Shown here: positions 1 to 64,000 of the stretch, piece after piece
Numbering within the stretch: the first letter of the stretch is position 1
Layout of the letters: the number at the start of each line of letters is the position of its first letter
From: Bispira polyomma
Lineage: Eukaryota
Direction: 5' to 3'
Assembly: GCA_965649765.1 (NCBI GenBank)
Contig: OZ287749.1
Location: 56,234,001-56,298,000 of the forward strand
Length of the DNA: 64,000 bases
Position numbers and translations under genes: made by a program
Notes under the pieces: model-generated
Told to the model about the DNA's origin: nothing
Seen by the model: only the letters and a program-made list of their open reading frames with translations
Database searches by the model: none

Positions 1-627
1 GACATTCACTTCTCTCTGAAAAGAGAACAAAATCAGTAACAATAACATTATGCAGCCTGTTTAGAGACTATGGTATATTTTGTTTTCATCTGCGTTGTCT
101 GGAAGGGCATCCTGGCAGGCGGACATGCGGGCATGCGGGCTAGTTTTGGGAAACTGTTGGACTAACAAAGTTCACATTTGGTACAAATATACCTCTGGTT
201 ATTCCTTGATAAATCAAGAATATGTCATAACTATACCTATCGTATCGGAGACCCGATGCATATTGTATCCACCTGAGGGAAAAAGTTAGTTACAGGTCTG
301 TTAGTTTACAGAATACTTGTTAAAGCTATATAACAGTACACCATTATGTGAATACAACCTTCACAGCAAATTTTAATGAATTCCATTCACTATGTATTAG
401 GTAAACTATGTCAAAACCCAAAACCCTCCAGTGGCAGAGGTATATGGTCTTTGAAATGACCTTGAATGAAGCGATTGAATGTTATAAAAAGGGCACATTA
501 TACACAGTAAGCATAAGTTAATCCAATCAACTAAATGGGAGAACCAGGCCAAAATTGGATAAAAAATGCCAATGTATGTTAAGTACTGTTAAGTACTGTT
601 TGCATACATGCATGTACATCATTTCAA

Positions 628-902
628 TCACTGCCTAGCTCATGATGGCCCCCTCATTTGCAACAGCCTACCTGATCATGTTCGCCTGGCTCAAACTTTC
701 TAAGCTGAAGGCCTATCTTTTTGAACAGGCTTTTCCACCTTAGCCGTCGCAACCATTTACGGTAGTCTCCCTGGTTACGACTTCCATCCGCCCACTATTT
801 TTGATTTTCAATTAACGTTTTGGGTTTGTTGCGCCTCAGAATTTGTTGTACAAAGATTAAGCGCTATAAAAGTACGACTAGATTAGCTAGATTAGATTAG
901 AT
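628..902 (+). mobile_element. L2-type LINE 3' end remnant
   Basis: Decayed 'NSLPDHVR...KLKAYLFEQAF' ORF2 end, then 'aagcgctataaa' and a (TAGAT)n tail. Confidence 0.65.
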
Positions 903-976
903 CATACGTTCATGTTATCTGTATCACATCAAAGGGGCCAAGATTATTTATCCAAATAACCCCGACTTAAGTTAAA

Positions 977-1256
977 TGTCCCTGTTCCACTGTCAAGATA
1001 GATCTGGAGCAGCCCCGATTATGGGCACCCCAGACGTAATCCTGTAGCTCTCAAGAACGATGATGATGATCTGGAAAGTCATAATCCTATCTGGGAATCA
1101 GATAACACGATTGTTTTTGGGGGCATTTTAAGTATTTTCTGTCCTGGATCATAATCTCCTTATCACGCCAGGTGGTCCAGAGGATTCAGCAGAGTGCCAT
1201 CAGGATTCTTAAAATCAGAGCTGCTTCAGATCTATCTTGACAGTGGAACAGGGGTA
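977..1256. mobile_element. MITE with ~34 bp TIRs (PIF/Harbinger-like)
   Basis: ccctgttccactgtcaagatagatctggagcagc (980-1013) is inverted at 1220-1253. Confidence 0.8.
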
Positions 1257-1450
1257 TTAGACAGAAATATACCAATTTCAAACAACTTCCACTGCATCAG
1301 TACGCATGACATACACGAATGTATGGAAACACTCTCACAGGAATTTGTAAGGAACAAAAATTGTGATGAGTATGTGTGACGTATACAGATGTAGGCTAAG
1401 TTTTATGCTGCCAATGATAGCTTTTTTTATTGATGGATAGCTGATTGGCG

Positions 1451-3049
1451 ACAGAACGGCTTCCATTGAAAAAACGTTGTAAATCCAAATCAGCATCATA
1501 TTATACAGAGATAGAATCTGGTTTAAAGTAATACATACCCTTACTCCTTATATATGATAGAGTAGCCAATTTTCTGTTATTTCATGCCAAACTGGCACAT
1601 ATCAAGTAGTACAAGATAAAAACTACAACCACAAATATTAGCACAACTCTGTCGGCCGACCAAATTTACAACCTTTTTGTAGCGGTCTTCGGTCTTTCCC
1701 ATTTTACGATTCCATCCAATACAGACGTTTTTTTATGGAAACAGGTCATTAGGCTGGTCTGTGTGTATTTTGTCACTTGTTTACATCACTATATACGCCT
1801 GGTGACATGTACAGATAGCATCTCAATATCAATAAACGTAATGTTACAACAGGTGTTTTTAATTATATACCTTTACACGCAGTTGTTTGTATTCAAGTGA
1901 CAGATATCCCTTTCATTTTAAAAATAGTTATATATTGAATAATATTGCAGTACACCATGTGTTGGGTAGAAATGATACTTCAGTTTTTAGTGTTAAAAAA
2001 TACAGTGGACCATTATATTTTGTTCTACTTAACAGAAGTTTTACTTAACAGGGTACATTTTTAGTAGAAATATAGTAATGGGACATTTAAAATAACTGCT
2101 ACCTAACAGGTACTTCCACTTAGCAGAGTTTACCTTAAAGGGGTTTGACCATACAAAGTTACTTTAACGATTATAGATTGATTTAATAATTGAACAGGAA
2201 AAAAGAATAATGGTCTTGCAGCTAGTTCACCTGGGGGTAATTAGTTGTTTACAAATCACACATGCATCTATTATTAGTTACAGTGTAGAGAGTTTGCCCA
2301 AATGAAATTAAAGTGTCATGATTAATAAAACATTAATGCAAACCTCTAGACAATTATTCTAACAACTAGGGTTAATTTATTACCAACTACATTTATCTGT
2401 ATTACTTACTGCTCACTCATTTGACCAATACCTATATTTTCCACTTATGATTAGTGCAATACATTAAATTATAATGCATCTATTCCGAGTAATAGCCTTA
2501 ATCTATAACATTTTTAAATATTTATGCCTTCTATTAGCTAAGTAGCTTATTCATTTTAGTGTTTATAATGTGGAGAGAAAGTGGATGTTTCCATGTATGC
2601 GACTTGCAATTGCGGCTTGCTAGTGCGGTTATAAAGTCAATCCTCAATACAAGTTTAGATATGTTCACATGTATACAGCCAATTAATGCAGTAAATGTTA
2701 AGATTTTAAGAAAATGTCTTCCATGATAGTCTTTAATATTGTTCGAGATACCAATTCATTGATTTTTCATTACGTGTAGTGACGTCCTGTGCATTTCCGT
2801 AACAGTAATTTTATATATTTTAAAATGTGTATATGGAAGTTAGTGAATATAGGACGGAATTTTATTTTGTAAAAAGCTTCAGAAATTGTATAAATTACTG
2901 TTTAAGGACATATTAATCTTAAAATTGTAGTTTTAATAACTTGAACTTCAACTATCATATATAGGGAATGAGGGGTTGTATTTATTTTTAACAGATTCTA
3001 TCTCTTTATATGACGATTTTGATTGACAACGTTATGGAAGCCGTTCTGT
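1451..3049. mobile_element. ~1.6 kb segment bounded by ~100 bp imperfect inverted repeats (probable non-autonomous DNA transposon)
   Basis: acagaacggcttccat at 1451 and its reverse complement at 3034-3049; similarity continues over 1451-1560 vs 2951-3049. Confidence 0.6.
2001..2153. mobile_element. Degenerate Tc1/mariner-type MITE
   Basis: TA-CAGT start, internal repeated cttaacag motifs, ggtttgac end. Confidence 0.5.
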
Positions 3050-3229
3050 TCCTTTTCGTGATTTTGTCGTCCAAATAATAGCAAGGAATCTCGCTAAATA
3101 TGGACAGATTATTCGGTCTATATTGTTACCAAGTATGGTCAAACCTAAAAACCTCTGCCAAGGAGATGATGTTTACCCCCTAGTAAACTACATATAACTA
3201 TACAGTTTCTTTCAGAGCTATATACAAAC

Positions 3230-3472
3230 CTTGGTCATGTGTTTGTAGTTGTTGTTCTGGCCTCGTTCTCCCAGCCCACAGAGCCCCATGCCAGACATGG
3301 AAACTTCTCTTTGAAAGGACTTCTTGGTCCTGTGTTCTTTTACCAACAGTTCACAGCTCAATGTCTTGATAGATCTCTCCAGTGACTTAATAGCCAAGGA
3401 AAGCTGCTGAATATCCGAGGCTTGACACTTATCCTCATTCTCAAGGTCGGATTTTGCTGGACTATCTGCCAT
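3230..3472 (-). CDS. First coding exon (81 aa) of a probable tandem pLGIC paralog continuing beyond the left edge
   Basis: 'ASDIQQLSLAIKSLERSIKTL' and 'REVSMSGMG' match exons 1A/1B; phase-0 donor AAG|gtttgt; possible acceptor ttttcag ending at 3596. No downstream exon lies in the window. Confidence 0.78.
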
Positions 3473-4759
3473 ATCTTATATTTGTATATAGCCTGCCTTA
3501 GAGCAGACCTACTTTATAAGTCTTTGCCTCTAGTGAAGACAACTTTTTTTACATTATAATTTTATGTAACATTAGTAGATATCCACTGAAGACTCCTGAA
3601 AACATGTTTCATTTTGCTGTAAAATATATTTCAGTGAAGAAGACACACATAACTTTGGTTTGACATGCAGTAATAATACCTATAATCAAACGAGTTATAT
3701 TGTATATGTCATCTGTAAATCTGCTTTTGTTGGACTATTTCCCAATTTTGATACTTAAAAGTCCTGTTTTGTCTGCAGTACAGGTAACATTTTTATTTTA
3801 TATCTTTATCTAATTAGACACGTTAGATAAGTAGACACAGAACGACGATTTCCAGAAATACAGAGATACACTTTTCTATTGCACAGATCTCTTTATTTGA
3901 TATGCACTACTTACTATCATTGCATGTATTCAAACTAAAAATTTCATCAGAAAACCAGGGTTTTTCTTCTCTATTTATTAAAGTTCACACAAAGAGAGAG
4001 ACAGTGCCAATGCATTAATGTCCCATACACAACTAACACCCTCTTTCCATTACCTTTTGATATAGTTGGTGGTATTCCCTGTGTTTTCCTGTGCATAGAA
4101 TTCTATACATATTAATACACATTTTTTTTACATTAAAGCAGTTTGTTTTTCCATTTAAACTGTTTTCCTTCCTTGAGGACAGACACACTGCCTTTTAAAA
4201 AAAATCTTTTTAATCGATCAGACCACTGTTTGAGTAGTAATGATTTGTTTACTATCACAAAAGCAGGCATTTGAATGTAACTAGCTGCAAATATATCTGG
4301 TTTGCACTTGCTTCACACACGTCAATATATGATATGGATTTAATTAATTAAGTGTAGCTGTGATTTCCTGTACCATAATATATCCACCCTCCAAATAGTC
4401 TGTGAAGCTGGAACTAAGGTAATCATTCAGTGGCTCCCAATTTCCACTCAGATGAACAATATCCTTCATCATTATTGTAAGGTCCATAACATGTGCCCCC
4501 AAAAATATACATTGGAAGTAATAAAATTGGCAATTGCTTACACAATCTATGCCACATTATAGGCAAAATGGATTTTAAATTATGGTATAAATTATTATAT
4601 TTATAACTGCCTGAAATCTCTCAATAAGTTTTGTAATCTATGGTATAACTGCCTACATTTTACTGGCGAACAATTTCTCTACACTTTACTTTCCAGGAAA
4701 CGGGAATGATGATGAAAGTATTGAACGACTACTAAAAACGGCCAACTTTGAATCCTCAC

Positions 4760-4830
4760 CTGTATGTGTGGCTGTTGACAGCAGAGGTGAGGGGAGGGGG
4801 TGGGGGGCGTTGCTGTCTAACTAAACCCTT
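4760..4830 (-). other. Possible non-coding 5' exon of the left-hand paralog
   Basis: Strong donor CAG|gtgagg at 4760/4759 upstream of the acceptor at 3596; GC-rich tract 4788-4808. The 5' boundary is a guess. Confidence 0.3.
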
Positions 4831-6311
4831 ATAAGGGAGTTTTCATTTGCTAATTTGGCCTTTCTGTGCAAACCCAACCAACATTATAGCAACTGTCATT
4901 TCAAAGTAACCTACACTATAGGACAGCTCTAAAGTAAATAATACCTGTAATTAATGGCACTCTCATCATTGATTGATCTGCCGTCAACAATTGTGATGTC
5001 CTGGTTGATCCATTACATTCTGCTATAACTTTAATGCAGTACATAGAATGAAGCATTTTACTCAAGAAATATAAATCTTAATGTTAATTTAGCTAAAATG
5101 AAACGGATGTGAATGCAGCTAGTCTTCATGATCGAGTCCACTGAAATCTCCCCCATTGATGGTCAAGTTTCTTAATAGGAAATTAATAACAAGACTTTAT
5201 ACTTTGCAAAACATTTTTTTATTCTTCCAAGCGTACGTATATTTGAAATTTAATTTAATCATTTTACATCAATGCCGATCATCAACACACAACAAAAGAA
5301 TGAAAACACTTTTTAACTCAGAAATATTATAGCTTCAGAAGTAATTAGCCTTTTCAAGCTGAAAATGTCAAATTAATTATTATCATTCGGCAAATGGTAT
5401 TTTTTTCTTAAATAATACAATGGGTTTTTAAACATCTAAGAATTACCCAATACATTTGATGTCGGTCGTACAATTGTAACTTCCTAAACCCAGTTACTGT
5501 GTCAATGTTAGAATGAAGATCACTGTGTGGAACAATTTACCCAGGCAAATGTGAGTTTTGTCATCCGATAGTATAACTATATATATTTATATTCCTGTAT
5601 ATGTAGCAAACTATACAACCAAAATGGATGTACGTTAAAATAAACACAATGATGAGACATGCATAATGTGGCAAAGAAAATAGGGATCATTTTCCTGATA
5701 ACTTAATACTGATGTTTTAATTGAATTATTTGTAATCAGACTTGTATCTGCTTTTCTATGTACAGTAAAAGCGCAATAATATTAAAAATTTTGGATACTT
5801 AAAAGCTCTAAAAAGAGATGGTACAGTAGAATAACAATAAAAGAAAAGGATCAAAAATAAAATAGGACAGCTGATATTAACAGGAAATCCCTGTTTGGTT
5901 GGACTGAATGTGCTAATTTGGCCTTTCCGAACAAAAACAACCAACATGCACTATTGCAACTGTCATTTTAAAAACTAAAGACAAAGGCTTAAAACTTGCC
6001 GTGTATAAACGTCCACAAGTGGCCACACTATGTATCTACCTGTACCTGGGGCCCCAAGCTGAGATCGAACCCAGGTCATTTGCATCCCTATAAGACTGTT
6101 GTTGCCTACTATGCCACATTAGCCGAAGACTTGCGTGTTCATTAAATTGAGTAGTTGGATAACACTTGCAAATGAGGTCCATCACAAGCTTTTTTTACAA
6201 TTTTACAATAACAATAGCCGAGTATTGTTTACAGTTATAATTAGCCTTCAGTACTGAGGTCTTAGTTTAACACTGTTTAGTCCAGTCAGCTCACTCGGTA
6301 ATACAGTAATA

Positions 6312-6843
6312 CAGTCAAACCTGCTCAAGAGATATCACCTCTATAGAGAGACCACCTCTACAATAATAATAATAATAATTAATCCATTTGATATAGCATT
6401 TTACTATCAATATCACTGTTATATAATGCGCTTATGACATTATTACTCCAGCCTGGGTTCTTCAACTTGTCAACCATTGTACAGTCTCAGCTCCCTCAGG
6501 GAGCGTACTAGCCGTGCTGCCACATACGGCACTCAGACTAACACCCATTAGCGGCCAGGTACCCATTTATACACCTGGGTAGAGAGGGACAACTTTGTGT
6601 AAAGGACCTTGTCTGAGGGTACAATCTCCAGGCCTGCAGCGACGATCAAACGTGGGCTCTCAAGATTTCCGAGATTTAAAGTCTGACACTGTAACCACAC
6701 TAACCACCTCTATATAAAGACCACAGTTTTTGATTCCCCAAAACTAATTTTTAATATTATTCAACCTCTGTATGCAAACTAGCTGTCAATAAAGACCATT
6801 TTAGAGGGTTTACTTGTGTGGTCTTTATAAACATGTTTCACTG
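6312..6843. mobile_element. Tc1/mariner-type MITE (TA|CAGTCAAACC...TTTCACTG|TA) interrupted by a SINE
   Basis: TA flanks and CAGT/ACTG termini; paralogous copy at ~9090-9523. Confidence 0.75.
6361..6702 (-). mobile_element. tRNA-derived SINE with a Nin/Deu-like core and (TTA)n tail
   Basis: Core ctctctacccaggtgtataaatgggtacctgg and gctccctgagggagct on the minus strand; 10 bp TSD accacctcta at 6351-6360 and 6703-6712. Confidence 0.8.
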
Positions 6844-7014
6844 TATTGCTGTTTCAAAACTACACTAGGCATATTACATATAATATACATATACAATAAA
6901 TGAATGAATGACTATATGAAAATGTTTAAACTGAAACTAATCTTTACAGAGAAAATTAATTCAAATAACACTGTGGGCCAAAGACAAGGCTACAGCTTCA
7001 CTCCAAAATTCCAG

Positions 7015-7121
7015 GGCCCGTATTCACTAAGGGACTTAGTCAGGTCTTAGGCTTAAATCAGTATACTTTTGTGCTAGATTTAAGCCTAAGACCTGGCTAA
7101 GTCCTTTCGTGAATACGGGGC
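7015..7121. mobile_element. Hairpin MITE (~110 bp near-perfect palindrome)
   Basis: ggcccgtattcac...gtgaatacggggc with ~45 bp arms; copies at 61015-61122 (inverted) and 58663-58770 (degenerate). Confidence 0.85.
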
Positions 7122-8065
7122 CAGTTTTATAATTTCACAATAGTAGCCTCTATTTCTTTACTACTTATATAAAAACAAATGTGCTATAGTTTAATGAAAT
7201 TTAACATCAATGTTAAATATGATGCTCGTTCAACAATATAAAGAGATTTATATATAAATATGTAAGAACATTCACTAAATTGTATTATTTTTATGAAGTA
7301 TCAGTGTACACACCAAGTAAAAATAGTACACACAAGAGAAATACACATTAGAGTACGAATCTACTGGACAATATCACTGAACGAGGAGAGATATACAAAA
7401 TGGGATTTCATCAATAATCATTAGCATGTTTTCAAGTGGACAAATAACTCATTTAACCTGTATCAACGATACATACATACACATATATATATACTATTAG
7501 ACAAAAGTACATTCTGTCTCAAGTAAATGCACACCATCAATATCACAGAAATAAAATTTGATTTAAGCATTTGTGAAAATGTTTACACAAAGATGGTTGG
7601 TTTTAAATTCACAAGAATTTCTTCCTCTTGAATTATTTATATCCCAATCATTCATGTGAAGACAGTGCAACACAAATTGCAAACCATAGTAAGTCAATGT
7701 TACTTTTCTTCTCAATACATAGATAATATATATATTAAAAACACAGACACACACTTCTACACCCTAAGATACTTATAAACTCAAATACTGTATCAAACAG
7801 ATTACGTGACTGTTGTCTTTCAACGAATTTAGTAAAACACAATTATTCTTCTGTAAAATAATAGGCACTCACTTGTATTGGATGGCATTGCAAGGATCTT
7901 TCCTTTCAAACACTATTTAAACTTTTACACAATTCAGATATATATTTCTGCCAAAACAACTAAATTTTTTTTCTACCTAGAAACACGTTGCTCATCATTT
8001 ATTATGATATCTCAACCTAGTAAGTATGACTCTGCTATTATAACAGTATAGTCCCACCGAGCGTC

Positions 8066-8807
8066 TTCAATTACTTCATCACCCTGACACTTTTCGTTTA
8101 GTTTCTAAGTCACCCTGACACCTTCCTTTCAATTACTTAGTCCCCTGACAATTGTTTTAGTCCCCTAGACACCTATCTTTTAATTTATTCGTCCCAAGAC
8201 ACTTCTCCTTTAATTTATTAGTCCCACATCGATTTCTTGGTCCCCCAGACACTTCCACTTTAATTTTCTTAGTCCCCCAGACACTTCCACTTTAATTTCC
8301 CTTCAGTTTCTTAGCCACACAGACACCATCTCTTCAATTACTTAGTCACCCTGACACTTACCCTTCGATTTCTTAGCGCCTCTGACATTTTTTTAGTCCC
8401 CCAGACACTTCCACTTTAATTTATGAGTCCCCCAGACACTCCCACTTCAATTTTTTTAGTCCCCTGGACACTTCCATTTCAATTTCTTAGTCCCCAGAAA
8501 CGCCCACTTTAATTTTTTTAGTCCTCCAGACACATCCCCTTTGATTTCTTAGTCTCCCAGTCACTTCCCTTTCAATTTCTTAGTCACCTTGAGAATTCGC
8601 CCTTTGATTAGTCCCCCAAACGCTTCCACTTTAACTTTCTTAATCCCCCAGACACTGACACTTCAATTTCTTAGTCCTCATGACACTTCTCATTCAAATT
8701 TATTAGTCCTCTTGACACTTCCCCTTCAATTCCTTAGTCCCTAGACCCCCCCCCCCCCCCATATTCCTTTAGTCCCCAAAACACCCCCCTCATCCCTTAG
8801 TCCCCCA
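8066..8807. repeat. Degenerate ~31-32 bp minisatellite (~25 units) in the pLGIC 3' UTR, overlapping the stop codon
   Basis: Recurring cttagtcccccagacacttccactttaattt unit. Confidence 0.9.
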
Positions 8808-9030
8808 TAGCCCCTCCAACAATTGCCACCTCCATGGCTTCAGCTTCATTCTCATCGATAGGGTTGACCTTTGTCTCTCTGCCTGACCAGCCATTCGAAT
8901 TGTCTCCTTTCTTCTTCTTCTTAGGGGTCGTCTCAAGAGACAGCTTCTTGTCCTCCTGTTGGGCCAGCTTGTCCACCTTCTTCTCGTGATCTCTCTGTTT
9001 CTTGGCAATGTGTCGCTTGTTGTAGCGAGA
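8797..9030 (-). CDS. pLGIC terminal exon (SRYNKRHIAKKQRDHEKK...VGGAMGD*, 77 aa)
   Basis: ttacag acceptor, open purine-rich phase-0 frame ending at TAA 8797-8799. The supplied ORF 8790..9056 is a different frame. Confidence 0.85.
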   Translation of the reverse strand, partial: SRYNKRHIAKKQRDHEKKVDKLAQQEDKKLSLETTPKKKKKGDNSNGWSGRETKVNPIDENEAEAMEVAIVGGAMGD

Positions 9031-12000
9031 CTGTAAGCCAAAATATATAAATACATATTAGCCTTCAGTGCTGAGGTCTGAGTTTAAACACAGTCATACA
9101 TGCTCAAGAGATATCATCTCTTGAGAAAGACCACCTTTATATAAAGACCACAGTTTTCGATTTCCTAAAACTAATGTTTAATATTATTTAACCTGTGCAT
9201 GCAAACTAGCTGTTAATTTGAATTTGGATATTTAACGTCCACTCTAGTACCTTTTAGTAGGTTATATTGGGACGGGTAGTTGGAAACGCTGGAGGAAACA
9301 CTGCATACAGTCGGTCAAGGTTCTGCAGAGAAACCAGCGGCCCACAGTAAGGAACTACCACCTTTCCCACATAGGCATCGACCGGATTCGAACTCACGGC
9401 GCCCAGAGGTGAGAGACCAGTGATTGTAAAGCGCAATGCTTGCTAACCACTCGGCAACTAGCTGTTAATAAAGACCATTCTGGAGGGTTTCCTTTGGGTA
9501 GTCTTTATACACATGTTTCACTGTATTGCTGTTCCAGCTTTTCACAATCTTACAGCTAGGTGAAGGGTTTTTTTCCATGGACGAGTACCTGGTTGTTTGA
9601 TAAATTTAGTGTTTATTATTTATTTGCACAGAGTAACAACAAACCTGAATAAATTTTGCAAATTCTATCACCCTTTTCCTTTATCAAGAAAATGTAGCCC
9701 ATTTTCTACCTTTGTGTAGTATCTAAAGCACTAATTAACCTTATTTTCTTGACTACCGAGCTGCAGCCAGCCATACAACTGTCATACCCTTAACTATTGT
9801 TTAGAACAGGTTGGGAGAGAGAGCAGGATTTTGTTTGAATAATACAAGGTTTGTGACAAAGAAGAGGCATTAAATAAATTATTACTAATTCTGTACTATA
9901 AGTAATAACTTATGACTACCAGTACTTTAAAATATAACCAGGGGAAAAAACTAAAGAGAACAAAATGCACACCAGAATGGAGATAAGAAACTGAATAATG
10001 TACAACAACATTTGATAAAAACTAACCATACAGGCCACAAAGACGAAAAATGACACCTGGAAACAGACCCACAGTGAGATTAAAATGCAGAAGGCAATCA
10101 AGTCTGAAAAATAGGCAAAAACAACCCCTGACACTTGATTTAAATGTGTAAAAAAGGTCACAGCAGGCCTTTTATTTATGTGTTTTAACAAGGTAAATCG
10201 TGAACTCTTTTTTTTTTTAAAAATACTGTAAAAGTGCAAGGTTTCATGAGGACTTTATTTTACTGATTTTAGATGATCAACTGGCATAGTAAATACTAAT
10301 TCCCCGTAAACATTTGAACTTATGTTAACATTTTAACTGAAAGCTCACAGATAGCAAATAGTGAAAAATTATCCCAACGAAATTTTCTGATACAGTAGTT
10401 TTAGTTTTACTCAAGCCTTTATATTCTAATGGTGCTGAGATTAGGCGCCCTAAAACGTTAGGATAGTTTACTTTAATTCTGTAACTATATAGTTGTAGCA
10501 GCATACTTACCGGCTTCTTCAGGAATTGAGTTTGGACTATCCTCTTCTCCATACTTCTCAAACAGTAAAAAGGCCACCACATGCCACAGTGTAAGAGTGC
10601 ACAGGAACAACATGGAGATGAGGATATATCTGTCCTACAACAGAACATTATGATACCATTTTGAAACAAAAAGCATGAACACGAATTTTTGTACAGGAAT
10701 GTATCAATATTAGGTAACAGATCAGAAGCTGTTACTTATATGAGTACATTATTAGTACTGTACTTAAGTATTTATCACATTTATCTTACATTTATGATTT
10801 GTGAGTTACAGTATCTTGCAAGATGTGTAGACAATATTATTTGGAATAAAAACATTTACATTTTAAAAACAAATTTTTAATTGGAATTAATTTTTCACAA
10901 ACCACACACTCGCTAAAATGGATTATACTGGAAATTTTTATTTATAGATTTCACGTGGTGAATGAATACATGTCATATAATCAAATAAATTACTGCAATT
11001 CCACAATGATTCTAGATTTTACTGGATAGGGAACGACCATGATGGAGTTTGCGTATCAACAGATAAAACTAATCCTGCTGTGATAGTAGTACTACTATCA
11101 ATGAGAACCGTGTGAACCCTGTCCAGTAAATTGTAGAATATTAATTAGCCGAACTTACCAAATATGTCAAGTAGGAAATCTTGGGCAGGTTGTGGGTGAC
11201 CACAAACTTAAAGGTGACCGTCGTCAGGAGTAAGATGAATGAGAGCTGGAGACGGTTAGGGATCTTCTCAATGTCCACAGCAAAGATAGCAAAGGAGAGT
11301 GAGCAGATGAACAGCTAAAAGACATAATATATTGACATAATATTGTATTACATTATGCTATGCCATGAGTCTTTGCTGGCGCTCTATATCTCTGGCGATG
11401 TGGCACTGCAATAACTATAGTCACGGTGATAATTTCCATTATTCAAAACAGTAGTCCTCAGACAAGTATACAGCACTTTAGCCCCTAAGAGTTCACTACA
11501 TCATCATGTATGAGCTAAAAGGTCAAGGTCTCATAGTACAGATAAACACACATCAACTAGATGCGCTGAAGTATTTCATTTGTTACTTATCCTATAAAGC
11601 ACACTACTTGTCGTGGCTCTGGCATTGTAGCTTTCTAATGCTTATTTGTTAATGATAGACAGCTCCTAAAGCACCACATCAAAATCGAGAAACCAAAGTA
11701 TAATCTGAAACTCAACAATCAAGTCGTAAACACAAAGGATGGAGTGTATTCAATTTTAAAATCCAAAAAATGAAAAGTGCTTATTAGAATTTATAAAGGT
11801 TATTATATGGGTAACATTAATTTGATATCCCTATGAATGACAGTGTATTGCATTGTGGACATTTTGAGGGCATCTTATTAATGCCAGGTATCTTCTAAAG
11901 TGAACATTTCCTGCAATTTTAGGGACACCATCTGTTTAACTGACAGTGCTTGGGGATTTTGTTCTGTTGATCAAAAGCTGAGTATTGTATTTATATCTTT

Positions 12001-14490
12001 TTAAAGCATCATATGGATTTAATTCAGTTTGAATTTGGTTTGCCTTTCAACTAATATTGTTGTAAATATATTTAATTTATGGATGATCCCTCACTTGACA
12101 GTAGTCATTTAACTCAGCCACAGTTTTCAACTAATCTATTCATGTTGCCAAAATTACCTCCATGGCTATACCAATCTTAAAAACAATGCATTAAATGTCA
12201 GTTATTAATACATATCTGATTTTCATCAGATTGTGAAATCATGGGAGTAAATGTGTTTTTTTGTTAAATCATATTTATAAGAAGTTGATTGTTAAATAGA
12301 AAACTATCATATAGGCACAGCTTGGACCAAGAATCTGCCTAATTTTTAATTAGGCCAATATTTCACCAAATAATATTTGCACTGTCTAGTATTTGTGCCA
12401 TATGATACTGTGAGTTATTCAGAAGAACAATGGCTATTTTCTTATCAGAAAGAAGAGTCAGATTGTTCCATGGTGAGGTTGTCAAATAAAATGCAAGCCT
12501 TGGGTTACATTTCTTAAACTTTGCCTTAAACTCAAATACCACCTTGATATCAATTTCTTTATTGATGGGAATAACCTGGGCATAATAGAATTCTAATATT
12601 CTTTTTTACTAGAGCTTTTTGCGAGGAACTCAAATATGTAGTCAGATGTTAGAAGTCTTTATAATACACAAAGATAAAGCAGGGCACATTTATATTTAAA
12701 GATTACTGGGAGTTTAAGTTTAGGACATTTGATAAATAAAGAGCCAAGGTATGACACCAAACCTGAAGGACAACAAATATCTGGTATTTGTATCTGTTAC
12801 CTCTATTTGTACCTGTACTTTTAATTTGCACAATTATATTAACCAGTAAACAAATTCAGAGGGGTAAAAATACATGGTTTCTGTGTGAAAGGCATTTAAG
12901 AATTTTACTTTCTTTTGTTATTTTGTTATGTGAACATATGTGCTCAGTCTAAAATATCCATTGTCATATAGGCTCATGTTTTTGTGGAAGAAAGAGGGTT
13001 TCTCTTAAGCTTCCTTCAGACCATAACTGCCAGAGCAGAGAAAGTCCAACCAAGAACATTCTAAAGCAAAACTTTCAATAGGTTGTGGGTCTATAAATAT
13101 TTACATTCTCATTTAGTAATGCAATGCACTCAGCTACAAACCTAGATCTAGGATACAAGTTTCTACTCACCTAGCTTATTCATTGACAAATACCAACCTT
13201 GATAAAAAGGCTTAAAGGCACCAAGTTAGGAACATGTTTACCATTAAAACCACAGCTAAATAAGGTTGCCTTTGAGAAGATTTACACAACAACAATGGAA
13301 CTACACCTACAGCCCTATAGGCAAACAATCACTGATATTTACTTACTATTTTTAATCAACTTTGGTGTTTGACTTTCTTAGTGGGTATCGTTGACACCAC
13401 TTATCTGTTTCTTTATTTTTTTTAGGCTATTTTACTTTCAATTAATGTCATAATAAAACTCAATTTGAAAGGTGCACTTGTGTGCTAAGTCAAAGGTACA
13501 TATGTGTTACATGTCATGCAATTTAACACAGTTTTTAAGGCATAGTGATCCTATTTATAGAATTAATTTATCATTTTTGGCAGTATCTTAAGGCACAAAT
13601 GTCGATACAAATAACTCATTTGATGTTGCATAGAAGTCAAACTATTTCACACTAACTTTGTCATCCATATCCTTTAAAATTACTCCCAGTGTAAAGAGTT
13701 TAAATGACCCCCATGGTAAAAATTATTCCCCCCCCCCCTCCTGGTACCTTAAAAAACGATTTTAATTACCCCCATACTAACATTCTTCACCTAAAATTGT
13801 AATTCTCATTATAATGAAAAAGTTCAGTGTATTATGTCCAGTCTTATTAAAGCCTGTATCCTTTTGTTGAAGATAGTCTATTTCAGCATTAATGCTAACA
13901 CCAATTGGGTGGAGGGGTAATATGAAATCTGAAGGGGTAATCAATTTTATGTTACCCCAGGCCAATTTTATGTTACCCCTGTGGTGATCTGTATTCATTT
14001 TAAATTACTAGCAGGTAATATAAAAGGGGGGTATTTTGAAATGCTACACCGGAGCGATTTTATTTCTTATTCGGATGGGTGAAAAAAATTATAAATAAAT
14101 TTGGATGTTAATGTATCTCATGTCCGGAGGGCGTATACGTGTGTATGGAAATAGGCCTTTATATTAATATTAGGTAATGACTAAAATGTGTAACGTTACA
14201 CAAAAAAACCTGCCTCTACGTTTACTTTTAAAGTTAGCCAATATTAAATCTTAATTTGCTCATCTTTAATTGAGTTTAGCCTGCAAAGATAAACATACCA
14301 GGCAATATGCGTTCAACGTTAAAGTGTATATTTTGTGCCTTCCAGTAAAACCATTAACTAAGGTGTAAAGTAATTAAGACCCATGAGAAAGTCTGCAGAC
14401 CTTATTTAACCAGATCTAATTATACTTTGCACTTTCATATATACAAAAAAAATATTTTGCAAACGTCACAGATTTATTTGCTCCCCCCCC

Positions 14491-14521
<31 letters not shown>

Positions 14522-16467
14522 GTGTTTGAGTATGTGTTAGCTCAGCACTAGAGTTTCTTCAAAATTAACATGTAGGAAGGTTTATCTTGGTGTTGATGTT
14601 ACAAAAAAAAAACTAGTTAACATGCAAATGATTGCTTTGGGCTACATTTCTTCAAGTTACACTTTTTAATCATTATACATACAATCTGGAAAAATCTTAC
14701 TAATTAACAGCATTTTTCATCCAGAAGAAAGGTCGTTTTCAGGTCATCAAAATATTAATGGGTTTTCCTATATGACGAGGTTTTAGAAACATATTAGTTT
14801 CACAGATATTTTAGCATATATATTCTGTCCCTAATTCTATAACTCTTAAACTTGTTAAGATGTTTGATTTAACAGGCAAAAATAAGCCCTGATTGATGCT
14901 GTTAAACCGTGCCCAAAAATTGGTAAAACCCTGTTTTACATTAAACAATAGTAGCATCTTGAAAATTAGTATATCTTTTAAAGTACTCTACGAAGAACAA
15001 TATATAAGATGATTTCTGTAGCACTTCAAATTTTGACTATGAATAAGAATTTTAACTATTGTTGGACTAAAGGTAGAAACGCACAGGGCCCCATCCGGAT
15101 CAGGATCCATCGAATTATCCGAAAACCTGGCCAAATCATGTGAAATTTCAAGCTACTTTGCAGGTGCTCGGTAGGGATCTAGAAACGGATCTAACAAAAA
15201 TTACAAATAAAATCCATGTAAATTTTATATGAACCGAATTAGCGGATCCAGATCCGTGTATGAATGCTTACACTGTTTCATTTTTGTCAAAGTTATACCA
15301 ATCCGCAATCCAGATCTGATTCGGCCTGTGTTAATGGACCTTTAGTTAACAGGTTGAAATCTTTTTCACAATAAGAGATAACTAGCAAATTACCCAACAG
15401 TAAAAAAATACATTCCAGTGATGTGATAAAAAGTATAAATGGTGAAATTTTATTCCAATCAAAAGTTGATTAATTGGAGAATAATATGGCTTACCATGAC
15501 AAAGAGTACATTCCATATAAAGAAGCCAGGTCTTCTGGAGGCCTTACAGGCAGCAGACAGGGCTGGGTGCTTATGTTTGGCATTCTGGAATACTTTAGTG
15601 GTGACCTGAAAGTAAACAAAGTGACAACAAGCTGAAAAAAAAACCTTTTCGTGACTGAAGAAAATCCAGGGCTAACAGGTTGCAGATAGGATTGGAGTCG
15701 CCAAAGCACACACAGCAGACATTTCATGATGACGCCCGTATACAAATTGCAGGGACAGAAGGAAAGTAAAATGAGCCTGCGTATATCATATTGCTTGTGT
15801 TTGTGATGTTGACCTTTTTGGGGTACTGGTTCATGACATATGCCTTCCGATGTGTTTCCAATAAGTTTCAACAATGTATCTAAACCTATTCAACTGCTAT
15901 AGGTTGTTGGCAGCCAATGGCATTCGTCACTCACAGAATCTATGTCGATTTGCAAGCAGTAAACACCCCCAAAGTATTATTTTATTTTCCTTCATTTACT
16001 CACAATAGGAAATTTGTTGGTCCCGTTTAAAAATGTAAAAGTGAGGCCATTATTGAATGCCGGAAGTAGTCTGTGGTGTGACTTTTAGTGACTTCAGCTA
16101 TCTGTAACCTATTACCTGAATATGATCTTTAGATCCCGACAATAGTTTTATCTTGGAGTTAAAAGGGGTAAAATAAAGTTTCACATGTGGTACCTTAAAG
16201 GCTAAAGTAATAATGACAATTACTTCTGCCCCATCCCTCCACCAAATTTCATTTAAATCTGTTAACTAGTTTTTTTGTAATCTTGGTTAACAAAACAAAC
16301 AACCGACAGTCAGAAACTCATTTGCAGAGGTAATGAAACTACTTCATTCTCAATAATTATCTGCAAATATTCCTTAGAAAGTTGATCAATAAGCATTATA
16401 AACTTATTCAGAAGCTATCGGAATTTTACTCTGATAGATTTCAGTAATAATTCACATGGATGCCCCC

Positions 16468-16498
<31 letters not shown>

Positions 16499-19400
16499 AA
16501 AAAAATAAAATAAATAATAATAAATAAATAAAATAAAATAATTTTTTATGCTTAAAATTTAACTAACAATTATAGTGTGTTTATATTGAGAGTAGAAGTT
16601 TTTCATGTATAGCAAAAAAACTAAATTATGAAAAAAAAACGTAATGACAAAAAAGGGAAGACCCGATGAACTTAATTGTTTCTCTTTCCCTGAAATTTTA
16701 TTAATACCATAAATTGTCACATAGCCCAAAAACTTAAAATTCAAAGTAAGGTTATAAATAGTAACTCTAGCTAAATGATAATTGTGAAAGTAAAATTTAA
16801 ATAGCCATCATCTATGCACAGATGTAAATTTTAGTTGATGGTCACTTATCTATTTGTATTTGCTATACAAAATTTTACAGATATAAAGTTAAGCTAAATA
16901 TTTCACCCTGGTTTTGATATTGCTGCTAGTTGCGGTATAAACGTCATCCATTTGTCACTAATTTCATATTTGTGTTGAGGGCTACATAGATGTCTCAGAG
17001 GAAATAAGCAATTGATTTACTTATTCATTCAAAAAGTGATTAAACAGACATCGTGGTTGATTTAATGTATTATACTTATACTCAATAACCTGGAGCCTCT
17101 AATCATAGTCAGAGTTAAGCCGCTGTCACACTATCAAGACCTATTGGGAGGAGGCTCCCGATAATGCGGTCGGGAGCCATAGTTAGCATTTTGCTTCACG
17201 ACTATAATTGTAATGGTTCCCAATTGTTACGATAGGTTGGGAACAGCTTACGATTAACAATTATCTTTACAGTTGGGGCTTTCTAACAACTTATCAGCCG
17301 CTTCTCCCGAGTTATCTTTACCATCAAGAACTTGGTAACGACTTATCTTTACAGTCAGAGATTCTTTGTGATTTATCGGGAGGGTTTGGATGATTAATAC
17401 TTTTCAAAATGGCAAATTTTTTCTCGCGATTTAGATGACAATTTGAAAGATAGGTCATTATAAGGTTAAGATAACTCATTAGTAGCTTATGCTTAACCCC
17501 GATCGACCTCAACCTATGTGACACATATCATCCAATTGCAGAGGTTTTCTAACGTGTTAGTTATTTTGCACGAGTGACCAAGAGTGTCCCAATTGACCCC
17601 GATAAGTCTGGACAACTCCCCGAGTGAGACCCAATTGTTCTCCCAATTGGCTCACGATTGTTCCAATCAGGATGGTCGAGAGTTAAGTATGTGTGACAGC
17701 CACTTTAGATATTTGAATGTGTTGACATTTATGTTAAAGCAGTCATTGATTGGTGACACCACATTTTATCAATTAAGATAAAGACTTGCTGCTTGCAGCA
17801 AACTTGAGCTTTGCAAAACACAAGAAAGATGAAAATGTTTACTTTATTAATCAATGTTGTTGGTAAGCATTGGCTTTCCTGAATAAGTGGTGCATGTAGC
17901 AGTGAATCTGTTAACATATATGTAACCTGAAACTTGAAATAACACATTAATTATGTTATTAATTAAATCAAATTTTTAGATAACCTTATGTCTCAGGTAC
18001 TAGTATTATGTATTGAACCATGTCTTTACAGGGGTTTAAGTTGAAATTTATTTTTTGTTTAAGTGAAAAAAATTCATATGCACCCATGTATTCCACAAAC
18101 ATTAGTTGTACTCGAACATCTCTAATTAAACACAAAATAAACCCAAGTTTATGGATGTCATTTTTTAGGACCGATGCCTATATAATCGTCTGACATATGA
18201 AGAAACAAGACAATAATCACTTTTGTCTTTGGGCTTAGTCATATGGAATCTTAAAACAATATCATAAATATAAAACGTTTAGTCTGGTTGTAAATTATGT
18301 CTTAAACAGACATCCACAAGACCCATACATTATGTTTTAAACAGACACCCACAGGAACAATAATTGAAAGTTATTTTTAGGTCAAAATAAAATAATTCTT
18401 GTTGCGATAATTTTTCAAGATCGAGTAAACAGAAATTTTAATTGATTATTGCAGAAGTCATCTGGTATAAACTATCCCAAAAAAGAGCAACACATTCAGG
18501 GTATTATATTTGATTAAGCCAATGGTATAACTACCTATGGGGGATTAGATTGACTAATGCCTGGGTTACACACCGACGGTAGCAGCCACCTCCACCATTG
18601 ACTATGGCATTTGCCTTATTCATTTTGGGCAAGGTATGGAAATGAAGTGACACATCCATGGAAGAAGTGAATCCCTGATTATGAAATGAAAACTCCCATA
18701 ACTAATCGCTGAGCTCGGGACAGCATCATATTGCCACAAGACCCTAGAAACACTTTGGCTACAATCGAAAATAGACAGATCAAAACCACATGATTTTGTA
18801 AGAATCCCCTTAGATAGCGGCATTGTTGTAAAAGTGGCTCTTTTCACTAATCATTTCATGAAAGTACGAAATCGTACCAATTAAGACAGAACTTTGTGTT
18901 ACATTGGCGTAACGAATATAGAATGATACTTCCAGAAAACATACTACATTTTGGCTTTTTCCCACGGATGTTTTGAATAAATTAAAACATTTGTTGCATA
19001 TGTGGAACCGTGTCTTGAGTTAAACCAGATGATCACAAGTTGCGACGTACATGGCAGGAACTCAGAATTTTTGTCACAATAACAAATAAACTCCATGGAT
19101 AGTATACCGTGAGATCTCAAATAATAACATTCCTTCCTGTTGCTATATACTCACTTGGTACAGCATAGGTATTGATAAGTTTTTTTTTTAACAATGAAGG
19201 AAAATTTTAAAATGTGAAACTCTTCATTAATGATTTAAGACATGTCTGGAAAAAGACATGTCTGGACTCCAAACAACCCTATGGATTGGTCAAACTTACC
19301 ATATTATCTAGAAAGCTTATCTTTTGTCATAAATGCTATTAGTTCGCAGATGTCTTATCTCAAACTTCATGAGTTTAATCTATACATCTATGTAGATGTA

Positions 19401-22400
19401 TTATGCCAAAAACATGTATTTGAGCCTCTTTAGAGTCGTTTCAGAGAATCTTGAAAACCCCCTGAGTTCTACAAATGCCTCTCTCTTGCTAAAACAGAAT
19501 GAAATCCAGCAAAAGATGTATGTCAAGTATATATAAATCCTATATATATCTTTCTGGTATAATACATGTACCATGTGAAGGCCCTCAAAACATTTTCTAC
19601 TTAAAGTAATTTTCTACACCTTTTTCTAGTTTCTTATCTTTAAATAACTTGATTCTGCTTTTAAAAGTAATGGGCTAACTGTAGTGAAATTTAAATAAAC
19701 TATACAATATAAAGTATATGGTTTTCTTGTGGCTACTAGAATGACATCTCAGGCCAACATTATATCTCATTAGCATATCTTTATGGCTGTTAAGTTTGTA
19801 CTTCTAATTTTAGGGGGACTGTGTCTGTTTGGTAAGTGTAGTGTCTATATTACTATGAAGGTGATGTATTCACACCAGACAATACCACAGGGAATAAATA
19901 GAACCAAGGGGACTACCAAACTAAGGCCAAAAATACATCTGTCCGTCATCTGTGTCTGTGATCATTCCCTCTAACACTCTATTAAATAATGTTTTGTTGG
20001 TAGAACACCTTTTCACCTTATTTTTATTCATGTTTAAATAATTGTGAGAATGTATTGTATTTGCCATGCAACAAAAGCCTAAAAAAGAGCTGACAATACT
20101 CTTTGTACAGCCGCATGTAATATTACTTTCATCTCTTAAAAGCCTAAAAACCTAGAAAAAGAGATAAATGGTTCAGGGTCAAGCAAACCCCTGCAGTGAG
20201 ATTGCTGTCAGTCCTATCCTCAATAGACCAGAATGGACCCTTGGTGATAAGGTTTTAATATACATCCTTACTCTGTAAGACCTGGCAACAAAGGAGCTCT
20301 AACAAAAGAAATAGGGCATAGTGGATAAGAAGAATGTCATTACATCAATACAAGCATTACTCCATTTGACAAATGTTTTGTCTGGGCTGTTCGGTGTTTG
20401 CTGTCATGTTACGAGTATAATCCACAATCAACCATATATTGTATAACCTTCTAATGTCATGACATGCTGGGTTAAATCCATGGCATTGCTTTGCCTTAGT
20501 CCAGATAACGGACCAGTGTGTCCAGTTAGATTTACCTTAGTTTATGTCTCCACTGTGCTGTGTAGTTATCACTTATTACATGTATAACCCATAGTTTTAC
20601 ATTAGTCCATGTCTCCACTGTACTGAGTAGTTACCACTTGGTGTATGTATAACCCATAGTTTTACCTGAGTCCATGTCTCCACTGTACTGTATAGTTACC
20701 ACTTATCACATGTATAACCCATAGTTTTACCTTAGTCCATGTCTCCACAGTACTGTATAGTTACCGGTTATTACATGTATAACCCATAGTTTTACCTTAG
20801 TCCATGTCTCCACAGTACTGTGTAGTTACAACTTATTACATGTATAACCCATAGTTTTACCTTAGTCCATGTCTCCACTGTGATGTGTAGTTATCACTTA
20901 TTATATGTATAACCAACAGTTTTACTTTATGTTAAAGCAGTCATTGATTGGTGACACCACATTTTATCAATTAAGATAAAGACTTGCTGCTTGCGGCAAA
21001 CTTGAGCTTTGCAAAACATAGGAAAGATGAAAATGTTTACTTTTTTAATCAATGTTGTTGGTAAGCATTGGCTTTCCTGAATTAGTGGTGCATGTAGCAG
21101 TGGATCTGTTAACATATATGTAACCTGAAACTTGAAATGACACATTAATTAAGTTATTAATTAAATCAAATATTAGATTACCTTATGTCTCAGGTACTAG
21201 TACTATGTATTGAACCTTGTCTTTACAGGGGTTTAAGTTGAAATTTATTTTTGGGTTTAAGTGAAAAAAATCCATATGCATCCATGTATTCCACAAACAT
21301 TAGTTGTACTCGACCATCTCTAATTAAACACAAAATAAACCCAAGTTTATGGATGTCATTTTTTAGGACCGATGCCTATATAATCGTCTGAAATATAAAG
21401 AAACAACACAATAATCACTTTTGTCTTTGGGCTTAGTCATATGGAATCTTAAAACAATATTATAAATATAAAAAGTTTAGTCTGGTTGTAAATTATGTTT
21501 TGAACAGATATATCCACAAGACCCATACATTATATTTAAACAGACACCCAAAGGAACAATAATTGAAAGTTGTTTTTAGGTCAAAATAAAATAATTCTTG
21601 TTGCGATAATTTTTCAAGATCGAGTAAACAGAAATTTTAATTGATTATTGCAGAAGTCATCTGGTATAAATTATCCCTATAAATAGCCACACATTCAGGG
21701 TATTATATTTGATTAAGCCAATGGTATAACTACCTATGGGGGATTAGATTGACTAATGCCTGGGTTACACACCGACGGTAGCAGCCACCTCCACCATTGA
21801 CTATGGCATTTGCCTTATTCATTTTGGGCAAGGTATGGAAATGAAGTGACACATCCATGGAAGAAGTGAATCCCTGATTATGAAATAAAAACTCCCATAA
21901 CTAATCGCTGAGCTCGAGACAGCATCACATTGCCACAAGACCCTAGAAACACTTTGGCTACAATCGAAAATAGACAGATCAAAACCACATGATTTTGTAA
22001 GAATCCCCTTAGGTAGCGGCATTGTTGTAAAAGTGGCTCTTTTTACTAATCATTTCACGAAAGTTCCAAATCGTACCAATTAAGACAGAACTTTGTGTTA
22101 CATTGGCGTAACGAATATAGAATGATACTTCCAGAAAACATACTACATTTTGGCTTTTTCCCACGGATGTTTTGAATAAATTAAAACATTTGTTGCATAT
22201 GTGGAACCGTGTCTGGAGTTAAATCAGATGATTACAAGTTGCAACGTACATGGCAGGAACTCAGAATTTTTGTCACAATAACAAATGGACTCCATGGATA
22301 GCATACTGTGAGGTCTTAAACAATAACATTCCTTCCTGTTGCTATATGGAGTGAGACTACTATTAATTTTGCTATACATTATCTTATAGCCTTTTGGGCT

Positions 22401-25400
22401 ATACTAAAGTCCGACGAAGTGCTGGCCCTACAAATCATATATCAAAATAAACATCAATCTTAGCCTGACATTTCAGTATAAATGAAAACAGGTCTGAACT
22501 GTTAATTTTTTTAGATATCTTGAAAAATAAATCCAAGATGACCGAACATTTCAGAAAGGCCCTTAAACAAATAGCTTCTGAAGATTTATCTTAGTGAATT
22601 GGCTTTCGGAATGCATTTAAAATTGTTAAGTAGTCATTCCCCTTTAATATCTGTGAATATTCACCAAAGTTATAAATGTTTACTACTTTTATGAATTTTA
22701 ATTGCAACCCTATCCATTATTTTCGTTTCTACCTTAAATACTCTGTAACCAGGAAGCCGGAAATAGTAAAATCACTCCATATACTCACTTGGTACAACAC
22801 AGGTATTGATAACTTCTTTTTTTTTTTAAATGTTAAACTCTTCTTTAATGATTTAAGACATGTCTGGAAAAAGACATGTCTGGACTCCAAACAACCCTAT
22901 GGATTGGTCAAACTTACCATATTATCTAGAAAGCTTATCTTTTGTCATAAATGCTATTAGTTCGCAGATGTCTTGTCTCAAACTTTATGAGTTTAATCTA
23001 TACATCTATGTAGATGTATTATGCCAAAAACATGTATTTGAGCCTCTTTAGAGTCGTTTCAGAGAATCTTGAAACCCCCCTGAGTTCTACAAATGCCTCT
23101 CTCTTGCTAAAATAGAATGAAATCCAGTAGAAGATGTATGTCAAGTATATATAAATCCTATATATATCTTTCTGGTATAATACATGTACCATGTGAAGGC
23201 CCTCAAAACATTTTCTACTTAAAGTAATTTTCTACACCTTTTTCTAGTTTCTTATCTTTAAATAACTTGATTCTGCTTTTAAAAGTACTTTCATCTCTTA
23301 AAAGCCTAGAAACCCAAAAAAAGAGATAAATGGGTCAGGGTCAAGCAAACCCCTGCAGTGAGATTGCTGTCAGACCTATCCTCAATAGACCATAATAGAC
23401 CCTTGGTGATAAGGTTTTAATATACATCCTTACTCTGTAAGACCTGGCAACAAAGGAGCTCTAACAAAAGAAATAGGGCATAGTGGATAAGAAAAATGTC
23501 ATTACATCAATTCAAGCATTACTTCATTTGACAAATGTCTTGTCTGGGCTTTTCGGTGTTTGCTGTCATGTTACGAGTATAATCCACAATCAACCATACA
23601 TTGTATAACCTTCTAATGTCATGACATGCTGGGTTAAATTCATGGCATTGCTTTGCCTTAGTCCAGATAATGGACCAGTATGTCCAGTTAGATTTACCTT
23701 AGTTCATGTCTCCACTGTACAGAATAGTTACCACTTATTACATGTTTACCTTAGTCCATGTCTCCACAGTACTGTGTAGTTGCCACTCCTGTTCATCCAC
23801 AAATGACTGCAGGTTCAGACCACAGATTTCTTTGTCGTCTTCTATAAACTCCACCTCGTGTTCTCCATGATCAGAGGACACTGTAACTGTCAGATCCTAC
23901 AAGTAGTTCAAGTTGTAGCACACGTGAATATAATGGCTTGGGTAAGGAAGGTATGAGAGTGTCATTCTCTAATACTTATTACCTCAACACACCAAACAGG
24001 TTATGTTTTTTACCTTTGTCCATTAGTTGGTTTGTGTATTTATCAACAGTAGTGTAAAAAAACGACAACAGTCAAATATGTTTTGTTTTTTTTATTTTTG
24101 GACACTGTGCTGGCTTGACGGGGTAATGTACTATACTGACTTTCCTTCTAATTCATTATTGTGTGTATTTTTGTAGTCAAGAAGATGTTTAGTACTCATT
24201 TGAACAGAATCAACACATAATACATAGTTTTGACAAGCCTGTTGTGTACACAAATAATTTATTCTTGCCCCATTTTTTTAATTTATAGACATAATATATC
24301 CAGCCTGATTCGAAGAAGAAAGTAGTATGTTCAACATGTTTATAGTACGATGATTTATACAGGATATTAGATTTTTAAGACCTGTAGAAATGGTATGAAT
24401 GAGACAAATGAATGTCATATTATAGAAAATATTAAGGACTTACTGTATCTAAGGGATAACAACACTACAAGATTTACAAGGTATGAAATAAATTTTATGC
24501 TAAAATAATCTATGTGAAGATCAATTATGAATAGAATTGTACATTTAAGTTACCACCTCTTTTCTATACATACTTACTGTTGCTGTTATAATTAGTTAAT
24601 CTGTTTTATTGTCTGTTTGTCATTTATGTAGTTACGATGTACTGTGAGTACGAAAATAAACTATTATTATTATTATTATTAAACCTGATTTTCAGTTAAT
24701 TTGAATACTTGAACACTTTGTCGACAAGAGATGAGAAACAAGTAAGATATTATACAACATGACATCATTAACTGATACATAGTTAATTGTTGTTTTGGCA
24801 TAATGCAACATCATATATATGTTCAAATTTACAGGCCCAAGATAAAGAGCTTAACAAAATACTCAGTTTAAATTAGTAAGTATGCACAACAGGAAACTGA
24901 GTAAAAAAATATGAACACTCTTGGAACAAAAGTAAAAGAAGTCAGACCTAATTTGAAGTAAATAGACATACTATCCAATATATCTACATTCAATTTGAAG
25001 TAATACCACACTTCAGAATATTTTAGCCTACAAGCCGCCTCTTACTTTCAAACAGAGGATAATAAGTTCACCCAGTTGACAAAGTCAAATTACCCTAGCC
25101 GCTTTGAACGATGAACAGTTAAACGTTAAACAAATACACATTTAATTCTACTAAAGACCACCCGCAAGAGAGGCTGCAGCTGGGGGTAAAATATTTTTAG
25201 AAAAAGAATTCACATTTATTTTCTATACAGTAGTCTGTTGGTAAATGGATGTTGTCAAGATCTGTAGGGCATGATGCAGATTTGCTGAAAAACATCAACT
25301 CACAAAGTTGAAACTTAGAGAGAAATTATAGTTTATGGCATAAATAAGTACATGTATGTTAAGAGAAGCATCTCAATGTGATGACATTGTAATAATGGTT

Positions 25401-28400
25401 GTGGTTTAAATGTAAGAATAGCTTTTACACCCAAATTGAGTTAACATTGATTTAAGGTTATCTATCCCCAATAATTTAAACTCAATTTTACATTATACAA
25501 TTTTTAAATTGCAAACATGTTTTAATTAAATTGAATTTTTTCAAAGTGTTTGTTTTCCAATCAAAGATTTTTACATTTTGCACAAGAGGGTTTTAATTTT
25601 CTGTTGGCAGATTGTGCAATCAAATTATCGGCATTTGAGTTTCTATCGACAGAATTTCAAATTCTGTCAGATAATAATTTCTGTCACAACATATATATCA
25701 GTGTTGTGCCATGTTCTCAATGACTAATGAGTTTAGTCCATATACCCTGAATACCATCACAGAGGGATGTTATTCTACAGACATGGTATTGTTTTCATAA
25801 CTAGAGATGATACATACTGTGTATTGTGTATTGCAGATGATATTTGACCTTTTGTTCAATTCTCTATTTTTCCCCTCTTTATCTCTTTTTAGAACCCCTA
25901 TATAAAAATGTATAAAAATATGTTATAACATCCAAACACCATTAAGAATTCATGTCAGTCTCTTCTCCTGGGATCTGAGGTTTCTGCCAGACGACATTTA
26001 GAGAGCTGTTTTCAGTGGGTAGAGTGCTAGCTAGCAGTGTGTCATTTACAAGCTGTGCACGAATCCCTGTAGAAAGGGTGTAGGGGATTGTCGGCAGAAT
26101 TAGGGTACCAGCCTAATGGACATGTACAAGTGTATCACACATTTTGATTGGCTGGCAGATGCTTACCCAATGTATGAAGCAACAATTGTAGACCTTATCT
26201 TAGACAAAGTTCTACACATTCTTGTGTTGAATAATGTTAAAGTTAAAAAAAGTTCATATATAAAAAACTATTATGCTTGTATTTCGTTAAAGGTGTGTGT
26301 AATATTCAAAGTATATCATATTTTATATTTATGCATTACATTAGCCTTCAATTAACACATAAACAGCGACGTAAATCAAAGATAGGTCCATGAACTAACT
26401 CCTAGAGAACTGACCTAATTTAGTTGCTAATATTTGTATGATCCGCCTGGCTTTAGCCTTAAATGAAAATCTATTTTCAAATTCATATGTATACTCAGGA
26501 TCTCCCTGTTTTCTGGGTATTCAAGCACTAATTTACTTCAACCTTGCAACCGTAACATTGATTTAATTGGGATATTTAACGTCCGCTCTAGTACCTGCTT
26601 TAGGTTATATTGGGACGGGTAGTTGAAAACACTGAAGGAAACACTGCATACAGTTGATCAAGGTTCTGCACTGAAACCAGCGGCCCACAGTAAGGAACTA
26701 CCACCTTTCCCACATAGGCATCGACAGGATTCGAACTCACGCCGCCCAGAGGTGAGAAACCAGGGATTGTGAAGCGCATGCAACCGTAACAATTATTATG
26801 TTATTATTATACATTTTTAACACGCTTTTTTGATGCTAAGTATCTTCCAAAGTGCAACAATAGAATCAGTAAGGTAATTGTATAGTCCAAGGACACAGCA
26901 AGGTTATAAGGAAAAATGTGGGGTGTACAGGCGGGAACTAAGGTGGGTTTTTAGTGATATTAGGTCAACTGGGAGACTGTGCCATAACAAGAAAAAATTA
27001 AGAAAGCTCTGGATTCAGCCATCCTGGTGGGTTTAACAGAAGAAACAGAAAGTCTGTTACCTCTCTTCAGGTTACTGAAATAGAGAAGGAAAGTGACGTA
27101 GGACGACTGTTGATTGACTACAGCCTTAAATGTGGTAACATTCATTTTGAACAAAATTCTGTAGAGAATGGGAAGCGAGTGTAGTGTATTATTCCGAACT
27201 GAAGGGGGTTGCAGTAGTCAAGGCTACTACTAACAAGCGCATTTATCACAGTTATACCAGCTTGTGGTGACAAATGGTTTCTAATTATTTTAATGTCACG
27301 AATATGGTAATAGCAGGAGCGGCAGATGTTGCCAAAATGAGTGTCAAATAAGAAGGTAGAGTCAAAAGTGACACCAAGGGTTTTTTTCATTTTCAGAAGG
27401 TAATATATCTTTACCCAGAAGGGAAATGGGAAATAGCGATTTAAACAGCTCACTGTTTCTTATTTCCAATGAAAATAAATTCAGTTTTGTCAGGATTTAG
27501 TTTTAATTTGAAGTAATTCATCCATGGCTAGACAGAGGACAGACACTGAGGACCTTTTTATGAGACCATTTTATGATTTTCATATGTTTCTGTTTTTCGT
27601 GAATGTAGAATTTAATGTTACTGTATTTTGTATTCATTGTTTGTGTCTAAATTTATACTTGCTAATTAATAGCCCATTTATCTACCTTTAATCGGTTATT
27701 CAAAGTGCTAGTTAACCTTTTCTTTACTTGTTAAGTACATCCATGCAGCACCAGTAAGTGTAGAGCGATGTTTGATGGTTACCATTTATCAATATCCCCA
27801 AGGTTCATAAACCTGCCACTGAAAATGTGGGAGCCCATGGCAGGCGACCGTCATCTGAGCCACTAAGTGTATTTGTCTGTACCTGACTAAGACTAAGCTC
27901 AAACCCAGGTCTTCTGCATTCCTAAGTGATTGAGTTATCTACTAGGTCACAGTAGCTGATAAAATGACATTATATAAATTATCTGAAAAAGGTGAATTGA
28001 TTCAAAACAGAAGCAGCAAGTTTTGGACCACACTTCATACGTTTTATCTTTAGTGCTATCAAATTGCTCCGATATATTTTATACAGTAAATATATCATTT
28101 AATAGGGTCATGTAAAATATCTGCAAATCACGTTATGAAAGGTTTGGGTAAATAATAGCTCTGTGTTAATATTTGTGTGTGTGTGTGTATATAATTTAGT
28201 TAAACTATGTGTATCTATTACAAGTATGCCCGATTAGAAATTAACACATATGTTGTGTATTCCATTTTCACTAATAAATCTTTTGTATAATTTAGTTTAT
28301 ATCAAGGGACGCTTTATTACTTGACAGATCAAAATCCAGATAATTCCTTTCATAAACAGGCCTTTCATTTGTCAGATCCCTGTCGGACATATACGTAAAG

Positions 28401-29141
28401 TACACATGTGTGTATATATAGAGATATAATCTGTTATTATATGTATATATGTAATCCAATTAACCATATTAAGGTAAATTGTTTACTCAAGCTATTAAAA
28501 TAATAAAAGCTTGTCTATATTTATGTCAAGTCATGGCGAGTGGCACAAACAAACTTTTCCACAAATATTTATATGACTTAACAAGGTAGCATTGTTTTGT
28601 TTACATGTCAGATATTAGATTTCGGACGCAAAGACGTATTAGTAATCTACATACAGATGTATTTGCGGCTTTAGGCATTTAGCCTTAATCTTCTTTCAGT
28701 CTCGCTTTTAATAACTTTCCACGAAAAAAGTATTGCACTTTTTCTTGGCACATGATATGTTGCAACAGAATCCCTCTTTTCACGACCTTTCTGTTTTGCA
28801 GTGATTTAAAGACAAAAGCAGTTGATTTAATGTCCCAGAGTCTTTAAAGTGAACTACCCCATACAAAGCAAACTGGCCCTTTCTTGTAGTCATTTTAAGC
28901 TGGAGGCAGAATAAGGTAGTACTTAAACCCACCTTCATTGCCACTATCATTTCTATTAAGTGTTCAACATATTTAATATCTGGCCTATTTAGTACTTTAC
29001 ACACATACACAGGAAAAATATATATTTAACACATATATAAATTATACATACACTGATAGCAGTAAAAATGCCTACATTTTCTTATTTCATTTTCCCGCCT
29101 TGCTTACTTTAAGTGTCTCTAACCTAGGCATGAGGCTGGCA

Positions 29142-29172
<31 letters not shown>

Positions 29173-32100
29173 TTACATATCCATGGTGTCTGAATGTCTC
29201 AGATTTGATGAATGGTCTGACTGTGAGCTGTGATGCATAGATTTTACATAGTCATATTCCCCATAGATTTCCAGGGTTCTCAGGGTCAGCCATTGCTCAG
29301 TGGGTGGGTGTTGTTTTTATAATTCCTTTAGAGGGTTATTTTTTATCAGGCCCAGTCTGGTGTTGTTTTAATTTCTGAAAAGGGCACCACCATATAATAA
29401 ATATGTAAGGCCTTCATGGATTGGTTGGAAGCAATCGAATCGTCTAAACTGAGGAGTTGTCAGATTATTATTATCAGGCACAGCTGAGGGATGTCAGATT
29501 TGTCTGAGTATATAGTGGCCATATCAACGTTTGTGCATTTCACACTCTGTGCCTGTGTCTTGTTTAAATGACAAGTCTTGTTTAAGAGTTAGAATATAAA
29601 TATAGTCAAGCAGTCACCTTTATACAACACCTCCATCAGTGAATATTAACTAGGGTTTTATTGTCTTCTCAATATAATCACAAATTCAAAACCTAATTGA
29701 AGCACTTTTTGGGGGTGATTACTTAATAATCTTTACTGAGAGAATAGATATTTTCAAATATTTGTACATTGAGAATAAAAATGTAATATCAAAGATATAA
29801 ATTTATACAGAGAAAATCTTCTGGAACTCGACATTGGTTTTCTTTGACTTAATGGTTAGTCTTTTCTTAAGGAATTTACAAGTGCCTATCTATTCTTGGT
29901 GCATGCCGTTCTTGTATCTATTTAATGGCTTGGCGGCCACAACAATGAGTGTGACAGGTTATACAGACAGCCAATGTGCCTGTCTCTACAGTATTTGTTC
30001 CACCTTGAACTCCAAACACTCGAAATTGTGAAGACTAAGATTTCAAAAAGGGGATTATTTTATAAAAAGTGCTCAGAAAAGAGAGAAATCACAGTTCATT
30101 CTATCGTAGTCATGGTTTCAGCAACCACAAACAAGACAAACAAATAGACTCTTTCTTTAAATAGACCCACCAGAAGGGCTGGAACAAGGGGTATCTTAGT
30201 AACTGTCTCCTTATGATGGACAACCTACCATCTGAGATTAGATCACAAGAAACAAATTTCACTTTTAGCAGAAAATTTTTAAATTGCTTTCTTAGCCTAG
30301 GTTGTTTCATATTCCTGTGTTACATTATTCCTCACGAATTGGCTATGTCTTTTGCACTATCCTTTGGGACAATTCTAACTTACCAGTGTGTACAAATACC
30401 TGTAGCTTTGTATACTATAGTGCAAAAAGGCTAAACTCAAGGGAGATGTTGTCTACAATAAGCTGTCCCTCAGGGTTGGTATTGATAAACTGTCTTAGCT
30501 TGGTATTAATCCATATTCCAAAATGTGTGTGGGTCTGACCTTTTCACGGAAACTTTTCAAGCTTAATGCTGACTATGCACTTAAAACAAAGTTTAAGACT
30601 ACGACTTTTTATAAATATCAACGCTGGATAATTTTGTATCTCATGACAGCTACTTATTTGTTACATGTTTTAGACCAGCAACATACTACCAAAGTAGAGT
30701 GAAAGTTTTTTTTTATTGCATTTGTACAGGTACAATATCAGATAAATGGCTTCTGGGGGACCCTGAACATCTTAGGAATATAAATGACTTTCCTTTGTTA
30801 CTGCATTTGTGACAGAGCTTCAGGAGTTACAGAACACTGTTTTGTCCTTAAAAATCTGAATTTATGATATTTTAATACAAATACAGTGATCATTTTCTCC
30901 TTATCTGCAAATGCTTGTGGGGTATGAAGACTTTTATATGTATTATGTTAGACATTTTTGTATATGTTTTATAACATTCAATGAATATTTTATAATACTT
31001 GGGATTGTTCAAAGTTAAACGTTAGTTCTTACCAACAAAGATAATACAGACCTTTCCACAATATTCTCAATATCACATCAATGTCATTAATTCATGTATG
31101 CATATGACTAATGGATGTCCCAAGACTTGATTTTTGATGTCTTTATCTCCCTGACATATACTATACGTATTATAAATACCCTTCTTACCTGTGTATCAAA
31201 AGGAAACTGGTTCAGCTCCAGATACTCCAAGAAAGATCCCTTCACCCGTTTCTTCTCATAGACCATGGCCCTGCCCAATTCATCAAAGCTGACGGTATGC
31301 CAGGTTTCTTCCTTAATGTCTCCAAGGGCATTGTCAAGGGCCAGGTTAGCATTCCAGTACTCAGTCCAGTCCACATCATCCGGCTCCTTTATCCAATGAA
31401 AAGAAAAGTGCATGATTGATTCATTGATTGCTAGGGATTAACGTCGCTTTCAAGACATTGTATTGCTTATATCATGGCAGGCAGTTTTACAAGTGGCAGA
31501 AACCAGTGTATACCAGTTGGTCAAAATTCTAAACTGTAAATCACCAGACATCTGAAAGTAACTGCTAATTTTCCCACATAAAGCCGCATCTGTGATTGGA
31601 ACCGACATTGAGTGTGTTAACCGCTATGCCACCAACCCCCCTAACAAAGCGCAAAAAACTTGAGTCATTTGAAAGGAAGTGTACCTAACAATGGGAATAA
31701 ATGTATTTAATAATAAGTAAGTGACTAATAGGTACTACAGTTTTTTTGGGCGTTGGTGGTGTAATGCGACACACTTGACTCCCACCTCTGTCATCGTGGC
31801 TTTCAAAGCTTGGCCCTGGCATGTATTAGTTACTGCAGGTCACGGCATGACTGTTCAGTCATATACCTTTAAGGTAAACACTTGACAACAAATTGTTTAT
31901 TGTCTCATACAATGCAACCAAATACACCTCAACCAATATAATATCTTGTTTTTTACTGGGAGACTTATTCCCGCTTTTGTCATTGTGTGGGCATTAACAA
32001 ACTGAAAAGCGAAATGTACACATGAGAAATTAATGGAAAATATGCAGCCATATTAAATAATTTGTATTTTAGAAGGAAAAACAACTTTAATAATTTTTGG

Positions 32101-35100
32101 TGGAACTAATTTTAGTTATTAGTCATCACTGTTCTTTTATGGCAAGGTGTATGAAACGACAAATGTCACCAAAATAAGCAATTTTCTCCAGATGTAATAC
32201 TTCACACACCAGACTAGTAGGAAACAGATGCAAGTGTACGTTAGAATCAAGAGTTTCATACAGGCCCACATTAGAATCAACAGTTTTGCACACAGAGAGC
32301 ACACAAACAGATAAAATAGACAACACTTCCACGATGTCTTAAGGCACTCTGCTTTGAAACAGAATGAGGTCAGCCAGCGCCTGGCCCAGTACAAATCATA
32401 GGCAGCATGAAAATTTACAGGGTAAGCTCATGTCTAAAAGGAAATCAGGCAGGTTTAATATGAACTCTGCTCAACAGACCCTATGTTAAGGTGGCTGAAC
32501 GAGAGATGCTTTGCAGGTGTCGAAAGCAAACACATACCATACGATGATTTATCCATCGCTTAATTTGCAGTTGGGCAAATTCAATCTCACAAGCTATGCT
32601 TTAACAGTTAGACGAGTCTCTAAAGAATGCAGTGAGCATTTCTTGGCATAGTGTACGAGGGACTTTCACCAGCAACATGGAAGAAGGATTATCCTGGACA
32701 GACGAGACAAAATGGACTAGGAATAGACTCTCATATTCAATTCAATTCAACCACGACAGACAATTCTAGTAGTAAAACAGAAATTCCATGTTGACATTTT
32801 TAACGTAGTCAGTCTTACCACAAATCAAATCACAAGCATATGTTAGAAACAACAGTTTCATGGAAACACACATTAGAATCAACAGTTTTGTACGCATAGA
32901 TCCCTAAACCAGATGAAATAGACAACAATAACATTTACAACCAGATGAAATATACAAAAATGACATTTAAAAATCACTCTATGAATGGAAAATGTGATGA
33001 TGAAAACCCTTCCTAAAACTGTGACAAAGTTTAAAAGTGACTTTTCGGATCTCAGAACTCGAGAAGTAATGAAAGTAATCAAAGAAAATGCAAAATGCAA
33101 AGCTTAAGAAATAGCTGACCACAATCCATACACTATGGCGAATCCATACCAGCATCCATTGGTGTTACAAAATGGACTATGAATTGACTCTCATATCCAT
33201 TTAAACCATGACGGATATTCTAGTAGTAAAAAAGAAATGTCATGTTGATATGTCCAATGTAGTCCAACACAAAGCGGATCACAGAACCGCAATGATCAGA
33301 GACCTCTGCCACAAAAGGACGAATAATTTTGTATATGTGTGAAAGTACTGGTAAGAATAGTTGCATTATTAGCAAAACTGAACTATTAGAAAACAATAAA
33401 AATTTACTTAGGGAGAACAATTATGAGAATTTTGATTTATAGTTTAAAAGTACTATAAACAAGAGTTAACAGACTGATATTGATTGTAATGATAATGTCA
33501 GCTGTAACTATTATACAGTTGACACGTATTTTAACTATTGACATAATTTGATCTAATTGATTACAATACGATTTTTCAATATAATATTATGAAAGATGCC
33601 GTTTACATGTACAACAAGTACAAAACTACCATTCTGCTAACATTTACCCAAAAGAAAAAAATGACTATTTCATAGCAAAAATAAAATAGGATGCAATAAT
33701 AGGGCCAATTGAAGGTAAATTACATCACTGTTTGCCCTTTTTGATAAGACAAAAAGGCAGTAATAAACATAGACTAATACTAAACCTGTTATACCCACAG
33801 GGATATTTAGTCAATGACTATTTATTTAATACTAAACATCACAACATCGAATTTAAGTTAATACTCCCAACAAGTGACCAATAACAGGACACATAAGTAA
33901 ACTCGGAAGTACAGCAATGTTAGCAATGGTCGGCATTGCTCACGCATTTCGTAACTTAGGAGTGGACCTAAAGTTAGGTTACCAATGGAAAAATTTTGGA
34001 TCTAACCACAACTTTTAGTTTAATGCATGGCACAGCCAAATTTGTGACGGCCTCAGGCGCAGTTACATATATTATTTTAGAAAATGGTTATAAAGTGTGG
34101 AACTACATCGGCGATTTAATAATTTGTGAATCCAAAGATACAACCACTTTATCTTAGAAATTTTCACAAAACATTTTTGAACAAACTAGGCCTTCCAATT
34201 AATAAAAATAAACTGGTTCCACCCAGTAAAGGGTCATTTACATTGGAAATAACAATCGATTAGAAAGAAACCCTCAGCATAGGCAATGACAAGTTAGAAT
34301 TAATTGATGCAACATGAACAAAATTCAGTAAGTTACGAAAAACCATTAACAATCTCTATTAGACAAGCTACTCTATAGACTTAGCTGTAAAAAACCATTG
34401 TGTTTTGCTAAAAACATAAAGAACATAATAAGTGCAAATTGTGTGAATCATAACATACCCAATGACTTGATTCAATGATTCAATTTAAGTACTAATTTAA
34501 GACCACTATTACAGAGGGCAGTAGCCAGCCTCCAACAGACTTACACTCAAAGCTCATACTGTCAACATTTCTGTTTGCTTTTTTCGGTTTCCTCCGTATT
34601 TCAAATCTCACCTCAACTTTGATCCAACTAAACATATCACAAGATCTGACATAATCGTTGCTCCCCTGGGAAAACAACTAATTTTACACTGGTCAAAATT
34701 GCACCAAAGGCGAGTTTCACACAATAATTTTTAACTACCAAAACTAATGGCCTGGTCACACCTACACATACTAAGTTATTTTAACTGAAAACGTGGTAGC
34801 TTTGTGTCAAAGTGGCGTCATTTTCATAAAGAGAAGTCCATTGTGACATTTTTGTGACGTTTCATAACGTTTCGTGATGATGTTAGTACTTATACACATG
34901 GAGTAAGGGCAAAAAACGAACCCGTTACTGGTAGGATGCCAATACCTACTACTACGCAAAGCTACTGACTTCTACTTACTGATGCGTTCTGCTTCATTCT
35001 TCCTCGCTACCTTATGGAAACGTTCCAGGACAAACAGAGAAACAGGAGCTGTCACACGATTGTTTTAAACTGTTTGAAACAATCAAAGCAGCAGAGGAAA

Positions 35101-38100
35101 CGAAATGTTTCTGGAACGATACCATCCATTAATCAACGTCATGGAACGAACGCACCAGAGATCCTCACTTTCTACTACATTTTAAAACGTTTCCAAAATT
35201 AACACAACATGACACAAACATAGCTCTAGAACGTGTAGGTGTGACCAGGTCATAAGCAACAGCTGGCTATGTGGGAAAATACTATCAGCACTAAACATCT
35301 CTCTGCAAGGTCACTTCTTGCATTGCTTCAGAAGGTCAATATTAACTTCAACACATTCAAACACATGGTTATTGGAAGTCTGATGCTGTTTGTTCCCACA
35401 TAGAGTGCACCTCACATGCTTCCTCTATTAACCCTTCCACCTTTGCCTCTATCATTCCACCTTTTTGTAGTTTGGCTTTGGCATTTCTCTTAAAATTTGA
35501 GTACAGTTGTATATATATAGAGAGAGAGGTGAGGTTTTATAAATAAATGTATTTAAGCCACAGACTTTCACGTTCAAAGGTCAAAACCTCATGCACATCT
35601 CATACCTCAGATCAAAGCTCAGCTAAGCTATATCATATCTGACCTTCAGGTTTTACCTCCTTGACCTGAGGTCAAAACATAACATTTAGTCACATATTTG
35701 AAACGATTGTATTAGTAACTGCATGTCACAGCATGACAGTTCAGTCGTGCAAATATAGACCTTTACGGTAAAACACCTAACAACAAATTGTTTATTTGTA
35801 TCACCCAATAAAAACAAATACACCACAACTAATACCTTGTTATTTAATGAGGGACTTATTCCTGCCTTTATCAGTGTGTGGGCATTAACAAACTGGAAAG
35901 CAAAGTGTACACACATGGGAAACTAACCCACCCTCCTATGGGTTATGTGTATGTCTAGTAGAGTTGGTATTATCCTCCGTATTGTATTTTAATTGACCCT
36001 ACTATTGACATTTCTCTAAATATTAAATTTCCTAAAATTCATGTACAGTTGTGTATATAGAAGCAAGGTTTTATAAATAAATTTATCCCAAACAGCTTTT
36101 AGACTTTTTCCCTTCGAATGTCAAAAGCTCACACTCATCACTCATCAAATAGCCTTATATGATGTAAATATAAAAAGAAATACATTTAATAAGGCGAAAC
36201 TGTTGGGTAAATAAAAACACCAAACTGAGATCTAGGTCTTTGAAGAAAATGTACTTTTAATGTCCTGTTACTTATAAAATTGTAACTGGTTTGATGCACT
36301 GGTAGTATATCCTTCTACCGTTAATTATGGTAACTCAACTGCAGGTATTGGCAGTTCATTAAATCTATTTAATGAATGATAAATTCAAACTGCTAGTAAG
36401 CATTTATTTAACATGCTGAAAGGAATATAAATTTCTGTTTTAAAGTATCTGCCTAGATCTCATAAAAAACATGGCGTCTTCCAGACTGCAAATGGGAATA
36501 CATGGTGAGACAGCAAAGAATGCTAGATTGTCCCATTGTGTATAATTTGTCTTTAGATACTACTCTTAGTAAGAAGTATATATGTGTGTCCCTTCTTTTA
36601 GGTCAACTTTTATCAAGGACTGGATTATAAAAACAAAAACATCATTACCTTTAAATGCCCACAAGAGAGATATTTGATATAGTCAGTATACTAAGCTTGG
36701 GATGTATTTTTGATTTTGATTGATATTTTTATCAGTCTATTTACTCATCAGGTGCATATCAAGTGGTTGAACACCCAATTTAAATTCTTACTGCTTCCAA
36801 TAGATATATTGACCTGACCATATTGAATAATCGTAAACAAGAGTTGTCTTTTTAAAAAGACACAGGAGCATAGTGTGAAATATACTAACGTTGATATGAC
36901 CACTATATATACGCAGGCCCCTAAAGCTGTAAAAGATAACAATAAATCTGACACCGCTCAGTTTGCTTGGGTCAATTGCTTCCAACCAATCCATGAAGGC
37001 CTTGCATATTTCTAGGATGGCAGATAGGCATATGCCTACACAAGTACTAAACAGTGGCTTTTAAGCTTCAATGTTGATGACTGTGTAATACAGACAGATG
37101 CCCACTGATGGCGGTACTTACAGTGTCCTTCTTATTGTCCAGTCTGGGTTCCCTCCATCGGCCATGGATGAACACATCGGCAGCGTATTTCTCATGGATT
37201 GTGTCGATCTCACCAATTTTAAGGAACACCACTCGAACATAGACTGTACGCTGTAAGAACATAGAAGATAGAATATGGAATTTATTAAGGTTTTACATCA
37301 CTTTTAACAGATTAGGTCAACATTACGACTGCCAGATCAACTGTTAATTGCATTAATATTACCCAATTGATTTTATATTCATAGTTATTTAATAATAGTT
37401 ATTTACTTGTTATTTTTAATGTTAATAATTTATGTTCTCGAATTCAGTGGAAGAAAAGAAAGACATAATACTTACTGATATGATATTATTAATATGTTAT
37501 GGCAAAAATTGAATGGCAACAAATTACATATTATTTCTTTTCTTGTGAATGCAATCTTAAGTTTATAACTAACAAAGTATTCAATTGCAACAGAAACAAA
37601 ATGGCTGAAAATTTTAGGCATATTGCATGTAATGACTGATTTCGCAGATTGACTGTAAATTTAGGTATATTACTATATTAGGTACACAACACAGTGTTAG
37701 ATTAAAGTCACATCTGTTTTAACATGGCCTTTCAGTTTTAATAACAGGCAACATCCACTTTATAATAACAAAAATAGATTTGGTGTGACTTTTTATAATG
37801 CTATTCTTATACTGAGTACTAAATGTACATCTTCATTAAGACTTCAATGTATTGAATGGATAGTAAGCTAATATAAAATAAAGTGATGTATTATAGTTGA
37901 GCTTACATTACTACTGCTGCTAATTAATGGTAGACGGCTTATGATAACACCACAGCAAAAAGATAAACACATGATGTCACACTGATCAATATTACAAGAG
38001 ATTAGGGAAATTTACATTGACAATAAAAAAATCCATGTAATAATACAACAAAAATTAGTGTGAAATCAACTGATACATTCAGCTTGTATTTAAGACTTAT

Positions 38101-41100
38101 ATTTTAAGAAACTTTATCAGTAATCTAAAGTTATTGGAGATTTAAAAAACAATAATAGGTTATTTCTTGCTTGAAGGACATTGCATAAAGATGGATGTTT
38201 TGAGGGTTGTCCTGTGCAAGCCAAAAGATGAGAAAGTATAAAGACACTCCCATTGTACACAATTAGTAATTTGTATCCAACACACTGCATTTAGAGTTAA
38301 TTGATGAAGCCTTAGCAACACATTAGGATACCGTAGAGTTCTGCACCACCCTTATTGTAATTACAATAAATGACAGCTTGTTATGCTGCTTCAGCATAGT
38401 GACACAGTGCAACGTATACGATATCTTGAAAACCATAGGAAAAATAGTGGATAATCAAAGCACAGCATTACAAACCAGGTGCATGTGTATATTTAAAGAA
38501 TTGTGACACTTACTGGTCGAGCCTCCTTCTAAAAAAAGAAAACAACAACAACAGAGCAATAACAAAAAGTACTCAGATCATAACTAGGACTTGAGAGAAG
38601 CCAAATATTAGACATTTACTTCTCTCTAAAGGTTAAACATCGCCAGAAATGCATTTGCACAGGTGCAAATTTGTATGTTGAAGGAATAACTTGCAAAGTA
38701 GGGTATACTCTTGGTGTGTAGAAACACCTTCACCTTTTCTAATGTGACAAATTATAATTGTTACCTGATTCAAGCTTTTGTTACTGCAAAATTGTGATAT
38801 TTAAGAAAATATATCTCCTGGACATCAAATACACTACAGACGAAATTAGTCTATTTTCGTCTATGTGTATTCCGTTATTTTTACCGTAGTATTAGGCCAA
38901 TCAGAATTGCAGACACAGCCGTGTCATGTTAGAATATGTAATAAACCATAAAAAGTTTCCTTGTCTTTTGACATCACATAAATTACAAATCTATTGATTG
39001 TATGTACTGTGTATGCTCAAACGAGCCCATCTACCTTTTGGACGCCACACAGTGCGTATGATTTTGGAAAACAAGTGACGGTAGTTGATGCAATGCATGT
39101 AATGAGTTTATGTACTGCTTTAAATTATAAAACCTTTTCTTGGTTTTATGCACATATGCCTGATGAGTTTCAGGCTTAAACTAACAGAAAATATATTACA
39201 CGTGCACATAAACATTATCATGTCATATGCATACAAACCCAATCTCTTTTATTATTTTCTTATTCTCGCTGACAGGTTTTTATTGACGGAATGATTACTT
39301 GTAATTTTACTGCCCAAGTTGTAGCATGCTAAGAAGGACTGAGGGTCCATAATGAAATTGAATATTGCCCATTATTAAGTAGCGACTACTGTGTCATACT
39401 TAATATAACATACTGTTCCAAAAATTTGATTAAGGGATAAACACATGATTAAACACATGATTATTATTTACATATATAATTATGCTTATGACAAAATAAC
39501 ATGATATTGATCATGGTAGAAAGCATTACCAATTTAACTTTAAGTCCTCTTTTTCAACATTTCTGGGATATTTTGTCACATCTAGAACAGAATTAATACA
39601 TTGAGTCTGAGTGTGTTAATGGCTAGTCTTTATGAGCAAGTAGGGTAATGTGAATAATCAGAGCATTGGGGGGGGGGGGTGTTTGAGTACACCTGTCAAA
39701 GTTGTTATTGTATATTGGTAGTCTGTTTTTATTGCATATGCAGTACCCCTAGCTAAAGAATCATTTACTACAGGCCATTTAGCTTCCATACCAGATCTAC
39801 TACATGAAATATAAAACTTTATTTATCTAAAAAATTCTTGCAGGCATTGCTGTTATTCACAGATAGAGCTTATCAGTGTCATTATTAATCATCCTTTTGT
39901 AAGTATGTTTTGAGTTTCAAATTCTATACAGAAACTAAAGTTAGTATCTTTTTGTTAGTAATTTTATCAATATTTTATATTTGTCATACAATGTTTAACA
40001 TACAAATAAATGAAATTTTTCATTAAACCCTTACAGAATCTGACAGCATTTTCTAGAACGAAAATGTTATTCAAAGTATACAGATTTCTACTACTGTCAA
40101 ACTGTCTAAGAGGACAACTATTTCAAAGGCCCTTATAATGTCATATTTTAACAGCTGACACCGGGCTAAGTATGTGGGAGCACACACGCCTCCCACACCT
40201 TTGCTGTTGTTGGTTCCAATCTCAATCCTGGCATGTAAGTGGAAAAGTTGGTAGTAGACATGCTGGACATTGGCAGTTTGTAAAGTACAGAATACCTTCA
40301 CTAACTACCCCGCTCTGATTTCCCCCGACGGTGGTCTGAGACAAGACGTGTTGAAAAGGATGTTAAACCCAAACTAAACAGGTAACACTGGATTGCTTTT
40401 ACACCTAATGCTTTAAAAATTGGTCAGACATAAAGGTCAAGTCCATAAACCTCATTTCTTGATTGAAGTATACTGTTATTGACCTGTAAAAAATATGTAA
40501 TTTTTTTCCAGACACATTTTTCTTGGTTTAAATGTCATAAAAAAGGAACAGCTTTGCCTCTTTCCCTATTTGCTAAATGAAAAACTCGATGCAGATACAG
40601 TTACAACAGTACAGTGTAGAAGAAAGTGCTGAGCTCATGGAGGGTTTAACGGCTGTATGAAGATTGAATATGTAGTCTCTAAGGTCAGACTCAATGCACC
40701 AATTATTCAAAAATTAAGATGAGTATTGAAAAGCCCTGTAAACTGAATGGTCCAATGTCCAAATCATGTGGACACCTAACTAACTTAGATTATGACAGCA
40801 GAGAACGCCTGTCGATTTCAAAAGGAAGACATAACTCAATTATTAAGAGAGAACACGGAAAAGGACTCCAGTAAATCCCACTTTCCAGTTTTCTTTGTTA
40901 GAAGCTGAAAGACTCTTAAATAAAACCCCTATCCTAAATAAACCTTTGTTGAGACGTCTGAAAGGCAATTTAAAGAAAAACCATGCAGTTCAATAATAAA
41001 GCTTATCTCAATTATTAGAAGTCAGACCAAAAACATAAACGTGAGTCTAATATTTATATAGCATCTTACCAATAATAAATATACAATATGCAATAATTAA

Positions 41101-44100
41101 TTAATGGGTAGGGACTTGCACTTACGTTAGTATTATTGAGCTTAAGTTTTCAACAGGACTTCAAAGCTCAGGGATTCAGACATACACCAGTAAATGTTTG
41201 ATGGAGTAGGATTTAAGGTTAAGAATTATTGCTTAAAAAATCCTAAATCAAAGTTAAGTGTTAAGCTATATTTATGAAAGGTATTTAACTCACCATAATC
41301 TCATCATAATTGTACTTTCGGGCTAGTATTTAGAGAAGAGATCTGCGACATTTAAGCCACATGGATCAATTTGTTGGTTCTTCATAAGTTAGCATTCACT
41401 AAAAAGTTAAGCTGATTTTTTGTTTAACTTTACTAAAAAGAGTTAAGTTCTGTCAACTTTTGACCCAACTTGAATTCCAAACATTCAGGTAGATTTAGAT
41501 ATGTATAAAATTTTGTTGCTTTCTTTATTTCGTTTGCGATGATGACATCATAATTTGAAATATTAATAAATTAACCATAAATTGTACATTGTTTACATAG
41601 TCTTTATATTTCAATATATGATGATTGTTTTCACAGTTTTAAGATTATAACTTATGAAGAAAAGTGACTTTTTTAGTCAACCTCAAGGATCAACATCAAG
41701 TTTTGGTTAAACTTTTTGAATCAATATTTACAGATTACAAAAATGAATTTCACAATATATATCACAATAAAAAGCAAAACGAGACATATCAGCATACATT
41801 AAATTAAATATAAATTTAAAATCAACAAATTTAAAACTATAAATTTTGAGGGTTTTAGGTGCAACTTAGTTCAAACTTTATCTAGCTGGATCAAATTATT
41901 GTCTGCTGACACTACTTTTTGAATACCAATTTGATGCAAAAGACTGAGCCATTTTAAGCTTATCTTGGTCTATCATGGTGAATATGGGCCTAAATATCTA
42001 TTTCTACAAAAATATGTCCAAAAAAATCTGACTGCGCACTTCAGTTCCTTATTGAAAGCACTGTTAAAAAGCAAGGTGACAGTTCTAGGTTTTGCATTAT
42101 GTATCCAATATTAAGGTTTAAGCATCAAAATGATGATTTTTAGTATGTATGGCATCTGGAGAGAAGCAGTATTTTAACTCTAACATTCCATTTCAGCATT
42201 AAATTGAATTTTTATTAAAAACTTTACAATGATACAAATCCCACAAAATTCTTTCAGACACCTTGATTGCCAAACACAATTACCAAAACAGGAAAGGAGA
42301 AAAAACGAACAGAGAAAAAAATAGTTAAAGTAAGAAAGGTATTGAACAGAAAGGTATTCTCTTTTAATTATGTCAAAGAATTATCCCTGGTTAAACAATC
42401 ATTCTTTTCAGGGCAACAAACAGTTGCTTAAAAAGTGACTGATTGAATTGTATTATAAGAAGCTGAAAAAATATTTACCTGTTTGTTCAAATGCCGATAG
42501 CTAAATTTACCGAGTTTGCATAGTTCAAAGCTTAACAGTAAAATATTTGTGAATGTTTAGCTCAAAGTAGATTTGACAAAAAAATAGATCTATTAAGGAT
42601 AAAACTTGAAACTAGGGATAACTTTAATTGCAATTATATATATATATACGATATACGAAAAAAAGTTTTGTGTTAAAAACGGTTTTTGATTTGATTCTTA
42701 GAAATGTCTCTTATGTGGAGCTAGAGATGAGTAACTTAATTCATCACTAAATAATAAACTGAACAGCTGCTATAGCCATAGCATACACATTGAACACTAT
42801 TGTTCACTAAATTCAATTTGTTCTCTCAAAAACTACCATAAACATTTAGTTAAAATAAACACACAAAATGATATACATAACATCACTTCTACTGATTTAT
42901 CTTAACAAATACACTCACTGCAATATAGTTCACTATTTTAAGTAATGCACGCTTTTAATATACTGCCCTATACAACCGACTGACGCTTTTCCCCTGACTG
43001 ACATCCCTTCAACACAAGAGTACCTTCTTTATACATAGTTTTATTAAACTTTTTTATATACTGCCAAAATTTTCTTTTTCACAAATATTGTTTTTTTTTA
43101 TCTATCTTTCATCTAAATTGTAAATGGACATTGGAGCAAAACCTACAAAATCCTGCAGCTGAAATATGATACCCTATACTCATAGAGAGCTATAAACCAT
43201 GCAAAAGTACAATAAGCAGCACCTATCAGAATGCATGCCTCAAGAAGACACTAAAACAATACTGCACCTTTATGCCGTCTGAGTTTTCTATATCGGTGGA
43301 GCCCAGTCCGACCATGGAGTCGCTGTGTCGAGTCCGTTTCCGTGTCAAACTTACACTACTACCTACAGACAGTCCGGTGCATAGTGTTTTGACGGCTGTG
43401 TCCAGAGACTTTATTGCAGAGGTCAGGGTGGATATATCCGAACTTGTAGCCATGATGATTCAGAATTCACAAAGATGTTATGTACAGAGTAAAGTACTGT
43501 CACATACAATTCAATGTAGTTCAGATATTTAGTTTTCCTTAAGTCTGTTTATTGTTTATAATTTCTTATGGCATATGGCATATAGCCTCTAAAGTCAAGC
43601 TTGCTTGTCACACATTTACAAAATAATATATCAGTCCTCATATTGTAGTATGAATTCATCTACAATTCCAATCCCAAAGTAGAGTTTTGTACATGTATTA
43701 CTCCCAACACCAATATATGTTCTGTCTTCTGTATTCTCTACTCCTTCTCTATACTCCAAAGATCACATGATTTGTACAGTCCACATGATGTCATTTTTCC
43801 TCCCTATGTTATAATACATCAAACACACTATTTATTGTTTTAGTCCCCCAGCCCCCTTCCTTCATGTTGTCATGCTCTCAGACTGATGACAAACAGCAAT
43901 TTATCCAGACGTTTGTTAAACATAGGTAGTGTGTATGTGTGTGCACTTTGCATATTGGTATCTGAATCCAAAACAAGGAGTCCTTGGTTAGCATGAAACA
44001 ACATCAGTGGAACATCCACACTTGGTCCTCAGGACTGATGATTTGGAGGAGGAGGTGGAAGATTAAATGTATTAAATAAGTTTCCAGTCCAACTGCTAAT

Positions 44101-47100
44101 CTCTGGTCATATATAATAAAATTGTCAATCTCCACATGTGATATATTTCCTACTTTCTAGTAAAATATATGTATAATTTATATATGTGTAACTTGTTTCA
44201 GTCACGTATAATTTATTGTAAATACATATATATATATATATATTTGTAGAAAGTAGACAAGTAGAGATTGAAAATTTTACTGCAGTTATAGATATGCCGC
44301 TTGTTTCAGTTTACATGCTCGCATTCCATCTCTGCAATCACAGTTTTTTTTCAGAATTTCAGCCCAGGTGTGTATGTAAGAAAGTTGGTAGTAGACTTGC
44401 TAAAGCCAGATGCTTCGCAGAGCAAAAAAATCTGGACCAACTTTTGTACTCTGATTCCCTCCACCAGTAAACTGCCCTCTACTGCCCTCCACTGAGATGA
44501 CAAGACCTTTTATAAGTGATGTTAACCCCAAACTAAGCTAATAAAATCTGAACCAACTTTTGTACTCTGATTTCCTCCACTAGTGAACTGCCCTCTAGTA
44601 ATATGACACACGACGTATTATAAGTGATGTTTAATACAAACTAAGCTAATAAAAACCAAGAATAACTTTTTACAAAAACAAATACACTATATCCAAACAC
44701 CGGCGAAAATTGGATTCTTCAAAAGTTCAATCAAAAACAACTGCCATGTATAAAAAGGTAGACAAACTTATTAACCATGTTTTCTTTTTCTGTTGTCTAT
44801 AATTAATCATTAATTAATCTATCTCTTCTGTGTGTAGTGTTATGTTGTTATGTCCACCTACGGGTAGAGGTTTATAGAGGTTCCTTACATCCTGTGTCTT
44901 TTAGCATATGCCACACTTGTCATAGGGAAAATCCACATTGAGTGCACACACTACTACACAGTGCCATTTGTATTGATACCGATCACTGCCTCTTGCTATG
45001 TGAGTGAGTGGTGTGTGTGTGCGTCTTTAGTGTGTAGTATGCATATATGCACTAAGTCCATAGGTGACTCCTGACACCCCAACTACTTCTTAAAGGTCTA
45101 ACACATAATAACACATTCACTGATATAAAAGTGCCACGCCGCTTATTAGAGGAAAAGGCTATTGATCCAAACGCCTATTTGCTATAAATAAATGCTGTCA
45201 AATTTACCACATCCAGAGAGAGAGAGATTTCTTAATGAGCATTCTTTGAGTAAAAGCATTTACTCAGTTGAAATGGTGACAGATGGGAGAGTGGTAGCTG
45301 CTATATTCAATATGTAATATATATATATACAAATATACATATACATGGTCCAGTGCATACCATTTACATTGAGAACTTTACCCAGGTAGGGCAAAGCAAT
45401 ATGAGATGATGCCTCATTTCCCTATTTTGTAGGCAATAGAGGTTGGTATCTCTTTGGATTCAAATTGAACTATTTTGACAAAAAATGCCACTAATAATGA
45501 TTTTGCATTTAGTCCCAGACAAATGGTCAATTTGGACAAATTGGATGACTGCATAGTTATAGGGTTTAATGCTTTCAATATAGTTTCAATACATTTACTA
45601 ATACATGAAAGCGGTATAGGTTAGTTGGTCAGGATATTTCTCTATACTAAAACACCGGCCTTCAGCCAGCTAGTCAACTGCCAAAATTCCGACATGTATG
45701 ATAGAGCCCAGATTAGACCCTGACACAATAGAAGGAAGTGTAATCCTGCACCACTGTATGTTAAATACAGTTTAAAGGGGCAAATAGACCTGGCCGATTT
45801 TGCTTCCGGATCCGTCATCCGATGTCCGTTTCTGTCATCTGAATTTGCAGATTCACTACATCCCAAAACTTGGCCGATTTTTGTGATGTTCATGTTTTGA
45901 AAAAAAAATCAATGAAATAACGTCCTTAACCGATTTTCAGAATTCGGCTCCCGAAACTGAGGTGACATCCACCAGGTGTATGCTACTTCGATAATTTATT
46001 ATATTTCAATTCTTTCAGATGACGAAAACGGACATCGACGGATGACGGATTCGGAAGCACAATCGGACAGGTATATTCCCAAATTAAATGACAAGTAATC
46101 ATTGGATATTAATGTGTCATTCTAAATATCTTTCCCCATCAATAGCAACAAGTAAACAATAACCTTGGGTTTTTTACTGAAAAAGATGTAATCTAACATA
46201 ACATGACTAAAATTGTGATCCCTAATCTGTGTATGTATTATACAGTATAGTTACTAAACATAACACCGACTTCTGGTTTAAATACCTAAATGTACATGAT
46301 CATTATACATTTATTTATATATTATTAAATACTCAGTAGAGCACCTACCTTCGCGAATAAGTCACAATGCCAAAATTATGACCACTCCTCCACCTCATTT
46401 GATGTATAGGGGGTTTGTTTCTCATATATATACATATATATATAAATCTGCCGAAGAACAAACAAAAAAAAAGCAAACCAACAGACCAAAGGGCGAATTA
46501 CAAAACCTCAGGTAGGCGATACTTAATGGAATTTTGCAATTTGATTGTATGATCGTTTTTCATTAGTGTCAGAGAAAACCCCACATGAGATTAGATGTTA
46601 CCACAGAAACCATTTTATGTTTTATGTTTGGGGGCCAAAGAGTTAATGTCAACTTAAAAAACTTAACCCTATGTTATTCCTACATAATATATAATTCGAC
46701 CATCCCTTGTCCACAATAAACACGTTATTTACAAATGATGACCATCTAATCACCAAGAATCAATAAAGCATGTATATATTTGCTGTAATATTCTTGTTTG
46801 TCCAAACTCTACAGATGAACTATGATAACATCAGAGACACAGACGATATATCCTGTTGCTGTTTCCATTCATCCGTACACGTCATCCATACACATCAATG
46901 AGGCAAGATTATTTATTTTATGACATATATTCAGATTTTTTACAAGCTGTTTATTATTTTGTTCAGTATTTTAATCTAAACTTTGAATTTGATACCAAAT
47001 ACAAAACCAAATTGTTGAAGTTTGTATTTTATGTAACTTTCACCATCGATATGGTCACCCATAGTCTAATGGTTATGGAGTTGGTCTGATTATCAGAAGC

Positions 47101-50100
47101 TCCTGGGTTCTATTCCTGGTACCGGCTGCTAATTTCATTGGTTGGGTAACATCCTTGAGCAAGATGTGTACACACAGTTGCCTAGTGACTCGGATAAACA
47201 CTTAAAATTGCGGTCCTCTTTGACCTCGTCTATCCCCAGTTGCAAGATTAATACAGAGTATAAATCCGAATAAGATAAACCTTTAAAAGTTACTCTCTAA
47301 ACAAATTTTGTCGGACATGCTTAAAATACATATATGTGTATAAACAGTGTACAGTAATATATCAATGTTGATATGTACCATATGACTTATACGAGTAATT
47401 TTTTACGAGTGTATGGAAACAGGCCATTAGAGTAATCAGTTGCCTAATACACAGAACCCATCAGCTTTATTAGAACAGATGCTAAGTCTGTATATTGCCT
47501 GGAACTGTATTTGTAACCCAGTTCTGAATACATGGTCATTAATAACACCCTCATCTGCAGTAATGACTAGGTAAGTCCCAATGATTCCTTGTCACACGGA
47601 TTCACATGACATACAGGCCCTTAAAGCAAATGCCATACTCATTGTTGTTTCTTTTCCTGTACCCACGTGAAAACATTTTTTCTCTGGGGCCATGTCTATA
47701 TATATGCATCCAAGGTCACAAGCTTAAACTGTTGTTTGAACGCCAATACTACATAGTTTATTACATAAATCTCCTTATTCATGGGATTGTCCTATGCATG
47801 GTTACCATGCATTTTCAATGGAGCTTTTCAGTGATCAAGACACTCAAATATGTTTGTTATATTTTAAATACATTTGTACACAAAGATAGAGCATGGCTTA
47901 TTTTTGAGAATAGTGTTAGCTTAAGTTAGACACCCCAGACAATTCCTGGCCCTGGTCCCTAAATTCCCAGAAATATGAGTCAACACCTATATTCTAAATA
48001 AGACCATCAAGTACATATTCCTGCAGGGATTGGGCTCCAATGGGAATTCCAATGTCTTTTTGAACTGCTAGTATTATTAGTAGAGGTTATAAAACAAAAT
48101 TTTCTGAAAGTTCTATATGGGTCACATTATTTGTAATAAGGTAAACATTTACCCATAGTTTTAACTGTTTGTAATTTTTTACTAAATTGTTACNNNNNNN
48201 NNNNNNNNNNNNNNNNNNNNNNNNNNNNNNNNNNNNNNNNNNNNNNNNNNNNNNNNNNNNNNNNNNNNNNNNNNNNNNNNNNNNNNNNNNNNNNNNNNNN
48301 NNNNNNNNNNNNNNNNNNNNNNNNNNNNNNNNNNNNNNNNNNNNNNNNNNNNNNNNNNNNGCTGACATATGGAATTGGTTGGCTGACATATGGAAATCAG
48401 CACACAAACTGTCTTGCAGCAAGGATAATGGCCTTGCCTTTGGAAAAAGCAGAATTTAACAAGGGATATAACTAATGCACACAACTAATCTAATCCAAGT
48501 CTAATGAACAAATTTTGATATACTGGAACAACAAATTTTTTGACATTTTGCATTGACTCAAAACAGTTATTTTATTAAAACAGTTTTACTGGGTGGAAAA
48601 TGTGTCATTTGTATTTAGTGTTTCATCAATTTACCAGTGAAGTCCTTTGGGGGAAGCCGAGTAAATCATTCTTTATTACAAGCAGTTATTTTTGCCCGCA
48701 CGGTTTCCATGTGTATCATTGGTGGCAACTTATAGCCCAGTACCACCGGGCTTTACGTAAGCAGTCATTAAAAAAATCAATTTGCGTAGGGTTTGCGTGG
48801 TGTTGGCCGGAGCTGACATAATGTACATAAACATACATAAGCTGACGTGGGAGTTGACACACAAGCAATTTATAATTTCAAACTGAAATTTGGACATGCA
48901 AGCCAAGATTGATGCGGCAAGCCAAGTGATCAAAAATGTAGACTTGCGTACATCTATTTCTGAAAAGTGGTTTGACGTAGCCAAATGAGTGTTAACGTAA
49001 TATACATAATACAGCGTAATGATACATAGAAATTGATGTAGTATTATCTATATCAATGTAAAAAGTGTAGTCTTACAAAAGATTACGTAGAATATTGTAC
49101 TTATAACATCATAAATTATGTGATTTAATGTAATATTAGGGCCTTTAACGTGTCAATGTATGTAGTTTTATGTGTATGTGCATACAACAGCTTGCTAGTT
49201 TTCACAGGCATTGACGTACAAATGCGTGCATCTCTGCATAAGTGAACGCCTTTGACATAATAAAAAGTATAAATAAACTTCTGCTTGGGGCTTCCCACCT
49301 TTTGACTTTTGCATCAAATTTGTGCGACAGCCTTGCATGACTAACAGAGACTAAAGTAAATCCGGTGGTACTGGGATATTAAGGGTAAAATACTTTACGC
49401 ACTTTATGTTGGTTTACATGAGCTAACTAAGAAACATTAAACACTTTCTATAACATATTAGTCAAGTATAGTATTCATATATAATCACACACCGCCACCC
49501 CCACCCCCCACCCACACCCCCACCCATGAAGACATGGGTTATAGGATGACCATTTATAAACTTACACTGGGGGTAGGACTCAACGACAGATGGACCGCAA
49601 TATAAAGTGGTCACCTGAACCACTATGTGTGTTATTGTAATTATAGATACACACTGAGGTATACACAGTATATTACCAAATCTTATTCTAATACCAAGAG
49701 CACCGTTCTTGCTTATATTAAATGCACATCACACGTTCTTTCAAATAAAATATGTAGACACAGAAGGATTTATTATCCATGTCCTAAATAAGACTCAACT
49801 TGTACTGTATGCCTTGTTGTGAACACCACTGAACTACATGTATTACTAATATTTGATACAAACTTAAGTTCAGAATTTTTTTTAGAATTTTGGCATTTAG
49901 TTAGGTTTTAACATCACTTAGGTTATATTGTGTCTTAGGTCATATCACGATAGCCAGATTTAATGGTGAAGGAAGTCAGTGCTAAAGCAATGTAAACCAA
50001 CAGCCTATAGCAGGTACCTGACAAAGTTTCCCACCTGAAGGAAACAAACGGGATTGATTGGAAAACCTACTCGTGAGAGACCAGTGATTATGAATGAGAT

Positions 50101-53100
50101 GTTGTGGCTATGGTGGTCTAGAGTAAACCCTATCACCTCTCACCCTGCAGTCAAGGTTCAATTTTCAGTCATGACATGTAGTATGTGGGGAACGTTGGCA
50201 GTAGACTTGCTGAAAGTTGGTGATTTGCAGTGCAGCAAAACCTTGAGTAATTTCATGTTGGCAACTATTAAACTACCCTATATTATGCTAAGCAGTTGAA
50301 AGGGACAATAAACTTAAAATAAATGATAATCTAAAATCCTATGAGAAGTCATCTGTAAAACACTGTCTGGATTCAAATTAAGTCGAACTTTTTTTACTTT
50401 GACCGTTGACCCTCAACTTGGCAAATCTAAAAGGAAGTCACTGATATAATGAACTTACCATCTGTTTGCATTACTCTCGTCTTGTGACAGCTTACACATT
50501 ATGATTATGTTTACCATGTTGATGCACATTACCTCTGTAATGAGCTACAGGTAAACTAAATGTTAGTCATAGATGCTCCTAAAAAAAATTGTAAAGGCCC
50601 AAGGTAATTTTAAAATTGACAAACCATGCCACAAAATTCACAACATTTTTGTTTTCAGTATTGCTCGTAACAAACAACAGTTTCTTAACAGTTTATGTTG
50701 TGAATACTCTTTCAATAGACATTTCTTAACTCCAGATTGGGCCAGTAAACCTGATTAGGAGCCTTATGTTTTTTTTTATTAATTTCTTACTTATTGAAAA
50801 TTCCCCCCATCCTTACAATGGCCCTATGTGCTTTAGCTTTCCTCGTTTAGCTATGTAGAGTAGTTATTGACGTTTCACAGCCTGGATTATCCATCATATA
50901 ATAATCAGCATATCTTTTTGTGGAAATAATACATCCAGTAAATTGGCTCCCTTGTCTAACAATACCCACAATGCCAAGGGTGCACATGCTGAACTTTCTG
51001 AATTTCTGGATATATCGTTATGTTCTACAGGAAGGCATTGTAGAACACCCAAAAATAATAACTTGTAGGGTTTTTGGTTCACTGTTTACATGTGAACAAC
51101 ATCAACCAGTATGACACTTATGAGCAGTAGAGTGTTGACCTTCACCAAAGTAAATCAGTACCAAAAGGTGACAGACAAATCCTAAATCCGTCTTTCTTCT
51201 AACCTTTCTTCCTGTGCCCATCACCCTTCCATCAAATATCATGTAAATCATTTCCTTACAAACAGACAAACCAATTGACCAAATTGGTACAATCCTAATT
51301 ATTGGAGTGATCATTAAACAAGACTGAGCTGGCTCATTATGCACTCATATACAAAAATAGGGTTTTAGGCAAATGTACAGGAGTTTATACAAAGGCAACA
51401 CATTTGACTAATCATAACGTCTATATTGTACTACTACTCTAGTCACTTGTAAAATGCAACATTTTATAAATGATTTCATCAAAATGAAAATAATATTCAG
51501 CTGCTCTAGTCAAGCTTTTGCGGAGATGCAAATGTGTACACGTTATACCAAAGGATGTTATTCCGTAGGAGTATGTTATGCTGTTATGAGTCTTTACGAT
51601 TTGATTGCAATGAATCAGAGTGCTTTAAACATGAGATTAACAAAACATTGTTCAAAAAGTGAAAATGTGTAACTTTTTACAGGCTTCTTATCAGAGACGC
51701 TAGTTTTGAACATCATTACAACAATGCAGTAATTCTAAGGCTCAGTTAAAGTTGGTTCATTTGATGGCTATTTGTTTTTCTTTTGTCCCGAGATATTTAG
51801 CCTGATATTTACCATTTGAACAACAGCAATGTGTACTTGCATAATTATAGGAAATCTATGTGGAAAGTTATGTAGCATAGAAGTGAATTATTATTATTGT
51901 AGGTGTTGTTTTTTTTTTGTTTTTTTTTTTGCACATTGTATTTTCTGTCAACAGTTTATTCTAGGTTAGTCTATAAATACAGGGTAAACTTTTTCAGCAG
52001 TCTAATAATAGAATCGTAAACATATCATCAACTTATACTCCAATATTTTTTTAAAGCCTGGTCACACCTACACGTGCTATCGTCCCACAACGTAGCAAAG
52101 CAATATAACTTAAAACATGGTAGTTTTGTGTTTTGTGATGTCATTTTCATAAAATTGTGACGTTTTTGTGGCGTTTTGTGACGATGTTAGTACTTATACA
52201 TACGAAGCGGGGGCAAAAATCGAATGCTTTACTGGTAGGATATCAGTACCTACTACTACGTAGAGCTAATGTACTGCTACTTAAGGCTGCGTTCTGCTTC
52301 GTGCTGCTACCTAGTAAAATGCTCCAGGACGCATACTTCGAGTGGAGACAATCTCACTACTTACTGGGACTTCCTCGCTACCTACTACTATGTGGAGCTA
52401 CTTACTGATATGTCTCTGCTACTTTCGGAAACGTTCCGAGATGAACAAAAACAAATGTAGCATTCGGGGAGAACTGGGAGCTGTGACACGATTTATTAAA
52501 CAGTTTGAACAATCGTGACAGCAGACGAACCGAAGACGTTTCTGGAAAAATACCATCTGTCGCTCAAAATAATGATCCCCACTTTCTACTACGTTTTGAA
52601 AAGTTTATAAAATTAACACAACGTGACACAAACGTAGCTCTAGAATGTGTAGGTGTGACCAGGACATTAGCGGTGCACATTCTACGTATATCACGAATAT
52701 TTTCTGGTACACATGCCCTGGCATAGTCTACCCATAAAAAACGCATAACATTGCTCTCTCTCTCAGGGTTTTAGAAGAAAGCACATCTGTTCAAACTGGA
52801 CTACATAGCATTTTATTATTGTATTGTCATCCTTGATGACGACGGGGCTGTGATTTTTTCTACAGATCTACTTTTTGTGTTATCGTCAATGCTGCACTGT
52901 AAATGATGCTTGGCATCGATTAAAACTTTTTGTTATCATAACGTCACCATATCATTCACATAGGACATTTAAAACAAAACAAAACACTTCTGTAGACTGA
53001 GAGTTAACCAAGTTGTTAATCACAAATGCAGTTATCAAAGGCAACAGGTCATACTATATCGGAAGCTATAGCTATCTGGTAAACTATATAGCAAGCTATA

Positions 53101-53633
53101 GATATCTGGTATACTATATAGGAAGCTATAGATAACTGGTATACTAAATGGAAGGCTATAGATATCTGGTATACTATATAGGAAGCTATAGATATCTGGT
53201 AGACTAAATAGAAGGCTATAGATATCTGGTATATTATATATGAAGCTATAGATATCTGGTATACTAAAAAGAAGGCTATAGATATCTGGTATACTATATA
53301 GGAAGCAATAAATATCTGGTATACTATTGATATAAATCTATTATACTATTGGTATAAATTTGGCCATCACAATATCACTCATCCTGTTGAAAGCTGTGCA
53401 AGAACCCCAATCAACTCAAAATTCCAATTTAACTACAGCCCTACCTTGAACTTTTTGAAGCCCACTTCATCGGCGATAGTTCCAATACCTGACAGGGTAT
53501 TCTGCCTCTTCATCTGTTCTTTTCTCTTGTCTACCTTGTTCTGCACCGTATTCACACCTCCACTAGAATTGATCACTCCCTCCAGAGACTTGATGGCGGA
53601 GATGAGGGACTTGATCTCTTCTGATGTTGCCAT
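8797..53633 (-). CDS. Multi-exon gene: Cys-less (Pro-loop) pentameric ligand-gated ion channel subunit, ~453/454 aa, with two candidate alternative first coding exons
   Basis: Exons join in frame at canonical GT/AG sites. The product has pLGIC hallmarks: beta1-beta2 'VVFLKIGEIDT', 'RWREPRL', Pro-loop 'LELNQFPFDTQ', 'EQEW', pre-M1 'RRPGFFIWN', M2 'PNRLQLSFILLLTTVTFK', 'LPKISYLTYLDRY', four hydrophobic segments and a TAA stop at 8797-8799. Confidence 0.92.
9090..9523. mobile_element. Tc1/mariner-type MITE, paralog of 6312-6843, interrupted by a different SINE
   Basis: Colinear similarity to 6312-6843 including flanks; ends gtttcactg|ta. Confidence 0.75.
9217..9455 (-). mobile_element. Near full-length young tRNA-derived SINE
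   Basis: A box gccgagtggttag, B box gagttcgaatcc, (CAAATT)n tail, 13 bp TSD aactagctgttaa at 9204-9216 and 9456-9468. Confidence 0.9.
10027..10103 (-). CDS. pLGIC exon 8 (M4; (D)LIAFCILISLWVCFQVSFFVFVACM)
   Basis: tttcag acceptor, ATG|gttagt donor, 77 nt, phase 1/0; the split codon supplies the conserved Asp before M4. Confidence 0.87.
10511..10634 (-). CDS. pLGIC exon 7 (M3 and short acidic loop; DRYILISMLFLC...PNSIPEEA)
   Basis: ttgtag acceptor, CCG|gtaagt donor, 124 nt, phase 0/1. Confidence 0.9.
11159..11314 (-). CDS. pLGIC exon 6 (end of M1, M2, M2-M3 loop; LFICSLSFAIFAV...LPKISYLTYL, 52 aa)
   Basis: ttttag acceptor, TTG|gtaagt donor, 156 nt; M2 and LPxxSY motif. Confidence 0.94.
15495..15605 (-). 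CDS. pLGIC exon 5 (VTTKVFQNAKHKHPALSAACKASRRPGFFIWNVLFVM, 37 aa)
   Basis: tttcag acceptor, ATG|gtaagc donor, 111 nt; loop C, beta10, pre-M1 RR and the start of M1. Confidence 0.92.
16463..16541. repeat. Poly-C / poly-A / (AAAT)n simple repeat
   Basis: Direct reading of the sequence. Confidence 0.9.
17118..17705. mobile_element. ~590 bp non-autonomous TIR element (PIF/Harbinger-like)
   Basis: gctgtcacac near 17122 and gtgtgacagc at 17691-17700, TAA/TTA-type flanks, CpG-richer interior. Confidence 0.7.
17729..20926. repeat. Tandem segmental duplication, copy A (intron 4)
   Basis: Colinear near-identity with 20927-23790; duplicated spurious ORFs (17729/20927, 18620/21819, 19242/22860). Confidence 0.95.
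20531..20926. repeat. 65 bp minisatellite, 6 units, derived from the 3' end and splice donor of exon 4
   Basis: tgtataacc recurs at 20581, 20646, 20711, 20776, 20841 and 20906; the unit contains tttaccttagtccatgtctccacagtactgtgtagtt, as at 23745-23781. Confidence 0.95.
20927..23790. repeat. Tandem segmental duplication, copy B (ends inside exon 4)
   Basis: Matches copy A except for a TIR insertion (22348-22778) and absence of 19670-20123. Confidence 0.95.
22348..22778. mobile_element. 431 bp non-autonomous DNA transposon with ATAT TSD (Sola-like)
   Basis: Termini GGAGTGAgacTACTATT / AATAGTAaaaTCACTCC; atat at 22344-22347 and 22779-22782; empty site visible in copy A near 19145. Confidence 0.88.
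23750..23896 (-). CDS. pLGIC exon 4 (DLTVTVSSDH...FVDEQEWQLHSTVETWTK, 49 aa)
   Basis: ttgtag acceptor, AAG|gtaaac donor, 147 nt; continues FPFDTQ-DLTV and contains the conserved EW. Not in the ORF track; read manually. Confidence 0.92.
26558..26778 (-). mobile_element. tRNA-derived SINE, same family as 9217-9455, slightly 5' truncated
   Basis: Colinear similarity; 13 bp TSD tgcaaccgtaaca at 26545-26557 and 26779-26791. Confidence 0.9.
26795..27545 (-). mobile_element. L2/CR1-group LINE ORF2 C-terminal remnant
   Basis: 'LKLNPDKTEF', 'LGVTFDS', 'ICRSCYYHIRDI' and 'ALVSSSLDYCN' motifs with frameshifts. Confidence 0.85.
31189..31386 (-). CDS. pLGIC exon 3 (EPDDVDWTEYWN...LELNQFPFDTQ, 66 aa)
   Basis: aag acceptor after a pyrimidine tract, CAG|gtaaga donor, 198 nt; FPFD Pro-loop without cysteines. 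Confidence 0.93.
32340..32712 (+). mobile_element. Decayed Tc1-like transposase fragment
   Basis: 'RKSGR...SAQQ' and 'WKK..WTDETK' (first catalytic Asp motif), broken by frameshifts. Confidence 0.5.
33660..35480 (+). mobile_element. Decayed DIRS/Ngaro-type tyrosine-recombinase retrotransposon (RT plus YR remnants)
   Basis: RT motifs 'HRLILNL.YP', 'IAHAFRNL', 'WNYIGDL', 'LGLPINKNKLVPP'; YR motifs 'FAFFGFLRISNL' (~34570) and 'HGYWKSDAV' (~35365). Confidence 0.8.
34748..35252. mobile_element. PIF/Harbinger-like MITE nested in the YR remnant
   Basis: TIR cctggtcacacctacac / gtgtaggtgtgaccagg with TAA flanks; longer relative at 52055-52666. Confidence 0.85.
37122..37250 (-). CDS. pLGIC exon 2 (RTVYVRVVFLKIGEIDT...RWREPRLDNKKDT, 43 aa)
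   Basis: ttacag acceptor, gtaagt donor, 129 nt, phase 0/0; beta1-beta2 and WxDPRL-like motifs. Confidence 0.93.
40150..40380 (+). mobile_element. Degenerate SINE
   Basis: Core 'aagttggtagtagac..gct' and tail 'gatgttaaacccaaactaaac' shared with 44360-44545. Confidence 0.55.
43268..43453 (-). CDS. pLGIC candidate first coding exon 1A (MATSSDISTLTSAIKSLD...SDGIK, 62 aa)
   Basis: ATG at 43453; phase-0 donor AAG|gtgcag compatible with the exon at 37250; shares the AIKSL heptad motif with the other two N-terminal exons. Confidence 0.82.
44300..44655 (+). mobile_element. Degenerate SINE with a tandemly duplicated 3' part
   Basis: 44436-44546 is repeated at 44552-44654 (ccaacttttgtactctgatt...aaactaagctaataaaa). 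Confidence 0.6.
45777..46080. mobile_element. MITE with ~50 bp TIRs
   Basis: gcttccggatccgtcatccg..tgtccgttt is inverted as aaacggacatc..cggatgacggattcggaagc. Confidence 0.8.
47060..47285 (+). mobile_element. Degenerate tRNA-derived SINE (Meta/V-like core)
   Basis: B-box-like gggttctattcct, 'ccttgagcaaga' and 'tcggataa...taaa...ggtcc' core. Confidence 0.5.
48194..48360. other. Assembly gap (N run)
   Basis: 167 N bases. Confidence 1.
48736..49374. mobile_element. ~640 bp non-autonomous DNA transposon with CCCAG termini (CMC/EnSpm-like)
   Basis: TIR cccagtaccaccgg (48736-48749) / ccggtggtactggg (49361-49374); many internal (t)gacgt/tacgt motifs. Confidence 0.8.
52055..52666. mobile_element. 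PIF/Harbinger-like MITE, same family and orientation as 34748-35252
   Basis: Same TIRs, TAA/TTA flanks, colinear interior. Confidence 0.88.
53047..53327. repeat. 30 bp minisatellite (~9.5 units) with a 60 bp higher-order alternation
   Basis: gatatctggtatactatataggaagctata alternates with an ...ctaaa..gaaggctata variant. Confidence 0.95.
53445..53633 (-). CDS. pLGIC candidate first coding exon 1B (MATSEEIKSLISAIKSLE...GFKKFK, 63 aa)
   Basis: ATG at 53633 with an in-frame TAA upstream; acceptor ttttcag ends at 53659; phase-0 donor AAG|gtaggg; homologous to the exons at 43268 and 3230. Confidence 0.8.
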
Positions 53634-54628
53634 TGTTTTTTTTCTACCTCTTTAAGCTCTGAAAACAAATGTTACTGTTTTTACTTCTATGGCCTTGCAT
53701 TTTCTGTGGCTCACATCCAAATCATTAAACAAAATAATAGTCGGATAGGGGAAGATGTTCGTAATCAAAATTCAGTCATGACCAGGAGACAAACGTTAAG
53801 GAGGAAAAGCAAATGAATACTGAAACATTACCAATTCTAACACGATCAGTTGCCCAGGGACGCATGGTTCATCTGACTCCAAACAACAACAAAATGAAGT
53901 ACATACAAATGAAATATGTTGCATAGATAATCTTTAACATGAATCTGTGGTCCCTAAATATATTGTAAAAATGTATTGTGTTATCTCTAAAGTAATTAGT
54001 CATTCAGCTATTCAGATGTATACACACAAAAACTGTTTTAGTTTGAACAAATAAAAACAACAAAGTATTACTATAGACAGACAAAACAAATTCCAGAAGT
54101 TACCTTAACATGAATGAGTCCTCGCAAAATATCCTTTATTGAAAACTATATCTGGTCTAGTACCTTAACAAACGTGGATGACATTGTTGTTACATCTTAA
54201 CATATATCCCAGTATAATGTTATAACAAACACTTGTGTGACAGACAGAGTTTATTATTGGAAATACTTGTGACTTTTATGTTACATTTAGATTATGTCAC
54301 AAGGGAAATAATAATTGGGGTATAAATTATTGGGCAATCTCCAGTTATTGCCAAGATTTGAGTAGAGTATTCTAAACAAGGATTGGATATGGTTGGCACT
54401 GGTTCTAATTTAAGAGATACTTAAAGCTAGACTCATATGATGCTGCTTTGTGAATTGTTGAGCTTCACAGGCATTAAAAGTTGATTCATCCAAATAAAGA
54501 TTTACTTTTAATACTGCCAATATAAATAATTATTTATGAGTTGTGTCTGAAGAGGCAAAGATACCTTTATAAGTTAATGAATCATTGCTAGTTATTGTTG
54601 ACAATATTATCAAAAGCCCAGGGAAATA

Positions 54629-55404
54629 TATAACCTAAATATAAAGTGTTAGATATATATTTGGCATTATACTGAATATAGGTTATGTAAAGATAATCCA
54701 TCAAGCCACCAAAGGCTGTGTTATGATTATTGCCTCCTTAAGTCTCTCCCAGTGTCCTTGCCCTTCAGTGTGACCTTAGCATTATGGTAAACACGAAATA
54801 TGAACGAGCATGTTTGGGATATTAATTTTATTTCTATGTTAAAAGACTACACTTATTCACTAACTAGATGGGGGCCACCCGAGCTTAATAAGATTTAGAA
54901 AAAGGGAGCCTTGAATTGCTATGCAATTTAAGGCTACCATTAATTAAGTTATAGTTAGGGTAGCCAGATTTAAGTTTGACTAAGGCTACCTTAAGTTGAA
55001 ATAAATATAAGGTCAGCCTTAACTAATAAAACTTTTAAATCTTTTAAAATTTGTAAAGTTGTGATATATGAAATGTGTAAAATAAATTTCCCAAACCAAC
55101 ATCTGACTTCCTACATCTACTTCCCACTTCATTAAAATCTTAACGTTATTATCACCTTTACCCGGGACAGACAAATCTGACCCGGGAAAGACTTGAAGTG
55201 AATGATGGGTTAACGAAAGAGAGACTGTAACAGTCACTGCAAATGATATAACAAATGCATGACAATTCAGTGAAATGTATAACTTAAATATAAAGTGTTA
55301 GATATATATTTGGCATTATACTGAATATAGGTTATGTACAGATAATCCATCAAGCCACCAAAGGCTGTGTTATGATTATTGCCTCCTTAAGCCTCTCCCA
55401 GTGT
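54629..55404. repeat. ~127 bp direct repeat pair (54629-54755 and 55278-55404)
   Basis: Near-identical sequence ~650 bp apart. Confidence 0.9.
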
Positions 55405-55485
55405 TAATCAAATTTATAGTTTTTGACAGGAGTCAGTATATCACCTGTGTTTAATTGAATAAGTAACACAAGTGTTTAAAGCTCT

Positions 55486-55677
55486 ATTAGATCCTCTCTC
55501 ATACATGGATCACTATCAATAGAATTACAAACTGGATGAGAATTAGATCCTCCCTCATACCTAGATAACTATCAATACAGTTACAAACTGGATAATAATT
55601 AGATCCTCTCTTGTACCTGGATCACTATCAATACAGTTACACAATGGATGATAATTTGATCCTCACTCATACATGAA
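55486..55677. repeat. 56 bp tandem repeat, ~3.4 units
   Basis: attagatcctc recurs at 55486, 55542 and 55598, with a variant at 55654. Confidence 0.9.
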
Positions 55678-56200
55678 TCTGCTTCAAAATTGTAATGGAG
55701 TCTTTCAAGATCCATGCCATCCCCTGGCAAAATGTCAGATAAATCGGTTTAGTAGTTTTTTATGAATCCTAGTGACAAACAAACAAACCAACCAACAGAT
55801 AAAGGAAAAAACAGAATTTTCTGTGACCAATCCACTTACACGGATGGATACATAGTTTTCCCCGCCAAGGAGAGTATGTTCTTGCCCGTCACCTTGTTGG
55901 TTGGTTGGTTTGTTTGTTAGCCATGATTACACAAAAATACCGAACTCAGTTTAATCAAACTTTATGGAGGGATAGGGGAAGAAGAATATCTGGACTTCTG
56001 TTTTCCAAATATTTAATTTTTATAAACTGAATTTCAAAATTTGCCCAATGTAAGTGTTTACATTGTTTTTTACTAAAATGATTCTGCTATTTCAGAACAT
56101 TTACTTATTATCCAAACAAAATTTCATTTTCCAACATGTTAGGGGTAATGCAATAGGTTGTACTGTATTTCAATAGTACCACCAAGTCAAGTCCACTTAC

Positions 56201-56260
56201 CTGTATAGCCCAGCATCTTCTGTTTCTTTAGAAAATGCTTACTACAACATACTTTCTCAC
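56201..56260 (-). other. Possible non-coding 5' exon feeding exon 1B
   Basis: Consensus donor CAG|gtaagt at 56201/56200; exon 1B has an acceptor 25 nt before its ATG. The 5' boundary is unknown. Confidence 0.25.
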
Positions 56261-58662
56261 ATGGAATTTAATCCTAGCTATTTTAGCTAATGAGTTTGGA
56301 TAGTGATATAAGCTCTATTGATATTTGAACTAAAAAGTAGTCAATACAGAAAATTTATTTTAGTGAAATTTTCTCTCAAAAAGTGTAAATTAGTGAAATT
56401 TCCTTTTAGCTAAAAAAAACCCCAAACAATTCCACTTACACCATACTATATGATATCATATCTACCTTTTGTTTCATAAAATACTTCAAATGATATGAAA
56501 TACTAAATTTGCTTTCCACCTTATACACCTTTAGGCTGACTATTAAATCTGCTTTGTATATGATTTATTATAAACTCTGAGAATGCATAAGATATCTCTG
56601 CACAAACACATGGCAACCCCACAAAAGGTTAAGATTAAAGTATATTCCAGATACCTCAGCAATCACTTGACCCCACCCTCACACCATAGTATTGGGAGAA
56701 CTGTAATTGATAACATACATACCAATCAAGATTATTAACCAGTATTATAGACACCACAATTGGTGGTATCTCCTATATGGTTGTCTCTGTATCTGTATGG
56801 TTGTTATTATTCTTAAACACCTAGCATTGTTATACCTTACTTTTGTTGTGTTGTAGGCGTACACTATGACTAAATAAGAAATCTCCCCTTTTGGCCAGTC
56901 GGTCGTTTTCTTGTTCTGTGCCAAATGCAGATCAATGGCGTATTCACATTCTACTATGTAGAGACAAAAATTAAAATCCCAAGAAAAACGGCCAATCAAT
57001 TGCAATGTTATGTAAATTAAAGCTAGTTTTCCTTTCTTTGGTTGTTTAATTTTATTTTATGTATCCCTCTGTCAATGTTACTAACACAAATATAGCTGCC
57101 AATAGCTTCAGCTTTAAAGTGGTTAACCATTAAGAGTTTACCCTTTCTGTATCTGCTTTTATACTCTTTGTTAAAAACCCAAATCATTAAGTTTTACCCT
57201 TAATTTACTAATCACAAAACACCAGCCTATAGGATTATTGACAAGAGCATTAAGAAAACCCTCACATTAACTGTTAAAAACGATAAAATACATCGTTACT
57301 TGGTAAATAAACATATATAATTACCCCTGTTATCGACTTTCATCTCCCTTTTAAAGCAGAATAAGCAAATGGTTCTCTTCTAAGGAGGAAAGTTTTTTTG
57401 TGTCATTAAAGTTCTAGTCTTGAAATTGTAGCCTTGTTTTGTTTATCACAACGATTTCCGTTAAAAAGAATAATAAGCTCGTTTAATTATTACACAACAA
57501 GAAAAACAACAGTAGCAATTATGCCAGCATAACCTAAATTTAAAGTTTTTAAATGTAATGTATGAAAAATGAATTACATGTAAATAATAATCTGTCACAT
57601 GTTAAAGCCTTAAAATCTATACTCAACAGATAAGGGATCCAATACCAGTTTTGGTTTATTCCACCATTTAACCAGGCCAATTACTTGAAACTACTTTTCT
57701 AAATGGCTTTTCAATACTCACGATTGGTCCAAATGATTCATCACCCTGCAGTGTAAAATTTAACCGCAAGGATATTTGGCTTTTTATTTAAAACAAAATC
57801 TTCACTTTATGAAACAATGATGACAAATTTTTAGACCATATTGGAACATAACCAGCAACATAGTTTGATTAATACTTCTGTACAACTACTTCTGCCATTC
57901 AATATAGGCGTAATTTTTTAGGCATGATTTCAACTAGTGTCCCTATAATGTCTGTAGTGTAAGTTTGAATCTATTGGAATGTTTGTAATATTGCTCTACC
58001 ACTGTGGCCTAATGTTGTGTGATACACTCGCCTAGAAGTCTGGTTTTGATCCTAGTCGGCTACAAACAGGTACAAGCAGATACTTAATGGATCGAATAAT
58101 CACCAGAAAATGGCACTCCTTTGTCATTAGAGTCTTGTCCTTCAAATAGCAGGCTAAAGATCCTCTGGAACGTTGACCAATGGTCATCCCCAAGCCTCTC
58201 TCTTTGTATCTCATTCTTTCTGAGAAAGCTTCCCAACATCTTACTGGACATATCTGCCTCAGACATCAGAAGTAGTTAAATATATGTGAGCATTATGGCC
58301 AATTCTTTGGGATATTTGGGAGATGCAATGCCTTTTGATTCACAGACTGATCACAGGTAGAAGGCTTTACAACACACTTTGTAGTAATGTATGGTTTACA
58401 TTTGTCGTCATTTATCTCACAGGTACCTACCAGACGTGTGACATCCTTGGCTGACTAAATTTAGCAATGGAGTGTCTTCTCTCGTAGAAGTTTAACCAGG
58501 AGGAACAAATTCTTTTTCCAAAAGCCACCATTTTGTTAATTTCATTACTTCCTTAAATTCTTAGGGCAGTTACTTTGGTGATACCAAGTTGTGTACCTTT
58601 CTATCTATAAAAGTTAAAAAGTGAGGCTTTCAGTAATAGTACAGAAAATAATAGGCTGAGAT

Positions 58663-58770
58663 AGTATTCACAAAAGGGTTTAGCCATGACTTTGTCTTAG
58701 ATCTAGTATACTTTTGTGCTAGATTTAAGACAATGTCTACAAGTACTTAGCCCTTTAGTAAATACCACCC
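58663..58770. mobile_element. Degenerate copy of the hairpin MITE
   Basis: Shares the loop agtatacttttgtgctagatttaag with 7015-7121. Confidence 0.65.
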
Positions 58771-59260
58771 AGCACATGCAACCAAGAATTCTCATCTAAA
58801 TCTGGACTGATTGATCACACCAGAAAGACATGGTATTTGGAAGTCCTATATTTCTCATAGTGTAAGTGTTGTGTAAACAACACAGCTGAGTAGAAACAAA
58901 ACATTTGCTTTACTAAACCTTAAAGCATTCAAAAAATGGACAGAGTCTGGCTTTTGTCCAGTAGTGGCAAAAGATTGTCAAAACAAGTTAAAAATACAAT
59001 GAAACAACTCAATTTGTCTCCAGCTCAGCCATGTGGGTGAATACTGGGTCAGAAAGATGGAGTTTAAAATTGCTAGACTGAAGGTGGTCAGTATGAAGGT
59101 TGCAAGCAAAAGAGAAGTATCTCATTTTCCCCTCCCACCCATAATGTACCCAAATTATAGTTTATAAGAAGAAACAATTGTTATAGTGTTCTGTATGTTT
59201 GCATTGTGTGTCAATATGCTATGTACTAAAATGTATTCCTTTGCATTCCAAGATGATATT

Positions 59261-59487
59261 AGTGTAAGGGATCTAAAATTCGCCACTGTATCTAACATTG
59301 GCCAACTAGAAAATGTTGTCTTTTTGGTAGAATTGTGGGTCATATTTGCTGAAATCGAGTTTTTTGGTGACTATTTTGCCTTAGTTTCCCAAATTCCAGT
59401 TATATTTCGCTAGTTTTTATTGAATTAGCTTAAATGTAAGGGGTGGTGAATTTTAGATACAGTGGCCAATTTTAGATTCCTTACTCT
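59261..59487. mobile_element. ~227 bp MITE with ~35 bp TIRs
   Basis: gtaagggatctaaaattcgccactgtatctaa is inverted as ttagatacagtggccaattttagattccttac. Confidence 0.78.
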
Positions 59488-60056
59488 ATATGGAGATGGT
59501 GTTTGATATATGACAAAGCATTTACACTTGGGGCTTACAGCTTGGATCTCATCCTGTAACAGAAGGCTCTAGTAGCTGCTGGACTTAGCCTTGGCCTGTC
59601 CTGTAATGTTACTTACTAAAGTTGTGTGTGTGCTTAAAGCAGCTGCTTGCTTCTTTGTGTAGCGCTGGATATTTTGTTGGATATATAGAGGGCTGGATGA
59701 GTTTCTTGCTGGAATACATGTGCTGATAGCTTGTTGTGGGACTGACTTGGCTTACCATAGGAACACATTGCCATAGAAAGTTTATCACATTCATATTCTT
59801 TGTGTAGCATAGCTACACCTGGATAATTGGATGGGAAATGATGATAAGAAGGAACGGGAACTTCTTGTAAATAATTAACAGCACTAACTTTCAAAGTAAC
59901 AAGCTTAGCTGAATGTTTTAACCTGTGCCTTAGTGTCAATAAATTGCCCAAAAGTGTTATATGCTTTTGTATTGATTGTTCTACCATAATCATACATATA
60001 TAATATGTACAAGGTTAATATCACTTGAAGGTCATAAAATTAGTTAAAATACAATT

Positions 60057-60122
60057 GGGTATGAGCTTTGGACAACATGAGAACCATTTTTGGGGTATGA
60101 GCTTTGGACAACATGAGAACCA
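60057..60122. repeat. Short tandem duplication (30 bp x2)
   Basis: gggtatgagctttggacaacatgagaacca occurs twice. Confidence 0.9.
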
Positions 60123-61014
60123 AATTTTGGCTCGTAGACTGAGGTAGAGTGCTTGTTTGAAGAGCCAGTTTTGGCGAACATAAAAAGCTGCTATATGATA
60201 AATACCACATTGCTATTTTGAAATATGGCTAAAATAATAAACATAAAGGATTTTCCATTTGTTGGAGCAAAAGTACCAACTTAAAAATTTGTAAAGTAAA
60301 TGTTATAGTGAAATATTCTACTACATTTTATTGTATAATATTAGAAATGCACAACTTATATATGATAAGACCATAAATTAATAATGTCATTTTAAAAGCT
60401 TCTATTTATTGTAGATTTGGTGATTGTAGATAAAAGTCAAACCTTAATATACCATATACATGTATAAGTATAAATTATAGACTTTATAATCTTATGTAGA
60501 TTGATGAAAGTAACATTATATATTTCATATAGTCTATGAAATCTACATTAATATCAGATTGTGTGGCATATTATTGAAACAGAACCATTTGCTCAGCATA
60601 TTTTAAAAAACATGTGAGGTCCTTGTAGCAAACTGGGCATACTGGGATATTTCCAGGATTTTTCTAGGTGTTAAAAACAAACCAGCAGTTTACATAAAAA
60701 AGACAATCAAAGATGTTAGTACATGTCCCTCTCCACAGTAAAGATTGTATGAAAGTAAAAGAGTTAGGATAAATATTTTATTAATATCACTACTAAATAA
60801 TTTTGTATATCGTACAAATGTTTTAGTATATAATATGATATAAAATTATATGAAACAAAATATAAAATGAGGTAATTTAATTAAAGTTCTAGTCACATCA
60901 ATGTGCACAATGCACTCATACCATTCTTGACATTACTACCATTGTACAATATTACACTAAGCGGCTACTACTGCAGATATTACAACATTTAATAAATTTA
61001 TAGGTACACAGCCG

Positions 61015-61122
61015 GGGGTCGTATTCATGAAAGGGCTTAGCTAGGTCTTAGGCTTAAATCTAGCACAAAAGTATACTGATTTAAGCCTAAGACCTGGCTA
61101 AGTCCCTTCGTGAATACGGCGC
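61015..61122. mobile_element. Hairpin MITE, inverted copy of 7015-7121
   Basis: Same arms with the loop reverse-complemented. Confidence 0.85.
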
Positions 61123-61924
61123 CTGCTACGCAACAGCATGTACTGACTCCAAGCAACTGCATGTGCATACTGCATCCGAATTATATATAAATAGAGTGAC
61201 AATATATAACTTGTCATATGTATAATTGTGTAAAATGTTTACCCAATAATTCAAGTTTTTAGAAATAGTGCTAGTGAGACCAGTCAAACACTGGTGTAAT
61301 CCCTGTCATATTTATATATGTGTTTAAAACTTTACCTGTGGTATTTTGAGGAGGCTGGAGGCCATGGAAAAAAAAGAATTTAAAAATCTAGAAATTTTGG
61401 CCTATATTACTCCCTTCCAAACTCTAGTGGGCCAAACATTTGCTCAAAAATCGCCCTATCTCTTTCCGTTTCTAATATATGTATTTTTTTTTTTTTTAAT
61501 CCCTAAAATTGGGTCTTGTGACCTCAACTGTCAGTGATTTTACCTGAACGTCATAACATGTTTCCATTTTTTCTACATCAACCTCCATAGCATATTAAAT
61601 GATTTTAGCTCAAGTACATTTACTGTAAATGGCCACAGACTATGTTTGAAAACGTCACCATGGCAGCCATCTTGGTGTTTTTGTGAATAAGTTAAAAAAT
61701 TGTATCATGCATTGTATCAAACAGGATTAAGCCTCATACAAAAAATAATTATCAGACGTCAAACAGTTTTCAGCTATAATTAGACAAATGTTACACTATA
61801 CAATTGTACATAACCCGCCCCAGCCATTTAGTTGGGATAATAACAACAGCAACAAGATGGCTAATTATAATACATGTTCAGAAAATGTTTCATTCATTAG
61901 TACTTTATCTTCTTATCTTCTTCA

Positions 61925-62086
61925 ATGTGGGAAAGGTGGTAGTTCCTTACTGTGGGCCGCTGGTTTCTCTGCAGAACCTTGACCGACTGTATGCAGTGTT
62001 TCCTCCAGCGTTTCCAACTACCCGTCCCAATATAACCTACTAAAAGGTACTAGAGTGGACGTTAAATATCCAAATTCAAATTCAAA
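61925..62086 (+). mobile_element. 5'-truncated young SINE, same family as 9217-9455
   Basis: Apparently identical to the 3' part of the 9217 copy; (CAAATT)n tail; 15 bp TSD ttcttatcttcttca at 61910-61924 and 62087-62101. Confidence 0.92.
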
Positions 62087-63689
62087 TTCTTATCTTCTTC
62101 AGTATCTTTTTTCATATTTTACCATTTACTTGTTATTCTTTTCATAGTGATGACTAATGCAAGTTTCAAGGTGTTGTCGTACTGTTTCTTTTATGATGGT
62201 AACATATATAAAAATCCATATTCAGAACTAAATATGGTTTATTATGAGTGTCAAGAAACTAAGTATATTAAAATAACTTTCTCTATTTGATCAGCTTTAA
62301 TCCGTTTACAGTGTTATTCCGTAATCCAATCAGTTCTATTTTGAAAACCTGAATATAGTGTTAACGGTTGCAGGGGCTGTTATAAAACAAGCTAAAACAC
62401 GCACATTGACAATAATAAGAAATCAAATTTATAATTACGGTTGGAAATAACCTATGTATATATATATTTGTATTAAATATATATAATAGTTAACATAATC
62501 ACTGTTATAACAATACAATGTAATAACTAACAAAATAATGAAAGTAAGTAGACAAATACAAATATTAAGAAAACAGGGCAGCACTACAGTAGCAAATTGT
62601 GAGTTATATCTGAATGAGTGTCACAGGTAAAAGAAGGGCACCTCCATATTTGTATTCAAAAAGCAATAGAACATATATATGTGCTTTATGCATTCTTTCC
62701 TAAATAGAGTATGAAATGATAACATATACATCAATTTTGCCATTAAGATAGATAAAATCACCTTTTTTATCACACATAAACATTAAATGGCATATAGTTA
62801 TGCATACAATAGCCTGCTATGCTTTACCATACATAAAATAGTATATTATTGTACAACCATGACTTAAACACTTAAAAGACTAAATTGATTAAAAACATGT
62901 GTATTAATTCTGCAATTTCCACCTTAACATTCTTCTCCTGGTCACGGCTGAACTCTGATCACGAATCTTTTCTCCTATCAGACTATTCTTTAGCATACTG
63001 AGTGTGATGTGTGCGATGCCTTGATTGTGGTGTGATATAACTAAAAACATCAACATAAATTAGCAATTGGCCACACTGATGTTTTAAACACAATAGTGTA
63101 TCATCTGTATAGATTTAGAATGGTTAATGTCAATAACATGGCTTTAAAATGTCCAAATTAACCTGTATTGTAACTTGCAATGAAACTGATATTTTGTGTA
63201 CCAATCTGTTCGAGAATTAATTATATCTTAAATCATTAACATTATTAGACAATGAGTGCGTTAAGGGCTAGGTAATGTTGTTTATATTTTGCTAAATTTT
63301 ATATATGTATTATAACTACATGTTATTTACTACATAAAAAAATGACAGATATGGCTGTGCAAGAAATTGGTGGTGACATGCATCAGACACTGTTAAAACT
63401 ATAGGGGAATTATGCCTAATGATTACTGATGATTTAAAGACAAATAGTCAAATTGTACCTTGTAAAAGTAGCTGATGTACCAATAGACACACTTAAGTGT
63501 TATTATTAATGAGTTATTATTGTTTTAGAATGTTACAAAAATGCAGATAGAACACAAAGAAATAGAACTATCACATTTTTGGGAGACGAATTATAACTGA
63601 GGGGGAACCACGCAAGAAACCTCGGTAATCAGATTGCAGGAAACATAATATATTAACACTACAAATGAAACGTGGCGAAACATTCACAA

Positions 63690-64000
63690 TCATTTTAGAA
63701 CATTGCGGCCCAACAACTGCAAAAGGTTGGAATCAGAGGTATTGGCTGGTAGTGTATAATTAGGTGATGGGTGGTTTGCCAATGTCCTGGTGTGCCAAAC
63801 TAATATAGTGGTACAGTTATTAGCTTTAGGCTCTATGTCAGCCTTGCTGATCTTCAAAGACTCCAACAGCTTTGATTCCATGTATCCTGCAGTTTTATTG
63901 CTGAGCATGGGAGCCCCACTTTTTAACCAAAAGGTAATATTGATAGACATGCTAGCCATATCAACTGGAAACTTTCTTCCCATCCATGAATCCACAAAAC
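63690..64000 (-). CDS. B3GAT: 3' end of a GT43 galactosylgalactosylxylosylprotein 3-beta-glucuronosyltransferase (GlcAT/B3GAT-like), truncated by the window edge
   Basis: 'RKFPVDMA', 'GYMESKLL' and 'DIEPKANNCTTILVWHTRT' are the recognisable GT43 C-terminal motifs; TGA stop at 63690-63692. The specific paralog cannot be assigned. Confidence 0.92.
   Translation of the reverse strand, partial: FVDSWMGRKFPVDMASMSINITFWLKSGAPMLSNKTAGYMESKLLESLKISKADIEPKANNCTTILVWHTRTLANHPSPNYTLPANTSDSNLLQLLGRNVLK

What the first reader, a model, noticed from the sequence alone, without database searches (positions are those of the whole stretch)
8797..53633. Signal-peptide-less, Cys-less pentameric channel whose features point to inverted topology (cytosol-facing ligand-binding domain)
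Seen: neither start exon encodes a hydrophobic signal peptide; the Cys-loop position reads KGSFLEYLELNQFPFDTQDL with no cysteines; exons 2-5 contain no N-x-S/T sequon; the M3-M4 loop is only ~18 aa and acidic (EKYGEEDSPNSIPEEAD); M4 is followed by a 77 aa Lys/Arg-rich tail (SRYNKRHIAKKQR...PKKKKK). Established: canonical animal Cys-loop receptors have a signal peptide, a disulfide-bonded glycosylated extracellular domain, a long cytosolic M3-M4 loop and a short external C-terminus; Cys-less pLGICs are known in some invertebrates; the positive-inside rule favours basic flanks in the cytosol. Inference: both termini, and hence the 'extracellular' domain, may face the cytosol, giving a channel gated by an intracellular ligand or acting in an organelle.
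Basis: partly seen in the sequence, partly recalled or inferred. Interest (0 to 1): 0.85.

Follow-up and report, generated by a model that had tools for sequence, protein, structure and literature searches.

The report
Signal-less Cys-less pentameric channel gene
This is an intact nine-exon gene for a subunit of a little-studied worm and mollusc branch of the pentameric ligand-gated channels; every member I could examine lacks a secretion signal and carries its positive charges on the 'wrong' side, so the family is predicted, but not shown, to sit upside-down with its ligand-binding domain inside the cell.

Summary
A minus-strand gene of nine GT-AG exons (8797-53633) encodes a 454-aa protein, or 453 aa with the alternative first exon. 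It has the pentameric ligand-gated channel (pLGIC) fold but no Cys-loop cysteines. Neither start exon is hydrophobic. The M3-M4 loop is 17 aa and acidic, and a 77-aa tail follows M4, basic at its start. The assembly gap lies in intron 1 and touches no exon.

These traits hold across the family. All 46 full-length relatives (annelids, molluscs, a nemertean) lack a hydrophobic N-terminus. All carry more Lys/Arg on the ligand-binding-domain side (mean 10.1 against 2.6). Eight of eight mRNA-like contigs have an in-frame stop upstream of the start.

The clade is already described as "Cys-less Pro-loop receptors" (Jaiteh 2016). I found no paper that mentions the missing signal peptide or a reversed orientation.

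A four-helix protein without a signal sequence, with a 240-aa N-terminal domain and these charges, is expected to insert with both termini in the cytosol. That puts the ligand-binding domain in the cytosol. I give this reading about 0.6. It rests on sequence rules alone: there was no RNA for this locus, no topology predictor and no experiment.

The parts
53445..53633 (-). First exon 1A (63 aa). ATG at 53633 and phase-0 donor. Acidic amphipathic helix motif (..AIKSLE..) followed by a basic linker; no hydrophobic stretch.
   Evidence: An in-frame TAA lies 6 codons upstream.
43268..43453 (-). Alternative first exon 1B (62 aa), 31% identical to 1A, with the same MATS..AIKSL.. motif and a phase-0 donor.
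   Evidence: An in-frame TGA lies 2 codons upstream with no AG between it and the ATG. Use of 1A versus 1B was not tested (no RNA).
48194..48360 (.). Assembly gap inside the intron between exon 1A and exon 1B/2.
   Evidence: No exon or family match lies next to it.
37122..37250 (-). Exon 2 (43 aa): strands beta1-beta2 of the ligand-binding domain.
   Evidence: (Neur_chan_LBD, E 0.035).
31189..31386 (-). Exon 3 (66 aa): loop A through the Cys-less 'Pro-loop' FPFDTQ. It carries Ala where 48 of 48 aligned sequences (45 family members and 3 prokaryote-type controls) and 5 paralogues have Pro (W-N-A instead of W-N-P).
   Evidence: (341 clusters at E<=1e-3).
23750..23896 (-). Exon 4 (49 aa): strands beta7-beta9 of the ligand-binding domain.
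15495..15605 (-). Exon 5 (37 aa): basic loop C, beta10, the pre-M1 Arg-Arg and the start of M1.
11159..11314 (-). Exon 6 (52 aa): end of M1, M1-M2 loop, pore helix M2 with the 9' Leu, and the M2-M3 loop.
   Evidence: Neur_chan_memb, E 6e-4; ELIC, E 1.8e-4.
10511..10634 (-). Exon 7: M3 and the short acidic M3-M4 loop (phase-1 donor).
10027..10103 (-). Exon 8: M4.
8797..9030 (-). Exon 9: the 77-aa tail after M4 (basic first half, acidic end) and the stop codon at 8797-8799.

Best explanation
[quoted passage not shown] Shown: the fold and the gating parts are those of a pLGIC. They comprise the beta-sandwich ligand-binding domain, the FPFD loop, the pre-M1 Arg, an M2 helix with the 9' Leu, the M2-M3 Pro and four membrane helices. 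By sequence the closest solved relative is bacterial ELIC. Inferred: there is no signal sequence, about 240 residues precede M1, the N-side of M1 is strongly basic, the M3-M4 hairpin is short and acidic, and a conserved basic helix follows M4. M1-M2 and M3-M4 should therefore insert as two hairpins with both termini in the cytosol. The ligand-binding domain, the N-terminal extension and the tail would then be cytosolic. Only two loops of about 8-17 residues would face outside or into a lumen. The channel would be opened from the cytosolic side by a ligand that is still unknown. The alternative first exons would give it different cytosolic regulatory N-termini.
For: Gene model: nine GT-AG exons with an open frame.

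pLGIC identity:
- Exon-wise Pfam and PDB hits.
- Relatives reach Pfam Neur_chan_LBD above its cutoff, and TIGR00860 and NF033918 at E 1e-16 to 1e-26.
- The AF2 model of relative P0027 has pLDDT 86.9 and matches GABA-A, GlyR and GluCl at E about 1e-21.
- The family profile hits ELIC at 2e-48.

No signal peptide:
- All 46 full-length members have a maximum 12-residue hydropathy of at most 1.66 before beta1. Complete control pLGICs score 1.92-3.19.
- Eight of eight intronless mRNA-like contigs have an in-frame stop upstream of the start and no hydrophobic N-terminus.
- All three start exons of this type in the window have upstream in-frame stops.
- A paralogue on contig C11 has a 195-aa hydrophilic N-extension and the ligand-binding domain in one exon.

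Charge:
- Lys+Arg on the ligand-binding-domain side averages 10.1 against 2.6 on the other side, and the bias holds in 46/46.
- Net charge of the M1 flanks is +2.78 (N side) against +0.74 (C side), in 45/46.
- Net charge of the M4 flanks is -1.74 (N side) against +3.04 (C side), in 44/46.

Other:
- There are exactly four hydrophobic segments.
- In the human membrane proteome, 89% of multipass proteins with a cytosolic N-terminus have an even number of helices. Translocated flanks longer than about 100 aa need Sec61, which a signal sequence or an N-in signal anchor opens (PMC13220792).
- The ligand-binding domain has no conserved Cys pair and no conserved sequon; 31/46 have no sequon at all.
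- Sequons are enriched in the M3-M4 loop: 12 observed against 5.5 expected, including all three loops of 32 aa or more.
Against: - There is no experiment, no RNA for this locus (the three runs found were DNA) and no dedicated predictor such as SignalP, DeepTMHMM or Phobius.
- Part of the charge bias is not diagnostic. The pre-M1 Arg and the M2-M3 Lys are also conserved in canonical receptors, where they face outside. The discriminating part is the basic tail against the acidic M3-M4 loop.
- Every characterised pLGIC, including the nearest solved relative ELIC, has its ligand-binding domain outside.
- The sequon shortage in the ligand-binding domain (20 observed against 42.5 shuffled) is ambiguous. 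It is mostly explained by conserved Asn in fixed contexts, but it could also mean avoidance of glycosylation in a lumen.
- The M3-M4 sequon excess rests on about 8 independent lineages.
- This copy has Ala at an otherwise invariant loop-A Pro, so it may be atypical.
Confidence: 0.6

Rival explanations
1. Canonical orientation. The ligand-binding domain is extracellular or luminal as in every known pLGIC and is translocated without a cleavable signal peptide, for example with M1 acting as a reverse signal-anchor or by an unknown route. The basic tail would then also lie outside.
For: All solved and characterised pLGICs are oriented this way, and the closest solved relative is periplasmic ELIC. 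Papers on this clade assume an extracellular domain (PMC4795631, PMC9874803). The shortage of sequons in the domain could reflect avoidance of glycosylation.
Against: It requires translocating 240-400 residues that include a foldable beta-sandwich preceded by a net +2.8 flank, plus a tail with 5 Lys/Arg in its first 15 residues, all without a signal sequence. Translocated flanks longer than about 100 aa need Sec61 (PMC13220792). The N- and C-extensions are Cys-poor, charged, Ser/Thr/Pro-rich regions typical of cytosolic tails.
Confidence: 0.27
2. Annotation artefact at this locus. A real upstream exon encoding a signal peptide exists, in the gap, upstream of 1A or elsewhere in intron 1, and splices to exon 2.
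For: There are no RNA data for this organism. A 167-base gap lies in intron 1. The genome sequence alone cannot exclude another first exon.
Against: The exon 1/exon 2 junction matches the contiguous sequence of the single-exon paralogue and of intronless transcripts. Eight of eight transcripts of relatives begin with the same kind of N-terminus after an in-frame stop. Three homologous start exons of this kind lie in the window. None of the 46 relatives has a signal peptide.
Confidence: 0.04
3. This copy is a decaying or non-gating duplicate, for example an accessory subunit or an unexpressed gene in a tandem cluster, so its features carry no functional meaning here.
For: It lies in a cluster of three paralogues on contig C2, among at least 10 paralogue loci in the genome. 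It alone has Ala at the invariant loop-A Pro. Intron 4 holds recent duplications of the exon-4 donor. Expression is unknown.
Against: The frame is open over nine exons with consensus splice sites. All other invariant and near-invariant family positions are kept. The unusual features belong to the family, not to this copy.
Confidence: 0.09

Closest known systems
Cys-less 'Pro-loop receptor' clade of invertebrate metazoans (Jaiteh, Taly & Henin 2016, PMC4795631)
   Same: There are no cysteines around the FPFD loop. The taxa are lophotrochozoan: named relatives include Capitella, Lottia, Helobdella, Owenia and Paralvinella. In a quick tree the window protein nests among annelid members.
   Different: Nothing differs at the sequence level; this gene is a member. 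The paper does not mention signal peptides or orientation, and it states that the biology of these channels is undocumented.
ELIC, the Erwinia/Dickeya ligand-gated ion channel (e.g. PDB 2vl0, 8d67)
   Same: It is the best solved match to the family profile (E 2e-48). It shares the lack of a Cys-loop disulfide, a short M3-M4 loop and a very similar M2 and M2-M3 loop.
   Different: ELIC-like prokaryotic sequences have a signal peptide, a periplasmic domain and a C-terminus that ends right after M4. The family has no signal peptide, has a 50-190 aa N-extension with a conserved helix and a conserved basic tail after M4, and has Asn rather than Glu just before M2.
Canonical animal Cys-loop receptors (GABA-A, glycine, GluCl, nicotinic)
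   Same: The overall fold is the same (Foldseek E about 1e-21, TM about 0.7), as are the gating elements.
   Different: Canonical receptors have a signal peptide, a Cys-loop disulfide, a glycosylated ectodomain, a long basic cytosolic M3-M4 loop and a short external C-terminus. The nicotinic control P0193 shows the sequence-level features of this list (signal peptide, Cys-loop, long basic M3-M4 loop, short C-terminus). None is present here.
Flatworm 'Cys-less' LGICs (schistosome Smp_336620 and others; planarian gabrg1/2), PMC9874803
   Same: They are a Cys-less FPxD loop family of unknown ligand in spiralians. RNAi of the planarian homologues is reported to give a seizure-like phenotype.
   Different: I did not test whether they are orthologous to this annelid and mollusc group. 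That paper reports Glu at M2 -2', whereas this family mostly has Gln/Pro-Asn-Arg there.
Channels gated from the cytosol (cyclic-nucleotide-gated channels, IP3 and ryanodine receptors); insect odorant receptors as a precedent for an inverted receptor family
   Same: This is a functional analogy only. If the prediction holds, a ligand-binding domain in the cytosol controls a pore, and a whole family has the opposite orientation to its relatives.
   Different: The folds are unrelated and there is no homology.

Membership tests
[quoted passage not shown] | N-terminal beta-sandwich ligand-binding domain (Pfam PF02931) | tested here: met
   Window exon 2 alone scores E 0.035. Relatives P0027 (41.3 bits), P0160 (35.6 bits) and the paralogue exon L004 (39.8 bits) exceed the cutoff of 26 bits; P0009, the closest named relative by the tree, scores 24.2 bits, just below it. 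The AF2 model is consistent.
[quoted passage not shown] | Four membrane helices M1-M4 with a pore-lining M2 carrying the 9' Leu | tested here: met
   There are four hydrophobic segments. The 9' Leu is invariant in 48 sequences. The M2 exon matches ELIC and GABA-A.
[quoted passage not shown] | Coupling elements: the FPFD 'Pro-loop', the pre-M1 Arg and the M2-M3 loop Pro | tested here: met
   These are invariant columns P161, D163, R238 and P295, and all are present in the window model.
[quoted passage not shown] | Assembly as a pentamer and ligand-gated ion flux | not testable with these tools
   This is inferred from the fold only.
Canonical metazoan Cys-loop receptors | Two cysteines 13 residues apart flanking the FPFD loop | tested here: not met
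   There is no Cys in this loop. Only one Cys column in the domain is conserved, and it is unpaired.
Canonical metazoan Cys-loop receptors | Cleavable N-terminal signal peptide | tested here: not met
   By hydropathy only: 1.47 and 1.16 here, at most 1.66 in 46/46 relatives, against 1.92-3.19 in controls. No SignalP run was possible.
Canonical metazoan Cys-loop receptors | Long cytosolic M3-M4 loop and short C-terminus | tested here: not met
   The loop is 17 aa here (family median 10). The tail is 77 aa here (family median 46).
Cys-less Pro-loop clade (Jaiteh 2016) | Cys-less FPFD loop, and grouping with lophotrochozoan Cys-less sequences apart from Cys-loop and prokaryotic ones | tested here: met
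   There are 341 clusters at E<=1e-3 and named annelid, mollusc and nemertean relatives. In a quick IQ-TREE the 45 members (44 relatives and the window model) form one group with SH-aLRT 99. The careful search did not finish.
Prokaryotic ELIC/GLIC-type pLGICs | Signal peptide, periplasmic domain, and a C-terminus ending after M4 | tested here: not met
   The controls P0185 and P0187-P0191 have these features. The family does not.
Membrane proteins with cytosolic N- and C-termini (the proposed orientation) | No signal sequence, an even number of helices, and net positive flanks on the N-side of M1 and the C-side of M4 | tested here: met
   applying rules from PMC13220792.
Membrane proteins with cytosolic N- and C-termini (the proposed orientation) | Direct evidence of orientation (tags, glycosylation, protease protection) | not testable with these tools
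   This needs wet-lab work.

The most novel reading that the evidence does not exclude
A whole clade of animal pentameric ligand-gated channels, present in annelids, molluscs, nemerteans and probably other spiralians, is inserted upside-down. These channels would work as receptors for a cytosolic ligand. The conserved basic residues at the tip of loop C hint at an anionic metabolite or second messenger. The conserved basic helix after M4 and the alternative N-terminal exons would act as cytosolic regulatory modules. This would be the first pLGIC known to be gated from inside the cell.
Probability: 0.5. Interest if true: 0.92.

Novelty: new variant of a known kind. Interest (0 to 1): 0.8.

Why it matters
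Every pLGIC studied so far, from bacteria to human synapses, senses ligands outside the cell. A family-wide reversal would add a new class of channels gated from the cytosol. It would also show that this fold can work in either orientation. It could explain why the Cys-less clade has stayed orphan: screens apply ligands from the outside. The prediction is cheap to test with tags, glycosylation mapping and inside-out patches. It concerns hundreds of genes in spiralian genomes, possibly including parasite relatives that have been proposed as drug targets.

Tried and rejected
- **RNA evidence for the 5' end.** The only runs that hold this locus (X1-X3) cover exon, intron and intergenic DNA evenly, so they are DNA and say nothing about transcripts.
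- **Domain fusions that would fix the compartment.** The long hits were false positives of the exon search, tandem gene-model fusions or otherwise uninformative.
- **Profile search for more distant relatives.** It returned essentially the same set. Atlas look-alikes point to rotifers, xenacoelomorphs and diatoms, but I did not examine them.
- **Sequon shortage in the ligand-binding domain as evidence.** I rejected it as ambiguous, because conserved Asn in fixed contexts inflates the shuffled expectation. The N-Q-S sequon at the end of M2 in 19 of 46 members is a conserved motif at the membrane edge and is likewise uninformative.
- **Basophilic kinase motifs in the extensions.** The count was 39 against 27 +/- 5 in shuffles, too weak to use.
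- **A three-helix reading with M4 not spanning the membrane.** I rejected it because of the 10-aa M3-M4 hairpin and the four-helix AF2 bundle.
- **A mitochondrial presequence.** I rejected it because the N-terminal helix is acidic.
- **The joined spliced protein.** It was assembled only inside scripts, from window coordinates, for counting, local tblastn and local MAFFT and tree work. It was not sent to any database search, fold or complex tool. Those were run exon by exon by reference, or on relatives and a single-exon paralogue.
Full report
**1. What is at the locus**

The window has 34% G+C and one run of N at 48194-48360. I built the model from stop-to-stop frames, the DNA at the junctions and tblastn with relatives. 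It has nine exons, all with GT-AG introns and an uninterrupted frame:
- exon 1A 53633-53445, or the alternative exon 1B 43453-43268
- 37250-37122
- 31386-31189
- 23896-23750
- 15605-15495
- 11314-11159
- 10634-10511
- 10103-10027
- 9030-8797

The products are 454 aa (with 1A) and 453 aa (with 1B).

The joined protein was built only inside scripts from these coordinates. It was never sent to a search, fold or complex tool. Those steps were done exon by exon by reference, or on relatives.

**2. The assembly gap**

The gap lies in the intron between exon 1A and exon 1B/exon 2. It is about 5.1 kb below the 1A donor and 4.7 kb above the 1B start. No exon abuts it. Neither tblastn with relatives nor the family profile finds anything near it. 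The exon 1/exon 2 junction also matches the uninterrupted sequence of a paralogue whose N-terminus and ligand-binding domain lie in a single exon. Nothing is missing from the protein, and frame across the gap is irrelevant. A tiny unseen exon in the gap cannot be formally excluded.

**3.

All are correct:
- The loop that carries the two cysteines in Cys-loop receptors has none.
- The two start exons reach a 12-residue hydropathy of only 1.47 and 1.16.
- The single sequon of the whole protein is in exon 1A.
- The M3-M4 loop is 17 aa with seven acidic residues and one basic residue.
- The tail after M4 is 77 aa with 18 Lys/Arg, 11 of them in the first 30 residues.
- Hydropathy finds four membrane segments and no more.

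**4. What it is**

Single exons give only weak Pfam hits: Neur_chan_LBD at E 0.035 and Neur_chan_memb at E 6e-4. The M2 exon matches ELIC and GABA-A receptors.

An exhaustive search with exon 3 found 341 clusters of relatives. Named ones come from annelids (Capitella, Helobdella, Owenia, Paralvinella, Dimorphilus), molluscs (Lottia, Haliotis, Mya, Elysia and others) and a nemertean. Many are annotated 'cys-loop ligand-gated ion channel-like' or 'proton-gated ion channel-like', that is, named after ELIC and GLIC.

Most full-length relatives tested pass the Pfam threshold for the ligand-binding domain (P0009 falls just short at 24.2 bits against 26) and hit the LIC and LGIC_1 models. An AlphaFold model of the compact relative P0027 is confident (pLDDT 86.9, pTM 0.77). 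It superposes on GABA-A, glycine and GluCl receptors at E about 1e-21. The family profile matches ELIC best (2e-48), then GLIC and GABA-A gamma-2.

Invariant columns include the FPFD loop, the pre-M1 Arg, the 9' Leu of M2 and the M2-M3 Pro, Tyr and Thr. The gating machinery is therefore intact.

In a quick tree the 44 relatives and the window protein form one group (SH-aLRT 99), apart from prokaryote-type and nicotinic controls. The window protein sits among annelid sequences (the careful search did not finish).

This is the 'Cys-less Pro-loop receptor' clade described by Jaiteh et al. 2016, whose biology they call undocumented (PMC4795631).

**5. The unusual features belong to the family**

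I aligned 46 full-length members, including the window model.
- None has a hydrophobic N-terminus: the maximum 12-residue hydropathy before beta1 is at most 1.66. Complete control pLGICs found in the same searches score 1.92-3.19 and end right after M4.
- The median M3-M4 loop is 10 aa with 0.9 Lys/Arg.
- The median tail is 46 aa, with 5.2 Lys/Arg in its first 15 residues and a recognisable basic motif followed by K-D-R-E-Y/H.
- Lys+Arg on the ligand-binding-domain side (pre-M1, M2-M3, after M4) exceeds the other side in 46/46, with means of 10.1 and 2.6.
- Net charge of the M1 flanks is +2.78 (N side) against +0.74 (C side), in 45/46.
- Net charge of the M4 flanks is -1.74 (N side) against +3.04 (C side), in 44/46.

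**6. Are the N-termini real?**

Eight intronless, mRNA-like contigs from seven public runs encode family members. All eight have an in-frame stop upstream of the open frame, and none has a hydrophobic stretch.

The window holds three homologous start exons of this type: 1A, 1B and the first exon of the next paralogue downstream, at about 3230-3472. Each has an in-frame stop 6, 2 or 1 codons above its ATG.

The genome (1.04 Gb) holds at least ten paralogue loci. The copy on contig C11 has a 195-aa hydrophilic, basic, proline-rich N-extension and most of the ligand-binding domain in one 354-aa exon.

RNA from this organism was not available. The three runs that hold the locus are DNA.

**7. How it most likely sits and works**

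Established rules say the following:
- A multipass protein without a signal sequence is oriented by its first helices and their flanking charges.
- Translocated flanks longer than about 100 aa need Sec61, which a signal sequence or an N-in signal anchor opens.
- Closely spaced helix pairs insert as hairpins with short outside loops.
- In the human membrane proteome, 89% of proteins with a cytosolic N-terminus have an even number of helices (PMC13220792).

This family fits that pattern exactly. It has a large N-terminal domain, a basic N-flank of M1, two tight hairpins (M1-M2 and M3-M4) and a basic C-flank of M4.

The inferred orientation puts the N-extension, the ligand-binding domain, the M2-M3 loop and the post-M4 helix in the cytosol. 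Only the M1-M2 and M3-M4 turns would face outside or into a lumen.

Observations consistent with this, though not decisive:
- The domain has no conserved cysteine pair and only one conserved, unpaired, juxtamembrane Cys.
- It has no conserved sequon, and 31/46 members have no sequon at all.
- Sequons are enriched about twofold in the variable M3-M4 loop, including all three loops of 32 aa or more.
- The N- and C-extensions have the composition of cytosolic disordered tails.

AlphaFold continues M4 as one long helix through the basic tail, which would run along the outside of the ligand-binding domain.

The ligand is unknown. The tip of loop C carries a conserved basic K/R-x-H/K-x-P motif, which would suit an anionic ligand, but this is speculation. 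Ion selectivity cannot be read from the sequence, because the position before M2 is Asn, not the Glu of cation channels or the Pro-Ala of anion channels.

**8. Weak points**

- No orientation experiment and no dedicated topology predictor were available.
- The pre-M1 and M2-M3 basic residues are also conserved in ordinary receptors.
- The positive-inside rule has exceptions in eukaryotes.
- All known pLGICs face the other way.
- The sequon shortage in the domain is ambiguous.

This copy also has Ala at the loop-A Pro. That Pro is invariant in 48 aligned sequences (45 family members and 3 prokaryote-type controls) and is kept in five paralogues of the same genome. It may therefore be an atypical or accessory subunit.

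I put the inverted orientation at about 0.6. The canonical orientation by an unconventional route gets about 0.27, and a missed signal exon about 0.04. Separately, about 0.09 goes to this copy being a decaying or non-gating duplicate.

**9. Novelty**

The gene is a new member of a clade known since 2016. Six full-text searches and the key papers turned up no mention of a missing signal peptide, a charge inversion or a cytosolic ligand-binding domain for this clade. Papers on it speak of an 'extracellular' domain by default.

The family-wide prediction therefore appears new. It is easy to test, and it would be unprecedented for the superfamily.

Noticed in passing
window about 3230-3472 (-), continuing past the left edge (G000:C2:56216912-56234018): This is the first exon of the next paralogue downstream. 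It has the same kind of signal-less N-terminus with the ..AIKSLE.. helix motif and an in-frame stop one codon above its ATG. Its exon 2 straddles window position 1-18. With a third copy on the plus strand at C2:56185280-56197783, this makes a cluster of three.
   Followed up: partly
window 31366-31368 (-), exon 3: The codon GCT (Ala) stands where 48 of 48 aligned sequences and five paralogues of the same genome have Pro in the W-x-P motif of loop A. It is a single-base difference from CCT. I could not check whether it is a true substitution, an allele or an assembly error.
   Followed up: partly
window 17728-20400 and 20926-23562; 20531-20892: Intron 4 holds a tandem duplication of about 3.2 kb (95-98% identity). 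It also holds six copies, at a period of about 65 bp, of the last 37-43 bases of exon 4 with its donor site.
   Followed up: partly
window 53051-53327: A 30/60-bp minisatellite (9 copies, 85-91% matches) lies in intron 1, about 120 bp below the exon 1A donor.
   Followed up: no
window 54635-55285 (or 54690-55340): A 649-bp segment is absent from contigs of all three DNA runs. It is flanked by about 50 bases that fit both sides, so it looks like an insertion/deletion polymorphism or a repeat collapse upstream of exon 1A. Very high-copy repeats lie at 58550-58749 and 59150-59349.
   Followed up: no
L016 (G000:C13:6405620-6405900): The paralogue on contig C13 has a stop codon in place of the Gln that ends the FPFD-loop exon, plus other deviations. 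It is probably a pseudogene.
   Followed up: no
L004 (G000:C11:12249000-12254000): This paralogue has only one intron in the region covered. Its 195-aa N-extension is rich in Pro, Lys, Arg and Ser and contains PxxP-type motifs. It is possibly a retrocopy-derived gene.
   Followed up: partly

Follow-up and report, generated by a model that had tools for sequence, protein, structure and literature searches.

Organization of the locus

The window, i.e., the whole 64,000-nucleotide stretch of Bispira polyomma DNA analyzed here, carries on its minus strand a gene whose body consists of eight GT-AG exons. These exons were placed by homology and splice signals, run from 37250 to 8797, span 28 kb, and are open over 391 codons. 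Exon 2 (37122..37250) begins at the shared acceptor at 37250 and encodes β1 to β2 of a ligand-binding-type domain; exon 3 (31189..31386) ends in the Cys-less Pro-loop motif FPFD and is followed by exon 4 (23750..23896). Exon 5 (15495..15605) provides the pre-M1 arginines and the start of M1, exon 6 (11159..11314) the end of M1, M2, and the M2–M3 loop, exon 7 (10511..10634) M3 and an acidic M3–M4 loop, exon 8 (10027..10103) M4, and exon 9 (8797..9030) a basic C-terminal tail and the stop codon. A 31-bp minisatellite (8066-8741) lies directly behind this stop codon. The region 17728-23787 bears a recent local duplication of 92-96% identity, about 2.5 kb in pieces, inside which a 65-bp tandem array (20527-20929) is found in the intron that separates exon 4 from exon 5.

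Upstream of the body lie two candidate N-terminal exons, likewise on the minus strand. The coding part of exon 1A (43268..43453) has 186 nt and 62 codons and ends in a weak phase-0 donor at 43268; the coding part of exon 1B (53445..53633) has 189 nt and 63 codons and ends in a phase-0 donor at 53445. A 30-bp array (53051-53327) is located 120 nt behind the 1B donor.

The gene is part of a cluster of three paralogues. Gene 2 is its sister (100/99 support, 75% identity in the body) and follows in tandem, 5.3 kb after the stop codon of the main gene: its N-terminal exon (3230..3472, minus strand) features the same helix as 1A and 1B, and its body starts at 15 and leaves the window. Gene 3 lies on the opposite strand about 55 kb before the window and has a longer N-exon, for which an orthologue exists in another assembly (P0306; 74% identity over 167 residues). 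The genome holds at least nine or ten Cys-less loci, five of them on C14. One paralogue (L032:2520-4843, G000:C11) is near-intronless, with frames of 360 and 193 codons separated by a single likely intron, and has a long N-tail lacking a hydrophobic core. A profile of the canonical transmembrane (TM) region gives 139 genome matches, several of them with few or no introns and one about 93 kb beyond the end of the window.

The channel body belongs to the Cys-less clade

The joined protein features these conserved residues of Table 1 in PMC4795631: the [F/Y]PxD loop, here FPxD without flanking cysteines, the β9 Trp, the pre-M1 Arg, a basic residue at M2 0′ (Arg), and the M2–M3 Pro. Together with four TM helices and a short M3–M4 loop, this resembles the Cys-less Pro-loop clade as presented in the accessible text of PMC4795631 and PMC9874803. 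Four hydrophobic segments are seen, and about 250 hydrophilic residues precede the first. The two positions of the Cys-loop cysteines, 13 residues apart, are occupied by Glu and Leu, in line with the polar first and hydrophobic second residue of the lophotrochozoan Cys-less clade, and the protein is therefore not a Cys-loop receptor in the strict sense. Unlike the clade as listed in PMC4795631, the M1 14′ kink proline is absent, there being no Pro inside M1 after the initial RRPG; according to the same text, this residue is 77% conserved across the pLGIC superfamily and not invariant.

Profile and fold comparisons agree with this assignment. Relatives match PF02931 above the cut-off, whereas single exons of the gene reach only E 0.03 and 5e-4. 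A profile of 59 relatives has its best match in ELIC (E 1e-26), and a structure model of the relative P0154, which stands in for the main-gene protein, adopts the pLGIC fold and matches GABA-A, GlyR, and ELIC (Foldseek E 2e-20 to GABA-A). The likeness of the main gene to ELIC/GLIC and to the GABA-A/glycine receptors thus lies in the sequence profile and, by way of P0154, in the fold. The nearest named proteins are annelid: Capitella with 56% identity over 354 residues and Helobdella with 60% over 266. Hence, the gene encodes an intact Cys-less (Pro-loop) pentameric channel subunit of the lophotrochozoan Cys-less clade, with a predicted channel function; the family tree was built without a Cys-loop outgroup. 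The clade occurs in metazoans and protists, with a lophotrochozoan distribution, and its ligand is given as unknown (Jaiteh, Taly and Henin 2016, PMC4795631; Johnson et al. 2023, PMC9874803, as far as these texts were accessible). The available parts of PMC4795631, PMC9874803, 10.1101/2025.06.15.659772, 10.1101/2025.04.02.646353, and PMC11085791 likewise describe it as of unknown function, and planarian members have been linked to mechanosensory neurons (as cited in PMC9874803).

Two homologous N-terminal exons

Exon 1A ends in AAG|GTGCAG and exon 1B in AAG|GTAGGG. Both are in phase 0, and each reads in frame into the acceptor ...TTCTTACAG|CGT at 37250. The local alignment of 1A and 1B scores 71 against 23.7 ± 4.5 for shuffled sequences, a value reached by none of 5000 shuffles. 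The initial annotation had proposed two homologous exons of 62 and 63 codons with phase-0 AAG|GT donors and one acceptor, and the joined frames and the shuffles bear this out. The N-exon of gene 2 is related to both (local scores of 71 for 1A–1B, 70 for 1A–gene 2, and 50 for 1B–gene 2), and the motif L-x-x-AIKSL is common to all four N-exons, those of genes 2 and 3 included. A whole-genome search with 1A finds only 1A itself, the gene 2 N-exon (E 3.1), and 1B (E 6.3); with matches at E 3–6, the homology between 1A and 1B is real but modest.

In-frame stops precede both start codons. The TAA at 53654-53652 before the ATG of 1B had been recognized previously and is confirmed; the TGA at 43462-43460, 9 nt before the ATG of 1A, had been missed. 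A frame of the type ATG...AG|GT[AG] with 55-75 codons occurs nowhere in 26,208 nt of the surrounding noncoding minus strand. Seven stretches surrounding the three genes hold no further helix exon that beats shuffled scores, and tblastn of the upstream 30 kb of four C14 paralogues finds none either, a weak search given the divergence of these paralogues. The flanks of the N-exons show no usable DNA similarity to one another. Exact look-ups of exon frames in search of a related genome found none of five, and a metagenome scan with 1B gave a single 40% match outside the helix, which was taken as chance.

The two exons are strongly diverged and free of stops, as had been claimed: frames, ATGs, and donors are intact in both, and synonymous sites are near-saturated. 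Over 52 codons, pS is 0.73 and pN 0.48; over the first 18 codons, the values are 0.60 and 0.27. The GC content of the two exons is 0.49 and 0.46 compared with 0.31-0.36 in the introns, so both are GC-rich like the body. These observations support the earlier proposal of an old first-exon duplication, in which each copy appears to have been kept coding for most of the time since. In a simulation with an assumed indel rate, 14-18% of runs leave a dead exon intact after 0.1 substitutions per site, and 2-3% do so after 0.3. At 0.02-0.05 substitutions per site, 31-65% of runs remain intact; hence, a recent silencing of one exon is compatible with the data.

Splice signals and exon usage

The splice signals of the two exons differ in quality, and all scores quoted here come from matrices built from 15-18 sites only. 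The terminal donor of 1A lies at the 72-77th percentile of background GT dinucleotides and scores lower than every one of the 15 true donors of the cluster in a leave-one-out comparison. It is outscored by a candidate internal phase-0 donor of 1A, AGT|GTAAGT (43349..43357, minus strand; 95th percentile), with the last exon base at 43355 in codon 33, use of which may give an N-terminus of 33 rather than 62 residues. GTA is codon 34 in both N-exons, which places an in-frame GT after codon 33 in each (43355 and 53535), the one in 1B being weaker; a conserved short splice form is possible, as is chance.

Exon 1B has a candidate acceptor, TTTTCAG|, at 53658, 25 nt before the ATG, which scores at the 99.5th percentile with a 13-nt matrix and not above 0 with a 24-nt matrix. 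Behind it lies a 25-nt untranslated part (53634..53658, minus strand) containing the in-frame TAA, so that 1B looks like a second exon behind a noncoding leader. Given this acceptor, mutually exclusive splicing from one promoter is, on these signals, as plausible as the alternative promoters suggested in the initial annotation. Splicing of 1B to the acceptor at 43496 before 1A, the sole such acceptor read through, leads into a stop. Directly upstream of the 1A or 1B ATG, there is no CpG-rich window, and just upstream of 1A, there is no clean acceptor.

Taken together, the locus probably represents one gene with two duplicated first coding exons, spliced as alternatives onto a single 391-residue body, and a front end of ~62 residues that is likely cytosolic (see below). 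That both exons are used, one per transcript, appears likely in itself, whether two promoters drive them or one leader precedes mutually exclusive exons. It is improbable, though worth keeping in mind, that only 1B is used at present, with 1A recently silenced, rarely used, or used only by way of its internal donor as a 33-residue N-terminus. The weak terminal donor, the stronger donor at 43355, the lack of a clean acceptor or CpG-rich start, and the survival of dead exons in the simulations at low divergence all fit such a reading, and a Liolophura paralogue features one N-exon in a long and a short form. Against it, 1A tops the region in GC content (equalled by 0.08% of 1302 intron windows) and stays exon-like as far as 43268, and its similarity to the gene 2 N-exon passes the internal donor and extends to residue 51. 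It is considerably less probable still that 1B was left behind, orphaned, as the first exon of a tandem paralogue whose body was deleted or lies in the unassembled gap, so that only 1A belongs to the body. Whole-gene duplication does occur here, as witnessed by the three-paralogue cluster, and no one contig bridges the N stretch between 1A and 1B. Yet tblastn finds no channel-body exons between 37250 and window position 144000: the initial claim that none lie between 1A and 1B is corroborated, and the absence extends about 90 kb upstream. Closing the gap at 48194-48360, as had been proposed, succeeded in part: DNA contigs enter the 167-N stretch by about 42 bases per side, to 48236 and 48320, and narrow it from both ends, but 83 of the 167 N remain uncovered and unbridged. 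The contigs stem from three runs of one study, which show even intron cover and no mismatches and hence behave as DNA, possibly from the source animal, and are not independent. As the body spans 28 kb and just 83 bases are uncovered, a second channel body hidden in the gap is unlikely. In addition, the splice signals of 1B are the better ones and its frame is intact, which would not be expected of an orphan. The orphaned-exon route may still be the origin of the two-exon layout.

Alternative N-termini in relatives

The use of several N-termini on one channel body has precedent among RefSeq paralogues. RefSeq isoforms are automated annotations, as a rule built on RNA support. The 12 isoforms of a Ruditapes paralogue have 8 distinct N-termini, which are all exchanged at this same junction, immediately ahead of β1. 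Mercenaria has 5 in 7, Mya 6 in 7, and one Lineus gene 4 in 6; in another Lineus gene, of whose 11 isoforms 2 were compared, an insertion is the sole difference, and the three isoforms of Tubulanus share a single N-terminus. In 18 further isoform sets, comprising only the isoforms listed in 90% clusters, 12 have 2-5 N-termini and 6 have one. Overall, clams, scallops, Lingula, and Lineus show 2-8 N-termini at this junction. Most of these are not homologous to one another, but four in Ruditapes (0-2 of 500 shuffles) and three in Mercenaria are. The clams Ruditapes, Mercenaria, and Mya share orthologous sets of alternative N-exons (P0204-P0209, P0220, P0228, P0263-P0276), which indicates that individual alternative exons are conserved between genera.

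As in the main gene, several N-termini of these paralogues switch at the junction before β1 and some are duplicates of each other. Unlike the main gene, the precedents fall into other subclades of the tree, and the mollusc N-exon family does not have the AIKSL helix. This points to an independent duplication in B. polyomma and to a recurrent multiplication of N-exons. The precedent raises the odds that both 1A and 1B are used and, at the same time, lowers the novelty of the layout. Among better-known systems, the main gene resembles the variable-first-exon genes—clustered protocadherins, UGT1, plectin, nNOS, and the glucocorticoid receptor (PMC3338513, citing Zhang, Haws and Wu 2004; accessible text)—in that its tandem 5′ exons are homologous and both fit a single constant acceptor in phase. 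It differs from them in having just two such exons, in that these encode short tails and not whole binding domains, and in the candidate acceptor upstream of 1B.

Composition of the N-terminal tails

The product of each N-exon contains an amphipathic helix in which hydrophobic residues recur in a 3-4 pattern; behind the helix lies a basic stretch rich in Ser and Thr. In 1B, the heptad helix covers about residues 5-22 and precedes a basic tail; 1A has the same type of amphipathic heptad helix. Of 55 N-tails, 17 show a helix-type pattern, and the model of P0154 shows a helix at residues 11-41 (pLDDT 82-94) and then a disordered linker. Motifs of the type [RK][RK]x[ST] occur 44 times in the 55 N-tails compared with 21 ± 4.5 after shuffling. 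This twofold excess, together with the missing disulfide, fits a cytosolic N-terminal domain. It is conceivable, and put forward tentatively, that the heptad helix is a coiled coil for assembly or gating and that the basic Ser/Thr-rich stretch carries phosphorylation and trafficking signals, in which case the choice of exon would tune regulation or partner choice and leave the pore unchanged.

Signal peptide and membrane orientation

ELIC/GLIC and the GABA-A/glycine receptors have signal peptides and an extracellular ligand-binding domain. In contrast, the main-gene protein has no signal-peptide-like core and a long basic C-tail. The highest 11-residue hydropathy is 1.33 in 1A and 1.26 in 1B, which by hydropathy alone gives no such core; the initial annotation had named neither the channel family nor this missing signal peptide. 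Of 92 full-length relatives that begin with Met and have an N-terminus longer than 35 residues, only 2 reach a 10-mer hydrophobicity of ≥ 2.0 within residues 1-31, the cut-off being self-chosen and without a signal-peptide positive control.

The charges around the TM helices were compared in 60 relatives, 5 of which were dropped for want of an anchor or M4. In the remaining 55, the 20 residues after M4 have a K+R content of 0.34 per residue, and the M3–M4 loop (median 12 residues) has 0.13 K+R and 0.21 D+E. The net charge of this loop lies below that of the post-M4 tail in 52 of 54 rows. In a set of under 55% identity (26 of 32 scorable), 24 of 26 tails carry a net positive charge, and 22 of 26 loops are neutral or acidic. 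The reverse is seen in canonical receptors of the same genome: 15 loci, picked from 30 fetched loci for having M3 and the loop in one frame, show a D+E of 0.03 after M3. In the 7 loci that extend to M4, the loops measure 83-305 residues, and the tails, 0-15 residues long, contain 5 K/R in 57. The K+R density of the Cys-less M3–M4 loop (0.126) equals that of the canonical post-M3 region (0.127), which places the contrast between the two groups in the acids and the tails. Sequons in the M3–M4 loop are only weakly enriched (8 in 55 vs 4.3 expected; 36 of 1000 shuffles); those in the N-terminal domain fall below the composition expectation (0.25 vs 0.89 in 100 proteins), from which no direction is read.

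By the positive-inside rule, basic flanks stay on the cytosolic side. The basic C-tail would thus be cytosolic and, with four helices, the N-terminal domain as well. These sequence statistics, drawn from mutually related proteins, tip the balance slightly toward a channel inserted with both its N- and C-terminus in the cytosol, opposite to Cys-loop receptors. To our knowledge, all characterized pLGICs have the usual orientation. The combination of two used exons with this usual orientation, in which M1 acts as an internal signal exporting the N-terminal domain and the variable tails are extracellular, is judged rather unlikely but deserves serious weight. It is what papers on the Cys-less clade assume in their accessible parts, and the comparison of the M1–M2 loop (K+R 0.154) with the M2–M3 loop (0.116) gives no support to inversion. 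The equal K+R density of the Cys-less and canonical loops and the slight sequon enrichment likewise count against inversion. It is harder to reconcile with a basic post-M4 tail and an acidic M3–M4 loop in nearly all members, with the lack of a Cys-loop disulfide and the kinase-type motifs in the N-tails, and with about 250 hydrophilic residues ahead of the first hydrophobic segment.

Neither alternative N-exons nor the N-terminal helix nor orientation is discussed in the accessible text of PMC4795631 or PMC9874803. Jaiteh et al. (PMC4795631) trimmed N-termini before alignment, and the term "signal peptide" is absent from the part of the text available. PMC13174522 ran signal-peptide prediction, the results of which may be in its supplement, and PMC7162841, as far as accessible, uses "inverted topology" for other proteins. 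A search of the literature on the Cys-less clade, with subscription journals outside its range, found no mention, in the texts as accessible, of N-exon alternatives, of a missing signal peptide, or of an inverted orientation.

Proposed mechanism and significance

In the favored reading—alternative first exons and both termini inside—one N-exon per transcript would be joined to the shared body at 37250, and the subunit would insert without a signal peptide. The N-terminal helix would then mediate assembly or couple to gating, the variable stretch behind it would supply kinase and sorting signals, and exon choice would alter regulation and not the pore. Extended to the family, a tentative picture, held at somewhat less than even chances, is that animal Cys-less pLGICs are upside-down: the "extracellular" domain would be cytosolic and gated by an intracellular signal, and the junction before β1 would be a hot spot for duplicated regulatory-tail exons. 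In such an arrangement, 1A and 1B could be two variants of a coiled-coil helix able to form a five-fold bundle above the vestibule.

Alternative first exons as such are commonplace, and automated annotations of paralogues already contain this layout implicitly. The weight of the finding lies in what the family as a whole hints at, namely an inverted channel whose cytosolic tails can be exchanged. Should this orientation prove right, Cys-less channels would escape screens in which transmitters are applied to the bath, and the question of their ligand would become testable by a simple topology assay and inside-out recordings. A natural isoform pair differing only in the N-tail would be a ready tool for the function of these tails.
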